Source of the DNA: a virus
Taxonomy: Duplodnaviria; Heunggongvirae; Uroviricota; Caudoviricetes
Length of the DNA: 32,432 nt
IMG/VR virus record: IMGVR_UViG_2541047755_000010
Reading direction: 5' to 3' (one strand)
Shown here: piece after piece, positions 1 through 32,432 of the stretch
Layout: the number at the start of each line of letters is the position of its first letter
Numbering within the stretch: the first letter of the stretch is position 1
Program-made: the position numbers and the translations under genes
Notes under the pieces: model-generated
The model's database searches: none
What the model saw: only the letters and a program-made list of their open reading frames with translations
Told to the model about the DNA's origin: nothing

Positions 1-17
1 AACACGAGCAAACAGAT

Positions 18-50
18 AAAAAAGGGCCAGCCAATTGGCCAGCCCTTCTT
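18..50 (-). terminator. GC-rich hairpin followed by a U-run on the minus-strand transcript; putative rho-independent terminator downstream of the 203..1132 gene
   Basis: Plus strand reads aaaaaagggccagccaattggccagcccttctt; on the minus strand this is a GC stem (AGGGC...GCCCU around a GGCCAAUUGGCU core) followed by UUUUUU. Confidence 0.45.
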
Positions 51-202
51 AACAGGATGTCGCTTAAGCGAAACCTTAGTTAAGACGCTTTTACATGATA
101 CCATTGATAAACATGCATTTTTCATTATAAACAGTTAGTTATATGTATCACTAGTGTAGTCAAGTGCAGCCATAAACATGCTGTGTGGGCAGATTGTGGA
201 CA

Positions 203-1132
203 CTACTTATTTCCCTGTCCAATCTTACCCGCAACTGCCTCGGTAAGCTTTACTAAGGTTTCAAGTTCATTTTTGTCTAATTTTCTTGCTTCAATAATTT
301 CAGTAGTCTGCCCTGATTCTAGTTTTCCAACTCTTGAGCTAAAATTAATTTTATCCAGAAGGTCTATCATATCGATATCTTTCTGGCTAGCCATTACAAG
401 CTTTATAATGGCATAGCTTTCCTCACGTGAACGTTTTATTGCCTCGTAATAGCGAAACTCATCCATCGTAACCCGATATTGCTTCAAAAAGAAAAATGCG
501 ATTAACTCCAAGAAAATCAACACGCCAAAATTAGGGAGAAGATACATTACCTTGGTTACCGCATCATCCTTAGCATCAATTACATGTGATTGAGAATAGA
601 AGAAACCTAATCCAACTATTGCAAAACAAACACCGACTAATAAATAAAGACTACCGCGAGAATATATGTTTTTCGCAAGACCTTCAGAGCTATTAATCAA
701 ACCTTTAAGATAAAAATCCAGAGATTCATCTTCATCAGCAGCAGCCCTTTCCTCTTGAGCCTTCTTGAGTAGTTTTATCTCATTTATAATATCGACAATA
801 TTAAACATCGATGATTTGTCGACTGAATCACTCCCTGTAATTCTCATAAACATTCTTTGGATTGGAGACACACCATAGATAATGGTGTAAACGATTACAA
901 ATGACACTGCGAATATTGACCTGATAAAGCTCGGCAAATGTGTAAGATCTGCTCTCGCACTGGGAAATAAATAATAAAAGGTTGAGTCTAATATCCCTGT
1001 AGCAAAAATTACATTTGCAACTAGAAAGACTGCACCTATCTCAACTAAATTATAAAAACCACGAGTGCGTACCCTAATGACTTTGGCCTCGGTCATTCTT
1101 GGAGGTGTTTCGATGGTTGGCTCACTCATCAT
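203..1132 (-). CDS. hypothetical multi-pass membrane protein (309 aa), AT-rich accessory gene overlapping the 3' end of int
   Basis: Intact ORF with at least four hydrophobic helix-length segments (e.g. LVEIGAVFLVANVIFATGIL, IRSIFAVSFVIVYTIIYGV, LYLLVGVCFAIVGLGFFY, VMYLLPNFGVLIFLELIAFFFL) and charged coiled-coil-like linkers. Its start at 1132 overlaps the int stop at 1122-1124. Visibly AT-rich compared with the phage backbone. Confidence 0.6.
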   Translation of the reverse strand: MMSEPTIETPPRMTEAKVIRVRTRGFYNLVEIGAVFLVANVIFATGILDSTFYYLFPSARADLTHLPSFIRSIFAVSFVIVYTIIYGVSPIQRMFMRITGSDSVDKSSMFNIVDIINEIKLLKKAQEERAAADEDESLDFYLKGLINSSEGLAKNIYSRGSLYLLVGVCFAIVGLGFFYSQSHVIDAKDDAVTKVMYLLPNFGVLIFLELIAFFFLKQYRVTMDEFRYYEAIKRSREESYAIIKLVMASQKDIDMIDLLDKINFSSRVGKLESGQTTEIIEARKLDKNELETLVKLTEAVAGKIGQGNK

Positions 1133-2159
1133 ATAATCCTGTTAAATTAGAAATAGGGTTAAGAGTTACAGCTTCTTCTAAATGATCTGGTGCAAAATGA
1201 GCGTATCTCATGGTTTCCCTAATGTTAGAATGGCCCAAGATTCGTTGCAGTACTAAAATGTTCCCACCATTCATCATAAAGTGACTCGCAAATGTATGAC
1301 GTAACACATGCGTTTTTTGCCCTTCAGCTAACTCTATATCGGTCAGAGCGAGCATTTTCTTGAACTCCTGATAGCAGGGGTGGAACATTTTTCCCTGTAA
1401 AGGAGCCAACTCGTCATATAGCCACCGAGGGATCGGTACTGTACGATTCTTCTTTCCCTTCGTTTTAGTGAAAGTCAACTTGTGGGGTGAAAGCTGTGAA
1501 CGAGTAAGACGCTCGGCCTCGCTCCATCGAGCACCAGTCGCTAAGCACACTTTGACGATACGGGTTAAATAAATTTTCCCGTATGACTCACAAGCATTGA
1601 GCACTTCGCGAATTTGAGGCTGGGTAAGCCAAGACATTTCTTTTTCGGCTTCTTTGAAAACTCGCACACCTTCGAGAGGATTTGGCAGACTCCACTCACC
1701 CAAGCGCTTCAGCTCATTGAAAACAGCTTCGAGGTACTGTTGTTCCCGGTTCACAGTCACAGGTTTCGCAATCCACTTTTCAGAATTTGCGTGATAGCCA
1801 TTGTCGATTTCACCCTTGAGACGTTTATCCCGATAATGGGCGAAATCTTTGGCGGTAAGCTGGGTAGCGATTGGGTCGCCAAGACCCCGGCAAACAATGT
1901 GCAGTTTGGCCAATCGCGATTTGCTGGCAGCGAGCGACTGGCCATGGAGGTTATGCCACAGCTCAATCAGTTCACTCAAACGTCGACGGTCTTCCTTCTC
2001 ACCCATCCACGGCTTATTTTGTGCCTCTTCTCGGTAATACTGCTCGAAGGCAACGGCTTCACCTTTGGTTGAAAACTTCTTACGCACGCGGCGACTTTCA
2101 GCCCCGTCGACGCGGAAATCACAAAGCCATTCACCCGATGTCAGTTTTTTAACACTCAT
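1122..2159 (-). CDS. int: tyrosine site-specific integrase (P2/186 family)
   Basis: 345-aa ORF with the C-terminal catalytic region typical of tyrosine recombinases (…THVLRHTFASHFMMNGGNILVLQRILGHSNIRETMRYAHF…). Lies immediately downstream of cI on the same strand, as in 186. Confidence 0.93.
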   Translation of the reverse strand: MSVKKLTSGEWLCDFRVDGAESRRVRKKFSTKGEAVAFEQYYREEAQNKPWMGEKEDRRRLSELIELWHNLHGQSLAASKSRLAKLHIVCRGLGDPIATQLTAKDFAHYRDKRLKGEIDNGYHANSEKWIAKPVTVNREQQYLEAVFNELKRLGEWSLPNPLEGVRVFKEAEKEMSWLTQPQIREVLNACESYGKIYLTRIVKVCLATGARWSEAERLTRSQLSPHKLTFTKTKGKKNRTVPIPRWLYDELAPLQGKMFHPCYQEFKKMLALTDIELAEGQKTHVLRHTFASHFMMNGGNILVLQRILGHSNIRETMRYAHFAPDHLEEAVTLNPISNLTGLYDE

Positions 2160-2163
2160 ATCG

Positions 2164-2742
2164 TTAGCTAGATTTCGTCAGGCTTACCAGCACCATGCCA
2201 ATACACTTAACCTCAGAAACTGAGCATTGAAAATCGGCATCAGCGTTGCTGACTTTTATTCTGTTCCCCGGGATCCTTGCAACGTCATAGACATCATGAT
2301 CCCCGTCGATACTGAGCATCCATCGCCCATTTGCTATATCAGTCATATCAAAATCAACTATCCAGGACTGCTGGCCTTTTACTATGTAATTGGGGTGCGT
2401 CGCCTCAGTAGAAAAGAGGTTAGCATCAACAATCCAATGACCGTTTTCCTGCAGCTTACCTGCAACAATATCCAATCGGTCTAATGTTTTCATTTCGCCA
2501 TTAGTATGGTCTGCATCAAACTTGTTCCCCTTCCCTGTTGCCAACCAACGTAAAGACACCCCAGTGTCCAAAGCGCATGCAACAACAACATCCCCGGGGA
2601 AAAAATTACGCCGAACCCAAGTGCTGATTGTTCCCGATGACAGCTCATGCAAGTCACCGAGTTGTTTTTGCATGGTGAAGCCATACGCATCAAGGATGCG
2701 CTGCAGCACTGCTTTTCCACCCTCTAACTCATCCAATTTCAT
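2164..2742 (-). CDS. cI: 186-type CI immunity repressor (192 aa from the internal ATG; ORF extends to 2781)
   Basis: N-terminal HTH-like segment (LQRILDAYGFTMQKQLGDLHELSSGTISTWV) plus a C-terminal domain. Divergent from apl across a short switch region and 5 bp upstream of int. Start at 2742 is chosen because the M1 codon at 2781 would sit inside the opposing promoter/operator. Confidence 0.8.
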   Translation of the reverse strand: MKLDELEGGKAVLQRILDAYGFTMQKQLGDLHELSSGTISTWVRRNFFPGDVVVACALDTGVSLRWLATGKGNKFDADHTNGEMKTLDRLDIVAGKLQENGHWIVDANLFSTEATHPNYIVKGQQSWIVDFDMTDIANGRWMLSIDGDHDVYDVARIPGNRIKVSNADADFQCSVSEVKCIGMVLVSLTKSS

Positions 2743-2774
2743 CTTAAAAATCCGAGTTATCGCGAAAATCCAAA

Positions 2775-2803
2775 TTGACATCTCGCTTTTTCGAGATAAG
2801 ATT
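2775..2803 (+). promoter_or_regulatory. candidate lytic promoter (pR-like) with an operator dyad in the spacer
   Basis: TTGACA at 2775-2780, the perfect dyad atctcgctttttcgagat at 2780-2797, and a TAAGAT -10-like hexamer at 2797-2802, all upstream of apl. A direct repeat of TCTCGCTT follows at about 2803. Confidence 0.5.
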
Positions 2804-2867
2804 CTCGCTTGAATTTAAAAATGCACGCCAATGCACCAAACCAACTAGTAACCGGAGATGATTACTT

Positions 2868-3092
2868 ATGACTCCACAAATTGCAATCCCGTCCGGCGCG
2901 GATCTCATGACTTATGACGAATTTGCTGAATGCTACGGCTACAGCATTCGCACTGTAAAACAGATGGTTGCTGATGGAGATCTCCTCCTGATGCCCCGTA
3001 AAAAAGACGGTGGTGCTGCGCGTATCAATATGGTTGCCTTCCGTGCTCGACTCTTGGCTCAGGGCCTTAATTGCCGCTATGTGGCAGCCTAA
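2868..3092 (+). CDS. apl: Apl/Cox-like excisionase and switch regulator (74 aa)
   Basis: Small HTH-type ORF with a GGAGA RBS, first gene of the rightward operon opposite cI, followed by cII as in 186. Confidence 0.7.
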   Translation: MTPQIAIPSGADLMTYDEFAECYGYSIRTVKQMVADGDLLLMPRKKDGGAARINMVAFRARLLAQGLNCRYVAA

Positions 3093-3127
3093 GAAACTCG
3101 ATTATTTAAGATAGCGAGGGAAAATAC

Positions 3128-3637
3128 ATGTTTGATTTTCAAATTTCCAAACATCCCCACTATGACGAAGCGTGCCGGGCTTTCGCGCAGCGTCACAATA
3201 TGGCGAAGCTGGCCGAGCATGCGGGTATGAATGTTCAGACGTTACGTAACAAACTTAACCCGGAACAGCCTCACCAGTTCACACCGCCTGAGTTATGGCT
3301 GCTGACTGATCTGACCGAAGACTCAACCCTCGTTGATGGCTTTCTGGCGCAGATCCATTGTCTACCTTGTGTGCCGGTTAATGAGTTGGCTAAAGATAAA
3401 TTGCAGTCCTATGTCATGCGCGCAATGAGCGAACTCGGCGAACTGGCGAACGGTGCTGCATCTGATGAACGCCTGACCTCTGCTCGTAAACACAACATGG
3501 TTGAAAGCGTTAACGCCGGTATTCGCATGCTGTCATTGTCGGCGCTGGCGTTACAGGCTCGCCTCCAGGCTAACCCGGCAATGTCGAGCGTCGTCGACAC
3601 CATGACCGGCATTGGCGCAACATTCGGTTTGGTATGA
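3128..3637 (+). CDS. cII: CII-like lysogeny establishment regulator (169 aa)
   Basis: 169-aa ORF with a GAGGGA RBS, directly after apl. Size and position match 186 CII; N-terminal HTH-like region (…MAKLAEHAGMNVQTLRNKLN…). Confidence 0.7.
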   Translation: MFDFQISKHPHYDEACRAFAQRHNMAKLAEHAGMNVQTLRNKLNPEQPHQFTPPELWLLTDLTEDSTLVDGFLAQIHCLPCVPVNELAKDKLQSYVMRAMSELGELANGAASDERLTSARKHNMVESVNAGIRMLSLSALALQARLQANPAMSSVVDTMTGIGATFGLV

Positions 3638-3644
3638 GGTACCT

Positions 3645-3872
3645 GTGCTGAAAAATGAACCTTCATTCGCTTCTCTGCTCGTTAAGCAAAGTCCCGGCAT
3701 GCATTACGGTCACGGCTGGATTGCGGGGAAAGATGGCAGGCGCTGGCATCCGTGCTGCTCACAGTCCGAATTATTAAAAGGGCTGGAAACAAAGCCGCCG
3801 AAGTCGTCAGGCTTTTTAATTGTTCGTATTGTCCACTTTATTATTAAAGGGATTAAACATGTCACGCGATGA
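3645..3872 (+). CDS. hypothetical early protein (fil/dhr position); start uncertain (GTG 3645 or ATG 3612)
   Basis: ORF 3612..3872 overlaps the cII 3' end; GTG at 3645 follows a GAGGT motif. Positional analogy to 186 early genes only. Confidence 0.35.
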   Translation: MLKNEPSFASLLVKQSPGMHYGHGWIAGKDGRRWHPCCSQSELLKGLETKPPKSSGFLIVRIVHFIIKGIKHVTR

Positions 3873-4059
3873 ATTAAGAATTGTTTTAGGAGCCATGATT
3901 CCGAATATGGAAGACGGTTTTGAAATTAAAACTCGCGACGGTGCAATACTTCGGGTTGACCCTGAGTGGGAATGCTGCAAAGAGTTTAAGGATGGCCTGA
4001 AAGCTGAAATTATCAGCCAGTTGAAAAGTAAACCTGCCGTTGTATTTGGCTATAGCTAA
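3859..4059 (+). CDS. hypothetical early protein (66 aa)
   Basis: ATG at 3859 preceded by AAAGGGA; ORF in the early operon. Confidence 0.45.
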   Translation: MSRDELRIVLGAMIPNMEDGFEIKTRDGAILRVDPEWECCKEFKDGLKAEIISQLKSKPAVVFGYS

Positions 4060-4128
4060 TTAATCACAATTAATTATCTGGCGTAAACCCGCCGGGCATT
4101 TTATTGCCCGAAATCAGGAGAGTTAGTT

Positions 4129-4356
4129 ATGCGCAATACCGAACCCCGTAGTTTTAATACTGATAGTGACGCGCTGGCCGTGCTGCTGACAGATGCCAAA
4201 AAAGAAGAACGCAAAGACCGTGCACTCGCCGTTTCAATCCGTCTTGAGGCGCTGGCTATCCATATAACCAAAGAAGGCATGAACGGCAAAGAAGCCGCTG
4301 AACTGCTGCGCCGTGAAGCCACCCGCTTTGAAAACGAATCTCAGGAGTTGCACTAA
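4129..4356 (+). CDS. hypothetical early protein (75 aa)
   Basis: ATG with an AGGAGA RBS; charged helical small protein. Confidence 0.5.
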   Translation: MRNTEPRSFNTDSDALAVLLTDAKKEERKDRALAVSIRLEALAIHITKEGMNGKEAAELLRREATRFENESQELH

Positions 4357-4577
4357 TGGCCGATGTTATGGATGGAGTACAGGAGCGCGAACAAGCCGAG
4401 CGCGAGCGCCATATCAACAACGCGCGCAGCCGTATTACTGTGCCTTCTCGTTTCCTCTGTGAAGTATGTGACGTACCAATTCCGGAAGCCCGACGAATCG
4501 CGCTTCCGGGTGTGGGCTTGTGCGTGACCTGCCAGCAAATCGCCGAGCTTAAATCAAAGCATTATCGGGGGATATGA
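4356..4577 (+). CDS. DksA/TraR-family C4 zinc-finger protein (73 aa)
   Basis: CxxC…CxxC spacing (CEVCDVPIPEARRIALPGVGLCVTCQ) near the C-terminus, characteristic of TraR/DksA-like phage proteins. ATG overlaps the upstream stop (TAATG). Confidence 0.7.
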   Translation: MADVMDGVQEREQAERERHINNARSRITVPSRFLCEVCDVPIPEARRIALPGVGLCVTCQQIAELKSKHYRGI

Positions 4578-4578
4578 A

Positions 4579-6726
4579 TTGGCTGTTCAATTCGCGTTTC
4601 CGTGGAATGCTCCACGGTCGGCAATAGCCAGTCCATATCTTACCTACGACCAACAGTATCGCCGCGACCGTATGCTCGCGGCTTTGCTGCATGCTAGAAA
4701 GGTGCTTTCCCTCCAGCCCGAGTGTGTACGTTTTGACGTTTATCGCACTGCTGCGGTGCTGGAGCAAAATCAGGGCAGTCAACGAGCCAATGCTTTTTTA
4801 ATAAGCTTCTGCAAAAAGGCATTGCCGCGTTTTGAACTGGTCGCAAAAAAATACGAGTGTACCGGTATTAACAGCAACGTATCAGCCGCTGTTTTCGGTT
4901 GTCATTTCGATACTCAGCTTATGCAATATCTGGCGTCTCGCATGGTCAACATAGTCGCCAGATACAACCGACTCCCGGATATGGCACGCGCCGACATCGA
5001 CCTGCTGGCTGCTGATATCGCCGATTTTATCCGTGCAGAGTTAGTCAACATTGACGATTCTGACATGTGTGAACTGGAGACATTAAATGCCTGGTATATG
5101 CATGCTGGTTTCATCACTCAGCAATTCAGGATAATGCCACCAGAGTGGGAACGGTCGCGGGATAAATATTGGGATCAGGATAAAGTCGCTCCAGCAATTG
5201 CCCGTATGTTTTCGGAAAAATGGTGGCGTGGCCGTCTGCGTCGCATTGCGGCTGCGTGGCGCGAACACCTGCAAATCGCAATCGGAAATGTCAGTAAGAA
5301 AAAACATGTCTACGCGAGTAAAAACTGCGTGACAGACTGGCGTGAACAGAAGCGCCGGACGCGCGAATTTCTCAAAGGTCTGGAGCTTGAAGACGAAGAC
5401 GGCAACCGTATCAGCCTGATTGAAAAATACGATGGTTCAGTCGCTAACTCTGCGATTCGACGCTGTGAGCTTATGACCCGCATTCGTGGGTTTGAAAATA
5501 TCTGCAATGAGCTCGGTTATGTTGGTGAGTTTTACACCCTGACCGCACCGTCTAAATATCACGCCACGACAAAGGCAGGCTACCGTAACACCAAATGGAA
5601 TGGATCCAATCCATCCGATACGCAATGTTATCTCACTGGCCTGTGGGCACGCATTCGCGCAAAACTCCACCGTGAAGACATTCGTATTTTCGGGATCCGC
5701 GTTGCAGAGCCTCACCATGACGGGTGCCCTCACTGGCATATGCTGATGTTTATGCTCCCGGAGGACGTCGATACCGTTCGTGGCATTATTCGGGACTACG
5801 CATGGCAAGAAGATTTTCACGAACTCAAAAGCGATAAAGCCAAAAAAGCACGTTTCCACGCAGAAGCCATTGATCCGGAGAAAGGCAGCGCAACCGGCTA
5901 CGTCGCGAAATACATCTCGAAAAATATCGACGGTTACGCTCTTGATGACGAAACCGATGACGAAAACGGTGAACTGTTGAAAGAGACAGCCCCCGCCGTT
6001 TCAGCATGGGCGGCGCGCTGGCATATTCGTCAGTTTCAGTTTATCGGTGGTGCACCAGTGACTGTTTATCGTGAATTGCGTCGCCTTGCAGATACCGAGA
6101 CCGCGCACGGTCTAAGTGTTGAGTTTGCGGCTGTCCATGATGCCGCCGATGCCGGTGATTGGGCTGGCTATGTTAATGCGCAGGGCGGTCCGTTTGTCCG
6201 TCGCGATGATTTGCAGGTGCGTACGCTTTATGAACCGCGCACCGAGTTTAACCAGTATGGTGAGGAAACTGTCTGCATTCGTGGTGTGTACGACTCCACC
6301 GTTGGTGTTGGCACTCCGATTTTAACCCGGCTCACGCAATGGAAAATTGTTCCGAAGCGTGCCGTTGATTTGGCCGTTGACGTTAAGGACGGCTTCGCCG
6401 TCCCTTGGAGTTCTGTCAATAACTGTACGGGAAGCGAAAGCGATCCACCGGAACTCGATTTATCAAAACCCCTGAGTCGACGTGAAAGGCGAGAGCTGAC
6501 GAACCGAATCAGGAAACCAAAGCCACCTAAGAGGCCGAAATTTATCCACGGAACAGATGAGCAAAGTGCTCCGATAGAAAAAACTATCGACGAGATCCGT
6601 CTGACAACCGGCATTACCATCAGCCGGGGAGAAGCCCTGCACCTGATAGCAGGTGGCAAAAGTTGTATTAACGGTAAATGGTTGCGTGGAACGTCCAAAG
6701 GTGAAATTTTCTCCGCAGCGCCATAG
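4579..6726 (+). CDS. A: rolling-circle replication initiation protein (P2 gpA family)
   Basis: About 715-aa ORF containing the PHHDGCPHWHMLMF metal-binding motif and the YVAKYISKNIDGYAL catalytic-tyrosine region typical of P2 A. The 4579 codon is TTG; the exact start is uncertain. Confidence 0.9.
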   Translation: MAVQFAFPWNAPRSAIASPYLTYDQQYRRDRMLAALLHARKVLSLQPECVRFDVYRTAAVLEQNQGSQRANAFLISFCKKALPRFELVAKKYECTGINSNVSAAVFGCHFDTQLMQYLASRMVNIVARYNRLPDMARADIDLLAADIADFIRAELVNIDDSDMCELETLNAWYMHAGFITQQFRIMPPEWERSRDKYWDQDKVAPAIARMFSEKWWRGRLRRIAAAWREHLQIAIGNVSKKKHVYASKNCVTDWREQKRRTREFLKGLELEDEDGNRISLIEKYDGSVANSAIRRCELMTRIRGFENICNELGYVGEFYTLTAPSKYHATTKAGYRNTKWNGSNPSDTQCYLTGLWARIRAKLHREDIRIFGIRVAEPHHDGCPHWHMLMFMLPEDVDTVRGIIRDYAWQEDFHELKSDKAKKARFHAEAIDPEKGSATGYVAKYISKNIDGYALDDETDDENGELLKETAPAVSAWAARWHIRQFQFIGGAPVTVYRELRRLADTETAHGLSVEFAAVHDAADAGDWAGYVNAQGGPFVRRDDLQVRTLYEPRTEFNQYGEETVCIRGVYDSTVGVGTPILTRLTQWKIVPKRAVDLAVDVKDGFAVPWSSVNNCTGSESDPPELDLSKPLSRRERRELTNRIRKPKPPKRPKFIHGTDEQSAPIEKTIDEIRLTTGITISRGEALHLIAGGKSCINGKWLRGTSKGEIFSAAP

Positions 6727-6875
6727 CTTCAGGCAAAGCCTAGGGAAATCCTTAATCGTGTTGCGGTGCTGGCAGAAACATCAAAACTCACAGGTGATTA
6801 ATTTACATCCATATCATGTACATACAACACCTACCCGATTCACTTTTTCTCTTCCCATCTTTTGCCAATACGTTA

Positions 6876-6895
6876 TACTGTATAAATACACAGTA
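6876..6895 (+). promoter_or_regulatory. LexA (SOS) box overlapping a promoter
   Basis: tactgtataaatacacagta matches the CTGT-N8-ACAG LexA consensus and lies about 20 bp upstream of the GGGAGGGA RBS of the 6916 ORF. Confidence 0.8.
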
Positions 6896-6915
6896 ATCCT
6901 ATTGGGAGGGATTTC

Positions 6916-7098
6916 ATGGTTGGGAAACATTTCAGCCGAACGCAGCAAAAGTGGGCTTGTGTGCAATTTATCGCCGAGATATCTCTTATTGCCAACTGCA
7001 AACCGGCAGATTTGAAGCTGGCACTAACTCTGATTGCCGGCCTAGCTAACAGCGAAAGCGACGAAGAAAAAGACGAAATTTTCTATAAGGCTGAATAG
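6916..7098 (+). CDS. SOS-inducible small protein, Tum-like antirepressor candidate (60 aa)
   Basis: Strong RBS (GGGAGGGA) and ATG directly downstream of the LexA box. Position after the replication gene matches 186 tum, but the ORF is much shorter than 186 Tum as I recall it. Confidence 0.5.
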   Translation: MVGKHFSRTQQKWACVQFIAEISLIANCKPADLKLALTLIAGLANSESDEEKDEIFYKAE

Positions 7099-7379
7099 GT
7101 AAACGCGCTGATGCAAAAACTAGATTTTGGCGTCAGCGGGTTTGAACAACGAGCCGCGCGAGGCGTTAGCCTGCCCTTGAAAATCTGACCATGGCCGGCA
7201 CTTTCAAAGTCGTTTTTTATGCCATTTTTCCACGAATTTCCCGTTTTTTAGCTGTGCATGCATCAGGCGCATGATTTTGCATGCGACATGGGTTGCACGT
7301 TCTAGCCGTGTGCCGCCACAGCTGGCGCGTATCCAGAGTGGTCATGCAACTGCATTAAAACCGCCCCATAAAGCGGGCA

Positions 7380-7398
7380 GGCGTGGCGGGGATAGCAT
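7380..7398. other. candidate cos site (cohesive-end sequence)
   Basis: ggcgtggcggggatagcat is 18 of 19 identical to the 186 cohesive-end sequence as I recall it (GGCGTGGCGGGGAAAGCAT; P2 is GGCGAGGCGGGGAAAGCAC). Lies in a non-coding stretch between the tum-like gene and the accessory cassette. Confidence 0.55.
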
Positions 7399-7469
7399 TG
7401 CGCGCCAGAGCAATACAATACATAATTGCTTCGCTCCGTGTATAACATATTCATAGCAAGAGGGATTCT

Positions 7470-8453
7470 ATGGCAACGCAAGATTATAAGAGTAAAATGC
7501 TGCATTATCGCCATGCAATAATGCTTCCTAAAAAGGATGCTCTTTTAACATCAAACCTGCAAGATAGGTTGGCAAACCTTGTGAAAATCAAGGTTCCAAA
7601 TGTTGCTGATAGATTATTCTTCCCTGATGTTCCAGATAATAATGGTAATGTCGCTGCTCACGCCCACATGGTTCTTTCAAATAGCAAAGAAATTCATGGA
7701 ATGTTTTTTGCGGAAATTGTCTATATTGAACCGGGTAGTAGCATTCCTGTTTTCTCTGTTAGCGATTATGCTAAAACAGCTTTAACATACGAGACATTAA
7801 ATTTATCAAGTGGGAATGCTAGAGAGTATTTAGAAAGCATTGCATACATTGGTGTAATTAAGAACCACTTCATAATTCTGCAAAGCAGATCTATTAGAAT
7901 AAAAGATATTGAAAATTATATAAATTTCATACTACAAGACAACCTATCTATTACTGATGATAACTTCATCGTTTTACAGGCAAACAACCTGTCTCTAAAT
8001 ACGGATTTTTTAAAACGTAACATAGTAAAAAATGTTAGCTTAAAGCTGCCTTTAACCTACTATGGAAATAATATTGATGATACAGCTAGTGAGCTATTAA
8101 AAACGCTCGTAGGTGAACATCGAATTAATGAAATGAAGAAAAATGCCATTTTAAATGATGGTTCACCTGACAGGGAATCTCTATCAATTGATATTTCCAT
8201 TGGGTATAAATATAAAGCAAGCGAGTCTGAGCAAGACATGTTGCGTAAAATTACACAAGGCTTGGTTGATAATAGAGATGAAAGCTTAACAATTGAGTTA
8301 AAAGGTGCAGGAATACTCAGGAATGATGAGATTCAACTAAAGGATTCAGTTAATATTGAATACAGCAATGGAATGCTAATTGCTGACAACGTTGCTGAAG
8401 AAATGATTTCATGGTTATTGCGCTTACTAGACACCGGAGTAATTAACCCATGA
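7470..8453 (+). CDS. hypothetical soluble protein (327 aa), first gene of an AT-rich two-gene accessory cassette
   Basis: ATG with an AGAGGGA RBS; strongly AT-rich codon usage unlike the flanking phage genes; no recognisable catalytic motif by eye; its stop overlaps the next gene start (ATGA at 8450-8453). Confidence 0.7.
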   Translation: MATQDYKSKMLHYRHAIMLPKKDALLTSNLQDRLANLVKIKVPNVADRLFFPDVPDNNGNVAAHAHMVLSNSKEIHGMFFAEIVYIEPGSSIPVFSVSDYAKTALTYETLNLSSGNAREYLESIAYIGVIKNHFIILQSRSIRIKDIENYINFILQDNLSITDDNFIVLQANNLSLNTDFLKRNIVKNVSLKLPLTYYGNNIDDTASELLKTLVGEHRINEMKKNAILNDGSPDRESLSIDISIGYKYKASESEQDMLRKITQGLVDNRDESLTIELKGAGILRNDEIQLKDSVNIEYSNGMLIADNVAEEMISWLLRLLDTGVINP

Positions 8454-9136
8454 TAAACAATACGTTACAAACATATGCAAAAAACATAGCAAGCTCAATT
8501 GTAATTGGGCTTATATGTGGTTTTGTTATTGTTTTTGTTTATTCAAAATACTCATTTTTAATTGATTTCGATCCTATAATTTCAAAGGGGATCTCTGTCT
8601 TTAGCGCCGTAATCATTAGCCTCATGTTTAAGCGACTAATTGATGCTGATGATAAAATAAAGGAGTTAGAACTCCCCGCAAACACTCCATCAAGGATAAA
8701 GGATTACTTTGATGATCAAAGAACTTCATACATTCTTGACACCACTAAAAACAAAGTAACCATTGCATATATTTTTACCCTGATTTTGTTTTTTTTGATA
8801 TCACTAACGTTATCAGCGTCAATAACAAAAGTTAATGTTTATTATGGGGTATTTTTTAATTCCGCACTAACGACTACTTGCTTGGTTTTTTCAGTGTATG
8901 CGATACTATTCATTAATAGACAGACGGACATTTCAAGAAACGCAAAGTCATTCTTAAGTGAAATAATAAAAACAGAACAAGAAAGACAAAAATTAATAGA
9001 CACCATAAATAAAAACATTCGTGATGGTGTTAGTAAGGTTAACACTACCGAAATAAGGAAAAACAAAGCATTCAATATTAGAGAGTATGTAGATAATTTA
9101 GAAAAAGAGGTTCCACCACCACAAGATAAGCAATAA
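8450..9136 (+). CDS. hypothetical four-helix membrane protein (228 aa), second gene of the cassette
   Basis: Four hydrophobic helix-length segments (IASSIVIGLICGFVIVFVY, ISVFSAVIISLMF, IAYIFTLILFFLISLTLSA, VYYGVFFNSALTTTCLVFSVYAILFI) followed by a charged coiled-coil-like C-terminal tail; translationally coupled to the upstream gene. Confidence 0.7.
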   Translation: MINNTLQTYAKNIASSIVIGLICGFVIVFVYSKYSFLIDFDPIISKGISVFSAVIISLMFKRLIDADDKIKELELPANTPSRIKDYFDDQRTSYILDTTKNKVTIAYIFTLILFFLISLTLSASITKVNVYYGVFFNSALTTTCLVFSVYAILFINRQTDISRNAKSFLSEIIKTEQERQKLIDTINKNIRDGVSKVNTTEIRKNKAFNIREYVDNLEKEVPPPQDKQ

Positions 9137-9144
9137 AACATTTT

Positions 9145-9180
9145 CATCCAGAGTCATTATTATAATGGACTCTGGATTTT
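9145..9180. terminator. bidirectional rho-independent terminator between the cassette and the portal gene
   Basis: ccagagtc…gactctgg stem followed by attttttg; sits between convergent genes (cassette on plus, Q on minus). Confidence 0.7.
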
Positions 9181-9192
9181 TTGCATTCATAC

Positions 9193-10230
9193 TTAATCAA
9201 AGGTATACGGCTTGAACTTAATTAAATTATCACCAAACCAATGATTTAATTCACGAATCCTATCTTGCAATGGAGTTAATTCATTGCGAACAAATACTTT
9301 TGCCACTTTCTCAATATCGCCCACTGAGCCGACGTTCTCAGGCTTGCCGCCCATCAACTGGAACGGGATGCGGTGCGCGTCGAGCAGGTCAGCGGCGCTG
9401 ACTTTCTTGATATTAAAAAAATCATCCTTCGTCGCGACTTCGCTCAGCGGCACAATTTTAATCCCATCCGGTTTACCGTGCGGTGCGTAGAAAAACAGAT
9501 TCTTAAAATTGCCGAGCCCTTTCGAGTCGCGCATCGCCTTTCGCAACGCTTCGACGTCAGTGCTGTTCTGAGCGGCATCGGTCACATACATGATGTACCC
9601 TGCGTGCGCGCCGTTCTGGTAATACTTGCGACGAAACAGTGTCGCTGACTCATTCAGCCAGGCTGAATTGAGTGCGCTCAGGTATTCCGGCATCCCGTAC
9701 AGCTCCTGATTAATATCAGGCTCAAGCAGGTGGAAGACGGAACCGGGCGAAAACTGGTGCGGTTGCGTGTAGGACTGGATATACCAGTACACGTCATCAT
9801 CAACGCCACGACGGGTATATTTGGCCGGTGAGGTCTCCAGCTTTAGCGGCTTGCCAGTCAGACCGCGACGCTCTTCGAGAAAGGCGTTGCCAAATACCAG
9901 ATAATCGAGCACGAACCGGCTGAAATCCTGACGCGATAACAGCGGGTGCGGGATGTAGGTCGACACCAGAATATTACGCTTCACGTAAATCGGTGAGCTG
10001 TGATGAACGGCGGCGCGCATGCTCTTCGCCAGCCCGGAGAAGCTCACCGGCGGCTCATACCATTGGCCGTTGTCGATGCACTCCACATAATCGAGAATGT
10101 CGCGGCGATCGAGTACCGGCGTCGGCTCGCCAAAGGTGAATGCCTCCATGCTCTGTGCCGATGCGGCGGTGTGACTTTGGGGGCGCGGCTGCTGTCGCTT
10201 GTTGTTGCGATTCTTGCTCATTAGTTCCAC
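9193..10230 (-). CDS. Q: portal protein (P2 gpQ family)
   Basis: 345-aa ORF immediately downstream of and overlapping the terminase large subunit gene, in the P2 Q-P arrangement; size matches P2 Q. Confidence 0.85.
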   Translation of the reverse strand: MELMSKNRNNKRQQPRPQSHTAASAQSMEAFTFGEPTPVLDRRDILDYVECIDNGQWYEPPVSFSGLAKSMRAAVHHSSPIYVKRNILVSTYIPHPLLSRQDFSRFVLDYLVFGNAFLEERRGLTGKPLKLETSPAKYTRRGVDDDVYWYIQSYTQPHQFSPGSVFHLLEPDINQELYGMPEYLSALNSAWLNESATLFRRKYYQNGAHAGYIMYVTDAAQNSTDVEALRKAMRDSKGLGNFKNLFFYAPHGKPDGIKIVPLSEVATKDDFFNIKKVSAADLLDAHRIPFQLMGGKPENVGSVGDIEKVAKVFVRNELTPLQDRIRELNHWFGDNLIKFKPYTFD

Positions 10231-11990
10231 TCCATAATACTGGATGACTGTTCGCCGGTCGCGGCGGTCAGCGGCTCATTGATTAATACGTGCATGGTTG
10301 CCCACGCGAGATCGGCGTGACTGGCTTCCTCGGTGCGGCTGGCCTCATAGGTCGAGCTGCGCCCGCTGCTGGTCATGGTTTTGCGGATAGACATAAACGA
10401 CTGCGTGATATCGGTCGCGCTGACGTCGTACTCGAGGCAACCGCGGCGAATGGTGTCTTTGGCTTTCAGCACCATTGCGGTTTTCATTTCCGGCGTGTAG
10501 CGGATTTCACGCGCTGCCGGGTAGAATGAGCGCACTAACTGGAAAACGCCCTGTCCGAGCCCGGTCGCATCGATGCCGATGTATTCGACGGTATATTTCT
10601 GCGTGAGCTCGCGAATGGATTCGGCCTGTTGAGCAAAATCCATCCCTTTCCACTGATGGCGCTCGAGGATTCGGAATCGTCCACCGGCGACGACTGGCGG
10701 CGCGATGACGACGCACCCGGCGCTGTCGCCGCGTAATGACGGGTCGTAACCAATCCACACCGGGCGGTGACCGAAAGGCCGGTCGGCAAATGGCGTGTAG
10801 TCCTCCCATTTCTCGAGGCTGTCGACCATGCAGCGTTGCAGCTCTTCGAACGGGAATACCGACGCTTTATCGTCGACGAACTCGCACATAAACAGATTAC
10901 GGAACTCATCGACGCTGTTCTCGCGCTTCAGCGTGTCGATGTTAAACAGTGTGCACCCTTTAGCGAGTGCGTCCTCGATGGTGACAATCTGCCGCCACTG
11001 GCCGTCCGGGCAAGCGACACCCTTCGCGAGTGCTGCGTGACTGATATCGATATCGACGCGCTCGCTCTTGTCTGAGCGTCCCTTGTTGAACTGCTCACCC
11101 GACCAGAACGGATAGGCACCGTGCGCCAGCGATGAGGGGGTCGAAAAATAGGTCGTGCGCAAATGCTCCTGTGAAGACATGCCACCGGCAACGCGCTTCA
11201 GCTTCTGGAAGTTGGGGATCCAGAAAATTTCATCGACATACAGGTCGCCGTTGTGGCTCTGCGCCGTGTTGGCATTGGTGCCGAGAAACATCAGCTCCGC
11301 GCCATTGTTGCCGAGCACAATCGGGTCGCCGGTGAGCTCGACGCCAGCCAGTCGGGCAAAGGCGATGATGTATTTTCGAAATACATAGGCCTGTGTCTTA
11401 CTGGCCGATAAAAATATCTGGTTGTGGCCGGTCTTCAGCGCCTGTAACAGCGCCTCTCGCGCAAAGTAGAATGTCGCTCCAATCTGTCGTGATTTCAGGA
11501 TGTGCCTGATACGGTGCGCCAGCCCCGCGCGCCACCACTCGAGCTGATAGTCGAAAGACTGGTCGAGGAAAATCTCTTCGAGCTTGTCGATAGCCTCTTC
11601 GCTGAAAAAGTTCTTTTTCGGCTTCTTCTTTTCCCCTTTGTTGCGGTTGGCCACGTTCGGGTTTAAATCCGCTGCGTTACCTGTCTGACCGTAACGACTG
11701 ACCCGCGCGAGGCGTTCCATCTGGCGCGCCAGAAAATCCGCGACCTTAAAGTCATGAGCCGTCAGGTCAGGCTTTGCATAGAGCTGAATCAGCCGAGCCT
11801 CGAGCGTGAACTCGACCCGGTTTAACGGTGCGGTTTTTTCCCATTTATCGCGCTGCTTCCAGCTCTGCACCGTGGGGCGCTTGACCTGCAACTGTTCCGC
11901 GATTTGTGGCACGGAATAGCCCTGCCAGAACAAAAGCGCGGCCTGTCGTCGCGGATCGTTGAGTAGTGATGTGTCGGTTGTAGTGGTCAT
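10221..11990 (-). CDS. P: terminase large (ATPase) subunit (P2 gpP family)
   Basis: 589 aa from the ATG at 11990 (GAGG RBS 5 nt upstream); N-terminus MTTTTDTSLLNDPRRQAALLFWQGYSVPQIAEQL resembles P2 P; divergent from O. Confidence 0.9.
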   Translation of the reverse strand: MTTTTDTSLLNDPRRQAALLFWQGYSVPQIAEQLQVKRPTVQSWKQRDKWEKTAPLNRVEFTLEARLIQLYAKPDLTAHDFKVADFLARQMERLARVSRYGQTGNAADLNPNVANRNKGEKKKPKKNFFSEEAIDKLEEIFLDQSFDYQLEWWRAGLAHRIRHILKSRQIGATFYFAREALLQALKTGHNQIFLSASKTQAYVFRKYIIAFARLAGVELTGDPIVLGNNGAELMFLGTNANTAQSHNGDLYVDEIFWIPNFQKLKRVAGGMSSQEHLRTTYFSTPSSLAHGAYPFWSGEQFNKGRSDKSERVDIDISHAALAKGVACPDGQWRQIVTIEDALAKGCTLFNIDTLKRENSVDEFRNLFMCEFVDDKASVFPFEELQRCMVDSLEKWEDYTPFADRPFGHRPVWIGYDPSLRGDSAGCVVIAPPVVAGGRFRILERHQWKGMDFAQQAESIRELTQKYTVEYIGIDATGLGQGVFQLVRSFYPAAREIRYTPEMKTAMVLKAKDTIRRGCLEYDVSATDITQSFMSIRKTMTSSGRSSTYEASRTEEASHADLAWATMHVLINEPLTAATGEQSSSIMEWN

Positions 11991-12030
11991 AAAACCTCGC
12001 CGTGATGAGTACACGGCAAGGCTAAAGATT

Positions 12031-12057
12031 CAGGGGGGATGAATCGCTAACCCCCTG
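12031..12057. promoter_or_regulatory. dyad-symmetry element in the divergent P/O late promoter region
   Basis: caggggggatgaatcgctaaccccctg has 7-bp perfect inverted arms (CAGGGGG/CCCCCTG) in the intergenic region between the divergent P and O operons. Confidence 0.4.
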
Positions 12058-12154
12058 TTGTGTCAGGGGTTGCACTTCTGTAACCGGTGGCTGGTGAGCG
12101 GCTGAGTCGGGAAACTACAACCGACCCGATAACCCAACTCAGGACACCTGACTC

Positions 12155-13018
12155 ATGGCTAAAAAAAATTCGAAATGGTTTCGCATCGGCGTCGAGGGTG
12201 ACACCTGCGACGGTCGCGTCATCAGTGCGACCGATATTCAGGACATGGCCGACGGCTTTGACCCGCGCGTCTACGGCTGTCGCATTAACCTCGAGCATAT
12301 CCGCAGCGTTATTCCCGACAGCCCGTTTTGCCGCTATGGCGATGTCACGGAAGTGAAAGCGCAAGTGATCGACGACGACTCGGCACTCAACGGCAAGCTG
12401 GCGCTGTTCGGCAAAATTGCCCCGCTCGACAACCTGCTCGCGATGCTGGCGAAAGGCCAGAAGGTTTACACCTCGATGGAAATTCGCCCGAACTTTGCCA
12501 ATACCGGCAAATGTCACCTCATCGGGCTGGCGGTAACCGATGACCCGGCAAGCCTCGGTACCGAATACCTGCAATTCTGCTCCCGCGTACAACAAAACCC
12601 ACTGGCCGGTAAGAAAGACCAGCCGGGCGACCTGTTCTCAGTGGCAACCCTTGCCGAGCTGGAATTCGAAGACCTGCCCGACAACCTGCTGACCAAAATC
12701 AGCGACACCGTGAAAGGCATCTTCAGCCGTAAACAGGCTGACGACGATGCGCGATTCGGTGACGTGCACGAAGCCGTGACCGCCATCGCCGTGCAGGTGC
12801 AGACCGGCGGCGAAAGCGCTGAGGTGCGTTTCAGCCAGCTTGAAAGTGATGTCGCTACCGTCAAAAAAGCGCTGAACGAACAGGCCGCAGCCACCACGCA
12901 GCAATTCAGCACCATCAAAAACACGCTGGAAAACACCGAAGACAAAACGCAACCGCGCCGCAAGTTAAGCGCCGGTGGCGACGGTGATTCGGCGGGCTCC
13001 ACGCTGACCGACTGCTAA
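12155..13018 (+). CDS. O: capsid scaffolding protein (P2 gpO family)
   Basis: 287-aa ORF, first gene of the rightward late operon divergent from P; size and position match P2 O. Confidence 0.85.
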   Translation: MAKKNSKWFRIGVEGDTCDGRVISATDIQDMADGFDPRVYGCRINLEHIRSVIPDSPFCRYGDVTEVKAQVIDDDSALNGKLALFGKIAPLDNLLAMLAKGQKVYTSMEIRPNFANTGKCHLIGLAVTDDPASLGTEYLQFCSRVQQNPLAGKKDQPGDLFSVATLAELEFEDLPDNLLTKISDTVKGIFSRKQADDDARFGDVHEAVTAIAVQVQTGGESAEVRFSQLESDVATVKKALNEQAAATTQQFSTIKNTLENTEDKTQPRRKLSAGGDGDSAGSTLTDC

Positions 13019-13049
13019 CCCCTGATAAACCCGAAGGAACACATAACCC

Positions 13050-14255
13050 ATGCGTAAAGAAACCCGTTTTCAATTCAATAAATATCTGAGCCGTATCGCC
13101 GAACTGAACGGCATCGAGGCCAGCGACCTCGACAAAAAATTCACTGTCGAGCCGTCGGTCACTCAGACCCTGTTTGACAAAATTCAGCAGTCGTCCAGCT
13201 TCCTGAAGCTCATCAACATGGTGACCGTTTCCGAGCTGACCGAAGAGAAAGTCGGCATCGATGTGACCGGCTCCATTGCCAGCACCGCTGACACCGACGG
13301 AGGTGTCGAGCGTAAAACCGCTGATTTCGCGAAGCTCGATGCATATCGCTATTTCTGCCACCCGGTGAACTTCGACTATCACCTGAAGTACAACAAACTC
13401 GACCTGTGGGCGCGTTTTCAGGATTTCCAAATCCGAATCCGTAACGCCATCATCAAGCGTCAGGCGCTGGATTACATCACTATCGGCTTTAACGGCGTGA
13501 GCCGGGCGGCGACTTCTGACCGTGCTCAGAATCCGCTGCTTCAGGACGTGGCTGTCGGCTGGTTGCAGAAATACCGCAACGATGCGCCCGAGCGCGTAAT
13601 GTCCTGCATTACCGATGATGACGGAAAAGTGATTTCCGACACCATCAAAATCGGCTCAAAAGATAAGGGTGGTCATTACGCCAACCTCGACGCGATGGTC
13701 ATGGATGCTTTCGAGTCGCTGGTCGCGGAAATTCACCGTGAAAACCCGGAAATGGTCGTTATCTGTGGTCGCCGTATCCTGACCGACAAATACTTCCCGA
13801 TGATTAACAAATTCCAGGCGAACAGCGAACAGCTCGCCGGTGAGCTGATTATCAGCCAGAAAACCATCGGTCAGCTTCAGGCGGTGCGCGCGCCGTTCTT
13901 CCCGGCAAACAGCGTTTTCATCACCACGCTGGATAACATTTCAATCTATCTGTACGAAGACGGCCACCGCCGCCACATCGTCGAGAATCCGAAACTGGAT
14001 CAGGTGGAGAACTACGAGCAGGTAAAAGTCGATTTTGTTATCGAAGACTACGAGGCCGGTTGCCTGATTGAGAATATCGAAATTCTCGAGCAGGAAGAAA
14101 CCGCCACCACCGAACCGGTCAGCGCGGCGGTATTTGCTGCTGAGATGGTCAAGGCAATGCAGTCTCTGACCGGCACCGCTCCGGCCAGCGCGCCTGTCGC
14201 TGACGGCGAAACTTCCCCGGCTGAAACCGGCACCACTGACGGCGTGGAGGCGTAA
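13050..14255 (+). CDS. N: major capsid protein (P2 gpN family) with a C-terminal extension
   Basis: N-terminus MRKETRFQFNKYLSRIAELNGIEASDLDKKFTVEPSVTQTLFDK resembles P2 N; 401 aa, longer than P2 N (357 aa) because of an acidic Thr/Ala/Pro-rich C-terminal tail. Confidence 0.88.
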   Translation: MRKETRFQFNKYLSRIAELNGIEASDLDKKFTVEPSVTQTLFDKIQQSSSFLKLINMVTVSELTEEKVGIDVTGSIASTADTDGGVERKTADFAKLDAYRYFCHPVNFDYHLKYNKLDLWARFQDFQIRIRNAIIKRQALDYITIGFNGVSRAATSDRAQNPLLQDVAVGWLQKYRNDAPERVMSCITDDDGKVISDTIKIGSKDKGGHYANLDAMVMDAFESLVAEIHRENPEMVVICGRRILTDKYFPMINKFQANSEQLAGELIISQKTIGQLQAVRAPFFPANSVFITTLDNISIYLYEDGHRRHIVENPKLDQVENYEQVKVDFVIEDYEAGCLIENIEILEQEETATTEPVSAAVFAAEMVKAMQSLTGTAPASAPVADGETSPAETGTTDGVEA

Positions 14256-14258
14256 CCG

Positions 14259-15017
14259 ATGGCAACCCCCGCACAGCGTCACGCGATGCGGGTCTCGGCT
14301 GTCAGGGCATCGCAGCGGGACAATGCCCCGCTGCGTCATGCCTCACCTTACGAGCAAATGCTCGTCAAGCTGGCCGCAGACCGCCGGACGCTATCAGCGA
14401 TTCGTTCTAAAGAACGCAAAGCGGATAAAAAACGCGAATTACTCCCGCTGTACCTGCCGTGGGTCGCTGGCGTACTGGAAAGCGGCACCGGCGCACAGGA
14501 TGACATTCTGATGACGGTGATGCTCTGGCGTCTGGATGCGGGGGATATCACCGGCGCTGTCGAGATTGCGCGCTATGCCCTGCGTTTTGACCTGTCTATG
14601 CCGGAAAATCATTCCCGCCCCGCGCCTTATATGCTGGCCGAAGAGGTCGCGCTCGCGGCTCTCCGCGCCCGTATCGCCGGTGAGCCGGTCGACGCTTCGC
14701 AACTGCTCGAGGTCATCGGGCTGACCGATGCCGCCGATATGCCTGACGAAGTGCGCGCCCGACTGCATAAGGTCACCGGTCTGACCCTGCGTGATGCCGG
14801 TCAGCTTCCTGATGCACTGGCGCACCTGCAACGCGCCTTACAGCTCGACACCAACGCCGGGGTAAGAAAGGACATTGAGACCCTCACTCGTGAGCTGAAC
14901 CCGAAACCGGTCGTCGTCAAAAAAACGGCGCCGAAAGCCGCGAAAAAGGCACCCGCGAAAAAACAAGATTCACCGGTGAAACGAGGGCGGGGACGCCCGA
15001 AGAAAGTCACCGGTTAA
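14259..15017 (+). CDS. M: terminase small/endonuclease subunit (P2 gpM family)
   Basis: 252-aa ORF following N with a GGAGG RBS; basic C-terminal tail containing an RGRGRPKK AT-hook-like motif. Confidence 0.85.
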   Translation: MATPAQRHAMRVSAVRASQRDNAPLRHASPYEQMLVKLAADRRTLSAIRSKERKADKKRELLPLYLPWVAGVLESGTGAQDDILMTVMLWRLDAGDITGAVEIARYALRFDLSMPENHSRPAPYMLAEEVALAALRARIAGEPVDASQLLEVIGLTDAADMPDEVRARLHKVTGLTLRDAGQLPDALAHLQRALQLDTNAGVRKDIETLTRELNPKPVVVKKTAPKAAKKAPAKKQDSPVKRGRGRPKKVTG

Positions 15018-15114
15018 CAGAACGCGCCCCGCGCCGGGCGGCACGCTGGTCAATGTCGGTGATTCACCGTAACTGCGACCGGCGTCCACCGCCCACCTAT
15101 TTACTGAGGTACTC

Positions 15115-15615
15115 ATGACCATGATTGTGATGAATAACCCGGCGCAACAGCGCGACCCGATGGTCATCCCGCCGGTGCCGGTTGACGAGCCGGTGATTAA
15201 AAACACGGCCTTTTTCCCGGATGTTGATCCGAAGCGCATGCGCGAAGAAATGCGCCTCGAGCAGACCGTGACGCCGGTGCGTCTGCGCCGGGCGATTAAA
15301 ACCGCGATGGCGGAGACCAACGCCGAGTTAACCGACTGGCGCGACCTTCAGCTCGCCGCCGGTTACGCGCGACTTGAGGATGTGCCGACGGATGAACTCG
15401 ACGGCGAAAGTGTGCGGGTTTTTCACTACTTCAACGCTGTTTGCTCGATGACGACCGCGACGCTGTACGAGCGTTACCGGGGCGTTGATGCGAGCGCCAA
15501 AGGTGACAAAAAGGCCGACAGCATCGATGACACCATCGATGAAATGTGGCGTGACATGCGCTGGTCGGTTGCCCGTATCCAGGACAAAGCGCGCTGCATC
15601 GTGGGGCAAATCTGA
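15115..15615 (+). CDS. L: head completion/stabilisation protein (P2 gpL family)
   Basis: 166-aa ORF; position and size match P2 L. Confidence 0.85.
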   Translation: MTMIVMNNPAQQRDPMVIPPVPVDEPVIKNTAFFPDVDPKRMREEMRLEQTVTPVRLRRAIKTAMAETNAELTDWRDLQLAAGYARLEDVPTDELDGESVRVFHYFNAVCSMTTATLYERYRGVDASAKGDKKADSIDDTIDEMWRDMRWSVARIQDKARCIVGQI

Positions 15616-15818
15616 TGAACATCTTCGCGCATCAGGGCGACACGCTCGACACGTTATGTCAGCGCCATTACGGGCGCACTGAAGGTGTGGTCGAGGCGGT
15701 ATTGCTGGCTAATCCGGGACTCGCCGAGCTGGGCGTCGTCCTGCCACATGGCACGGCGGTCAGTCTGCCTGAAGTTGACACCGCACCGGTATCGGAGACC
15801 GTGAATTTATGGGACTGA
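15615..15818 (+). CDS. X: tail protein X (P2 gpX family)
   Basis: 67-aa ORF, same size and position as P2 X. Confidence 0.8.
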   Translation: MNIFAHQGDTLDTLCQRHYGRTEGVVEAVLLANPGLAELGVVLPHGTAVSLPEVDTAPVSETVNLWD

Positions 15819-16030
15819 CTGTGGATAAAATCACAACCTTTCTGACCTACTGGCTGTCAGTGGTGCTGGCGTATTTCGGTACGCAGACGCCGGAACGGCT
15901 CGCGCTTTATGTCGGGGGAAGCTGCGCCATTTTTACCGCGCTGGTTAACTTCTGGTACCAGCGAAAGAAATACCGCTATCTCGTCTCGATGGGGATTGAT
16001 AAGGGGGTTATTCGTGGGCTCATTCGTTAA
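15809..16030 (+). CDS. holin, two-helix (pinholin-like)
   Basis: 73-aa ORF with two hydrophobic helices (ITTFLTYWLSVVLAYFG and LYVGGSCAIFTALVNFW) and a basic C-terminus, directly upstream of the endolysin. Confidence 0.75.
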   Translation: MGLTVDKITTFLTYWLSVVLAYFGTQTPERLALYVGGSCAIFTALVNFWYQRKKYRYLVSMGIDKGVIRGLIR

Positions 16031-16523
16031 ACGTTGCAGTGTGGCCGTCGTGCTGGCGCTGGCGGCACTGGTGCCTGATTTTCGTTTGCTTCACACCTCG
16101 CCGGAAGGGCTCGCGCTGATTGCCGACCTCGAGGGGTGCCGGTTGCGTCCTTACCAGTGCAGCGCGGGTGTGTGGACGTCAGGCATCGGCCACACTGCCG
16201 GGGTGGTACCGAAACGGGATATCACCGAGAAGGAAGCCGCCGCGAATCTGGTCGCCGACGTGCTGAACGTCGAGAAACGACTCGCGGTCTGTGTGCCGGT
16301 GGACATGCCACCCGCCGTCTATGACGCGCTGGTCAGCTTCGCTTTTAACGTCGGCACCGGCGCGGCCTGTCGCTCGACGCTGGTGTATCACCTGAAACAC
16401 CGGCAATGGTGGCAGGCCTGTGACCAGCTCACCCGCTGGGTGTTTGTGAATGGTGAGCGTAATGCCGGGGTCGAAAACCGCCGCTTTCGTGAGCGCACCT
16501 ACTGCCTGAAGGGGGTGAAATGA
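16014..16523 (+). CDS. endolysin, lysozyme-like with an N-terminal signal-anchor-release (SAR) type hydrophobic segment
   Basis: GTG at 16014 preceded by AAGGGGG; hydrophobic N-terminus MGSFVKRCSVAVVLALAALVPDF followed by a lysozyme-like region (…DLEGCRLRPYQCSAGVWTSGIGHT…). The ORF track extends upstream to 15909 but no RBS or ATG supports that. Confidence 0.8.
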   Translation: MGSFVKRCSVAVVLALAALVPDFRLLHTSPEGLALIADLEGCRLRPYQCSAGVWTSGIGHTAGVVPKRDITEKEAAANLVADVLNVEKRLAVCVPVDMPPAVYDALVSFAFNVGTGAACRSTLVYHLKHRQWWQACDQLTRWVFVNGERNAGVENRRFRERTYCLKGVK

Positions 16524-16933
16524 AAACGATAGTCGTGTTGTTAGTGCTGGCCGTGGCCGGGCTGCTCTGGATGCGCCACGAAAACACCAGTCTGACCCGT
16601 TCCTTTGAACGGGCGAATAAAGTCGCCGGTGACCAAAAAACGGTGATTACCATGCTGAAAAGCCAGCTTAAAACGGCCTCCCGTATCCGTGGGGAAAATG
16701 AGACCGCTCAGGTCTTACTGCGCGGTGAGCTCATCGATGCCGGAGCGCGGGCACAGCGTCGGGAACAGACCATTACGAGGTTACTCAATGAAAATGAACA
16801 GCTTCGCCGCTGGTATAGCGCTGATTTACCTGATGCTGTGCGCCGGTTGCACCAGCGCGCCGCCTGTGCCGACGCCGGTGATTGTTTACAACGCATGTCC
16901 GAAGGTCAGCCTTTGCCCGATGCCGGGAAGTGA
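16520..16933 (+). CDS. lysB: inner-membrane spanin subunit (LysB/Rz-like)
   Basis: 137-aa ORF with an N-terminal transmembrane segment (MKTIVVLLVLAVAGLLW) and a coiled-coil periplasmic region; start overlaps the endolysin stop. Confidence 0.8.
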   Translation: MKTIVVLLVLAVAGLLWMRHENTSLTRSFERANKVAGDQKTVITMLKSQLKTASRIRGENETAQVLLRGELIDAGARAQRREQTITRLLNENEQLRRWYSADLPDAVRRLHQRAACADAGDCLQRMSEGQPLPDAGK

Positions 16934-17078
16934 CCCGACTACCAATGGCGACCTGAGCGCGGATATACGCCAGCTCGAAAGCGCCCTCGAGCGCTGTGCG
17001 CTTCAGGTCAGAACGATAAAACACTGTCAGGATAAAATCGATGTACAAGCCGAAGAGTCTGCGAAAAGCCTTAACTGA
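16788..17078 (+). CDS. lysC: outer-membrane lipoprotein spanin subunit (LysC/Rz1-like), overlapping lysB in a different frame
   Basis: MKMNSFAAGIALIYLMLCAGC carries a lipobox (LCAGC) signal peptide followed by a Pro-rich region; the gene starts inside lysB and extends beyond it, the classic overlapped spanin arrangement. Confidence 0.75.
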   Translation: MKMNSFAAGIALIYLMLCAGCTSAPPVPTPVIVYNACPKVSLCPMPGSDPTTNGDLSADIRQLESALERCALQVRTIKHCQDKIDVQAEESAKSLN

Positions 17079-17508
17079 CGCCGTGCCGGTGCTGGCACGA
17101 AACCCCGATATGATGCGTGTCTTTATCGACAACGGGAATCTGGCCTCGACGCTGGCGACGTCGCTGTCGTTTGAGAACCGGTACACGCTGAATGTGGTGG
17201 TGACCGATTTCACGGATGATATCGAGCTGTTACTCGTCCCGATTCAGGCGTGGCTACGCATACATCAGGCTGACATTATGACGACCGATGAAGGGCGTAA
17301 AAAGGGATTCACCTATTTTGCCGATATCAACGACAACGACAGCGTCGATATCAGTATCAGTCTGATGCTGACCGAGCGCACTATCGTTAAAGAACAGGGG
17401 GATAAGCTTCACGTTGAACAGGCTGAAGAGCCGCAGCCGCCGGAGCCCGTTACCCGGCCAGTTGAGCTGTATGTTAACGGTGAGCTCGTGAGTCGATTGC
17501 ATGAATGA
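17041..17508 (+). CDS. R: tail completion protein (P2 gpR family)
   Basis: 155-aa ORF; size and position match P2 R. Confidence 0.85.
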   Translation: MYKPKSLRKALTDAVPVLARNPDMMRVFIDNGNLASTLATSLSFENRYTLNVVVTDFTDDIELLLVPIQAWLRIHQADIMTTDEGRKKGFTYFADINDNDSVDISISLMLTERTIVKEQGDKLHVEQAEEPQPPEPVTRPVELYVNGELVSRLHE

Positions 17509-17968
17509 CTTTAAACCCTTTGACGATACGCTCACGGGGCTGATAGCAGCGCTGTCTCCTGCCGCCCGTCGCAGAATGGCCGCAGATATCGCTAAGACCC
17601 TGCGAGCCCGTCAACAGCGCCGGATTAAAATGCAGAAAGCCCCGGACGGGACACCTTACGCCGCCCGAAAACGCCAGCCGGTAAAAGCCAAAACAGGCCG
17701 GGTTAAGCGGGAAATGTTCGCTAAGCTCCGCACCAGTCGCTTTATGAAAGCCACAGCGGGGAATGACTCGGCGGTCGTGGAATTTACCGGCAAGGTACAA
17801 CGGATGGCGAATGTGCATCAGTACGGTCTCAAAGATAAGCCTGGGCGAAACAGTGCGCCGGTACAGTATGACGCCCGAATGCTTATCGGGTTTGATCATG
17901 AATCAAAAAATATGATTCATGACATAATTATGGTTTCTTTAGCTGAGGCGGCTAGATCTATTGATTGA
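17501..17968 (+). CDS. S: tail completion protein (P2 gpS family); the 3' end is AT-rich and contains an inverted repeat
   Basis: 155-aa ORF following R. The last ~25 codons shift to AT-rich sequence and include the 10-bp inverted repeat tcatgaatca/tgattcatga (17896-17922). Confidence 0.8.
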   Translation: MNDFKPFDDTLTGLIAALSPAARRRMAADIAKTLRARQQRRIKMQKAPDGTPYAARKRQPVKAKTGRVKREMFAKLRTSRFMKATAGNDSAVVEFTGKVQRMANVHQYGLKDKPGRNSAPVQYDARMLIGFDHESKNMIHDIIMVSLAEAARSID

Positions 17969-18005
17969 TTTTATGTATTTTATTTTCTATACAAGTGAGG
18001 ATGTT

Positions 18006-19349
18006 ATGGAAAATAAAAAATATCAAGTATTTGTGAGCTCTACATACGTCGATTTAATTGATGCTCGCAAAAAAATCATAGAAACGGTCCTTAGTTTATA
18101 CCACTTTCCAGTTGGCATGGAGATGTTTAGCGCTGATGACTCTGAGCAGTGGGATATAATAAAGGAGACTATTGATGCTAGTGATTATTATGTGATTATC
18201 ATTGGGCATAAGTATGGGTCCGTTTCTAAAGATGGTATTAGCTATACTGAAATGGAATATAACTATGCTAAATCATTAAATATACCGGTGTTGGCTTTTA
18301 TTAGAGGGAGGGACGTTTTAACAAAACCACATGAACGAGAAAGTGACCCTCAAAAAGAAAAGCAACTAAATGCTTTTATTGAAAAAGCTAAAGCTAACAA
18401 AATGTGTGATTTTTGGGAGACAATTGATGAGTTAGCGACGAAGGTTGCTATCGCCTTACCAAAAGTAATGCGACGAAATCCACGAATAGGATGGGTGCGC
18501 GGTGACCAGGTCGCATCTAAAGAGATTACCGCCGAGTTGGCTGAGCTATCTAATGAAAATAGAAAATTAAGGGAAAAAGTCCGCGAATATGAAAGCCAAT
18601 TACATAGCGATGCACCTCAATTAGAGCTGAGCATGATTGATAATGACTTAGCTTTGACGGTGGATGTGGAGTCGACTTATCAGGATTACCTTCCACAACT
18701 ATGCAAGGAAGCGGTACCTCTTGAGTTGAAGGACACTATCACCATTGATGAGATTGAATCATATAACTCTTCACTGCCTACTGATAAAGATGTGGATTTA
18801 TATAATAAAAAAATGAGATTGCACTGTAATTACAAAAACAATGCAATTACAGTGAAGCCCGTTTTAAGAAATAATGGGAGGACTTTTGCGTCAAATGTTT
18901 ATGTTGAGATTGATTTTCCTGAATTCCTAATAGTGCTTAAAGGTTCTAATGAAGACTTATTTATAAAAGAGCCGAAATTAAAAATCCCTGAGTCCCCAAT
19001 AAGTAAGCATAAAAAAAGACTCAGTGCTATAATGTCACTCGAAAATTTTAGGATGGGTATTTTTGATGATACATCGATGGTAATGGCTAAACCTCATTTC
19101 GAAGTGCCAGCAATAATTAAACGGATGGCTGATTTAGGAACAGTTAACCAAGATGAGTGGGTCATGAAAGAGGACCATAAAATCACGTTGCGTGCGAAAA
19201 AAGTGTTACAGAGCTTAACTGTTGAGTATGAGGAAATAGTCATCATTCCCTTAACGATTGGCTCTGGAGTTATTAATTTTAAAATTATATGTGAGCAATT
19301 GAAGGAGCCTGTTGTTTTTTCTCGTCAGGTTACAGTTACCCCAAGCTAG
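18006..19349 (+). CDS. AT-rich accessory protein (447 aa) with a DUF4062/TIR-like N-terminal domain, a coiled-coil linker and an uncharacterised C-terminal domain
   Basis: ATG at 18006 preceded by GAGGA. N-terminus KYQVFVSSTYVDLIDARKK…YYVIIIGHKYGSV…IPVLAFIRG resembles the DUF4062/TIR-like N-terminal pattern as I recall it. Coiled coil around ELAELSNENRKLREKVREYESQL. Sits between S and V, where P2 carries orf30. Confidence 0.7.
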   Translation: MENKKYQVFVSSTYVDLIDARKKIIETVLSLYHFPVGMEMFSADDSEQWDIIKETIDASDYYVIIIGHKYGSVSKDGISYTEMEYNYAKSLNIPVLAFIRGRDVLTKPHERESDPQKEKQLNAFIEKAKANKMCDFWETIDELATKVAIALPKVMRRNPRIGWVRGDQVASKEITAELAELSNENRKLREKVREYESQLHSDAPQLELSMIDNDLALTVDVESTYQDYLPQLCKEAVPLELKDTITIDEIESYNSSLPTDKDVDLYNKKMRLHCNYKNNAITVKPVLRNNGRTFASNVYVEIDFPEFLIVLKGSNEDLFIKEPKLKIPESPISKHKKRLSAIMSLENFRMGIFDDTSMVMAKPHFEVPAIIKRMADLGTVNQDEWVMKEDHKITLRAKKVLQSLTVEYEEIVIIPLTIGSGVINFKIICEQLKEPVVFSRQVTVTPS

Positions 19350-19425
19350 TTTTTGTATGTTGTGCCATATCTGGTAAAACCCGCATTAATTGCCGTCCAG
19401 AGCACCGGGCGGCATCCTTCCTTGT

Positions 19426-20067
19426 ATGAATACTCGCGCAACTCTTCAGGACGCTTTACGCCTCCTTCGCAACCTGATACGTACCGGCGTCGTCGTCGAA
19501 GTTGACCTCGATGACGGGCGCTGTCGCGTCCAGACTGGCGGCATTGTTACCGACTGGCTTCAGTGGCTGACCACACGCGCCGGTCGTTCACGTGTCTGGT
19601 GGGCTCCGTCTGTGGGCGAGCAGGTTTTACTGCTGGCCGTGGGTGGTGAACTCGACACCGCTTTTGTGCTGCCCGGCATTTTTTCGGATGACCACCCCGC
19701 GCCGTCGGCGTCGGCTGATGCTTTTCACATCACCTTTCCTGATGGGGCTGTTATCGAGTACGAGCCGGAGACCGGCGCGCTGACCGTGAGCGGCATTAAA
19801 ACCGCAGACGTTACGGCGTCGGATTCCATCACCGCGACGGTACCGCTGGTGACGGTGAAAGCCGAGACCCGCATCACCCTCGATACACCGGAAGTGGTCT
19901 GCACCAACAAACTGACGACGGCGACGCTTGAGGTACAACAAGGCGGCACCATGCGCGGAAACATCGAACACACCGACGGTACGTTTAAATCCAACGGCGT
20001 TCAGGTCGACAGCCACGGTCACGGCGGTGTGCAAAGAGGTGGAGCCTGGACGGAGGGCACGAAATGA
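19426..20067 (+). CDS. V: baseplate spike protein (P2 gpV family)
   Basis: 213 aa from the ATG at 19426; size and position match P2 V (211 aa). Confidence 0.85.
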   Translation: MNTRATLQDALRLLRNLIRTGVVVEVDLDDGRCRVQTGGIVTDWLQWLTTRAGRSRVWWAPSVGEQVLLLAVGGELDTAFVLPGIFSDDHPAPSASADAFHITFPDGAVIEYEPETGALTVSGIKTADVTASDSITATVPLVTVKAETRITLDTPEVVCTNKLTTATLEVQQGGTMRGNIEHTDGTFKSNGVQVDSHGHGGVQRGGAWTEGTK

Positions 20068-20411
20068 CGACCCGTTATATCGGTATGAACAGGGAGACCG
20101 GGCGCGCCATCACTGACGCCGATCACATCCGTCAGAGCTGTGGCGATATTTTGCGAACGCCGGTCGGCTCTCGCGTGATGCGTCGCGATTATGGCTCGCT
20201 GTTGTTCTCCCTGATTGATATGCCGCAGACCGACGCGCTGAGACTGCAAATTATGTGCGCCTGTTATATGGCGCTGCTGAAGTGGGAGCCGCGCATCAGC
20301 ATCAGCTCGCTGACGGTAGAACGTCAGTTTAACGGTCAGATGATTGTTGAGCTGACCGGCGAGACCCGGGACACCGGCAAAACCCTGTCACTGACTATTC
20401 CTGTGAGTTGA
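20064..20411 (+). CDS. W: baseplate wedge protein (P2 gpW family, gp25-like)
   Basis: 115-aa ORF, identical in length to P2 W and following V. Confidence 0.88.
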   Translation: MTTRYIGMNRETGRAITDADHIRQSCGDILRTPVGSRVMRRDYGSLLFSLIDMPQTDALRLQIMCACYMALLKWEPRISISSLTVERQFNGQMIVELTGETRDTGKTLSLTIPVS

Positions 20412-20415
20412 ATTT

Positions 20416-21324
20416 ATGGCAAACATCGACCTGAGCCAGCTCCCCGCGCCTGACGTCGTGGAAACGCTGGATTTTGAGACTATTCTCGCGGAACGCAAAG
20501 CGACGCTGGTCTCGCTTTACCCTGAAGAACAACAGGACGCTGTTGCGCGTACTCTCGCCCTTGAGTCTGAGCCACTGGTGAAGTATCTGGAGGAAAACGC
20601 CTATCGGGAGGTTATCTGGCGTCAGCGTGTAAACGATGCGGCGAAAGGCTGCACACTGGCTTATGCGAGTAATAACGACCTTGATGTGATGGCCGGAAAC
20701 AACAACACCGCGCGACAGATTGTGACGCCCGCCGATGACAGCACTATCCCGCCGACACCCGCCGTCATGGAATCTGATACCGATTTACGGTTACGCGCAC
20801 AACAGGCTTATGAAGGGCTCAGCGTGGCTGGTCCGGTCGGCGCATATGAATACCACGGTCGCAGCGCCGACGGTCGGGTCGCTGATATCTCGGTTGTCAG
20901 CCCGTCACCGGCCTGTGTGACCATCACCGTGCTGTCACGCGAGGATGACGGCACCGCATCCGATGAGCTTCTGACCATCGTTGAAAAAGCACTAAATGCT
21001 GAAGAGGTGCGCCCGGTTGGCGACAGGGTGACGGTGCAGAGTGCTGAAATCGTGCCGTATCAGATTGATGCAACTCTGTATTTTTATCCGGGGCCGGAGG
21101 CCGAGCCAATCCGTCAGGCCGCAGAGGAAAAACTGAAGGCATACATCAGCGCACAACAGCGACTGGGCCGGGACATTCGTCAGTCGGCCATCTATGCCGC
21201 CCTGCATGTCGAAGGTGTGCAGCGTGTCGAACTCGCCGCGCCACTGGCTGACATTGTGCTCAGTAAATACCAGGCATCCTGTTGCACCGAATACCACATC
21301 GCTGACGGGGGGGCCGATGAGTAA
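20416..21324 (+). CDS. J: baseplate assembly protein (P2 gpJ family)
   Basis: 302-aa ORF, same length as P2 J and in the expected position. Confidence 0.88.
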   Translation: MANIDLSQLPAPDVVETLDFETILAERKATLVSLYPEEQQDAVARTLALESEPLVKYLEENAYREVIWRQRVNDAAKGCTLAYASNNDLDVMAGNNNTARQIVTPADDSTIPPTPAVMESDTDLRLRAQQAYEGLSVAGPVGAYEYHGRSADGRVADISVVSPSPACVTITVLSREDDGTASDELLTIVEKALNAEEVRPVGDRVTVQSAEIVPYQIDATLYFYPGPEAEPIRQAAEEKLKAYISAQQRLGRDIRQSAIYAALHVEGVQRVELAAPLADIVLSKYQASCCTEYHIADGGADE

Positions 21325-21928
21325 TAAGCGACTGTTGCCTGTTGGCTCATCGCTGCTCGAGGTCGCCGCCGCCCGCGCGGCCGCAGATATTGAGCGTGTG
21401 CCGGTACCGCTTCGCACGTTGTGGAACTGGCGCACTTGCCCGGTGCGGCTGCTGCCGTATCTGGCGTGGGCATTTTCGGTTGACCGGTGGGATGAGAGAT
21501 GGCCGGAGGCCACAAAACGCAGCGTTATCGCCTCCGCATTTTATGTTCATGCCCACAAAGGCACCATCGCCGCATTACGGCGCGTGGTGGAGCCGCTGGG
21601 CTATCTGATTGAGGTTAAAGAGTGGTGGGAGCTCAACGAAGAGCCGGGAACTTTCCGGCTTGTGGTTGGCGTACTCGAGACCGGCATCACCGATGAGATG
21701 TATCTCGAGCTCGAGCGCCTTATTGAAGGGGCAAAACCGGCAAGCCGACACCTGACCGGGCTCGCTATCAGCCTGAGCACCACCGGGCGCGCTTATGTGG
21801 GCGCAAGCTGCTACGACGGCGACCTGTTAACCGTATATCCCTATGCCTCCGGGGAGATTGTCGTCGGTGGTGAGTTTTGTCCGGCTTCGGCCATTCATCT
21901 GATTGATAACCTGCGAGTAAGCGCATGA
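21317..21928 (+). CDS. I: baseplate protein (P2 gpI family)
   Basis: ATG at 21317 overlapping the J stop; 203 aa; position matches P2 I. Confidence 0.8.
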   Translation: MSNKRLLPVGSSLLEVAAARAAADIERVPVPLRTLWNWRTCPVRLLPYLAWAFSVDRWDERWPEATKRSVIASAFYVHAHKGTIAALRRVVEPLGYLIEVKEWWELNEEPGTFRLVVGVLETGITDEMYLELERLIEGAKPASRHLTGLAISLSTTGRAYVGASCYDGDLLTVYPYASGEIVVGGEFCPASAIHLIDNLRVSA

Positions 21929-22632
21929 CGACTAAATATTTTGCCATTCTGACCCATCAGGGCGCGGCGCGACTGGCAAACGCGACCGCACTCGGTACTA
22001 AACTGAATATTACACAAATGGCCGTCGGGGACGGAAACGGCACACTGCCGACACCTGACCCGGCTCAGACAAAGCTCATTAACGAGCGTCGCCGCGAGCT
22101 GCTAAATTCACTGGCAGTAGATGCTAACGACACCGGTCAGATTATTGCCGAGCAGATCATCCCGGAAAACGAGGGCGGTTTCTTTATCCGCGAAATCGGT
22201 CTTTACGATGATGAAGGTATCCTGATTGCTGTCGCCAACTGCCCGGAAACCTATAAACCGTTACTGGCTGAGGGGAGCGGCCGAACGCAGACCATTCGCA
22301 TGATTCTCGTTGTCTCGAGCACTTCGGCGATCACCTTAAAAATCGACCCGTCAGTCGTGCTGGCAACCCGTAAATATGTCGACGATGCAGTCATCGAGGT
22401 GAAGAGCTACGCCGACAAACTCATGAAAGATCATGAGGCAAAGGCTAACCCGCATAAGCAATACCCGCTGATTGCGAACGCACTAAAAGAAATGGCCGAC
22501 GCCGGATTGGTTGCTGAGGTTCTCAAAAACCTTGGTTTAGGAGAAGCGTCGGAAATAAATGTTGGTGTACGGGCACAGCGGACTTCCGATACTCCTCGAT
22601 CCAGCTTTCCGGAATGCAGTACTGGGGATTAA
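21925..22632 (+). CDS. H: tail fibre protein, conserved N-terminal region only (235 aa); apparently truncated shortly after a DNA-invertase crossover site
   Basis: N-terminus MTTKYFAILTHQGAARLANATALGTKLNITQMAVGDGNG… and …ATRKYVDDAV… match the constant N-terminal part of P2 H / Mu S-type tail fibres. The ORF stops about 28 codons after the crossover site at 22520-22545, whereas P2 H is about 669 aa as I recall. Confidence 0.75.
   Translation: MTTKYFAILTHQGAARLANATALGTKLNITQMAVGDGNGTLPTPDPAQTKLINERRRELLNSLAVDANDTGQIIAEQIIPENEGGFFIREIGLYDDEGILIAVANCPETYKPLLAEGSGRTQTIRMILVVSSTSAITLKIDPSVVLATRKYVDDAVIEVKSYADKLMKDHEAKANPHKQYPLIANALKEMADAGLVAEVLKNLGLGEASEINVGVRAQRTSDTPRSSFPECSTGD
22520..22545. repeat. 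left recombination site (gix/hix/cix-like 26-bp crossover site) inside the tail-fibre gene
   Basis: ttctcaaaaacc-TT-ggtttaggagaa fits the TTnTCnnAAACC / GGTTT half-site pattern of Hin/Gin/Cin/Pin sites; its inverted partner is at 24367-24392. Confidence 0.75.
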
Positions 22633-22668
22633 AATTCAGCATCATATTTGGTACTTCAGTAGGGTTCC

Positions 22669-22944
22669 ATGGCAACTCCATTCATTGATCTACGTGGTGA
22701 GATCAATCGTGCGAGTGCATACCGAAACGGAAGTCTTCCTGTTTGGATCTTACAATCGTCCCAAGGAGATGGCATTCCAGTTAGTTTTAGTGCATGTGCA
22801 GATTTCAGTTTTAATCCGGATACATTTATATCCAGCGCCAGTACTCCCAGCGTCAGCGGAGATTCTTCATCGTTAGGATGTAAATGTAGTTATATAGAGC
22901 GAGTAATATATTATGCTTACAGAGTTGTTCCAACTTCATACTAA
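22669..22944 (+). CDS. hypothetical small protein (91 aa) in frame with H but separated from it by two stop codons; possible remnant of a variable tail-fibre segment
   Basis: Same frame as H; Ser/Gly/Thr-rich; a divergent inverted copy of this DNA lies near the other end of the segment. Confidence 0.3.
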   Translation: MATPFIDLRGEINRASAYRNGSLPVWILQSSQGDGIPVSFSACADFSFNPDTFISSASTPSVSGDSSSLGCKCSYIERVIYYAYRVVPTSY

Positions 22945-23351
22945 ACCCTAGATCGTAACGAGGATTTTACTTATGTTGTGAGGGCGGCCTAATAAACAAT
23001 GGAATATTATGTGAAGGCGTAAATGGCATAAAAGGGGTAGACGCTGAAATTAATAATCCTTATCGCGGGACGAAGGGGTTTTCCTGCATGTTAAGAGAAT
23101 CCACCGCCGATGGCGTAGGAACCCATGGCTGTTCCCGAATAGATAAAGCAGCAACACATAAAGCTGGTCAAGCATTATACGGACCGGCAGAAATGGACTC
23201 ATAGAGAGGTGTTCGAGACCCTCACGGGGAAATAACCTGCACCATCGAATCTGGGGCATCATTATATGTACGCGCTGGAGCTGGTTGCCCTGAAAATTGC
23301 TCCAGTTTTGGCACGTTATACGCATATGGTAATTGAGGTCAGGAGAAATCC

Positions 23352-23588
23352 GTGGCGGTGACGGTAGCTCATCCTGTTACCGCGTCAGACTCATCCGAAA
23401 CACAGTGCCGTTGGGTGGTTGATGCCGCCGTCGACTCCCGTACGCCCAGTCATCTGAGCTTACAGGGAGTAAGGAAATCGATTGAGGCAGAAACAACTGA
23501 CTTTAACTCCGTGTTTGATGCGACTGCCGCGGTGCTGGCCAGAGCTTCCATCTCCGCGCCGGATTTCATATGGCCCCAATTGCCATAG
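23352..23588 (+). CDS. hypothetical small protein (78 aa)
   Basis: GTG start preceded by an AGGAGA RBS at 5-nt spacing; no recognisable similarity. Confidence 0.3.
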   Translation: MAVTVAHPVTASDSSETQCRWVVDAAVDSRTPSHLSLQGVRKSIEAETTDFNSVFDATAAVLARASISAPDFIWPQLP

Positions 23589-24366
23589 GGGTTGGACATG
23601 GCGTTACTGGAGGTATTGACATGTCAATCACTCGGAGCGCTGCCAGCTATTGATGCTACTATTTATATTGTGCAAGTTACTTCCCCTTCATGCGCCGGCT
23701 CGCAGCCTTACCAGGTCAAAGTTGCCGGACCACATAATCGATAGCCTGATTAATGAGTAGCTGCTGCTCCAGTACGACTGCAGGCATCTATTCCTCCTGT
23801 GTCCGCAATAGATTCTCTGACTATGCAAATATATTCTCGCCTTTCGCGATCATGATTATACATGTTAGCGGTACTCGGGTTTATGGAATTTACGTTGTCT
23901 TTTCATCCTGCATTACTTAACAGGCAGATCTCACGATATAATTAAAGTCATTGTTACTATCCAGGGTTTAGTTTGAAGTTGGAACCACTCAAGAAGCATC
24001 ATATATTACTCACTCTACATAGCTACCTTTACTGCCTTCAGATAAAGATGATGCGACGACGCCAGTTGTACTAGCGCCAGATTTAGATTGGTACGTATTG
24101 AAACTGAAACCCGCACATGCAATAAAACCATTTCGAACGGTATCTGCTGTTTACGATTGTAAGCCAAAAACAGTATCACTTCCTTTTGCGTATGCAAACC
24201 CAAGATGGAATACACCATGTAAAGCAAGGAATTTTTCTCTGATGTAACCCTATGCAAGAATAAGGTATTATTGAGATTTATGAGATCCACTGTTGGATTT
24301 AAACCGGCTTATTCGCCCAGTAGCAGGAGTCCACTTAACAGGTGCACCAACGGGTAATGCCGAACC

Positions 24367-24392
24367 TTCTCCCAAACCAACGTTTAAGAAAA
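24367..24392. repeat. right recombination site (inverted partner of the 22520-22545 site)
   Basis: ttctcccaaacc-AA-cgtttaagaaaa; its reverse complement ttttcttaaacg-TT-ggtttgggagaa matches the left site in 11 of 12 positions of the right half-site with the same TT core. Confidence 0.7.
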
Positions 24393-24446
24393 TGTAGTTT
24401 TCCCCCCTAGCTGGCATCATTTGGGCTTTTGCATGAGGGAAAACAA

Positions 24447-25025
24447 ATGCAGGTTGGCTATGTGCGCGTATCAACAAATGAACAAAATACCGCGCTACAG
24501 CGTGACGCGCTGGAACGGTCGGGATGTGAGCTAATTTTCGAGGATAAAATCAGCGGTAAATCGACAAACAGGCCAGGGTTAAATCGCGCACTCAGGCAAC
24601 TTAATGCCGGTGATACTCTCGTTGTCTGGAAGCTCGACAGGCTCGGGCGTAGCATGCGCCATCTTGTCTCTATGACTGAAGAGCTTCGCCAGCGAGGGGT
24701 TAATTTCAGAAGCCTGACCGACAGTATTGATACCTCAACCCCGATGGGGCGATTTTTCTTTCACATCATGGGCGCTCTTGCAGAAATGGAACGCGAGTTA
24801 ATCGTCGAACGAACCCGCGCCGGGCTGGATGCAGCCCGGGCACAAGGCAGGATCGGAGGTCGTAGGCCGAAGCTGACGCCTGATGAATGGGCTCAGGCTG
24901 GCCGGTTGATTGCGGCCGGAGAATCCCGACAGCGTGTTGCACTGATTTTTGATGTGGGCATATCGACGCTGTATAAAAAATTTCCGGCGACAAATCCCGT
25001 TGTGTCAGCCACCGGCGAACCCTGA
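24447..25025 (+). CDS. serine recombinase, DNA invertase of the Hin/Gin/Cin/Pin family
   Basis: 192 aa from the ATG at 24447; MQVGYVRVSTNEQNTALQRDALERSGCELIFEDKISGKSTNRPGL…LVVWKLDRLGRSMRHL…FRSLTDSIDTSTPMGRFFFHIMGALAEMERELIVERTRAGL…GRIGGRRPKLT… is near-collinear with Gin/Hin as I recall them, including the catalytic Ser in YVRVSTNEQ. Confidence 0.93.
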   Translation: MQVGYVRVSTNEQNTALQRDALERSGCELIFEDKISGKSTNRPGLNRALRQLNAGDTLVVWKLDRLGRSMRHLVSMTEELRQRGVNFRSLTDSIDTSTPMGRFFFHIMGALAEMERELIVERTRAGLDAARAQGRIGGRRPKLTPDEWAQAGRLIAAGESRQRVALIFDVGISTLYKKFPATNPVVSATGEP

Positions 25026-25089
25026 CAAATAGCCGCATACAGGCGTAAACCAGACAATATCACTCACCTCAACTAACGGAGTTAAACGG

Positions 25090-26277
25090 ATGAGTGATTA
25101 TCATCACGGTGTCGAGGTCGTCGAAATTAACGACGGCACCCGCACAATCTCGACGGTATCAACGGCGGTCGTTGGCATGGTCTGCACAGCCAGTGATGCT
25201 GACGCCGGGGCTTTCCCTCTCAATGAGCCGGTGCTGATTACCAACCCACAAAGCGCCATCGCAAAAGCCGGTACTAAAGGTACCCTGGCAAAATCCTTAC
25301 AGCTCATCGCTAACCAGTCAAAACCGGTTGTCGTTGTTGTGCGTGTCGCGGAGGGTACCGGCGACGGCGAAGAGGCACAGGCGCAAACCATTTCTAACAT
25401 CATCGGCACCACGGATGAGAATGGCAAATATACCGGGATGAAAGCGCTGTTAACGGCGAAAGCGGTCACCGGCGTGAAGCCACGTATTCTCGGTGTGCCG
25501 GGGCTCGATACTCAGGAGGTGGCGACCGCGCTTGTCTCCGTGGCTCAGAAGCTGCGCGCTTTCGCCTATGTCAGCGCGTGGGGCTGTAAAACCATTGCTG
25601 ACGTTATCGCCTACCGCGAAAACTTCAGCGCCCGTGAGCTCATGATTATCTGGCCTGACTTCCTCGGGTGGGATACCACGGCCAACGCGACCACAACCAG
25701 TTATGCAACAGCGATCGCGTTGGGACTGCGCGCAAAAATCGACAATGACACAGGCTGGCATAAAACCCTGTCAAACGTCGGCATCAATGGCGTCACCGGT
25801 ATCAGTGCGTCGGTCTTCTGGGATTTGCAGGAATCTGGCACTGATGCCGACCTGCTGAATGAGGCCGGTGTTACGACGCTGATTCGTGCCGATGGTTTCC
25901 GCTTCTGGGGTAACCGTAATTGCTCCGATGACCCGCTGTTTCAGTTTGAGAACTACACCCGCACCGCACAGGTCATAGCCGACACAATAGCCGAGGGGCA
26001 TATGTGGGCGAACGATAAGCCCATCACCGCGACGTTGATTCGCGACATTATCGACGGCATCAACGCGAAATTCCGCGAGCTGAAAACCGGCGGTTACATC
26101 ATCGATGCGACGTGCTGGTTTGACGAAGAGGCCAACAGTAAAGAAACCCTGAAAGCCGGGAAACTGTTTATCGATTATGACTATACGCCGGTGCCGCCAC
26201 TCGAACACCTGACCTTACGCCAGCGCATTACTGATAAATATCTGGCGAATCTTATCTCGTCCGTCAACAGCAAATAA
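25090..26277 (+). CDS. FI: tail sheath protein (P2 gpFI family)
   Basis: 395-aa ORF (P2 FI is 396 aa) followed by the tail tube gene. Confidence 0.9.
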   Translation: MSDYHHGVEVVEINDGTRTISTVSTAVVGMVCTASDADAGAFPLNEPVLITNPQSAIAKAGTKGTLAKSLQLIANQSKPVVVVVRVAEGTGDGEEAQAQTISNIIGTTDENGKYTGMKALLTAKAVTGVKPRILGVPGLDTQEVATALVSVAQKLRAFAYVSAWGCKTIADVIAYRENFSARELMIIWPDFLGWDTTANATTTSYATAIALGLRAKIDNDTGWHKTLSNVGINGVTGISASVFWDLQESGTDADLLNEAGVTTLIRADGFRFWGNRNCSDDPLFQFENYTRTAQVIADTIAEGHMWANDKPITATLIRDIIDGINAKFRELKTGGYIIDATCWFDEEANSKETLKAGKLFIDYDYTPVPPLEHLTLRQRITDKYLANLISSVNSK

Positions 26278-26289
26278 GGAGCCTGACAA

Positions 26290-26808
26290 ATGGCATTACC
26301 GCGCAAGCTCAAACTCATGAACCTGTTTATCGATGGGGTGAGTTATCTCGGCGTCGTGCAGTCCGTCACGCTGCCGAAATTAACCCGCAAGCTCGAGAAC
26401 TATCGCGGCGGCGGGATGAATGGTTCGGCACCGGTCGACCTCGGCCTCGATGACGATGCGCTGTCGGCTGAAATCTCTCTCGGCGGCTTCCCCGATGACG
26501 CTATCTGGTCGTTATACGCTGCCACCGGCGCGGCCTCCGTACCGCTACGTTTTGCCGGGTCTTACCAGCGTGATGACACCGGCGAGACCGTGCCGGTTGA
26601 GGTTGTTCTCCGTGGCCGTCAGAAAGAAATCGACCTCGGTGAAGCCAAACAGGGCGAAGACACCGAGTCGAAAATCGCTCTCGCGTGTACCTATTTCAAG
26701 CTGACGATGAATGGCTCGGAACTGGTGGAAATCGACACCGTGAACCTCATCGAAAAAGTGAACGGCACCGACATGCTCGAGGCGCACCGACAAAATATCG
26801 GCCTGTAA
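26290..26808 (+). CDS. FII: tail tube protein (P2 gpFII family)
   Basis: 172-aa ORF, same length as P2 FII; AAGGAG RBS. Confidence 0.9.
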   Translation: MALPRKLKLMNLFIDGVSYLGVVQSVTLPKLTRKLENYRGGGMNGSAPVDLGLDDDALSAEISLGGFPDDAIWSLYAATGAASVPLRFAGSYQRDDTGETVPVEVVLRGRQKEIDLGEAKQGEDTESKIALACTYFKLTMNGSELVEIDTVNLIEKVNGTDMLEAHRQNIGL

Positions 26809-26870
26809 TTTATGCCCCGGTCAGCATGGCTGGCCGGGCATCCTGAAACCAGAATTTAACGAGAAATATC

Positions 26871-27143
26871 ATGGATAAAACTAACGAAAATATCGTCACT
26901 CTGATTAAACCCATTAAGCGCGGTGAGCAGGTTATTACCGACGTCACCCTGTTAAAACCGTGTGCCGGAACCCTTCGCGGTGTCAGCCTGGCATCTGTCG
27001 CAAACTCTGACGTCGATGCGCTGATTAAAGTGCTGCCGCGCATGACCATGCCGTCGCTGACCGAGCAGGAAGCCGCCGCACTGGAGCTGCCCGACCTGCT
27101 GTCGTTTGCCGGTAAGGTGGTCGGTTTTTTGTCACCGAGTTAG
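26871..27143 (+). CDS. E: tail assembly chaperone (P2 gpE family); an E+E' fusion is predicted by -1 frameshifting up to 27304
   Basis: 90-aa ORF ending just after the slippery run GGTTTTTTG (27123-27131). The -1 frame continues open to 27304 and encodes …TELGGVTFPQKLSVDDLMADIAVIFHWSPSDLYPMSLTELVNWREKALQRSGNTNE, overlapping the start of T. Confidence 0.8.
   Translation: MDKTNENIVTLIKPIKRGEQVITDVTLLKPCAGTLRGVSLASVANSDVDALIKVLPRMTMPSLTEQEAAALELPDLLSFAGKVVGFLSPS
27123..27131 (+). other. programmed -1 ribosomal frameshift slippery site (E to E+E')
   Basis: T6 run (G GTT TTT TG) 4 codons before the E stop, with an open -1 frame of about 58 further codons. Confidence 0.7.
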
Positions 27144-27296
27144 GCGGCGTAACCTTCCCGCAAAAACTCTCGGTCGATGACCTGATGGCTGACATAGCGG
27201 TAATTTTCCACTGGTCGCCATCAGACCTGTATCCCATGAGCCTGACCGAACTCGTCAACTGGCGCGAAAAAGCGCTACAGCGAAGCGGAAACACGA

Positions 27297-29726
27297 ATGA
27301 GTAATAACCTCAAACTCGAAGTGCTGCTGAAAGCTGTCGACCAGGCGACCCGACCCTTTAAAGCGATCCAGACGGCGAGCAAATCGCTGTCTGGCGATAT
27401 CCGCACGACTCAGCAATCCCTGCGTGATTTGAATGGTCAGGCATCGAAAATCGACGGTTTTCGCAAAACCAGCGCACAACTGGCGGTAACCGGACAGGCA
27501 CTGGAAAAGGCAAAACAGGAAGCCGCCGAGCTGGCGGTGCAGTTTAAAAACACGGAACGGCCAACGGCGGCACAGGCCAGAGTGCTGGAATCAGCAAAGC
27601 GTTCGGCTGAAGGGTTACAGGCAAAATATAACAGCCTCACCCAATCGGTGAAGCGGCAACAGACCGAGCTCGGCAAAGCGGGGATTAATACGCGCAATCT
27701 GTCGAATGATGAAAGCCGCCTGAAAAACTCTATCAATGAAACTACCGCACAACTTAACCGCCAGCATGAAGCACTGGCGCGGGTCAGCGCGCAACAGGCA
27801 AAACTCAGCGCAGTACAAAAACGCTATCAGGCAGGAAAGGCACTGGCTGGAAATGCGGCATCGATGGGCGCTGCCGGGATAGGCATGGCAACGACCGGAG
27901 CGCTTGCCGGTGTTGCACTGATGAAGCCCGGTTATGATTTTGCTCAGAAAAACTCTGAGTTACAGGCCGTTCTCGGTGTCGGTAAAGACTCAGCTGATAT
28001 GGTGGCGCTCCGCAAACAGGCGCGCCAGCTCGGTGACAACACCGCCGCGTCGGCTGATGATGCTGCCGGTGCTCAGATTATTATTGCAAAGGCTGGCGGC
28101 GATGCTGCGGCTATTCAGGCCGCTACCCCCGTAACACTCGATATGGCGCTCGCAAACCGTCGAACGATGGAAGAGAACGCCGGGTTATTGATGGGGATGC
28201 GCTCTGCCTTCCAGCTTTCAAACGATAAGGTCGCCCATATCGGTGATGTTCTGTCGATGACGATGAACAAAACCGCCGCCGACTTTGACGGCCTGAGTGA
28301 TGCGCTGACTTATGCCGCGCCGGTGGCGAAAAATGCCGGGGTCAGCATCGAAGAAACAGCCGCAATGGTCGGCGCACTGCATGACGCCAAAATTACGGGA
28401 TCGATGGCGGGTACGGGGAGCCGTGCCGTATTAAGTCGCCTGCAGGCTCCAACGGGCAAAGCGTATGACGCCATTAAAGAGCTCGGCGTCAAAACGGCTG
28501 ATGGTAAGGGGAACACACGTCCAATATTTACCATCCTGAAAGAAATGCAGCGGAGTTTTGATAAAAACAACCTCGGCACCGGCCAGCGTGCCGAATATAT
28601 GAAAACCATTTTCGGTGAAGAGGCCAGCTCGTCGGCTGCGGTACTCATGACCGCTGCCTCGAGCGGGAAATTAGACCAGCTTACCGCTTCCCTTAAAGCA
28701 TCGGATGGCAAAACCGCTGAGCTGGTGAAGGTCATGCAGGATAACCTCGGCGGCGATTTTAAAGAGTTTCAGTCTGCGTATGAAGCGGTAGGAACCGACC
28801 TGTTTGACCAGCAAGAGTCATCATTAAGAAAGCTGGTACAAACGACGACAGGGTATGTATTGAGGCTCGATAGCTGGATCCAAAAGAACAAATCTCTTGC
28901 CACCACGCTGGGTGTCATTACGGCGGCAGCTGTCGGTATTGTGGGGATGATTGGTGCCATTGGCCTTGTATCGTGGCCGGTAATTACTGGCATTAACGCC
29001 ATCATTTCGGCGGCTGGTGCGCTTGGTGCGGTCTTTACGACAATCAGTGGCGGGGTCATTGCGGCTATTGGTGCTATTACGTGGCCTGTCGTGGCGGTAG
29101 CGGCGGCTGTTGTCGCTGGCGCGCTGCTTATCCGTAAATACTGGGAGCCTGTCAGCGCATTCTTTGCCGGTGTGGTCGAGGGGCTCATGAGTGCCTTTGC
29201 GCCGGTCGGGGAAATGTTCGCCCCGCTGGCACCCATTTTCGACGGTCTCGGCGAAAAACTTCGCGGCGTCTGGCAGTGGTTTAAAGACCTGATAGCGCCG
29301 GTGAAAGCGACTCAGGACACGCTCAACAGTTGTCGTGATGTTGGGGTTATGTTCGGTCAGACGCTGGCCGATGCGCTGCTGATGCCGCTTAACGCCTTTA
29401 ACAAGCTGCGAAGCGGGATTGACTGGGTGCTCGAAAAACTCGGCATTATCAACAAAGAATCCAGCTCACTTGACCAGACAGCGGCGAAAGCCAATGCAGC
29501 GACGCAGAACGGTTACAGCCCGGCAATCAGCGCATACAACAGCTATCAGCCGGTCACGGCACCCGCCGGTAAAACCTACATCGACCAGAGTCGGCCAATC
29601 TATCAAATCACCGTGCCGGGCAATGGTATGCCGGGAGATCGGTTGGGTAATGATTTGCAGGATGCATTAGAAAAGTATGAGCGCGAGAAGCGCGCCAAAG
29701 CCCGCGCAAGCATGATGCATGACTAA
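27297..29726 (+). CDS. T: tail tape measure protein (P2 gpT family)
   Basis: 809-aa ORF with an N-terminal coiled coil and hydrophobic Gly/Ala-rich central segments typical of tape measure proteins; position after E/E'. Confidence 0.9.
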   Translation: MSNNLKLEVLLKAVDQATRPFKAIQTASKSLSGDIRTTQQSLRDLNGQASKIDGFRKTSAQLAVTGQALEKAKQEAAELAVQFKNTERPTAAQARVLESAKRSAEGLQAKYNSLTQSVKRQQTELGKAGINTRNLSNDESRLKNSINETTAQLNRQHEALARVSAQQAKLSAVQKRYQAGKALAGNAASMGAAGIGMATTGALAGVALMKPGYDFAQKNSELQAVLGVGKDSADMVALRKQARQLGDNTAASADDAAGAQIIIAKAGGDAAAIQAATPVTLDMALANRRTMEENAGLLMGMRSAFQLSNDKVAHIGDVLSMTMNKTAADFDGLSDALTYAAPVAKNAGVSIEETAAMVGALHDAKITGSMAGTGSRAVLSRLQAPTGKAYDAIKELGVKTADGKGNTRPIFTILKEMQRSFDKNNLGTGQRAEYMKTIFGEEASSSAAVLMTAASSGKLDQLTASLKASDGKTAELVKVMQDNLGGDFKEFQSAYEAVGTDLFDQQESSLRKLVQTTTGYVLRLDSWIQKNKSLATTLGVITAAAVGIVGMIGAIGLVSWPVITGINAIISAAGALGAVFTTISGGVIAAIGAITWPVVAVAAAVVAGALLIRKYWEPVSAFFAGVVEGLMSAFAPVGEMFAPLAPIFDGLGEKLRGVWQWFKDLIAPVKATQDTLNSCRDVGVMFGQTLADALLMPLNAFNKLRSGIDWVLEKLGIINKESSSLDQTAAKANAATQNGYSPAISAYNSYQPVTAPAGKTYIDQSRPIYQITVPGNGMPGDRLGNDLQDALEKYEREKRAKARASMMHD

Positions 29727-29737
29727 GGAGACTGATT

Positions 29738-30202
29738 ATGATGCTGGCATTAGGTATGTTTGTTTTTATGCGTCAGACGCTGCCCTACCAGAGCATGCAG
29801 CGCAGCGCGGATTATAGCTGGGCGTCAAACTCTCGCATCGGGAAGCGTGACGCTTTTCAGTATCTCGGCGAGGGGGAAGATAAAATCACCCTGAGCGGTG
29901 ACCTGTATCCTGAGCTGACCGGCGGTAAGCTCACGATGCTGGCGCTTTATGCAATGGCTGAACAGGGGCGCGCATGGCCGCTTATCTCTGGCTCAGGCTG
30001 GATTTACGGGATGTTTGTTGTCAGTAATGTCTCGGAGACCGGCACGGTATTTTTTGAGGATGGGACGCCACGAAAAATCAGCTTCACCCTGTCACTGACC
30101 CGTGTCGATGAGTCGCTCGCCGCGGTGTATGGCGATATTGGAAAACAGGCCGAAAGTCTGGTCGGGAAAGCTGGCGATCTGCTGTCGATGGTGGGGGCGT
30201 AA
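29738..30202 (+). CDS. U: tail protein (P2 gpU family)
   Basis: 154-aa ORF with an AAGGAG RBS between T and D. Confidence 0.85.
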   Translation: MMLALGMFVFMRQTLPYQSMQRSADYSWASNSRIGKRDAFQYLGEGEDKITLSGDLYPELTGGKLTMLALYAMAEQGRAWPLISGSGWIYGMFVVSNVSETGTVFFEDGTPRKISFTLSLTRVDESLAAVYGDIGKQAESLVGKAGDLLSMVGA

Positions 30203-30204
30203 TC

Positions 30205-31377
30205 ATGCTGGATATTATCACCGGCGCGGGTGCCACGCTGACGCCCGACTTTATGCTGACACTGGAAAGCAAAGATATCACCGGCAATATCAGTGACCGG
30301 CTGATTAACCTCTCGATGACGGACAATCGGGGTTTTGAGGCCGACCAGCTCGACATCGAGCTCGACGATACTGACGGTCTGGTCGCATTGCCGATTCGCG
30401 GTGCGGTGCTGTCGCTGTATCTCGGGTGGAAAGGTTTCTCTCTGGTCAGCAAGGGGCGATTTACCGTCGATGAGGTAGAGCACCGGGGGGCGCCGGATAC
30501 GGTAACCATTCGCGCCCGGGGTGCGGATTTTCGCGGGACGCTTAATTCCCGTCGTGAGGAGTCATGGCATGACACCACGCTCGGCGCAATCGTCAGCTCG
30601 ATAGCTGAGCGGAACAAGTTAACGGCCAGCGTCACTGATTCTCTTGCGGGGATCCAGATTCCGCATATCGACCAGTCTCAGGAATCCGACGCCGTTTTCC
30701 TGACTCGCCTCGCAGAACGCAACGGCGGTGCGGTCTCAGTGAAAGCGGGTAGATTGCTGATGCTCAAAGCGGGAAGCGGTACCACTGCCAGTGGAAAAGC
30801 TATTCCTCAAATTACCATCCAGCGCGGTGACGGTGACCGGCATCAGTTTGCCATTGCCGACCGTGGCGCTTACACCGGCGTAACCGCTAAGTGGCTGCAC
30901 ACTAAAGACCCGAAACCGGCGAAACAAAAGCAGACAGTGAAGCTGAAACGTAAGCCCAAAGAGCAACACCTCCGGGCGCTACAGCACCCGAAAGCAAAAC
31001 CAGTGAGCAGTAAAGTCACGGCCAAAAAGCAAAAAGAGCAGGAAGCCCGCGAGGGTGAATACATGGCCGGTGAGGCTGACAACGTTTTCGCGCTGACGAC
31101 CATTTACGCGACAAAGGCGCAAGCGATGCGTGCAGCTCAGGCGAAGTGGGATAAATTGCAGCGTGGGGTTGCGGAGTTCTCCATTATGTTAGCGACCGGC
31201 CGCGAGGATATTTACCCCGAAACGCCGGTCAGGGTCTCAGGCTTTAAGAGCGTTATAGACGAGCAAGCATGGATAATCAGCAGGGTGACCCATAATCTCG
31301 GTGGGAATGGCTTCACAACGGCTGTAGAGCTTGAGGTGATGCTTTCGGATGTAGAATATGACACCGACGAATCTTGA
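30205..31377 (+). CDS. D: late control gene D protein / tail protein (P2 gpD family)
   Basis: 390-aa ORF (P2 D is 387 aa) preceding ogr. Confidence 0.88.
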   Translation: MLDIITGAGATLTPDFMLTLESKDITGNISDRLINLSMTDNRGFEADQLDIELDDTDGLVALPIRGAVLSLYLGWKGFSLVSKGRFTVDEVEHRGAPDTVTIRARGADFRGTLNSRREESWHDTTLGAIVSSIAERNKLTASVTDSLAGIQIPHIDQSQESDAVFLTRLAERNGGAVSVKAGRLLMLKAGSGTTASGKAIPQITIQRGDGDRHQFAIADRGAYTGVTAKWLHTKDPKPAKQKQTVKLKRKPKEQHLRALQHPKAKPVSSKVTAKKQKEQEAREGEYMAGEADNVFALTTIYATKAQAMRAAQAKWDKLQRGVAEFSIMLATGREDIYPETPVRVSGFKSVIDEQAWIISRVTHNLGGNGFTTAVELEVMLSDVEYDTDES

Positions 31378-31453
31378 TTATACAAACAAAACTTGCAAAT
31401 GTAAGATTCAAGTTTATTATCCCCCTCAAGTCAGCAAGGAGAGGGAAGAAATT

Positions 31454-31672
31454 ATGATGCACTGTCCGCTATGTCAGGATGCAGCACACGCACGATCAAG
31501 CCGGTACCTGAGCACTGAAACGAAAGAGCGCTACCACCAGTGCCAGAACATCAACTGCGGTTGCACTTTCGTCACCCACGAGAGCCTTGCTCGTTTTATC
31601 GTGAAGCCAGGAGAAATTGAACCCGCCCCACCCCACCCGTCTAAATACCAACAACATCAGCTCTGGCTTTAA
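31454..31672 (+). CDS. ogr: zinc-finger late gene transcriptional activator (Ogr / 186 B family)
   Basis: 72 aa from the ATG at 31454 (AAGGAGAGGG RBS); MMHCPLCQDAAHARSSRYLSTETKERYHQCQNINCGCTF carries the CxxC…C…C zinc-binding pattern of P2 Ogr. The ORF track start at 31358 is not supported by an RBS. Confidence 0.9.
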   Translation: MMHCPLCQDAAHARSSRYLSTETKERYHQCQNINCGCTFVTHESLARFIVKPGEIEPAPPHPSKYQQHQLWL

Positions 31673-31677
31673 ATCAA

Positions 31678-31706
31678 AGGCCTGCTTTGCAGGCCTTCTT
31701 GTATCA
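31678..31706. terminator. bidirectional rho-independent terminator between ogr and the convergent AT-rich gene
   Basis: aaggcctgc-ttt-gcaggcctt perfect stem-loop flanked by A/T-rich runs on both sides. Confidence 0.7.
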
Positions 31707-31709
31707 AAC

Positions 31710-32432
31710 TTAGATTGGTAATGAAAAAGCTATCGCCTTGCAGATATGTTGCTTTGTTAACGCAGGATGTGTTGAAGCAAAAAGCGATAAAAAGCTTTTA
31801 GCTTCAACCGAATCATCATTAAGCGAAATATTATCTTTGATGAATGGATGAAGTGCGATTCCAGCGCTCATAGATAACGGCACATAGTTGATGAATATAT
31901 CTTCTTTTGTGAGACCTAGCTGGTTTGCTTGTGCTTCAAATGAATTAGCATCTAAATAATCACGTATACGTTCTTTGGCCTCTGGTCGGAGTCTCGATTC
32001 TTGACGCGGCAGAGAAAGCATCTTATCAATATCTCCCCATGAGATAGGAACCTCAAAATAGCCACCACCTTCTTCCTCTGGAGGTGCCGGGAAATTCACA
32101 TAAAAATAGTTTTTTTGCTGTGTAGGGTCGTTCATGGACTGACGATGATAGTTATAAATACTTCTAATACGGTTGGCCTTGTTATGATGCCGAGCATTTC
32201 GAATAACAAGCATCATTAATAATTCAGGTTTCAAATACCAGTCAGGCTCTAATCCATTGCTTTGCATGTTGTCATACAAATTATGAAAAGCATTAAGTTG
32301 TGTATTCAGGCCCGATTCTAAATTGCCAATTGCTTCAGCACGATCAATAGCCAACAAACGCTGTAGTGACCAGTTAGACTCTAATAAAACCCGAAAGGCC
32401 TGTGCAAGATCTTCAAAAGAGTGGGAAAGCAT
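31710..32432 (-). CDS. hypothetical protein (at least 240 aa; the N-terminus may lie beyond the window edge), AT-rich
   Basis: Long minus-strand ORF convergent with ogr and running to the window edge; AT-rich compared with the phage backbone; no recognisable motif by eye. Confidence 0.55.
   Translation of the reverse strand: MLSHSFEDLAQAFRVLLESNWSLQRLLAIDRAEAIGNLESGLNTQLNAFHNLYDNMQSNGLEPDWYLKPELLMMLVIRNARHHNKANRIRSIYNYHRQSMNDPTQQKNYFYVNFPAPPEEEGGGYFEVPISWGDIDKMLSLPRQESRLRPEAKERIRDYLDANSFEAQANQLGLTKEDIFINYVPLSMSAGIALHPFIKDNISLNDDSVEAKSFLSLFASTHPALTKQHICKAIAFSLPI

Follow-up and report, generated by a model that had tools for sequence, protein, structure and literature searches.

The stretch of DNA analysed here (the window, 32,432 nt in full) is a complete-looking Escherichia coli prophage of the P2/186 family (Peduoviridae), with the 3′ end of rplS as its integration site (Table 1). 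Comparison with the K-12 attB showed that attB overlaps the rplS stop codon, and attR lies about 207 nt past the window end. The hallmarks of the Peduoviridae are present, namely an Ogr/Delta zinc-finger late activator, a gpA rolling-circle replicase, a 19-nt cos and a tyrosine integrase, with Pfam matches to Ogr_Delta (3.8e-21), Phage_GPA (2.4e-128), Int_N and Phage_integrase. The right ends of 186 and PSP3 align with the window as far as position 7379, and the cos region is kept in 1051 E. coli genomes. The genes Q-P, O-N-M-L, V-W-J-I-H and FI-FII-E-T-U-D are colinear with P2, in the P2 order, and their products share 61–82% amino acid identity with those of P2, 186 and PSP3, which bears out the P2/186 backbone proposed by the initial annotation.

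Table 1. Features and GC segments of the window.
Feature	Position	Strand	GC	Remarks
Host DNA, yfiB-rplS intergenic	1–75			No difference from the K-12 empty site as far as the att core
Native bidirectional terminator hairpin	18–47			Host yfiB-rplS intergenic region
attL core, TTAGTTAAGACGCT	76–89			attL, attR (L014) and K-12 attB compared
Island 1	91–1132		0.368
orfL1	203–1132	−		Island 1; 309 aa, predicted 4-TM membrane protein
int	1122–2159	−		186/PSP3-type early region (1122–7098)
cI	2164–2781	−		Early region
apl/cox	2868–3092	+		Early region
cII	3128–3637			Early region
fil, dhr	after cII			Early region; low GC yet conserved
DUF2732 protein, DksA-like protein	between dhr and replicase A in listed order			Early region
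Replicase A	4579–6726			Early region
tumA-like	6916–7098			Early region
cos, GGCGTGGCGGGGATAGCAT	7380–7398	+		19-nt motif match
Island 2	7400–9192		0.332
cq1	7470–8453	+		Island 2; candidate RexA-like protein, 327 aa
cq2	8450–9136	+		228-aa 4-TM membrane partner, putative RexB-like role
Hairpin terminator	9148–9175			Common to cq2 and convergent Q
Late block Q, P; O, N, M, L, X, holin, lysozyme, lysB/C, R, S	9193–17968	Q, P −; others +	0.567
Island 3	17903–19373		0.363
sv1	18006–19349	+		Island 3; predicted DUF4062/NIR TIR-like NADase, Swarozyc type
pV-like late-promoter activator site (predicted)	19358–19380	+		Resembles annotated P2 pV and the empty-site sequence
V, W, J, I and tail-fibre gene H (constant N-terminal part)	19426–22519	+		H start at 21925
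Invertible tail-fibre segment	22520–24391			Between inverted 26-bp hix/gix-like sites
Inverted crossover sites	22520–22545 and ~24366–24391			First one inside H
Serine DNA invertase	24447–25025	+		Resolvase (E = 5.7e-51) and HTH_7 (E = 1e-12)
pF-like activator site (predicted)	25000–25034			Overlaps the invertase 3′ end
FI, FII, E/E′, T, U, D, ogr	25090–31672	+	0.549	ogr at 31454–31672
Island 4	31673–32432		0.397
orfR1	31710–32432	−		Island 4; 240 aa
GC segment	1–1340		0.375
GC segment	1341–7440		0.493
GC segment	7441–9315		0.327
GC segment	9316–17780		0.572
GC segment	17781–19390		0.373
GC segment	19391–31640		0.540
GC segment	31641–32432		0.396

Sliding-window GC analysis combined with likelihood segmentation divided the window into seven segments, and the standard deviation of GC in 400-nt windows was 0.079, compared with 0.025 expected of a homogeneous sequence. 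GC content was 0.403 in the DNA without an alignment to P2, 186, PSP3 or Fels-2 and 0.547 in the DNA that aligned (p ≤ 2e-4 by circular-shift permutation). GC3 was 0.28–0.34 in the island ORFs and 0.53–0.74 in the late genes. The four islands (33–40% GC) make up 15.6% of the window and lie in a backbone of 49–57% GC (early region about 49%, late regions 55–57%), and the edges of these low-GC blocks are the points where alignment to the four reference phages breaks. The compositional mosaic that the initial annotation had noted is therefore confirmed, and all five junctions that it had named as breakpoints relative to P2/186 were recovered by alignment. The GC drop claimed for each of them was found at int-att, cos-Q, S-V and after ogr; at H-FI, GC is only patchily low (0.40–0.53; 0.45 for the whole segment and 0.466 for its true, unblended sequence) and the dip was lost on segmentation. 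A further dip at 3800–4200 (0.42) was ruled out as cargo, since it falls on the backbone genes fil/dhr, which are kept in 186 (dhr is 94% identical at the amino acid level). The lysis-cassette swap at 15755–16543, in turn, is a gene-content breakpoint without a GC drop.

The genes in the islands have no counterpart in P2, 186, PSP3 or Fels-2, and searches of PADLOC and NCBIfam gave no significant match for the cargo loci. Beside attL, orfL1 falls inside the att-bounded element, and the 11-nt overlap between its start and the int stop makes it the probable final gene of a cI-int lysogenic operon. At the opposite end, orfR1 is convergent with ogr, with a hairpin between them (31677–31697), and belongs to a conserved unnamed family with the invariant motif IRNARHHN (R78, N79, H82 and H83 invariant and R81 nearly so among 30 diverse homologs). 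This motif fits the R-x4-6-H pattern of HEPN-domain RNases, a family considered for orfR1. A Vibrio homolog of orfR1 is located in an apparent integron cassette array. The analysis assigned no function to orfL1 or orfR1, and no family in Pfam, PADLOC or NCBIfam matched orfL1.

Between cos and Q, cq2 overlaps cq1 by 4 nt. Its product contains hydrophobic segments in a 2+2 arrangement, which it shares with the partners in Aeromonas, phage Perceval and an Acinetobacter phage and with RexB itself. The predicted structure of cq1 (moderate confidence, pLDDT 66.8) has the two-domain, RdgC-like fold of RexA, combining a globular domain that is split with one for dimerisation. No sequence homology to RexA/RexB was found (hhalign probability 0.2%; BLASTP E = 14; a profile without a PDB sequence match), and the assignment of cq1/cq2 as a RexA/RexB-like two-gene module is based on the fold, the 4-TM partner and the context instead of on sequence. 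Its distant homologs lie just downstream of the repressor gene: in Perceval they follow cI immediately, and in the Acinetobacter phage one small ORF intervenes. A satellite-like element also carries the module, beside a P4-alpha-type primase. The pair shares with RexA/RexB a predicted co-transcribed downstream 4-TM partner, but cq2 is longer than RexB (228 versus 144 aa), and cq1/cq2 occupy the cos-Q slot, whereas RexAB lies beside the repressor in the immunity region downstream of cI. The cq2+cq1 pair corresponds to system #72 in Table S5 of Rousset et al. 2022, where its sole annotation is “4 TM in protein 1”.

Island 3 takes the place of 64 bp of the empty site, and alignment to the latter showed that the last ~22 codons of S come from the island; the predicted pV-like site sits at its right edge. 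The sv1 product matched Pfam DUF4062 (PF13271, E = 1.9e-28), and residues 18–224 aligned to the KpSwz structure (PDB 10wc, E = 3.5e-46), in which the catalytic E97 pairs with the TE-motif glutamate of sv1 (E97 in the 462-aa numbering, E82 from Met16). The alignment runs through the helical stalk after the TIR-like domain, coiled stretch included, and ends at residue 224, so that the HTH/winged, portal-binding AUX domain of KpSwz (~115 aa) has no aligned equivalent in the ~240-aa C-terminal region of sv1. Owing to this different C-terminal domain, the trigger of sv1 may differ from that of KpSwz. These alignments place sv1 in the DUF4062 defence family and do not support a portal-sensor role. 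Like Swarozyc (PDB 10wc, 11cq, 11cv; the DUF4062/NIR/Evangelion family, whose defence role has been validated experimentally), sv1 appears to be a single gene on a mobile element that joins an effector to a C-terminal auxiliary domain; it differs from Swarozyc in its setting, a P2-like prophage whose S-V slot it occupies in the same direction as the late operon.

The cargo set would thus comprise a RexA/RexB-like sensor and 4-TM pair, a Swarozyc-type DUF4062 NADase and two single genes, and these are most likely superinfection-exclusion or anti-phage genes expressed to the benefit of the lysogen. In such a scheme, sv1 would cause abortive infection by NAD+ depletion once its C-terminal domain senses a phage protein. 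Because promoter-like sites were not enriched over shuffled sequence, we infer expression in the lysogen from gene arrangement only. It is unlikely that the islands carry instead lysogenic-conversion genes unrelated to defence (membrane, virulence or metabolic), their low GC merely reflecting foreign origin. An acyltransferase does occupy the A-Q slot of a sister prophage, the hotspot of Rousset et al. 2022 also holds partition systems and toxins, and orfL1 and orfR1 lack a defence-family match; against this, the family of sv1 is a validated one and its catalytic residue is intact, the fold, partner and context of cq1/cq2 recall those of the RexAB exclusion system, and the slots are documented defence hotspots.

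We further compared the slots among related prophages. In sister E. coli prophages with backbones 92–95% identical to that of the window, the same slots hold unrelated low-GC genes or nothing, rather than the same genes throughout. In strains A15 and 2020N08-094, unrelated low-GC genes (GC 0.34–0.40) fill the int-att, A-Q and ogr-att slots, and in the latter strain they fill the S-V slot as well. The flanks of the S-V slot were found in 54 genomes, 15 of them with sv1, most with another gene and one with an empty site. Identity to the A15 prophage is 89–93% over 9–14.5 kb, and rises to 99–100% over 15001–20000, with sv1 inside, and over 27501–31000. Such a 5-kb, near-identical block around sv1 in an otherwise ~90% identical phage indicates that cargo is swapped together with kilobases of flanking backbone via homologous recombination. 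The slots are gaps between transcription units, with cos, att, terminator hairpins and late-promoter activator sites at their borders. Their turnover would follow from the lack of anything essential to disrupt at these positions and from homologous recombination in the conserved flanking genes, which swaps the cargo between related phages. The repeated acquisition of cargo proposed by the initial annotation accordingly stands for four junctions, on the unrelated cargo of the sister prophages and the empty S-V site, and falls at H-FI; the “recombination-permissive sites” to which it was ascribed did not emerge as special sites, the evidence pointing to gaps between transcription units and flank-borne homologous recombination.

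Delivery of the islands by systems that target these junctions, whether mobile elements dedicated to this or site-specific ones (IS, transposons, integron-like cassettes), in place of illegitimate and homologous recombination, is quite improbable. The island edges are sharp to the single base, and both the cassette-array setting of the Vibrio orfR1 homolog and the satellite-like copy of cq1/cq2 would suit such delivery; yet no transposase, terminal inverted repeats, flanking direct repeats or attC-like elements were found at the edges, 64 bp, the end of S among them, gave way to the sv1 island, which was not inserted with a duplication, and the near-identical block shared with A15 covers cargo and flanks alike. 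Homologous recombination exchanges the cargo between related phages, and illegitimate recombination may have first brought it into the slots.

The low GC itself appears, from the sequences compared, to be intrinsic to the cargo, and the mobile gene pool that supplies it to stay AT-rich in any host. The accessory genes orf30, fun(Z), tin and old of P2 have a GC of 0.33–0.35 against a backbone of 0.53–0.57, and lambda rexAB has 0.40/0.425. The homologs of cq1/cq2 have 0.37/0.33 in Aeromonas (flanks 0.59) and 0.35/0.375 in phage Perceval. We regard it as very improbable that the low-GC blocks belong to the ancestral backbone and owe their composition to drift or to selection (e.g., for H-NS silencing), for which the conserved fil/dhr patch common to 186 offers a precedent, because the four island gene sets are missing from the reference phages, the close relatives with other cargo and the empty S-V site contradict it, and cargo homologs elsewhere stay low in GC in hosts of 41–59% GC.

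The H-FI junction was rejected as acquired cargo; like its counterpart in Fels-2, it is an invertible host-range tail-fibre cassette accompanied by an invertase, here 79% identical at the amino acid level to that of Fels-2. The sequence of 22539–24373 is a per-base blend of both orientations (711 versus 698 over 1409 informative sites, with 0 other bases), free of indels and with a mean run length of 2.05, matching independent coin flips. It is therefore an assembly artefact, a 1:1 mixed-orientation consensus, and the ORFs called in it are meaningless. The intact segment of L014 holds two opposed units: H-tfa, in which the H tip carries a Collar domain and tfa has 200 aa, and tfa′-tip′, in which tfa′ has 146 aa and the alternative, gp53-like tip has 130 aa. 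Draft assemblies break just beyond the crossover site and then run into a different tip, and this, together with the 711:698 blend, demonstrates that the inversion actually occurs; the serine invertase would alternate the two tail-fibre tips. Genuine decay of the region into pseudogenes, as the in-frame stops in both possible extensions of H and the longest ORF of ≤91 aa might imply, has a negligible probability, as every one of the differing positions carries one of the two L014-orientation bases and real decay would yield novel bases and indels. The cassette resembles the Fels-2 H/G cassette, the Mu G segment with Gin and the P1 C segment with Cin in its constant H N-terminus, 26-bp site inside H, two opposed tip and assembly-gene units and adjoining Resolvase/HTH_7 invertase; there is no substantive difference from these segments, the only oddity being the blended consensus in the window.

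Taken together, the prophage very probably consists of conserved modules broken by accessory-gene slots, in which AT-rich cargo, most likely anti-phage, is exchanged between relatives, with H-FI as an invertible segment. The four slots (int-attL, cos-Q, S-V and ogr-attR) would each hold 0.8–1.8 kb of this cargo. Cargo at hotspots is an already published pattern for P2-like phages, so that the arrangement is overall ordinary and already explained: the P2 accessory regions TO (tin/old), Z/fun and orf30 were described by 2007–2010, Rousset et al. 2022 reported a cos-adjacent gpA-gpQ defence hotspot, a locus of ~1–5 kb with high turnover and conserved anchors, and a 2026 NAR study placed hotspots at int-att, int-gpA and the tail genes. 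The cos-adjacent slot of the window behaves as the former hotspot does, its contents differing in A15, 2020N08-094, P2, 186, PSP3 and Fels-2. The prophage uses the same slots as known P2 hotspots (A-cos-Q, S-V, G/H-FI and int-att), with low-GC cargo in a higher-GC backbone and high turnover. It differs from P2 in having its cos-proximal cargo on the Q side, like STM2723.1 of Fels-2, whereas old/tin of P2 lie on the A side, and from the known hotspots in that the slot after ogr beside attR is also filled and four slots are filled at once in one phage.

The base composition of the window was examined with a 400-nt sliding profile, in which GC ranged from 0.305 to 0.627. In non-overlapping 400-nt windows, the standard deviation of GC was 0.079, versus 0.025 expected of a homogeneous sequence, and the composition is heterogeneous far beyond chance. 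Likelihood segmentation divided the window into seven segments, and four low-GC islands with refined edges together made up 15.6% of its length. DNA that was not aligned to the reference phages P2, 186, PSP3, and Fels-2 had a GC content of 40.3%, versus 54.7% in the aligned DNA (circular-shift permutation, p<=2e-4), and GC3 was 0.28–0.34 in the island ORFs versus 0.53–0.74 in the late genes. The sliding profile, segmentation, permutation, and GC3 thus bore out the compositional mosaic with sharp GC drops proposed in the initial annotation. Its further proposal, that low-GC cargo occupies five junctions, held for int-att, cos-Q, S-V, and ogr-att but not for H-FI, where a host-range module is found; the GC drop expected there was visible as a patchy dip (0.40–0.53) but was lost on segmentation.

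Coordinates of the compositional segments, islands, and individual features of the window
Feature	Position	GC	Remarks
Segment 1	1–1340	0.375	likelihood segmentation
Segment 2	1341–7440	0.493	likelihood segmentation
Segment 3	7441–9315	0.327	likelihood segmentation
Segment 4	9316–17780	0.572	likelihood segmentation
Segment 5	17781–19390	0.373	likelihood segmentation
Segment 6	19391–31640	0.540	likelihood segmentation
Segment 7	31641–32432	0.396	likelihood segmentation
Island 1	91–1132	0.368	refined edges
Island 2	7400–9192	0.332	refined edges; 1.8 kb
Island 3	17903–19373	0.363	refined edges
Island 4	31673–32432	0.397	refined edges
sv1	18006–19349		upstream TTG gives 462-aa ORF
Invertase, Resolvase/HTH_7	24447–25025		79% identical to Fels-2 invertase
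hix/gix-like sites, 26 bp, inverted orientation	22520–22545 and about 24366–24391
attL	76–89		core; attR copy at L014 43639–43652
cos	7380–7398		GGCGTGGCGGGGATAGCAT

A GC dip to 0.42 at 3800–4200 was due to fil/dhr, backbone genes conserved with 186 (dhr, 94% amino acid identity); dhr of 186 itself has a GC of 0.40, and this patch is low-GC backbone rather than variable cargo. The lysis cassette at 15755–16543 differs from those of P2, 186, and PSP3, its holin having no counterpart there and its lysozyme being Fels-2-like (59% amino acid identity). This holin/lysozyme swap is a gene-content breakpoint without a GC drop (GC 0.52–0.60), indicating that not every mosaic joint is AT-rich.

Sequence comparison showed that islands 1–4 are exchangeable cargo. 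The island proteins had no counterpart in P2, 186, PSP3, or Fels-2. The slots were compared with those of prophages in E. coli A15 and 2020N08-094, whose late regions are 92–95% identical and whose att lies at a different site, tRNA-Ile. The int-att slot, which holds orfL1 (309 aa) in the window, encodes a 415-aa protein in A15 and a 487-aa protein in 2020N08-094, and the A-Q slot, with cq1 and cq2 in the window, holds a 186-like tum, orf97, and a 220-aa protein in A15 and an acyltransferase in 2020N08-094. In the S-V slot, sv1 of the window corresponds to the same DUF4062 gene in A15 and to a 361-aa gene on the other strand in 2020N08-094, while the ogr-att slot contains orfR1 (240 aa), a 215-aa protein, and nothing, respectively. 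All-against-all BLASTP found the alternative slot genes unrelated to one another or to P2 orf30, fun(Z), tin, and old, and they too are low in GC (0.34–0.40, versus 0.57 in the backbone). Among 54 complete E. coli genomes with the S-V flanks of this lineage, sv1 was present in 15, another gene in most, and the site was empty in one, PRO_A-1496, with an S-to-V distance of 68 nt. Alignment showed that island 3 (1,471 bp) stands in place of 64 bp of this empty site; the last ~22 codons of S come from the island, and its right end falls within the pV activator site.

The same contrast was seen in the accessory genes of P2 (orf30, 0.34; fun(Z), 0.33; tin, 0.33; old, 0.35), as compared with 0.53–0.57 in its late operons. 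Homologs of cq1/cq2 stay low in GC both in Aeromonas (0.37/0.33, beside flanks of 0.59) and in phage Perceval (0.35/0.375), and lambda rexA/rexB are also low (0.40/0.425); low GC is therefore a property of the cargo families and not of the host.

The H-FI block is a host-range module rather than cargo, and the window sequence there is an artefact. Its layout is that of Fels-2 (H, invertible G/G'/H', invertase, FI). In the window, H ends 30 codons beyond the left crossover site, and the segment contains no ORF longer than 91 aa. The cassette of L014, the near-identical prophage locus of E. coli JNE070796, is intact and of the same length, encoding a 355-aa H protein that carries a Collar domain, two assembly proteins (200 aa and 146 aa), and, as the alternative tip, a gp53-like protein of 130 aa, and every one of these proteins aligns to the window twice without gaps, once per orientation. 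Turning the L014 segment around changes the base at 1,409 positions, and at these the window carries the base of one orientation 711 times, that of the other 698 times, and any other base never; the choices alternate with a mean run length of 2.05 and no base preference. This split demonstrates that 22539–24373 is the per-position consensus of an approximately 1:1 mixed population and not a real molecule, and the blend of two orientations shows that the culture from which the DNA was sequenced had an active invertase. Two draft assemblies are interrupted immediately beyond the crossover site, where they continue into a different intact tip. The true segment, as seen in L014, has a GC content of 46.6%, with dips to 0.415–0.45 in the variable tips, a mild lowering that the host-range module causes; outside the segment, the window and L014 differ by 10 mismatches and one 1-nt gap. 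Two 353-nt arms (22680–23032 and 23880–24232), exactly symmetric about the segment midpoint, were considered as alternative fibre tips and dropped, as they are a by-product of the orientation blend. Genome scans should thus allow for mixed-orientation consensus sequences, which produce false low-GC, stop-riddled "pseudogenes" and a false, perfectly centred inverted repeat.

All islands occupy intervals that separate transcription units. Island 1 adjoins attL and comes after int, with which the lysogenic operon ends; island 2 extends from cos to the 3' end of Q, where it is limited by a hairpin (9148–9175) that it shares with the convergent Q gene; island 3 begins where the O-operon ends and is bounded on its other side by a pV-like activator site (19358–19380), and island 4 is bounded by a hairpin after ogr (31677–31697) and attR. 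The H-FI block terminates at a pF/pJ-like activator site (25000–25034). No transposase, terminal repeats, or target duplications were found at the island flanks, and a whole-window search for direct repeats returned short, chance-level ones only, with no island-flanking duplications. The strict TGT-N12-ACA pattern detected no late-promoter site at the junctions, and these sites were called instead from their resemblance to activator sites annotated in P2/186. Generic sigma-70 promoters were no more frequent than expected from shuffled sequence, and terminator-like sites only modestly more so; except for individually inspected hairpins, these scans were not used as evidence.

Identity to the A15 prophage was 89–93% over 9–14.5 kb, 99–100% over 15001–20000 (L through V, with sv1 mid-block), 86–97% over about 20–26.5 kb, and 99.6–100% over 27501–31000. 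The near-identical blocks occur although the two phages differ in integrase and att (rplS versus tRNA-Ile). The blocks at 15001–20000 and 27501–31000 indicate recent kilobase-scale homologous exchange. From this profile, cargo travels within exchanged kilobase blocks through homologous recombination in conserved flanking genes, which is shown for one exchange and which we infer as the general route. The profile is a clean example of cargo and flanks moving together between phages with different att sites.

The backbone of the window can be assigned to a P2/186-family phage: its genes for capsid, packaging, tail, and baseplate run colinearly with those of P2, 186, and PSP3 (61–82% amino acid identity), and its early region is 186/PSP3-like (cII, 93%, and A, 86–88% identical). 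No tRNA and no Rfam family was found in the window. The prophage was present at >=99% identity in 13 of 5,426 complete E. coli genomes (RefSeq), and in strain JNE070796 it is inserted in the yfiB/rplS interval. Compared with the empty K-12 site, the 14-bp att core, TTAGTTAAG(A/G)CGCT, overlaps the rplS stop codon. Positions 1–75 are host DNA and attR lies ~207 nt past the window end, limits that place both terminal low-GC genes within the phage genome. The integration site comprises the stop codon of this ribosomal protein gene and the four codons before it, and the attR copy alters one rplS codon synonymously (CGT to CGC). A phage-borne hairpin terminator ~40 nt downstream of rplS takes the place of the native yfiB/rplS terminator, now at window 18–47. 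Island 2 and STM2723.1 of Fels-2 lie on the same side of cos, and P2 old/tin on the other.

The major capsid gene N encodes 401 aa, versus ~357 aa in P2 and 186; its extra C-terminal ~57 codons (14079–14249; GC 0.637) aligned to none of the four reference phages, and the identical E. coli copies have them too. For the identical prophage (L014 15580–17802), PGAP lists replicase A as a pseudogene interrupted by a stop codon. The A ORF of the window (region 4579–7015) has 715 aa, versus 694 aa in 186 and 708 aa in PSP3, and covers them by 93–99%; the listing of A as a pseudogene may therefore be artefactual.

When the cargo proteins were searched against PADLOC, NCBIfam, and Pfam, DUF4062 was the only significant family, and PHROGs returned "unknown function" families only. 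We nominate orfL1 and orfR1 as candidates from documented hotspots. The orfL1 product is a ~300-aa protein with four transmembrane segments, in a family of 117 clusters, and was found identical on 832 contigs. The gene begins within the end of int on the same strand, with an 11-nt overlap of its start codon and the int stop (1122–1132). This overlap suggests that translation of the two is coupled and that orfL1 is expressed from the cI-int lysogenic operon, as would be expected of an exclusion gene active in the lysogen. For orfR1, a HEPN assignment was considered and not accepted. In Vibrio parahaemolyticus (two loci, ~5001–5723), small genes stand singly in a long array that includes an orfR1 homolog, with regular spurious ORFs of ~30 codons as spacers, and the arrangement resembles a chromosomal integron cassette array. 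It suggests that the orfR1 family is a self-contained mobile single-gene function.

The sv1 product carries a DUF4062 domain (E=1.9e-28), and its residues 18–224 align to the Swarozyc protein KpSwz (PDB 10wc, 11cq, 11cv; E=3.5e-46) with conservation of the catalytic Glu equivalent to E97. According to three 2026 preprints, DUF4062/NIR is a TIR-like NADase, and Swarozyc is a single-protein abortive infection system whose C-terminal auxiliary domain binds a phage portal and turns on NAD+ hydrolysis. Whereas the N-terminal part of KpSwz resembles sv1, its auxiliary domain showed no alignment to the C-terminal ~240 residues of sv1, and we therefore file sv1 as a member of the DUF4062 defence family with a presumably different trigger. 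A Swarozyc-type NADase with a new sensor domain is a concrete and testable hypothesis. The sole match in GenBank phages was 26% identical, in an Acinetobacter jumbo phage, so close copies of sv1 are confined to prophages. The mechanically called ORF begins at a TTG 15 codons 5' of the likely true ATG (region 17961–18006). A "16-C" construct was likewise used in the KpSwz paper, suggesting that database entries of the family share the same over-extended start.

The cq1 family is tiny (17 clusters). cq2 overlaps cq1 by 4 nt and, as in RexB, its product has 2+2 transmembrane segments. In Aeromonas, the pair is conserved downstream of a P4-alpha-type primase, the module at 4001–5661 of three loci directly following a Zn-ribbon/Toprim/DUF927 primase with a GC of 0.59, a type typical of P4-like satellites. 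The lambdoid phage Perceval carries a distant cq1 homolog and a "transmembrane protein" directly after cI, the position of rexAB in lambda. The module thus uses satellite, P2-like, and lambdoid slots. In an Acinetobacter phage, the order is repressor, one small ORF, a cq1 homolog labelled "DefenseFinder protein", and a small partner. No sequence similarity to lambda RexA/RexB was detected by hhalign or BLASTP. The exact cq1/cq2 pair is system #72 in the P2-hotspot table of Rousset et al. 2022 (58 occurrences, no function, "4 TM in protein 1"). By analogy, our reading is that cq1/cq2 may work like RexAB, with membership of the Rex sequence family not established; a Rex-like exclusion pair is likewise concrete and testable.

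We tentatively propose, with somewhat less than even confidence, that the prophage has four anti-phage loci, each exchangeable independently of the others, and that two of these are new: cq1/cq2 as a sequence-orphan RexAB-like branch that moves among P2 hotspots, the immunity regions of lambdoid phages, and P4-like satellites, and orfR1 as a widespread ~240-aa family with an invariant IRNARHHN motif and a confidently predicted fold matching no solved or viral structure, together with a Swarozyc-type NADase whose sensor domain has been exchanged and whose gene lies within the late transcription unit of the phage itself. If true, the last would raise the question of how the phage escapes triggering the NADase in its lytic cycle.

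The phenomenon itself is ordinary for the P2-like phage family. AT-rich accessory genes at fixed slots of these phages are textbook knowledge and have been systematically mined for defence systems. As a phenomenon, our finding adds little, and its value lies mainly in the candidate defence genes and the lesson on assembly artefacts. The TO-region, Z-region, and orf30 region of P2-like phages were described as sites of horizontally acquired genes in a 2010 paper on such phages of Burkholderia, which cited earlier work; Rousset et al. 2022 defined the cos-adjacent gpA-gpQ hotspot from 18,150 E. coli loci; and a 2026 NAR paper added hotspots at integrase-att, integrase-gpA, and within tail genes, plus Z/fun. 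In this form, the finding is therefore not new, and public tables already list the prophage together with its cos-proximal cargo. Beyond those sources, as far as our literature search reached, go the interpretation of system #72 as Rex-like, the S-V DUF4062 gene with its exchanged sensor domain, the filled ogr-attR slot, and the two orphan families.

What the first reader, a model, noticed from the sequence alone, without database searches (positions are those of the whole stretch)
203..1132. AT-rich multi-pass membrane protein gene overlapping the 3' end of the integrase gene
Seen in sequence: the 309-aa ORF starts 11 bp before the int stop on the same strand and is followed by a terminator hairpin, so it is probably co-transcribed with cI-int from the lysogenic promoter and therefore expressed in the lysogen. 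It is AT-rich, with about four transmembrane helices and charged coiled-coil loops. Inference: lysogenic conversion or superinfection-exclusion / abortive-infection cargo at the int-att junction.
Basis: partly seen in the sequence, partly recalled or inferred. Interest (0 to 1): 0.55.

Follow-up and report, generated by a model that had tools for sequence, protein, structure and literature searches.

The report
Unnamed membrane cargo gene after integrase
A P2/186-like prophage of E. coli carries, between its integrase gene and its attachment site, a real four-helix membrane protein gene from a large, unnamed family that sits in the cargo slots of temperate phages and in defence islands. It is a good but untested candidate for a new anti-phage gene.

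Summary
ORF 203-1132 (minus strand, 309 aa; likely true start 1129) overlaps the int stop, has 37% GC and four predicted TM helices. It is under purifying selection (dN/dS about 0.1).

It lies inside the prophage. The att core (window 76-89) is the 3' end of host rplS. The "terminator hairpin" (19-50) is the host rplS/yfiB terminator, beyond the att core.

The protein matches no Pfam, NCBIfam, PADLOC or PDB entry, and no fold search gave a significant hit. It nevertheless belongs to a family of about 2,400 clusters (at 50% identity) across several bacterial phyla.

Family members have no conserved partner gene. They sit right after int in many P2-like prophages, in a second P2 hotspot, beside lysis cassettes of other prophages, and next to Lamassu, reverse-transcriptase and McrA-type genes. 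Intact copies survive in at least five decayed prophages.

Among sibling phages Int is 77-96% identical. The N-terminal half of this protein is only 17-32% identical, while a TM3-TM4/juxtamembrane core stays at 51-64%. In other sibling phages the same slot holds FRG/PDC-S15 or RelA-SpoT/PDC-S33 genes.

Best reading: lysogen-expressed anti-phage membrane cargo, mechanism unproven.

The parts
203..1132 (-). Cargo ORF. The maximal ORF is 309 aa; the probable true start is at 1129 (308 aa, WP_001294850.1). Predicted 4-TM inner-membrane protein, N-in/C-in.
668..1132 (-). Fast-diverging N-terminal half (residues 1-155): cytoplasmic tail, TM1 (nt 992-1048, with invariant E31), a short periplasmic loop, TM2 (nt 869-946) and a charged helical cytoplasmic loop.
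   Evidence: 17-32% identity between alleles whose Int is 77-96% identical. Nucleotide similarity to sibling prophages stops at about 1142-1171.
383..667 (-). Conserved core (residues 156-250): TM3 (nt 590-655; G167, G174), TM4 (nt 482-550; P200, F207, E209) and the juxtamembrane helix FFFLKQYRxxMDEFRYYEAIKRSREE.
   Evidence: Alignment A1, invariant and near-invariant columns. 51-64% identity across alleles. Sub-threshold collinear hits to PF20712.
203..382 (-). C-terminal cytoplasmic tail (residues 251-309) and stop codon. Contains the conserved GKLExGQTTExxEARKL motif.
1122..2159 (-). Tyrosine integrase (Int_N + Phage_integrase). Its stop codon lies inside the start of the cargo ORF.
   Evidence: int and the ORF co-occur in 17 of 17 E. 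coli genomes
2164..2781 (-). 186-type CI repressor, the first gene of the leftward (lysogenic) operon.
   Evidence: (Phage_CI_repr, Phage_CI_C)
2930..2959 (-). pL-like sigma-70 match (TTTACA-18-TAGCAT). It faces a pR-like match at 2775-2802 (+), as in phage 186. This is a consensus match only.
76..89 (.). att core TTAGTTAAG(A/G)CGCT, which is the last codons and stop codon of host rplS. The crossover lies within 86-89, so prophage DNA starts at about 90.
   Evidence: Comparison of attL, attB and attR.
90..202 (.). Phage-side att arm, the spacer between the core and the ORF stop codon. It is conserved (83%) in a sibling prophage that carries a 37%-identical allele.
   Evidence: L054
19..50 (-). 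Host rplS/yfiB intergenic terminator. It is the first strong terminator downstream of the ORF in the lysogen.
31710..32432 (-). Second end-cargo ORF (240 aa, 39% GC) between ogr and attR. In the circular phage it lies just downstream of the 309-aa ORF, across attP. Its relationship to the finding is positional only.

Best explanation
The gene is lysogen-expressed accessory cargo (a 'moron') of a 186/P2-like prophage, and it encodes an inner-membrane anti-phage protein.

Proposed mechanism:
1. Shown from sequence: the gene is translationally coupled to int and sits downstream of cI-int.
2. Inferred: it is made at a low level in lysogens from the pL-type promoter.
3. Shown: it is a 4-TM, N-in/C-in protein. 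About 190 of its 309 residues are cytoplasmic.
4. Inferred: the strongly conserved module is the effector. This module is the TM3-TM4 hairpin with a membrane-embedded Glu (E209, plus E31 in TM1) and the charged, aromatic juxtamembrane helix. It would oligomerise to leak ions or depolarise the membrane.
5. Inferred: the rapidly diverging N-terminal half sets which incoming phage, or which cue, triggers it. That would make it a single-protein abortive-infection-type defence.

Estimated probabilities: the general claim (anti-phage or inter-element conflict cargo) about 0.6; the specific pore or abortive-infection mechanism about 0.3. The confidence value given for this explanation (0.35) refers to the full statement including the mechanism.
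For: Position. The gene lies inside the prophage, between the att core and int.

Allele variation at the same slot. The same int-[family member]-att layout occurs in Cedecea (93% allele), in another E. coli (46% allele) and in at least 12 IMG/VR P2-like prophages. Int is 77-96% identical among these. The N-terminal half of the protein is 17-32% identical and the core 51-64%. Nucleotide homology breaks exactly at the int stop and resumes at the att arm.

The slot is a hotspot.
- Among 46 Int-relative loci with downstream sequence, several other co-oriented ORFs start within -34 to +26 nt of the int stop.
- These include FRG/PDC-S15 and RelA_SpoT/PDC-S33 proteins.
- PMC13586616 reports int-att as a minor P2 defence hotspot.
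- PMC9519451 notes that the validated system PD-T7-4 often overlaps an integrase gene.

Family members fill other cargo slots.
- The slot in P2-like contigs between the homologs of window genes 17501-17968 and 19390-20067.
- The Nu1-lysis interval of a lambdoid Serratia prophage and the lysis end of an Alcaligenes prophage.
- The int-att end of a Chromobacterium prophage, beside an SRA/McrA-type gene and a DUF4145 gene.
- Islands with Lamassu LmuB and PIN_12 in Pseudomonas.
- An island with a reverse transcriptase, an OLD-like TOPRIM protein and a kinase in Flavobacterium.
- PADLOC hits among neighbours within two genes: Ago, Shedu, Lamassu, RmrA and SoFic.

Other support.
- No conserved partner gene exists, so the protein is self-contained.
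- Intact copies are retained in five decayed prophages: E2348/69, three in Citrobacter and one in E. hormaechei.
- dN/dS is 0.08-0.11.
- The core is conserved across Proteobacteria, Bacteroidota, Acidobacteriota and Bacillus.
- 27 of 63 members give weak, collinear hits to PF20712, a 2-TM domain named for association with TRADD-N conflict-system proteins.
Against: - There is no experimental evidence of any kind.
- There is no significant sequence or fold similarity to any validated defence, Sie or Abi protein.
- The PF20712 hits score 11-15 bits against a threshold of 24.3, and they could reflect shared TM composition.
- Defence-gene enrichment among neighbours rests on small numbers (5 known defence genes among 115 neighbours in about 30 loci) with no formal background.
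- Cargo hotspots also carry non-defence morons.
- Expression in the lysogen is inferred, not measured.
- tblastn with two members (the window allele and an Alcaligenes member) found no homolog among 50,697 deposited phage genomes, and the window allele found none in 72,556 plasmids. All phage links therefore come from predicted prophages.
Confidence: 0.35

Rival explanations
1. Superinfection exclusion. The membrane protein blocks DNA entry of incoming phages at the inner membrane without killing the cell. This would resemble P22 SieA, T4 Imm or HK97 gp15 in what it does.
For: It is an inner-membrane protein that is plausibly made constitutively with the repressor and integrase. The allelic diversification of TM1, the periplasmic loop and TM2 would fit tracking of different phage injection machineries.
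Against: Only about 33 residues are predicted to be periplasmic; most of the mass is cytoplasmic. The core is conserved across phyla, including Bacteroidota and Bacillus, whose phages and envelopes differ, and that fits a host- and phage-independent effector better. No similarity to known Sie families was found.
Confidence: 0.2
2. Lysogenic conversion that is not aimed at phages. The protein would be an ion or solute channel or a stress-related membrane protein that benefits the host, which would explain why hosts keep it after the prophage decays.
For: Intact copies are retained in five prophage remnants under purifying selection. Conserved membrane-embedded glutamates (E31, E209) are typical of cation-handling proteins. 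Weak, non-significant fold hits to ExbB, PomA and TolQ were seen.
Against: The distribution is sporadic and mobile, with no stable host context. Strong allelic turnover at one locus is unusual for a housekeeping-type benefit. Neighbours are mostly phage and defence genes.
Confidence: 0.15
3. A function for the phage itself. Examples are membrane-linked control of lysis timing, of lysogeny establishment, or of interference with satellites such as P4.
For: The gene is in an operon with int and, in the circular genome, sits next to attP. Some family members lie beside lysis cassettes.
Against: Most Int relatives lack it and carry unrelated genes in the slot, so it is dispensable for the phage. 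It also occurs in chromosomal islands without phage genes and is kept when every other phage gene has been lost.
Confidence: 0.1
4. A stator-like (MotA/ExbB/ZorA-type) proton channel that works with a partner encoded elsewhere.
For: The 4-TM topology, with a large TM2-TM3 cytoplasmic loop and a cytoplasmic tail, matches MotA. ExbB, PomA, TolQ and ZorA recur among weak Foldseek hits (E 0.5-1.6, TM-score 0.22-0.41).
Confidence: 0.05

Closest known systems
Defence and moron cargo of P2-like prophage hotspots (old/tin at A-Q, fun at Z; surveys PMC9122126, PMC9519451, PMC13586616)
   Same: It is low-GC and flanked by conserved core genes or att. Its content varies among closely related phages. Known or candidate defence genes occupy the same slot in siblings. 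The int-att interval is listed as a minor defence hotspot.
   Different: The protein is unrelated to any system catalogued in PADLOC v2. No phenotype is known.
PD-T7-4 (single-gene defence validated in E. coli, reported to often overlap an integrase gene; PMC9519451)
   Same: A single gene that overlaps the end of an integrase gene on a mobile element.
   Different: No sequence similarity: the PADLOC scan of the window protein (E-value limit 10) returned only one chance-level match, to a Cas5a model. The domain content of PD-T7-4 was not examined here.
Lambda RexB (4-TM ion channel of the RexAB abortive-infection system)
   Same: Prophage-encoded, co-expressed with the repressor, and a 4-TM inner-membrane protein. 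Proposed action by membrane depolarisation.
   Different: RexB is about half the size and needs RexA. Here there is no partner gene and no sequence match.
2-TM conflict-system effectors (SLATT; Pfam PF20712 CyanoTRADDas_TM)
   Same: A conserved TM hairpin followed by a charged helix. Weak collinear matches of TM3-TM4 to PF20712 occur in 27 of 63 members. Two SLATT proteins appear among weak BFVD fold hits (E about 1.3-1.5).
   Different: All hits are below threshold. The family has two extra TM helices. It is not linked to nucleotide-signalling, TRADD-N or caspase partners.
MotA/ExbB/TolQ/ZorA stator subunits
   Same: The 4-TM topology and long cytoplasmic helices extending from the TM helices. 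Weak fold hits.
   Different: No sequence signal, no MotB/ExbD/ZorB-type partner, and no significant structural match.

Membership tests
P2/186-like prophage hotspot cargo (positional class) | Lies inside the prophage, between a core gene and att or between two core genes | tested here: met
   The att core is at 76-89 and the ORF at 203-1132, followed by int.
P2/186-like prophage hotspot cargo (positional class) | Content of the slot varies among closely related phages, and its composition differs from the backbone | tested here: met
   At least 8 unrelated ORF families occur after Int relatives. GC is 37% against 51% for the window.
P2/186-like prophage hotspot cargo (positional class) | Known or candidate defence genes occupy the same slot in relatives | tested here: met
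   PDC-S15/FRG (E 7e-112) and PDC-S33/RelA_SpoT proteins. Literature: PMC13586616.
Validated anti-phage defence system | Homology to a catalogued defence protein | tested here: not met
   PADLOC v2 gave only a chance-level Cas5a hit (E 0.0015). Nothing relevant in Pfam, NCBIfam or PHROGs.
Validated anti-phage defence system | Protection against phage when expressed | not testable with these tools
   Needs plaque and liquid-infection assays.
MotA/ExbB/TolQ/ZorA | Match to the family sequence models | tested here: not met
   No MotA_ExbB or ZorA hit for the window protein, and none among the families listed for the 63 members.
MotA/ExbB/TolQ/ZorA | Adjacent single-TM partner (MotB/ExbD/TolR/ZorB) | tested here: not met
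   No conserved neighbour across 36 loci. The ZorB-model hits are the host OmpA-family gene yfiB.
MotA/ExbB/TolQ/ZorA | Fold similarity | tested here: inconclusive
RexB-type Abi channel | RexB homology and an adjacent RexA-like sensor gene | tested here: not met
   No family hit and no conserved partner.
SLATT / CyanoTRADDas_TM 2-TM effectors | Match above the curated threshold | tested here: inconclusive
   PF20712 is hit by 27 of 63 members, but the best E-value is 5e-4 and the members examined score 11-15 bits against a cut-off of 24.3.
SLATT / CyanoTRADDas_TM 2-TM effectors | Fusion or operon with a nucleotide-signalling, TRADD-N or caspase component | tested here: not met
   Standalone protein of about 300 aa. 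Neighbours show no such recurrent domain.
Known superinfection-exclusion proteins (SieA/SieB, Imm, gp15 type) | Sequence homology | tested here: not met
   No such Pfam or PHROG hit. The only PHROG match is phrog_5157, of unknown function.

The most novel reading that the evidence does not exclude
The family is a previously unrecognised, widespread class of single-protein anti-phage systems: about 2,400 clusters at 50% identity, spread across several phyla. Each protein would combine a fast-evolving N-terminal trigger module with a conserved, glutamate-bearing TM hairpin that acts as a gated ion leak. The family would be traded as a cassette among the cargo slots of P2-like, lambdoid and Mu-like prophages and defence islands.
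Probability: 0.3. Interest if true: 0.65.

Novelty: new variant of a known kind. Interest (0 to 1): 0.45.

Why it matters
If the defence reading is right, this is a compact (about 0.9 kb), self-contained membrane immunity gene from a large family with no name or Pfam entry. Its natural allele series, with a conserved core and a variable N-terminal half on an almost constant phage backbone, is a ready-made experiment on how specificity evolves. It would also establish the int-att junction of 186-like phages as a real defence slot. It would further explain why hosts keep this one gene after the rest of the prophage is lost, including in the reference EPEC strain E2348/69. If the reading is wrong, the family still needs a function, because it is abundant, conserved and mobile.

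Tried and rejected
- Family libraries. Pfam, NCBIfam, PADLOC and PHROGs scans of the protein gave no usable annotation. The only match was phrog_5157, of unknown function.
- PDB sequence search. A profile search of PDB sequences gave 0 hits at E up to 10.
- MotA/ExbB/ZorA idea. Rejected as family membership: no sequence signal and no partner gene.
- Conserved partner gene. All-against-all BLAST of the five genes on each side in 36 loci found none. It recovered only host synteny at rplS-yfiB, plus integrases.
- The 240-aa ORF at the other prophage end as a partner. It co-occurs with a family member only in this prophage lineage and in one E. hormaechei remnant.
- Deposited phages and plasmids. 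tblastn against 50,697 phage genomes (two family members as queries) and 72,556 plasmids (one query) found no match.
- Literature. A search for the protein accession gave 0 papers. The TRADD-N papers do not describe the PF20712 TM domain in the text that was read.
- Second profile search. It was run to reach annotated remote relatives, but only the top 120 hits were listed and all were unannotated family members.
- Internal promoter. No convincing internal promoter was found in the int 3' end that all remnants retain.

Full report
**1. What is in the sequence**

The window is a P2/186-like prophage. Reading the minus strand from about 2960 down to 203 gives three genes in a row:
- A 186-type CI repressor at 2164-2781 (Phage_CI_repr and Phage_CI_C domains).
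- A tyrosine integrase at 1122-2159 (Int_N and Phage_integrase domains).
- The ORF of the finding at 203-1132.

The ORF begins ATGATGAGTGA. The int stop codon (TGA, 1122-1124) lies inside it, so the overlap is 11 nt from the first ATG. PGAP and the Cedecea and Citrobacter orthologs use the second ATG (1129), which has AGGA 7-8 nt upstream. That gives the classic 8-nt coupled overlap.

GC content is 37.0%, against 46.9% for int and 50.9% for the window.

Hydropathy gives four TM segments. The K/R distribution predicts an N-in/C-in topology with only about 33 periplasmic residues. The AF2 model (pLDDT 74) is all-helical, and TM3 and TM4 extend into long cytoplasmic helices.

The gene is real. 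Its dN/dS is 0.08-0.11 against orthologs that are 93% and 86% identical, and it has thousands of homologs.

**2. Where the prophage ends**

Window 1-89 is identical to the empty yfiB-rplS intergenic region found in essentially all E. coli genomes. I compared attL (in the window), attB (strain 118UI) and attR (PCN033, locus L002). The shared core is TTAGTTAAG(A/G)CGCT at window 76-89, with the crossover within 86-89.

This core is the last codons and the stop codon of rplS. The phage supplies a synonymous replacement for the rplS end and its own terminator at attR.

The strong hairpin that follows the ORF (50..19) is the host rplS/yfiB terminator. It lies 150 nt beyond the stop codon and on the host side of the core.

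A pL-like promoter match (2959..2930) faces a pR-like match (2775-2802), as in phage 186. No convincing minus-strand terminator lies between it and the ORF end. Co-transcription with cI-int is plausible but not measured.

**3. Distribution in E. coli**

The ORF and this integrase occur together in 17 of 5,426 complete genomes: 13 with the full prophage end and 4 E2348/69 assemblies. In E2348/69 int is truncated and fused to tail genes, yet the ORF is intact.

**4. The protein family**

- No Pfam, NCBIfam or PADLOC family matches. The only PHROG match is phrog_5157, of unknown function.
- A profile search of PDB sequences found nothing.
- Foldseek against PDB and BFVD found nothing significant.
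- An exhaustive profile search found 2,405 clusters at 50% identity with E<=1e-3 (318 at <=1e-30). Almost all of the 150 listed are 280-400 aa.
- Members come from Enterobacterales, Pseudomonas, Alcaligenes, Chromobacterium, Bacteroidota, Acidobacteriota and Bacillus.

The alignment (A1, 63 sequences) shows a variable N-terminal half and a sharply conserved core. The core runs from TM3 (G167, G174) through TM4 (P200, F207, E209) into the juxtamembrane helix FFFLKQYRxxMDEFRYYEAIKRSREE. E31 in TM1 is also invariant.

The only recurrent remote signal is to Pfam PF20712 (CyanoTRADDas_TM, a 68-residue 2-TM domain). It is hit by 27 of 63 members, collinear with TM3-TM4, but always below threshold: the members examined score 11-15 bits against a cut-off of 24.3. 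I treat this as a lead, not a classification.

**5. Genomic context of relatives**

No partner gene is conserved across 36 loci. The recurring theme is mobile cargo.

(a) After int in P2/186-like prophages. The layout CI-int-[family member]-att is found in:
- Cedecea (93% allele, same yfiB-rplS site).
- Another E. coli (46% allele, same site).
- At least 12 IMG/VR P2-like contigs of about 33-34 kb, where the gene is the terminal gene.

(b) Other cargo slots.
- Two P2-like contigs carry a member between the homologs of window genes 17501-17968 and 19390-20067. In the window that slot holds a DUF4062 ORF.
- One contig has a member between CI and int.
- A Serratia lambdoid prophage has one between Nu1 and the lysis genes.
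- An Alcaligenes prophage has one beside its lysis cassette.
- A Chromobacterium prophage has one at its int-att end, next to an SRA/McrA-type gene and a DUF4145 gene.

(c) Defence islands.
- Pseudomonas copies sit in integrase-bearing islands with Lamassu and a PIN_12 protein.
- A Flavobacterium copy sits beside a reverse transcriptase, an OLD-like TOPRIM protein, a kinase and a Mu-like prophage.

(d) Neighbours within two genes. A scan of 115 such neighbours found 4 integrases and PADLOC hits to Ago, Shedu, Lamassu, RmrA and SoFic proteins. This is suggestive, but the numbers are small and there is no formal background.

(e) Decayed prophages. Five independent remnants keep an intact family member together with only 136-390 bp of the int 3' end: E2348/69, three in Citrobacter and one in E. 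hormaechei.

**6. Signs of an arms race at this slot**

Among phages whose Int is 77-96% identical to this one, the three parts of the protein differ as follows:

| Region (residues) | Identity to the window allele |
|---|---|
| N-terminal half (1-155) | 17-32% |
| Conserved core (156-250) | 51-64% |
| C-terminal tail (251-309) | 37-58% |

Nucleotide similarity to sibling prophages stops at window 1142-1171, which is the int stop. It resumes weakly in the conserved core and again in the att arm at 202..16.

Of 46 Int-relative loci with at least 300 bp of downstream sequence, 5 carry a family member. Several others carry unrelated co-oriented ORFs that start within -34 to +26 nt of the int stop. 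These include FRG/PDC-S15 (E 7e-112), RelA_SpoT/PDC-S33, a different 4-TM protein, and unknown proteins of 395-509 aa.

Published work agrees with this picture:
- A 2026 survey reports the int-att interval as a minor P2 defence hotspot, holding 3% of P2 systems (PMC13586616).
- The validated system PD-T7-4 'often overlaps an integrase gene' (PMC9519451).

**7. Most likely function**

The evidence supports accessory, lysogen-expressed, inter-element-conflict cargo with a probability of about 0.6.

Within that, I favour a single-protein, abortive-infection-type membrane effector (about 0.3), for these reasons:
- The conserved part is a TM hairpin with a membrane-embedded glutamate and a charged juxtamembrane helix.
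- That core is conserved across phyla with very different phages.
- Most of the protein is cytoplasmic.
- The variable half looks like a specificity module.

The alternatives are:
- Classical superinfection exclusion at DNA entry (0.2).
- A conversion function not aimed at phages, such as ion handling (0.15).
- A function for the phage itself (0.1).
- A stator-like channel with a remote partner (0.05).

None of these has been tested experimentally.

**8. Comparison with known systems and novelty**

In position and behaviour the gene matches P2-hotspot defence cargo. All three positional criteria were tested and met.

It is not a member of any catalogued defence, Sie, RexB, SLATT or MotA/ExbB family. 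The sequence criteria were tested and not met, or were inconclusive for PF20712. The partner criteria were not met.

I rate it a new variant of a known kind: an unnamed protein family in a recognised class of locus.

Interest is moderate. New candidate defence genes in P2 hotspots are expected. However, the size of the family, its conserved glutamate-bearing core, the clean allele series and the repeated retention in dead prophages make it a well-defined experimental target.

Noticed in passing
window 31710-32432 (-): A 240-aa ORF (39% GC) between ogr and attR, with no Pfam or PADLOC hit. A 91%-identical copy sits next to a family member in an E. hormaechei rplS-yfiB prophage remnant. A 66%-identical homolog lies directly after int in IMG/VR locus L070. 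In the circular phage the int-ogr interval is therefore one cargo region split by attP.
   Followed up: partly
window 7470-8453 and 8450-9136 (+): Two ORFs that overlap by 4 nt (327 and 228 aa, 33% GC) in the classic P2 hotspot between replication gene A and the portal gene. Neither has a Pfam or PADLOC match. This is a candidate uncharacterised two-gene system.
   Followed up: partly
window 17961-19349 (+): A 462-aa DUF4062 protein (E 2e-28, 36.5% GC), inserted between genes annotated 'virion morphogenesis protein' and 'baseplate assembly protein V'. In IMG/VR loci L055 and L056 the equivalent slot holds a member of the 309-aa family.
   Followed up: partly
window 4579-about 6801 (+): Replication endonuclease gene A is annotated as a pseudogene ('internal stop') in PCN033. 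In the window the ORF ends at 6726. The prophage may be replication-defective.
   Followed up: no
window 22549-23802 and 23803-30065: The window is not identical to PCN033. The tail-fibre and invertible region next to a recombinase-family (invertase-type) gene (24429-25025) has no match to PCN033 and lacks long ORFs. The following 6.3 kb is only 97.3% identical.
   Followed up: partly
L002 2568-2654 (attR side, outside the window): The phage carries its own copy of the rplS 3' end (synonymous CGT to CGC) and a replacement intrinsic terminator. Integration therefore leaves L19 intact but swaps its terminator.
   Followed up: partly
window 1133-1534; L004, L006, L009, L014, L147: All five prophage remnants that keep the ORF also keep 136-390 bp of the int 3' end upstream of it. 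This could mean a promoter lies inside int, but none was recognisable.
   Followed up: partly
L152/L153 6800-7951; L033 8614-9765; possibly L013 5625-6746: In Pseudomonas a protein of about 380 aa lies about 45-50 nt upstream of the family member on the same strand. It carries a PIN_12 domain in L152 and L153, and the Pfam scan of neighbours found two PIN_12 proteins. This may be a clade-specific two-gene arrangement inside Lamassu-containing islands.
   Followed up: no
L006 4860-4940 and about 7035-7118: The Citrobacter remnant is flanked by two copies of the roughly 85-bp host terminator/att region. Both are about 85% identical to window 18-101.
   Followed up: no
L001 3518-4000 (just left of the window): yfiB, next to attL, is annotated as a pseudogene with an internal stop in PCN033.
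   Followed up: no

Follow-up and report, generated by a model that had tools for sequence, protein, structure and literature searches.

Between the replication gene A and the cohesive-end sequence cos, the window (the whole 32,432-nt stretch of DNA that was analysed) contains a LexA box, a promoter and a 60-codon open reading frame followed by a hairpin. The window is apparently a complete 186-type (Eganvirus-like) prophage of E. coli, and not one of the P2 type. This assignment is based on a CI repressor with the Pfam domains Phage_CI_repr and Phage_CI_C, encoded by cI at 2164-2742 on the minus strand, on a CII of the CP76 family and on a P2-type A replicase, encoded by gene A at 4579-6726 on the plus strand (Phage_GPA, E = 2.4e-128). 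Other Pfam matches in the window were to a DUF2732 protein and a zinc-finger protein of the TraR type. The prophage carries all structural and lysis genes, together with int, an apl-like gene and cII. Among isolated phages, PSP3, RCIP0057, Midge, SEN1, SW9 and the Yersinia Eganvirus group come nearest, with gene A about 83% identical at the DNA level. The tum region of the window was found at 100% identity in 12 complete E. coli genomes and at 99.9% in a 13th. In E. coli strain PCN033, the corresponding prophage sits between yfiB and rplS and has a full head, tail, lysis, int and ogr set; a position-by-position comparison of this prophage with the window gave 675 differing positions, so the window stems from a related strain and not from PCN033 itself.

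Away from the tum region, hypothetical genes are found at the prophage ends (203-1129 and 31710-32432, both on the minus strand), one adjoining the integrase gene and the other coming after an ogr-like regulator; these are possible further moron or cargo genes. A 447-aa DUF4062-domain protein is encoded at 18006-19349 on the plus strand, as an insertion flanked by the virion-morphogenesis gene and baseplate gene V. P2 has orf30 at this site (PMC2771037), and the insertion point appears to be another accessory or cargo site. In the tail-fibre region (22906-25025), tail-fibre and assembly genes lie in opposite orientation beside a recombinase-family gene (24447-25025), an arrangement that suggests an invertible host-range segment.

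The E. coli SOS box is a 20-bp palindrome, TACTG(TA)5CAGTA, with invariant CTG and CAG. An earlier note on this DNA had claimed a canonical LexA box, CTGT-N8-ACAG, within 6860-7098, and the claim held. A LexA (SOS) box, TACTGTATAAATACACAGTA, occupies 6876-6895 on the plus strand, where the window reads tactgtataaatacacagta, with the inner CTGT-N8-ACAG at 6878-6893. Against the consensus TACTGTATATATATACAGTA, 18 of 20 positions match; both mismatches fall in the spacer, and neither the CTGT and ACAG arms nor the TA flanks deviate from it. The box is homologous to the LexA site annotated in 186, which fits the consensus equally well, also with 2 mismatches. When the window was shuffled with dinucleotides preserved, none of 100 shuffles gave a match with 3 or fewer mismatches. 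The bare CTGT-N8-ACAG pattern was observed twice in the window against 0.34 expected. The second copy, at 5974-5989, was rejected as a LexA site and taken as chance, because it lies inside the coding sequence of gene A, has a G/A-rich spacer and lacks TA flanks.

The box had also been said to overlap a promoter-like region, and a promoter scan found the corresponding pair of hexamers on the plus strand. The -35 hexamer, TTCCCA (6852-6857), lies outside the span given in the earlier note and was not mentioned there. The -10 region (6874-6881) can be read as TATACT at 6874-6879, with a 16-nt spacer, or as TACTGT, with an 18-nt spacer as in the annotation of 186 p95. The 186 record marks a -35 (TTCACA), a -10 (TACTGT) and a LexA site, TACTGTATGTTTATACAGTA, ahead of tum, and the promoter of the window aligns base for base with this LexA-repressed p95, whose site has been defined experimentally, TTCCCA falling on TTCACA. 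Window, PSP3, RCIP0057 and 186 can all be aligned over the promoter stretch, with -35, box and spacing conserved, and the box overlaps the -10 (TATACT or TACTGT) in the same layout as in annotated p95. By analogy with 186 and PSP3, LexA would be expected to bind at 6876-6895. From the architecture of p95, bound LexA would occlude the -10, since this element lies inside the box or abuts it. UV induces 186 through p95, by LexA derepression and Tum expression (PMC7708051; PMC3121763).

The open reading frame downstream, referred to here as tumA, runs from 6916 to 7098 on the plus strand and encodes a predicted 60-aa Tum-type antirepressor. Its ATG lies 190 nt 3' of the gene A stop codon and 5 nt after a Shine-Dalgarno sequence, GGGAGGG (6904-6910, plus strand), which is conserved in related loci; the gene stands between A and cos and has the same direction of transcription as A. 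A 60-aa frame with a strong ribosome-binding site, downstream of the replication gene and in the place of 186 tum, was what the earlier note had described, and each of these points was borne out, the last by the 186-type CI, CII and A and by the alignment with p95 and its LexA site.

By BLASTP, the product of this frame is identical to PSP3 TumA (NP_958094, 60 aa) at 50 of 60 residues (83%; E = 2e-39); in the PSP3 record, TumA bears the description 'similar to 5' end 186 tum; UV induction of prophage'. Residues 4-60 also matched phrog_1993 (E = 3.2e-28). Among 5.8 billion protein clusters, 112 homologues were found, almost all of 59-63 aa and several named TumA in UniRef, from Escherichia, Salmonella, Klebsiella, Citrobacter, Enterobacter, Cronobacter, Yokenella, Kosakonia, Pluralibacter, Cedecea, Pantoea and other genera. 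An exhaustive HMM search of 1.84 billion representatives returned 35 clusters, nearly all of them stand-alone proteins of 58-74 aa. When 29 homologous genes were compared with the window frame, differences at codon positions 1, 2 and 3 numbered 244, 135 and 644; because they pile up at third positions, the comparison indicates a real gene with purifying selection on the tumA frame. A core of 31 residues, A14-A44, is almost invariant across relatives. AlphaFold2 predicted, in a small and uncertain model (pLDDT 69), a hairpin of two helices at 8-25 and 30-46 and a disordered acidic tail. No model in Pfam, NCBIfam or PADLOC matched the 60-aa protein, the DinI models of Pfam and NCBIfam (PF06183 and NF007893) being among those without a match, and a profile search of PDB sequences with TumA gave no match.

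The short product had been called Tum-like, which the identity to PSP3 TumA and the family shared with 186 Tum through phrog_1993 support, and alignment to 186 Tum had been put forward as the check. On this point the outcome was divided. BLASTP of the product against 186 Tum gave no alignment, a result that is regarded as a false negative because profiles and PSP3 connect the two proteins. First, phrog_1993 is also matched by residues 1-61 of 186 Tum (E = 1e-22), at the same profile positions (1-61) as the window product. Second, hhalign of the TumA family against 186 Tum placed residues 15-47 onto Tum 13-45 with 33% identity (E = 1.3e-4, probability 53%). Third, tblastn of 186 Tum on PSP3 ran colinearly and in a single frame through tumA, one stop codon and tumB (E = 1e-25). 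Identity between 186 Tum and the window TumA is about 33-38% over some 30 residues, which is invisible to BLASTP. An exhaustive search with the TumA profile at E <= 1e-3 did not retrieve the fused 186-type Tum; this profile was made from closely related TumA sequences, and its narrowness keeps the search from serving as independent confirmation of the 186 link. TumA is a remote but genuine homologue of the antirepressor half at the N terminus of 186 Tum, and its connection to the biochemically studied protein runs through profiles and the PSP3 intermediate.

Lemire et al. (2011) described Tum as an antirepressor fused to a DinI-like sequence (PMC3121763), and in 186 Tum the NCBIfam DinI model (NF007893) matches residues 72-142 only. 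As reported second-hand in the same paper, the two halves of Tum are split by a stop codon in Fels-2 and PSP3 (PMC3121763). The upstream gene of PSP3 is there said to hold the antirepressor activity, on the strength of a personal communication from G. Christie (cited in PMC3121763), and the activity of PSP3 TumA being known by personal communication only sets a limit on the present reading. Shearwin et al. (1998), as cited in PMC3121763, found that Tum binds CI reversibly and blocks its binding to operators; the same mechanism is assumed here for TumA. No DinI-like sequence was found anywhere in the window by tblastn with PSP3 TumB and 186 Tum. Because the DinI-like half or tumB is missing and the frame ends at 60 codons, followed by the hairpin, the gene is classed, from its sequence, as TumA-type and not as a full-length Tum. 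The likeness to Tum claimed earlier holds for the N-terminal antirepressor half; that the DinI-like half is absent had gone unseen.

Conservation of the box and gene was examined in a sample in which one genome per species was scanned, giving 30 further tumA loci, or 31 with the window. CTGT-N8-ACAG was found upstream of the tumA start in 30 of the 30 further loci (31 of 31 with the window), with 4 or fewer mismatches to the consensus in every box and, in most loci, a distance of 35-41 nt from box to start codon. With the loci aligned on the box, its 20 columns held 1.64 bits per column, compared with 0.58 over 40 upstream columns and 0.38 downstream. In most of the 30 related loci the -35 motif, CTTC(C/A)CA, is kept together with its spacing to the box; in four of the 30 (L013, L015, L029 and L032) the upstream sequence is otherwise unrelated and the box is kept. 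Since the box is retained in 31 of 31 loci across genera while its flanks drift, there is strong evidence that it is functionally constrained together with the gene. Two loci of the sample, L008 (from a 'Bacillota bacterium' MAG) and L018 ('Chryseobacterium sp. 18061'), carry near-identical enterobacterial prophage sequence, and their labels probably reflect assembly contamination or mis-binning.

Downstream of tumA, the operon is minimal: tumB or a DinI half and orf97 are absent, and the gene is followed by the hairpin, cos and an AT-rich cargo pair. Positions 7101-7379 align with the final 282 bp of the 186 genome, and the sequence corresponding to these starts directly behind the tumA stop codon. 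The strong hairpin (7101-7143, plus strand) has 19-nt arms and no T-run, with a folding energy of -22 kcal/mol (z = -5.4), and has homologous counterparts after 186 orf97 (4845-4887 of L003) and after PSP3 tumB (3219-3260 of L001), arm substitutions keeping the pairing. It recurs 3' of whichever gene ends the SOS operon, be it tumA (window), orf97 (186) or tumB (PSP3), and may act as a partial terminator, stabilise the 3' end of the mRNA or represent a recombination joint. An Rfam scan of 6400-7700 gave one chance, sub-threshold snoRNA match only, so the hairpin is not taken for a known RNA family. Further on, a degenerate counterpart of the 186 terminator t95b (7193-7218, plus strand), with a weak stem and T6, aligns with the annotated t95b; the 66-nt stretch folds at -7 kcal/mol, no better than shuffles. 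The cos sequence, GGCGTGGCGGGGATAGCAT (7380-7398, plus strand), is identical to the annotated cos of 186 at 18 of 19 positions and sets the 3' boundary of the SOS operon region.

In 186, tum (146 aa, with several internal starts and a DinI-like C-terminal half) is followed by the terminator t95a, by orf97 and by the terminator t95b, whereas the window has neither the DinI half nor orf97. What 186 shares with the window is a homologous promoter and LexA site, the same genomic position and Tum residues 1-61, which belong to the same PHROG family. PSP3 resembles the window in the length of tumA, its position after gene A, the -35, the LexA box and the ribosome site, but it has tumB (DinI-like, 77 aa) 4 nt after tumA and in frame, then gp37 and gp38, all of which the window lacks. 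In RCIP0057, as in PSP3, tumB and further ORFs come after tumA. Among the 30 species-level loci, no tumB is seen in about 20 (two of these being on contigs too short to judge), and 9 have it. Of the isolated phages with TumA in the phage collection, 7 of 7 also encode tumB.

The presumed target of TumA is CI, the 186-type immunity repressor. No match to Peptidase_S24, and hence no LexA-like self-cleavage domain, was seen among the Pfam hits of the window CI, so an antirepressor route to induction is expected. Across 16 TumA-bearing loci, the N-terminal HTH of CI (residues 20-72) is 83-92% identical to that of the window, compared with only 35-66% for the C-terminal oligomerisation domain. The N-terminal domain of PSP3 CI is identical to that of the window at 54 of 65 residues (83%), and the TumA/CI pair of the window is for this reason regarded as the same kind as the PSP3 pair. 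In 186 and Yersinia phage MDG45, another type of Tum is found with another type of CI N-terminal domain, about 41% identical to that of the window. Antirepressor type and CI N-terminal-domain type go together, and, judging from these patterns of conservation only, TumA likely contacts the N-terminal DNA-binding HTH domain of CI; such a contact would account for the report that Tum makes CI lose its operators. PSP3 CI has 286 aa and two HTH domains, whereas the window CI has 192 aa and one, as in 186. CI proteins of about 280 aa with two tandem HTH domains were seen in L037 (PSP3 cI), L005, L007, L010, L019, L020, L023 and L025, and in these the HTH adjoining the C-terminal domain is the conserved one.

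We consider it likely that the region is the SOS operon of a 186-type prophage reduced to tumA, in which DNA damage would lead to TumA production, CI inactivation and induction. This agrees with the earlier note, which took SOS induction through a short Tum-like antirepressor to be probable. In an undamaged cell, host LexA on the box at 6876-6895 would block the p95-like promoter. Upon DNA damage, RecA would become active and LexA would cleave itself, allowing the promoter to fire, and the 60-aa, two-helix TumA would be translated from its strong ribosome site. TumA would then bind CI non-covalently and keep it off its operators, so that the lytic promoter pR would be derepressed and the prophage would excise and replicate. 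The binding of TumA to CI, the domain of CI contacted and a productive induction are modelled in this scheme on 186 and PSP3.

It was also considered that TumA is made under SOS but that induction is unproductive, either with the prophage defective through a truncated A or with TumA, in the absence of a DinI-like partner, acting only transiently and being reversed by CI/CII. For a defect in A, it can be said that the reading frame is closed by an amber TAG (6724-6726) in place of the Ser codon of PSP3, RCIP0057 and other relatives, with 25 further in-frame codons leading to a TAA at 6799-6801, and that PGAP calls gene A a pseudogene in PCN033. However, the functional A protein of 186 and the A protein of a Pluralibacter locus (L012) are also without this C-terminal tail, the latter ending at the same residue. 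The tail may be dispensable, and with these two proteins in view gene A is not regarded as inactivated. The phage genes other than A are all intact, and the tum region is kept at the identity given above in the 13 complete E. coli genomes. For an unproductive induction in general, the tumA-only layout was seen in no isolated phage of the collection, that is, in no phage shown to grow; induction of 186 fails when CI synthesis outruns Tum (PMC7708051), and from BTP5, a Salmonella prophage that expresses tum, no detectable phage was released (PMC7067206). Against this, the tumA-only layout is the commoner one (about 20 of 30 loci, with two on short contigs), and tumA is under purifying selection within the sample. 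We regard an unproductive induction as unlikely.

Between cos (7380-7398) and the portal gene (9193-10221, minus strand) lie two overlapping AT-rich genes (7470-9136, plus strand), with 30-33% GC compared with about 50% for the phage and closed by their own hairpin and T-run terminator. They encode a soluble protein of 327 aa and a protein of 228 aa whose N-terminal half is hydrophobic and probably membrane-spanning. No match to the pair was found in Pfam, NCBIfam or PADLOC, and the PHROG family matched, phrog_3482, is of unknown function. Distant homologues of the 327-aa protein (23-26% identity) occur in Acinetobacter, Stx2, SfIV and Perceval phages; in one locus inspected the homologue stands beside a small second gene, and one homologue is annotated 'DefenseFinder protein'. 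In 186 only 196 bp are found in this place. The gpA-gpQ region is a known defence hotspot of P2-like phages (PMC9122126), and the cargo pair is a candidate for an uncharacterised anti-phage system.

The position of these genes raises the question of whether the LexA promoter also, or even mainly, switches on the pair when the prophage is integrated, by read-through of the hairpin, the weak terminator and cos, TumA being then only part of the output. The cargo genes share the strand of tumA and begin 371 nt beyond it. The hairpin in between has no T-run, folding of the t95b counterpart does not exceed that of shuffles, and the 186 record gives t95a as only a partial terminator. From cos to 7470, the scan for sigma-70 promoters yielded no convincing candidate. 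The case is purely positional, however, and promoters in AT-rich DNA may escape a simple scan. In the 186 annotation the p95 transcript ends at t95b, short of cos, and the pair, with its foreign GC content and its own terminator, looks like an independent insertion in the gpA-gpQ hotspot (PMC9122126). Read-through would, moreover, not replace the function of TumA. We hold this arrangement to be distinctly improbable.

Still less can be said for a lambda-like route, in which RecA would stimulate self-cleavage of CI and the small protein would be an unrelated SOS accessory, such as a DinI-type regulator of RecA. A DinI-like domain or gene does occur in the same operon in 186 and PSP3, but the DinI match of 186 Tum lies wholly within residues 72-142, the 60-aa protein has no DinI similarity, and the tblastn searches with PSP3 TumB and 186 Tum found nothing of the kind in the window. 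The window CI, for its part, is composed of Phage_CI_repr and Phage_CI_C, with no match to Peptidase_S24, and this route is accordingly judged very improbable. Finally, although short ORFs and 16-bp palindromes arise by chance and this ORF is without a Pfam or NCBIfam model, a chance palindrome beside a 60-codon frame that is not a gene is refuted by the conservation data (no match in 100 shuffles, box and ORF together in 31 of 31 loci, third-position bias, 112 homologues and a PHROG family) and can be dismissed.

The preferred reading, a LexA-controlled operon reduced to tumA and acting on CI, has parallels in GfoA and GftA of the Gifsy prophages and AntC of N15, in which a LexA-repressed gene outside the immunity region likewise encodes a small protein that inactivates a non-cleavable repressor by binding to it (PMC3121763). 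These differ in that they belong to lambdoid and N15 phages and act on other repressor families, and in Gifsy prophages a dinI homologue precedes the antirepressor gene. The feature in the window is the tumA form of the known LexA-Tum switch, found in an unstudied prophage, and it brings no new principle. In two papers on the phylogeny of P2-like phages, no mention of tum was found. In the sample, single-gene tumA is the commonest layout; this form, and not the textbook fused Tum of 186, is the usual one of the switch in Enterobacteriaceae, and a RefSeq 'hypothetical protein' gains a name and a likely function as a TumA antirepressor.

The tumA-only reading predicts that the prophage, which at least 13 complete E. 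coli genomes share with this region unchanged, that of the pig pathogen PCN033 among them, would respond to DNA-damaging agents, e.g. quinolone antibiotics and mitomycin C. It would do so by an antirepressor route and not by repressor cleavage, which would affect phage release and the spread of cargo genes. A more speculative extension, which we put forward tentatively and think unlikely, is that any prophage with TumA could induce in trans any other co-resident prophage of the same CI class, and that in this prophage the LexA-controlled transcript might also run on through cos into the candidate defence pair, bringing the cargo under SOS control. The idea of induction in trans comes from the near-invariance of the TumA core and the CI N-terminal HTH across at least 12 enterobacterial genera, while CI C-terminal domains and other phage parts vary freely, and it presupposes that TumA recognises the shared HTH surface. 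If it were true, these prophages would form a cross-induction network like that shown for the Gifsy prophages, and the tumA-only module would be the minimal portable unit of such a network.

Follow-up and report, generated by a model that had tools for sequence, protein, structure and literature searches.

The DNA that we analysed (hereafter 'the window') is a single stretch of 32,432 nucleotides corresponding to a 186/P2-like prophage, in which we identified an integrase, CI, CII, Fil, the replication endonuclease A, cos, the portal gene Q, the terminase P, and capsid, lysis and tail genes. Two intact open reading frames on the plus strand, both annotated as hypothetical in RefSeq, are located within it: gene 1 (positions 7470–8453; 327 amino acids; WP_000235290) and gene 2 (8450–9136; 228 amino acids; WP_000609549). 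Both lie on the strand opposite to the portal gene Q (9193–10230, minus strand) and to the terminase gene, and the GC content across positions 7501–9000 is 0.31–0.34 (about 33%), versus 0.54–0.61 in the structural genes. These coordinates and values bear out an initial annotation of the locus, which had described two intact, AT-rich reading frames running against the portal and terminase genes in a high-GC backbone. The E. coli cassette is small, at 1.7 kb.

The placement of the pair between cos and the portal gene, also claimed in that annotation, proved to be literally correct. The cos core, GGCGTGGCGGGGATAGCAT, is read directly at positions 7381–7399, where it forms the upstream border of the accessory locus. 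The same core, together with its flanks, is present in the cloned P4/P2-like sequences of Rousset et al. (Table S2); it was recovered with a regular expression at the equivalent place in three related loci (L001, L021 and L022) and in two P4-like ones (L005 and L006), and the region spanning positions 7300–7408 is conserved in 1000 or more E. coli prophages as well as at the ends of P2-like phage records. Given the position of this core and its match to the cos of P4 and P2, the cassette sits between cos and Q.

The two genes are thus variable genes located between the replication gene A and the portal gene Q, adjoining cos, and the defence locus that the initial annotation had cited for the cos-proximal region of P2-like phages is the gpA-cos-gpQ interval defined as a defence hotspot by Rousset et al. 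(2022), in which P2 itself carries old and tin. Table S5B of that study lists the exact pair as the unannotated P2-hotspot system 72 (58 occurrences, no domain names), with the comment '4 TM' (from Phobius), and the pair is absent from the study's tables of cloned and tested systems. The cassette is already catalogued, but without a prior interpretation. We considered a 60-residue reading frame at positions 6916–7098 (WP_000232871) as a possible third component and rejected it, since cos separates it from the pair and the L022 locus, which does carry the cassette, has no such frame; the frame is listed by Rousset et al. in the same loci as the pair.

A ribosome-binding site (GAGGG, positions 7460–7464, plus strand) ends 5 nucleotides before the ATG of gene 1, and the stop codon of gene 1 overlaps the start codon of gene 2 in an ATGA (8450–8453). 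The two genes are translationally coupled and co-inherited, with an overlap of 4–40 nucleotides retained in the related loci L002, L005, L007, L010–L013 and Stx2a_1447. Downstream of gene 2 is an intrinsic terminator (9146–9183, plus strand) that consists of a hairpin with a 14-bp stem (9146–9177) followed by a run of six U residues. The hairpin has a folding energy of −15.9 kcal/mol (z = −5.46, with none of 200 shuffled sequences as stable), and the terminator was missed by a consensus scan. The overlap and the strong terminator noted in the initial annotation are thereby both confirmed. Upstream of gene 1, a consensus scan returned no promoter. A weak −10-like element (TGTATAAC, 7439–7446, plus strand) is a tentative candidate for the cassette promoter, and an alignment of the upstream regions from six contexts revealed at most a weak shared −10-like motif; the only similarity among the upstream regions of the window, L023 and L007 was a TTGTAt.A-like motif positioned 25–45 nucleotides 5′ of the ATG. 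Because no confident promoter was found, expression of the cassette in the lysogen is treated here as an assumption.

To estimate selection on the two genes we used as reference the copy at L022, which belongs to a different P2-like phage and is 99% and 93% identical to genes 1 and 2, respectively. Gene 1 differs from that copy by 24 synonymous and 2 non-synonymous changes, which gives a dN/dS ratio of 0.02; the corresponding counts for gene 2 are 32.5 and 15.5, for a ratio of 0.11. Both genes are under purifying selection and are real genes rather than chance reading frames. The exact cassette is found in 13 of 5426 complete E. coli genomes, each time at the same site, and in none of the cultured-phage records that were searched.

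Hydropathy analysis indicated no hydrophobic transmembrane segment in the gene 1 product. Neither protein matched a model in Pfam, NCBIfam or PADLOC v2, so that the sequence models leave both, as the initial annotation had, outside any named family; the gene 1 product falls in PHROG 3482 (function not known), which is the sole PHROGs match of the pair. A word-indexed search identified 17 close relatives of the gene 1 product (38–83% identity), and an exhaustive HMM search with the alignment of these relatives yielded 502 clusters at E ≤ 1e-3 and 276 at E ≤ 1e-10, with clusters counted at 50% identity. Family members are nearly all 315–360 amino acids in length, and the few that carry names in their source records are called hypothetical. 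Among 121 sampled members, none matched the Pfam RexA model and three gave isolated weak matches to unrelated families. A search of the family profile against PDB sequences returned no match even at E ≤ 10, and none of 81 pattern matches from a search for related loci among genome contigs was confirmed. The near-invariant residues of the family (Y13, L30, R48, G89, N132, E148 and W315) form no recognised catalytic motif, in line with the earlier remark that gene 1 has no visible enzymatic motif, and we therefore rejected an enzymatic effector in gene 1.

The predicted model of the gene 1 product comprises seven N-terminal strands, a four-helix middle domain and a long, returning C-terminal helix. 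RexA of phage lambda is an RdgC-like dimer in which a beta/four-helix dimerisation domain interrupts a split globular domain, itself built on a sheet of seven strands that the C-terminal helix closes off. Set against RexA (PDB 8TWQ), the gene 1 model shares that arrangement: an inserted domain splits its globular beta-sheet domain, to which the C-terminal helix returns, and the match spans about half of the gene 1 protein. The structure prediction suggested along with the initial annotation thus points to a RexA-like fold for gene 1. Judged from this predicted model, the gene 1 product is a soluble cytosolic protein with a lambda RexA-like fold, and we consider it a putative cytosolic sensor or activator.

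The gene 2 product contains four hydrophobic segments in a 2 + 2 layout (at about residues 13–31, 42–60, 103–121 and 137–155, as judged by hydropathy), in agreement with both the Phobius prediction of Rousset et al. and the earlier description of a membrane protein with four helices and a charged tail encoded next to a soluble partner. A bundle of four transmembrane helices is a generic feature. The even number of transmembrane segments and the distribution of charge place both termini and the long loop between the second and third segments on one side of the membrane, which we infer to be the cytoplasm. That charged loop is approximately 42 residues in length (positions 8630–8755, plus strand), and the charged C-terminal tail is approximately 73 residues in length (8915–9133, plus strand). 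The tail holds the only conserved motif that alignments revealed in the partner family (E176-x2-R179-x2-L182-I183 in gene 2, at nucleotides 8975–8998; E-x2-R-x2-L-I/L across the family), of which R179 and L182 hardly vary among 16 partners whose identity is no more than 13–26%. With their predicted cytoplasmic location, the charged loop and the ExxRxxLI tail form an obvious candidate contact surface. The gene 2 product is a four-helix inner-membrane protein and a putative RexB-like effector.

The pairing of the two genes is preserved across the family. In the loci that we inspected, the next gene downstream always encodes a protein of 165–230 amino acids with the same 2 + 2 transmembrane layout and usually overlaps gene 1, and this pairing is kept among members with only about 20% identity. 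All 13 partners examined display the 2 + 2 architecture, with the exception of the SfIV partner, which is cut by IS1. The partner diverges much faster than gene 1, with identities of 31% versus 63% and 23% versus 48% in two comparisons, and undetectable versus 40% in a third.

We also compared the cargo carried between cos and Q by other P2-like phages, as the initial annotation had proposed, and found a family pair at that same site in L022–L024, in which the A genes are only 34–37% identical. Further pairs were found in a P4-like satellite of Enterobacter (at its psu-integrase hotspot, some 400 nucleotides downstream of cos), at the end of an Aeromonas P4/cfPICI-like satellite that carries P2-type capsid genes, in a Vibrio vulnificus prophage, in a Mu-like prophage of Guyparkeria, in a phage-plasmid-like contig with ParAB, HicAB and tail genes, and at the accessory site between Q and the stx/lysis genes in Stx2a phages and SfIV. 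In the lambdoid phage Perceval and in Acinetobacter phage phi1_092021 (members that score 298–360 bits against the gene 1 family HMM), the pair lies directly downstream of cI on the same strand. We regard this as the most telling context, since lambda has rexA and rexB in the corresponding slot. All of the inspected contexts are accessory sites of mobile elements. The GenBank record of the Acinetobacter phage homologue carries the label 'DefenseFinder protein', which hints that current DefenseFinder may already cover part of the wider family.

At the sequence level, no link to RexA or RexB was found. As a positive control, the lambda proteins matched their Pfam and PADLOC models with E-values of 1e-97 to 1e-108 for RexA and 1e-61 to 1e-92 for RexB, whereas the RexA models (PF15969 and PDLC02339) did not match the gene 1 product and the RexB models (PF15968 and PDLC02340) did not match the gene 2 product. 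Alignment of the family profiles with hhalign against lambda RexA, and against alignments of RexA and RexB from four phages, gave probabilities below 1%, a weak negative in view of how thin those alignments are, and the gene 1 family HMM scored RexA proteins at about −1 bit. Compared with lambda RexA, the gene 1 product has 48 additional residues and a larger middle domain. The two proteins also differ in charge, with an acidic pI of 5.3 for gene 1 and a basic one of 8.6 for RexA, so that DNA binding may not be conserved; the RexA paper reports that exclusion does not strictly depend on DNA binding. The gene 2 product resembles lambda RexB in having four transmembrane helices and in being encoded immediately downstream on the same strand. 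RexB, however, is a protein of 144 amino acids, such that gene 2 (228 amino acids) is longer by 84 residues or 60%; it has approximately 17 residues between its second and third transmembrane segments, where gene 2 has the charged loop of approximately 42, and it lacks the 73-residue tail and the ExxRxxLI motif. The location differs as well: lambda rexAB is in the immunity region next to cI and is co-transcribed in the lysogen, whereas the pair described here occupies the P2 cos-Q hotspot, with overlapping genes (ATGA), at approximately 4.6 kb from CI and away from the immunity region of the window. Some accepted Rex-like systems likewise have no cI-adjacent location. In view of the missing sequence-level signal, the acidic gene 1 product, the longer gene 2 product and the lack of a confident promoter, we file the pair as one that shares the RexA fold and would work like RexAB, and not as a member of the Pfam RexA and RexB families. 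It is most likely a distant relative of classical RexAB.

Descriptions of Rex-like systems number only about five to date. The kind of system to which we compare the pair is a known one, with two sequence-hidden examples validated in the last two years. A RexAB-type system is characterised by a need for both genes in exclusion, by depolarisation of the membrane and arrest of growth upon activation, and by a RexA-like protein that forms dimers and binds DNA non-specifically. In RexABpp of Pseudomonas putida prophage P1 (PP_5643/PP_5644; Sci Rep 2026, PMC12894663), RexApp was detected by HHpred as a RexA homologue with 98% probability, whereas the gene 1 family went undetected as RexA by the profile tools that we used; the comparison that sets the two apart is one of description. 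Sucellos (SclA/SclB, from the chromosomal integron of Vibrio cholerae; Darracq et al., bioRxiv 10.1101/2024.07.02.601686), is reported to be structurally similar to RexAB yet unmatched by Pfam domains, to consist of two genes that are both needed, with SclB a predicted transmembrane pore, to confer an abortive phenotype, and to have homologues that are often in prophages; it was compared with the pair by description only. A tblastn search with two family members against plasmid and phage collections returned no Vibrio cholerae copy. The actinobacteriophage pairs Sbash gp30/31, CarolAnn gp44/43 and Butters gp30/31, also compared by description and from hosts of a different phylum, each combine a cytosolic RexA-like protein with a membrane protein, are expressed from the prophage and exclude heterologous phages; Butters works with reversed roles, since its membrane protein, gp31, restrains a RexA-like protein, gp30, that acts as the effector.

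Systems outside the Rex group were considered as well. Kiwa is similar in being encoded by two genes, for a protein with four transmembrane segments (KwaA) and a soluble protein of approximately 320 amino acids (KwaB, DUF4868), and it too is found in P2 hotspots. We rejected it as the identity of the cassette, given that neither PADLOC nor Pfam gave a match and that the gene order is the opposite one (KwaA followed by KwaB). Rst_Hydrolase-3TM (an HAD-like hydrolase with a protein of three transmembrane segments) was rejected because no HAD or hydrolase domain is present, the sequences differ from those of Table S2A, and the predicted fold of gene 1 is RexA-like. Damona was considered as an identity and likewise rejected.

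On the basis of this analysis we lean, with modest rather than firm confidence, towards the cassette being a two-component phage-exclusion (abortive-infection) system of the RexAB type, carried as cargo of the cos-proximal hotspot in a 186/P2-like prophage. The initial annotation had proposed that the genes form an uncharacterised module for anti-phage defence or abortive infection, in which a soluble sensor is paired with a membrane effector, and that proposal was supported wherever it could be examined in silico. By analogy with lambda RexAB, Sbash, CarolAnn, RexABpp and Sucellos, the system might operate as follows. In the lysogen both proteins would be made, with the ATGA coupling setting their ratio; Rex systems are sensitive to the stoichiometry of A and B, and the coupling fits such control without proving it. 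Upon infection by another phage, the RexA-like protein (probably a dimer) would sense an infection-specific protein or DNA-protein intermediate and then engage the cytoplasmic loop or tail of its membrane partner, which may oligomerise or open as a channel or pore. The membrane would become depolarised or permeabilised, ATP would drop and growth would stop, leaving the cycle of the infecting phage incomplete.

The main rival to this reading, and one that we regard as unlikely although it deserves to be taken seriously, reverses the polarity of the pair in the manner of Butters gp30/31 or Kiwa: the membrane protein would act as a sensor or anchor, detecting phage attachment or injection or sequestering the soluble protein, and the RexA-fold protein, once released, would be the effector, for instance by binding phage DNA or blocking replication. 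In favour of this reading, the mycobacteriophage Butters has its RexA-like gp30 as the effector and a membrane partner, gp31, that only restrains it. In Kiwa, KwaA tetramers and KwaB dimers are reported to assemble into one membrane supercomplex that senses phage-induced membrane changes, and the much faster divergence of gene 2 relative to gene 1 might suit contact with variable parts of the phage. We consider it quite improbable that the pair is cargo unrelated to phage defence, such as a host-fitness or virulence accessory gene, or one that is now silent. No confident promoter was found, AT-rich DNA is frequently silenced by H-NS, and the cassette is present in so small a fraction of the complete E. 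coli genomes (13 of 5426), all of which would accord with such cargo; against this stand the purifying selection on both genes, the RexA fold predicted for gene 1, and the repeated capture of the cassette specifically in hotspots where most of the cargo that has been tested is defensive. In a 2026 preprint, six of eight randomly chosen unknown loci from P4 hotspots were active.

Slightly less credible still is superinfection exclusion or membrane remodelling of a non-abortive kind, in which DNA entry or the function of a receptor would be blocked by the membrane protein, with the soluble protein serving as a chaperone or regulator. Prophage accessory loci often carry inner-membrane proteins of the Sie type, and the location and AT-richness of the cassette would fit any lysogenic-conversion gene, but this explanation accounts neither for the RexA fold of gene 1 nor for the strict coupling of two genes over about 500 clusters, nor for the occupancy of the rexAB slot next to cI. 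The least probable of the four alternatives, in our estimation, is a role in the prophage's own life cycle, either in modulating the switch from lysogeny to lysis or as an addiction module or stabiliser resembling a toxin-antitoxin system. Lambda RexA reportedly biases the bistable switch toward lysis, independently of RexB; some family members adjoin cI, and a membrane toxin with a soluble partner resembles some toxin-antitoxin layouts. In the window, however, as at its P4, Mu-like and Stx-phage locations, the cassette lies far from any immunity region, and the elements among which it moves have repressors and replication modules that are unrelated, which together argue for a function that is independent of the element.

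Beyond the assignment of this cassette to RexAB-type exclusion, a broader proposal, tentative and on balance not the likelier outcome, is that exclusion of the Rex type is a large superfamily hidden at the level of sequence rather than a peculiarity of lambda. It would include at least 500 unannotated clusters (at 50% identity) and would travel as a self-contained two-gene cassette between P2-like, P4-like, Mu-like, lambdoid, Stx phage and phage-plasmid hotspots, and in the branch described here the membrane partner would have gained the cytoplasmic loop and the ExxRxxLI tail, which may dock the RexA-like sensor. What appears to be new is the assignment of a large unannotated family to the Rex kind, its occupancy of the cI-adjacent slot, its mobility among hotspots and the extended architecture of the partner, with Sucellos having been compared by description only.

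If confirmed, the RexAB-type reading would supply a mechanism class for a cargo type of the P2 defence hotspot that had counted as 'all-hypothetical', and a class for approximately 500 protein clusters that are missed by Pfam, NCBIfam and PADLOC v2. It would also mean that sequence models greatly underestimate the number of relatives of the oldest known abortive-infection system, among which would be the genes found in the slot next to cI in other lambdoid phages. With its small size, tractable host and distinctive tail motif, the cassette would be a convenient model for how a RexA-type sensor gates a membrane effector and, if the ExxRxxLI motif is a docking site, would offer a tractable way into a question that has stood for 70 years, namely how RexB is switched on by RexA.

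The two genes of the cassette differ in how quickly they change. When gene 2, which encodes the four-helix membrane partner (window 8450-9136), was compared with its counterparts in three P2-like phages carrying the cassette between cos and Q (L022-L024), in an Aeromonas locus (L002) and in a P4-like satellite locus (L005), it was found to diverge about twice as fast as gene 1 at every distance compared (amino acid identities for gene 2 versus gene 1 of 93 versus 99%, 31 versus 63%, 23 versus 48%, and undetectable versus 40%). Despite this fast divergence, gene 2 is under purifying selection (dN/dS 0.11). The membrane partner of Shigella phage SfIV (L018 3501-4324) is cut by an IS1 insertion, which reduces it to 108 amino acids with three transmembrane helices and leaves the soluble gene uncut. 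The SfIV pair is a natural 'gene 2 knockout', comparable with its intact relatives.

Phage Perceval (L020 2692-5057) and Acinetobacter phage phi1_092021 (L017 2552-5008; this copy is labeled 'DefenseFinder protein' in GenBank) both carry a distant member of the gene 1 family together with a four-helix membrane partner. Both pairs lie directly 3' of a cI repressor gene and on the same strand, the same arrangement as that of cI-rexA-rexB in lambda. In Aeromonas hydrophila CP053859, a small integrative element (L002 1-7856) has the cassette copy at its end and encodes an integrase, an Ogr/Delta protein, a GPO-N scaffold-like protein, a P2-type major capsid protein and a DUF927 primase; this element is satellite-like, with capsid genes of its own.

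The replication endonuclease A gene (4579-6801, plus strand) has an open reading frame that stops at 6726 in the window. Strain PCN033 carries an identical prophage, and there RefSeq annotates gene A as a pseudogene because of an internal stop. The prophage of the window may be replication-defective. Between gene A and cos lies a 60-residue ORF (WP_000232871; 6916-7098, plus strand), which is listed together with the cassette in the tables of Rousset et al. 2022 and is missing from L022, a P2-like phage that has the cassette. It is probably part of the phage backbone rather than a component of the cassette system.

Two further AT-rich regions were found. One is a gene for a 309-residue hypothetical protein (WP_001294850; 203-1132, minus strand, GC 0.36-0.38) at the end of the prophage that bears the attachment site, where it overlaps the integrase gene (1122-2159) at the latter's start; its product gave no match in Pfam and only a negligible one in PADLOC. 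The second island (17961-19349, plus strand, GC about 0.37) sits within the tail genes, shortly before the baseplate spike gene V (19390-20067), and contains a 462-codon ORF whose product has no match in PADLOC and carries a DUF4062 domain at its N terminus (Pfam E 1.9e-28). Because DUF4062 is a TIR-like domain found in conflict systems, this ORF looks like another candidate defence gene, and its location like a second variable site in the prophage.

What the first reader, a model, noticed from the sequence alone, without database searches (positions are those of the whole stretch)
18006..19349. 447-aa DUF4062/TIR-like domain protein inserted between tail genes S and V (the position of P2 orf30)
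Seen in sequence: a single AT-rich gene with its own strong RBS between tail completion gene S and baseplate spike gene V. Its N-terminal ~100 aa show the pattern KYQVFVSSTYVDL…R…YYVIIIG…, which I recall as characteristic of DUF4062, a TIR-like / nucleoside-deoxyribosyltransferase-like fold often found on defence-associated proteins. A coiled-coil linker and a ~250-aa C-terminal domain with no obvious motif follow. Inference: a single-gene defence or lysogenic-conversion moron, possibly acting on NAD+ or nucleotides, with the C-terminal domain as sensor.
Basis: partly seen in the sequence, partly recalled or inferred. Interest (0 to 1): 0.8.

Follow-up and report, generated by a model that had tools for sequence, protein, structure and literature searches.

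The report
Prophage NAD-destroying defence gene, new sensor
A P2-like prophage carries, between two tail genes, a single accessory gene closely related to the newly described Swarozyc anti-phage NAD+-destroying enzyme, but with a different, fast-evolving C-terminal domain that probably recognises a different phage signal.

Summary
A 447-aa ORF (18006-19349, +) with a GAGGA ribosome-binding site and 37% GC lies between tail genes S and V, whose flanks are 55-58% GC. This is the slot that holds orf30 in phage P2.

Residues 7-88 match Pfam DUF4062 over the whole profile (E=1.8e-28). Residues 3-209 align with KpSwz (E=3e-46). KpSwz is the solved "Swarozyc" protein, a portal-activated TIR-like NADase that causes abortive infection (2026 preprint). 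The catalytic Glu (E84 here) and the stalk Trp (W163) are invariant in 86 homologs. The modelled N-domain is closest to TIR and nucleoside-deoxyribosyltransferase folds.

The C-terminal 240 aa are not the small winged-helix portal sensor of KpSwz. They form a confidently modelled Ig/CARDB-like β-sandwich with helical inserts and a hypervariable loop.

The gene is cargo, not structure. Only 15 of 5426 E. coli genomes carry it, and about 32 near-identical prophages hold an unrelated gene in the same slot. Relatives also occur in an integron-like array and in chromosomal sites.

Alleles in near-identical phage backbones keep the effector (86-87% identity) but not the sensor (31-32%).

Verdict: a new sensor variant of a just-described defence family. 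Its activity and trigger are untested.

The parts
17879..19454 (.). Exchangeable cargo cassette in the S-V slot. It comprises the last ~30 codons of S, the DUF4062 gene, the V-promoter region and the first ~10 codons of V.
   Evidence: In blastn against a prophage with ~95-96% identical flanks but a different cargo (L007), homology ends at 17878 and resumes at 19455. The cassette is 37.2% GC.
17997..18001 (+). Shine-Dalgarno sequence GAGGA, 4 nt upstream of the ATG.
   Evidence: Sequence read directly.
18006..19349 (+). DUF4062 defence-type gene, 447 aa, stop codon included.
   Evidence: The gene is 100% identical to WP_001366609.1 of E. coli PCN033.
18006..18500 (+). TIR-like / DUF4062 effector domain (aa 1-165). 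The Pfam match covers aa 7-88 (18024-18269).
18255..18257 (+). Codon of E84, the predicted catalytic glutamate, in the motif S-Y-T-E-M-E-Y. It is equivalent to KpSwz E97 and Eva01 E87.
   Evidence: E84 aligns with the Ala of the deposited KpSwz E97A chain. The chain-to-paper offset of +13 was verified with D16, R18, D71, W176 and W238/Y239, all named in the paper. E84 is invariant in 86 homologs.
18501..18617 (+). Junction and helical stalk (aa 166-204; helix 172-201). The invariant G162-W163 lies just upstream.
   Evidence: AF2 secondary structure. The region aligns with the KpSwz stalk. W163 corresponds to KpSwz W176 and Eva01 W162.
18618..19346 (+). C-terminal auxiliary (putative sensor) domain, aa 205-447. 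It is an Ig/CARDB/macroglobulin-like β-sandwich with helical insertions.
19011..19145 (+). Hypervariable segment of the C-domain (aa 336-380).
   Evidence: Most alignment indels fall here and column conservation is lowest. Residues 352-367 have pLDDT below 50. Nine of the 19 substitutions against the 96% relative fall at 342-374, and dN/dS is 1.26 from 9 nonsynonymous and 2 synonymous changes. Identity between alleles in near-identical backbones is 7-18%.
19357..19384 (+). Probable late-promoter (pV) activator site upstream of V. It reads ATGTTGT... with a TGT half-site 65 nt before the V ATG at 19426.
   Evidence: The position was compared by eye with the annotated pV activator site of P2 (L008 2740-2767) and with L007. 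The TGT-to-ATG spacing is the same and the left half-site ATGTTGT is identical to P2. This is an inference; the right half-site is imperfect.
17501..17968 (+). Left flank: tail completion gene S.
   Evidence: phrog_26, E=4e-48. PCN033 annotation.
19426..20067 (+). Right flank: baseplate spike/assembly gene V.
   Evidence: PHROG baseplate families. PCN033 annotation.

Best explanation
The gene is a prophage-carried, single-gene abortive-infection defence of the DUF4062 family (Swarozyc / Evangelion).

Proposed mechanism:
1. The N-terminal TIR-like domain (aa 1-165, catalytic E84) is an NAD+ glycohydrolase. In the resting state it is kept inactive in stalk-mediated oligomers.
2. The helical stalk (aa ~166-204) couples the effector to the C-terminal domain.
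3. The C-terminal β-sandwich domain (aa 205-447) is the sensor. It binds a protein or structure made by an infecting phage, and its hypervariable segment 336-380 contributes to specificity.
4. Binding re-arranges the stalks and switches on NAD+ hydrolysis. NAD+ is depleted, the infected lysogen stops growing or dies, and the competing phage fails to propagate.

What is shown here: the homology, the conservation of the catalytic and stalk residues, the folds, the cargo status of the gene and the pattern of sensor diversification.

What is inferred: NADase activity, abortive infection, the sensor role of the C-domain and the nature of the trigger. The trigger need not be the portal protein, because the sensor fold differs from that of KpSwz.
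For: Effector homology:
- DUF4062 matches at full profile length.
- Residues 3-209 align to KpSwz, PDB 10wc/11cq/11cv. The single sequence gives E=3.3e-46 and the family profile gives E=1.2e-65.
- KpSwz is experimentally a portal-activated NADase that depletes NAD+ and causes abortive infection. It requires E97 and its AUX domain (paper 10.64898/2026.05.01.722283).
- Eva01 independently shows DUF4062-dependent defence that needs F11, E87, W162 and AUX (paper 10.64898/2026.06.25.731849).
- The equivalents here are F9, Q48-W49, T81/E82/E84 and W163, all invariant in 86 homologs.

Cargo status:
- GC is 37% against 55-58% in the flanks.
- The gene is present in 15 of 5426 E. coli genomes.
- About 32 genomes with ~95%-identical S and V genes carry an unrelated 361-aa gene instead.
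- The gene is absent from isolated phage genomes, P2 included.
- The slot lies in the late-gene accessory/defence hotspot reported for P2-like phages (10.64898/2026.02.27.708500).

Autonomy as a single gene:
- Relatives occur alone in an Aliivibrio integron-like array and in a chromosomal site beside toxin-antitoxin-type genes.

C-domain as a modular, diversifying sensor:
- Identity is 70% in the N-domain and 30% in the C-domain.
- dN/dS is 0.04 in the N-domain plus stalk, 0.36 in the C-domain and 1.26 in the hypervariable loop.
- Alleles in backbones with 90-99% identical R and W proteins keep the N-domain at 86-87% identity, while the C-domain is 31-32% and the hypervariable segment 7-9%.
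- The same N+stalk module carries at least 5 unrelated AUX types in viral contigs.
- The same C-domain occurs with a HetE-N domain (P0140) or with a 2-TM/MORN-like N-terminus (P0164) in place of DUF4062.
Against: - No experiment exists on this protein. NADase activity, toxicity and phage protection are all inferred.
- PADLOC 2.0 has no model that matches it.
- The gene is co-oriented with the late operon and starts 37 nt after S. No convincing sigma-70 promoter or terminator was found, so expression in the lysogen is not established.
- The C-domain fold is a generic β-sandwich and gives no clue to its ligand.
- The dN/dS above 1 in the loop rests on only 11 substitutions.
- I could not determine whether the E. 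coli protein tested by Osinski et al. (UniParc UPI0002A39D72) or Eva02-04 is this subtype.
Confidence: 0.75

Rival explanations
1. The architecture is the same, but the TIR/NDT-like domain acts on a substrate other than NAD+. It might hydrolyse nucleotides or nucleosides, or make a signalling nucleotide. In that case immunity would come from nucleotide-pool damage or signalling rather than from NAD+ depletion.
Against: The protein is about 50% identical over the whole effector and stalk to KpSwz. For KpSwz, conversion of NAD+ to ADP-ribose plus nicotinamide was measured in vitro and depended on the equivalent Glu. KpSwz and TEP1 made no other ADP-ribose derivatives.
Confidence: 0.08
2. The gene serves the phage's own lytic cycle rather than defending the lysogen. 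It would be transcribed with the late O operon. It might then lower NAD+ late in infection to blunt NAD+-dependent host defences, or exclude superinfecting phages during lytic growth.
For: The gene has the same orientation as the late genes, starts 37 nt after S and ends 8 nt before the pV activator site. No independent promoter or intervening terminator was detected. The placement is identical in all 20 P2-type viral loci.
Against: Characterised relatives protect cells against other phages. Related family members exist outside phages, in an integron-like array and at chromosomal sites. The slot is occupied by unrelated cargo in sister prophages. The sensor-diversification pattern is typical of immune receptors.
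Confidence: 0.1
3. The gene is a structural or assembly component of the tail or baseplate, a functional equivalent of a conserved P2 gene.
For: Only its position inside the tail gene cluster, and the Ig-like fold of the C-domain, which also decorates many virion proteins.
Against: The gene is absent from P2, Wphi, PSP3 and every other isolated phage genome searched. P2 orf30 at this site is nonessential, unrelated and on the other strand. Near-identical prophages lack the gene. Its GC is foreign to the backbone. Its N-domain is an enzyme fold with a conserved catalytic residue.
Confidence: 0.02

Closest known systems
Swarozyc (KpSwz, Klebsiella pneumoniae; Osinski et al. 2026 preprint, PDB 10wc/11cq/11cv)
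   Same: Both have a DUF4062 TIR-like domain, a junction Trp and a helical stalk, homologous over aa 3-209 (E=3e-46; about 50% identity by eye from the printed alignment). The catalytic Glu is conserved (E84 = E97). Both are single-gene systems. Both have been annotated with a spurious ~15-codon N-terminal extension.
   Different: The KpSwz AUX domain is a ~115-aa winged-helix domain that binds the phage portal through a W238/Y239 hairpin. Here the C-terminal domain is ~240 aa, a β-sandwich with helical inserts, with no sequence similarity to KpSwz AUX. The trigger is therefore unknown. KpSwz was taken from a defence island, whereas this gene sits in a P2-like prophage tail-gene slot.
Evangelion (Eva01 of S. 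aureus plasmid pMW2, and lineages Eva02-04; Ibarra-Chavez et al. 2026 preprint)
   Same: Both are single-gene systems with a conserved DUF4062 core and a diversified AUX region. The motifs are shared: aromatic F (F9), Q/W/E (Q48-W49), S-Y-T...E-Y (S79-Y85) and the junction Trp (W163). Both are carried on mobile elements, prophages included.
   Different: Eva01 has a short AUX domain, is linked to phage recombination and replication functions and DNA binding, and is plasmid-borne in Gram-positives. The preprint gives no sequences here, so it cannot be said which lineage, if any, this protein belongs to.
TIR-domain NADase defences (Thoeris ThsB/ThsA, TIR-SAVED, SARM1-type NADases)
   Different: No Pfam TIR family matches. 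DUF4062 forms its own family between the TIR and NDT clans. No partner gene and no signalling step are apparent.
P2 accessory genes in hotspots (orf30 between S and V; old/tin between gpA and gpQ; Rousset et al. 2022; Moura de Sousa et al. 2026 preprint)
   Same: The gene occupies the same slot as orf30. Like those genes it is nonessential cargo of foreign composition that is swapped between otherwise near-identical prophages.
   Different: It is unrelated in sequence to orf30, old and tin, and lies on the opposite strand to orf30.

Membership tests
Pfam PF13271 (DUF4062) | Match to the family HMM above the gathering score | tested here: met
   99 bits against a cutoff of 24.7, E=1.8e-28, profile positions 1-82 of 82, aa 7-88.
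TIR-like / nucleoside 2-deoxyribosyltransferase-like fold | Three-layer α/β fold that superposes on TIR and NDT structures | tested here: met
Swarozyc (Osinski et al. 2026) | DUF4062 domain with the catalytic glutamate (KpSwz E97) | tested here: met
   E84 aligns with the mutated position of the E97A chain and is invariant in 86 homologs.
Swarozyc (Osinski et al. 2026) | Helical stalk after the TIR-like domain, with the junction Trp (W176) | tested here: met
   The alignment continues through aa 166-209. W163 = W176 and is invariant. The model has a helix at 172-201.
Swarozyc (Osinski et al. 2026) | Winged-helix AUX domain with the W238/Y239 hairpin that binds the phage portal | tested here: not met
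   No sequence match beyond ~aa 209. The C-domain is a ~240-aa β-sandwich. In clustering of AUX regions it falls in a different group from the KpSwz-AUX-like sequences.
Swarozyc (Osinski et al. 2026) | Trigger-activated NAD+ hydrolysis, NAD+ depletion and abortive infection | not testable with these tools
   Needs enzymology and phage challenge.
Evangelion (Ibarra-Chavez et al. 2026) | Conserved DUF4062 core motifs: aromatic F, Q/W/E, acidic-SYT with E-Y, junction W | tested here: met
   F9, Q48-W49, S79-Y80-T81-E82-M83-E84-Y85 and W163 are present and invariant or nearly so (motif definitions).
Evangelion (Ibarra-Chavez et al. 2026) | Single gene that functions on its own, carried on mobile elements | tested here: inconclusive
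   The gene occurs alone in five unrelated kinds of context (P2 slot, other viral contigs, an integron-like array, a chromosomal site), which is consistent with autonomy. Function itself was not tested.
Evangelion (Ibarra-Chavez et al. 2026) | Assignment to a named lineage (Eva01-Eva04) | not testable with these tools
   No sequences or accessions are held for the preprint.
P2 orf30 / conserved P2 late gene | Sequence homology to orf30, or presence in all P2-like phages | tested here: not met
   tblastn of the protein against 50,697 phage records finds only two weak N-terminal hits in an Acinetobacter phage. P2 orf30 is on the minus strand and encodes 261 aa. Sister prophages lack the gene.
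Accessory/defence hotspot cargo of P2-like prophages | Variable occupancy of one slot between conserved core genes in otherwise near-identical elements | tested here: met
   Among E. coli genomes with at least 95% identical S/V flanks, 15 carry this gene and about 32 carry an unrelated 361-aa ORF. The breakpoints are at 17878 and 19455.

The most novel reading that the evidence does not exclude
The ~240-aa β-sandwich C-domain is a previously undescribed, portable phage-sensing module. It recognises a trigger other than the portal, and its hypervariable loop (aa 336-380) sets specificity. It has been combined with at least three different death effectors: the DUF4062 NADase, a HetE-N domain and a 2-TM/MORN-like membrane module. 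In P2-like prophages it exists as an allelic series: near-identical phage backbones and effectors carry sensors only ~31-32% identical. The S-V slot would then act as a specificity-swapping locus for prophage-encoded immunity.
Probability: 0.4. Interest if true: 0.65.

Novelty: new variant of a known kind. Interest (0 to 1): 0.5.

Why it matters
DUF4062 NADases were recognised as an immune family only in 2026. The one mechanistic model, KpSwz, depends on a small winged-helix sensor that clamps the phage portal.

This locus shows that the same effector-plus-stalk module is deployed with a completely different and larger sensor. That subtype was the largest AUX group among the 80 best-matching viral contigs examined (39 of the 80 sequences clustered, including the window copy). 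In Enterobacterales it sits at a fixed site between P2 tail genes S and V.

The locus offers a natural experiment for how sensor specificity is coupled to a TIR-like effector. Alleles with 86-87% identical effectors and 31-32% identical sensors sit in near-identical phage backbones and can be swapped and tested directly.

It also adds a concrete defence gene to the less-studied late-gene hotspot of P2-like prophages. Finally, it flags two further candidate systems that reuse the same sensor with other effectors.

Tried and rejected
- PADLOC 2.0 and NCBIfam gave no informative hit.
- The weak Pfam hits in the linker (VPS38, Cnn_1N, wHTH_TTC3, StbC) are coiled-coil noise below threshold.
- The AFDB50 library was unavailable, so no structure-based search for other architectures with this C-domain was possible. 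I used phmmer against 1.84 billion representatives instead.
- Most 'short' C-domain hits from that search turned out to be N-terminally truncated copies of the same family, not new architectures. P0202, with a GHMP-kinase-like N-terminus, looks like a chimeric or mis-assembled ORF and was not counted. P0254 is a very divergent DUF4062 (E=0.003), not a new effector.
- I tried to find out whether the protein equals the E. coli construct of Osinski et al. (UPI0002A39D72) or Eva03. The cluster look-up gave no UniParc id for the exact sequence, and the Evangelion preprint has no supplementary text held.
- A full-text search for 'Swarozyc' returned nothing, probably because of an accented letter. 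A search for 'HetE-N' returned only irrelevant chemistry papers.
- The sigma-70 and terminator scan around the gene found nothing above shuffled expectation. By eye only a weak TTGATT-N17-TATACA is present upstream.
- The structural-gene hypothesis was rejected; see the rival explanations.
Full report
**1. The observation**

The window is a P2-like prophage. It is 100% identical over 17041-20411 to a prophage of E. coli PCN033 that lies between yfiB and rplS.

An ORF runs from 17961 to 19349 on the + strand, and the ATG at 18006 gives 447 aa. GAGGA at 17997-18001 lies 4 nt before that ATG. In an alignment of 86 homologs the proteins begin at the same Met, so the 15-codon TTG extension is probably not translated. 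One Salmonella record annotates the 462-aa form. The KpSwz authors likewise worked with '16-C' constructs.

The gene is 37.0% GC, against 55.0% for R+S and 58.2% for V-J. The flanking genes are the tail terminator (R-like) and tail completion (S-like) genes upstream and baseplate spike V downstream. In the P2 reference record the nonessential orf30 occupies exactly this S-V interval. There it lies on the opposite strand, between the O-operon terminator and the pV activator site.

**2. The N-terminal half**

Pfam PF13271 (DUF4062) matches aa 7-88 over the whole profile, with E=1.8e-28.

Against all PDB sequences the only significant hit is KpSwz (entries 10wc, 11cq, 11cv; 326 residues). Query residues 3-209 align to chain residues 3-209 with E=3.3e-46. 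The family profile gives E=1.2e-65.

I mapped the numbering of the deposited chain onto that of the paper. Chain position +13 reproduces D16, R18, D71, W176 and W238/Y239, all named in the text. The deposited chain is the E97A mutant, and its Ala aligns with E84 of the window protein in the motif S-Y-T-E-M-E-Y.

In 86 homologs the following residues are invariant: F9, E39, Q48, W49, T81, E82, E84, G162 and W163. These correspond to the aromatic, Q/W/E, acidic-SYT/E-Y and junction-Trp motifs that the Evangelion preprint shows to be required in Eva01 (F11, E87, W162).

- NDT-superfamily enzymes: MilB 10.2, deoxyribosyltransferases 9.1-9.3.

A long helix at aa 172-201 corresponds to the KpSwz stalk.

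**3. What is known about the relatives**

Osinski et al. (bioRxiv 10.64898/2026.05.01.722283) report the following for DUF4062 and KpSwz:
- DUF4062 is a TIR-like NADase.
- KpSwz protects E. coli against BASEL phages, depletes NAD+ and acts by abortive infection.
- It needs E97 and its AUX domain.
- It is autoinhibited in stalk-intertwined oligomers.
- It is activated when its small winged-helix AUX domain binds the portal of phage Bas14.

Ibarra-Chavez et al. (bioRxiv 10.64898/2026.06.25.731849) describe Evangelion. This is a family of single-gene DUF4062 defences with diversified AUX regions on plasmids, prophages and satellites. Eva01 is linked to phage recombination functions.

The family and its general logic are therefore already described, though only in preprints.

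**4. The C-terminal half is different**

The alignment with KpSwz ends at about residue 209. The KpSwz AUX domain is about 115 aa, whereas this C-domain is about 240 aa.

Modelled alone, aa 201-447 give pLDDT 88.9 and pTM 0.76. The domain is a β-sandwich with a helical hairpin (aa ~247-279), a further helix (~331-349) and a disordered loop.

**5. It is cargo, and the slot is a swapping site**

- Frequency: the gene occurs in 15 of 5426 complete E. coli genomes, at 99.6% identity or more.
- Alternative cargo: about 32 further genomes have S and V ~95% identical to the window but carry an unrelated 361-aa minus-strand ORF with no recognisable family.
- Breakpoints: homology between the two prophage types breaks at 17878, inside the 3' end of S. 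It resumes at 19455, inside the 5' end of V.
- Isolated phages: no isolated phage genome in the collection carries the gene.
- Published context: a 2026 survey reports that a P2 hotspot 'downstream of GpL', within the late genes, holds 16% of P2 defence systems.
- Promoter of V: the gene ends 8 nt before a sequence that resembles the pV activator site. It has the same 65-nt TGT-to-ATG spacing as in P2 and L007, and its left half ATGTTGT is identical to P2.
- Expression: the gene therefore lies at the tail end of the O operon. I found no convincing promoter of its own. Expression in the lysogen remains open.

**6. Distribution of the family**

The full-length architecture is widespread, with 1235 homologs. 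The top 120 are all ~440-470 aa and share 40-96% identity.

Members at 44-100% identity sit in the same place, R-S | gene | V-W. The S stop is 41-76 nt upstream and V starts 71-91 nt downstream. These members come from E. coli, Salmonella-type, Klebsiella, Kosakonia and Yersinia prophages and from 20 IMG/VR contigs.

More distant members lie elsewhere:
- An Aliivibrio integron-like cassette array.
- A chromosomal site beside Uma2 and PIN genes.
- Other positions in viral contigs, for example after a com-methyltransferase pair and before a tail sheath gene, or beside repressor-like genes.

The gene is thus an autonomous single-gene unit.

**7. Evidence that the C-domain is a diversifying, modular sensor**

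- Divergence by region: within the family, mean pairwise identity is 70% for aa 1-165, 48% for the stalk and 30% for the C-domain. Indels and the lowest conservation are concentrated at aa ~336-380.
- Selection: against a 96%-identical relative, 17 of 19 substitutions fall in the C-domain and 9 of them at 342-374. dN/dS is 0.04 for the N-domain plus stalk, 0.36 for the C-domain and 1.26 for aa 336-380. The last value rests on small counts.
- Allelic series: contigs L029, L031 and L032 encode R and W proteins 90-99% identical to the window's. Their DUF4062 alleles are 86-87% identical in the N-domain but 31-32% in the C-domain and 7-9% in the hypervariable segment.
- Modularity seen from the effector side: among the 80 best viral loci plus the window, the N+stalk module is joined to at least five unrelated AUX types. 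This type accounts for 39 of the 80 sequences that could be clustered (counting the window), and a 115-171-aa type that includes KpSwz-AUX-like sequences accounts for 31.
- Modularity seen from the sensor side: a phmmer search with the C-domain alone against 1.84 billion representatives found 155 hits. Almost all have the same architecture with DUF4062. P0140, a complete ORF, joins the C-domain to a HetE-N domain (PF20701, E=1.6e-11). P0164 and P0159 join it to two predicted TM helices and MORN-like repeats.

**8. Mechanism**

The best-supported reading is a Swarozyc-type abortive-infection NADase whose trigger specificity is set by a different sensor domain. The steps are as follows, with the status of each marked:

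1. The protein is an autoinhibited oligomer held through the stalk. This is inferred from KpSwz.
2. The β-sandwich domain binds a phage-made ligand. This is inferred from modularity and diversification; the ligand is unknown.
3. The stalks re-arrange. This is inferred.
4. E84-dependent NAD+ hydrolysis follows. This is inferred from ~50% identity to a measured enzyme and from invariant catalytic residues.
5. NAD+ is depleted and infection aborts. This is inferred.

The rivals are an alternative substrate, a lytic-cycle function for the phage itself, and a structural role. They are weighed in the rival-explanations section. The structural role is effectively excluded.

**9. Novelty and score**

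It pre-dates, or was made independently of, two 2026 preprints that now describe the family. I therefore rate this as a new variant of a known kind.

Known:
- The effector, the stalk and the single-gene logic.
- Carriage of the family on prophages, stated in general terms.

Not described in the texts I could read:
- This large β-sandwich sensor.
- Its fixed S-V location in enterobacterial P2-like prophages.
- The allelic sensor series in near-identical backbones.
- Reuse of the sensor with HetE-N and TM/MORN N-termini.

I could not exclude that Eva02-04 or the E. coli construct of Osinski et al. belongs to this subtype. Osinski et al. state that their five tested proteins share similar AUX domains with KpSwz. 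Interest is 0.5.

Noticed in passing
window 7470-9136 (+): Two overlapping ORFs (327 aa and 228 aa; 32.9% GC) lie between the replication gene and the portal gene. This is the gpA-gpQ defence hotspot of P2-like phages (Rousset et al. 2022). They have no Pfam, PADLOC or PDB sequence match, so they are a candidate uncharacterised two-gene defence system.
   Followed up: partly
window 203-1132 (-): A 309-aa ORF of 37% GC lies next to the integrase (1122-2159, -), at the att-integrase position. The 2026 P2/P4 survey lists this position as a minor defence hotspot. It has no Pfam hit and only a sub-threshold PADLOC hit.
   Followed up: partly
L007:1956-3041 (-) (E. coli 675SK2 and ~31 other genomes): This is the alternative occupant of the same S-V slot in sister prophages. 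It is a 361-aa minus-strand ORF (WP_071940771.1) with no Pfam, PADLOC or PDB sequence match, and is possibly another unknown defence gene.
   Followed up: partly
P0140 (L014:267-1382) and P0164/P0159: These proteins have the same β-sandwich C-domain (26-29% identity) fused to something other than DUF4062. P0140 has a HetE-N domain (PF20701). P0164 and P0159 have two TM helices plus MORN-like repeats. They are candidate sister systems that reuse the sensor with other effectors.
   Followed up: partly
L076:2021-2992 (IMG/VR contig 3300005066_000183): A 324-aa protein with the Swarozyc-type N+stalk module and the short AUX type also sits between distant gpS and gpV homologs, about 1 kb after S. 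The S-V slot therefore hosts more than one DUF4062 subtype.
   Followed up: no
window 17961-18005: A 15-codon in-frame TTG extension overlaps the end of S. It is annotated as the start (462 aa) in at least one Salmonella record, P0123. It parallels the 15 N-terminal residues removed in the KpSwz '16-C' constructs and is probably a recurrent start-site mis-annotation in this family.
   Followed up: yes
P0125 (E. coli MCV1936400.1, 341 aa): This is a frameshift-truncated allele of the same gene that loses the last ~110 aa of the C-domain. It shows occasional inactivation of the sensor in natural isolates.
   Followed up: no
window 4579-6801 (+): The replication endonuclease (gpA-like) gene is annotated as a pseudogene with an internal stop in the matching PCN033 prophage. 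In the window the ORF ends at 6726. The prophage may be replication-defective while keeping its cargo genes.
   Followed up: no
L003:1-17338 (Aliivibrio sifiae): The Aliivibrio family member lies in a long array of small, same-strand cassettes: many GNAT acetyltransferases, a TacA antitoxin and a separate TIR-domain protein ~7 kb upstream. This looks like a chromosomal integron cassette array.
   Followed up: no
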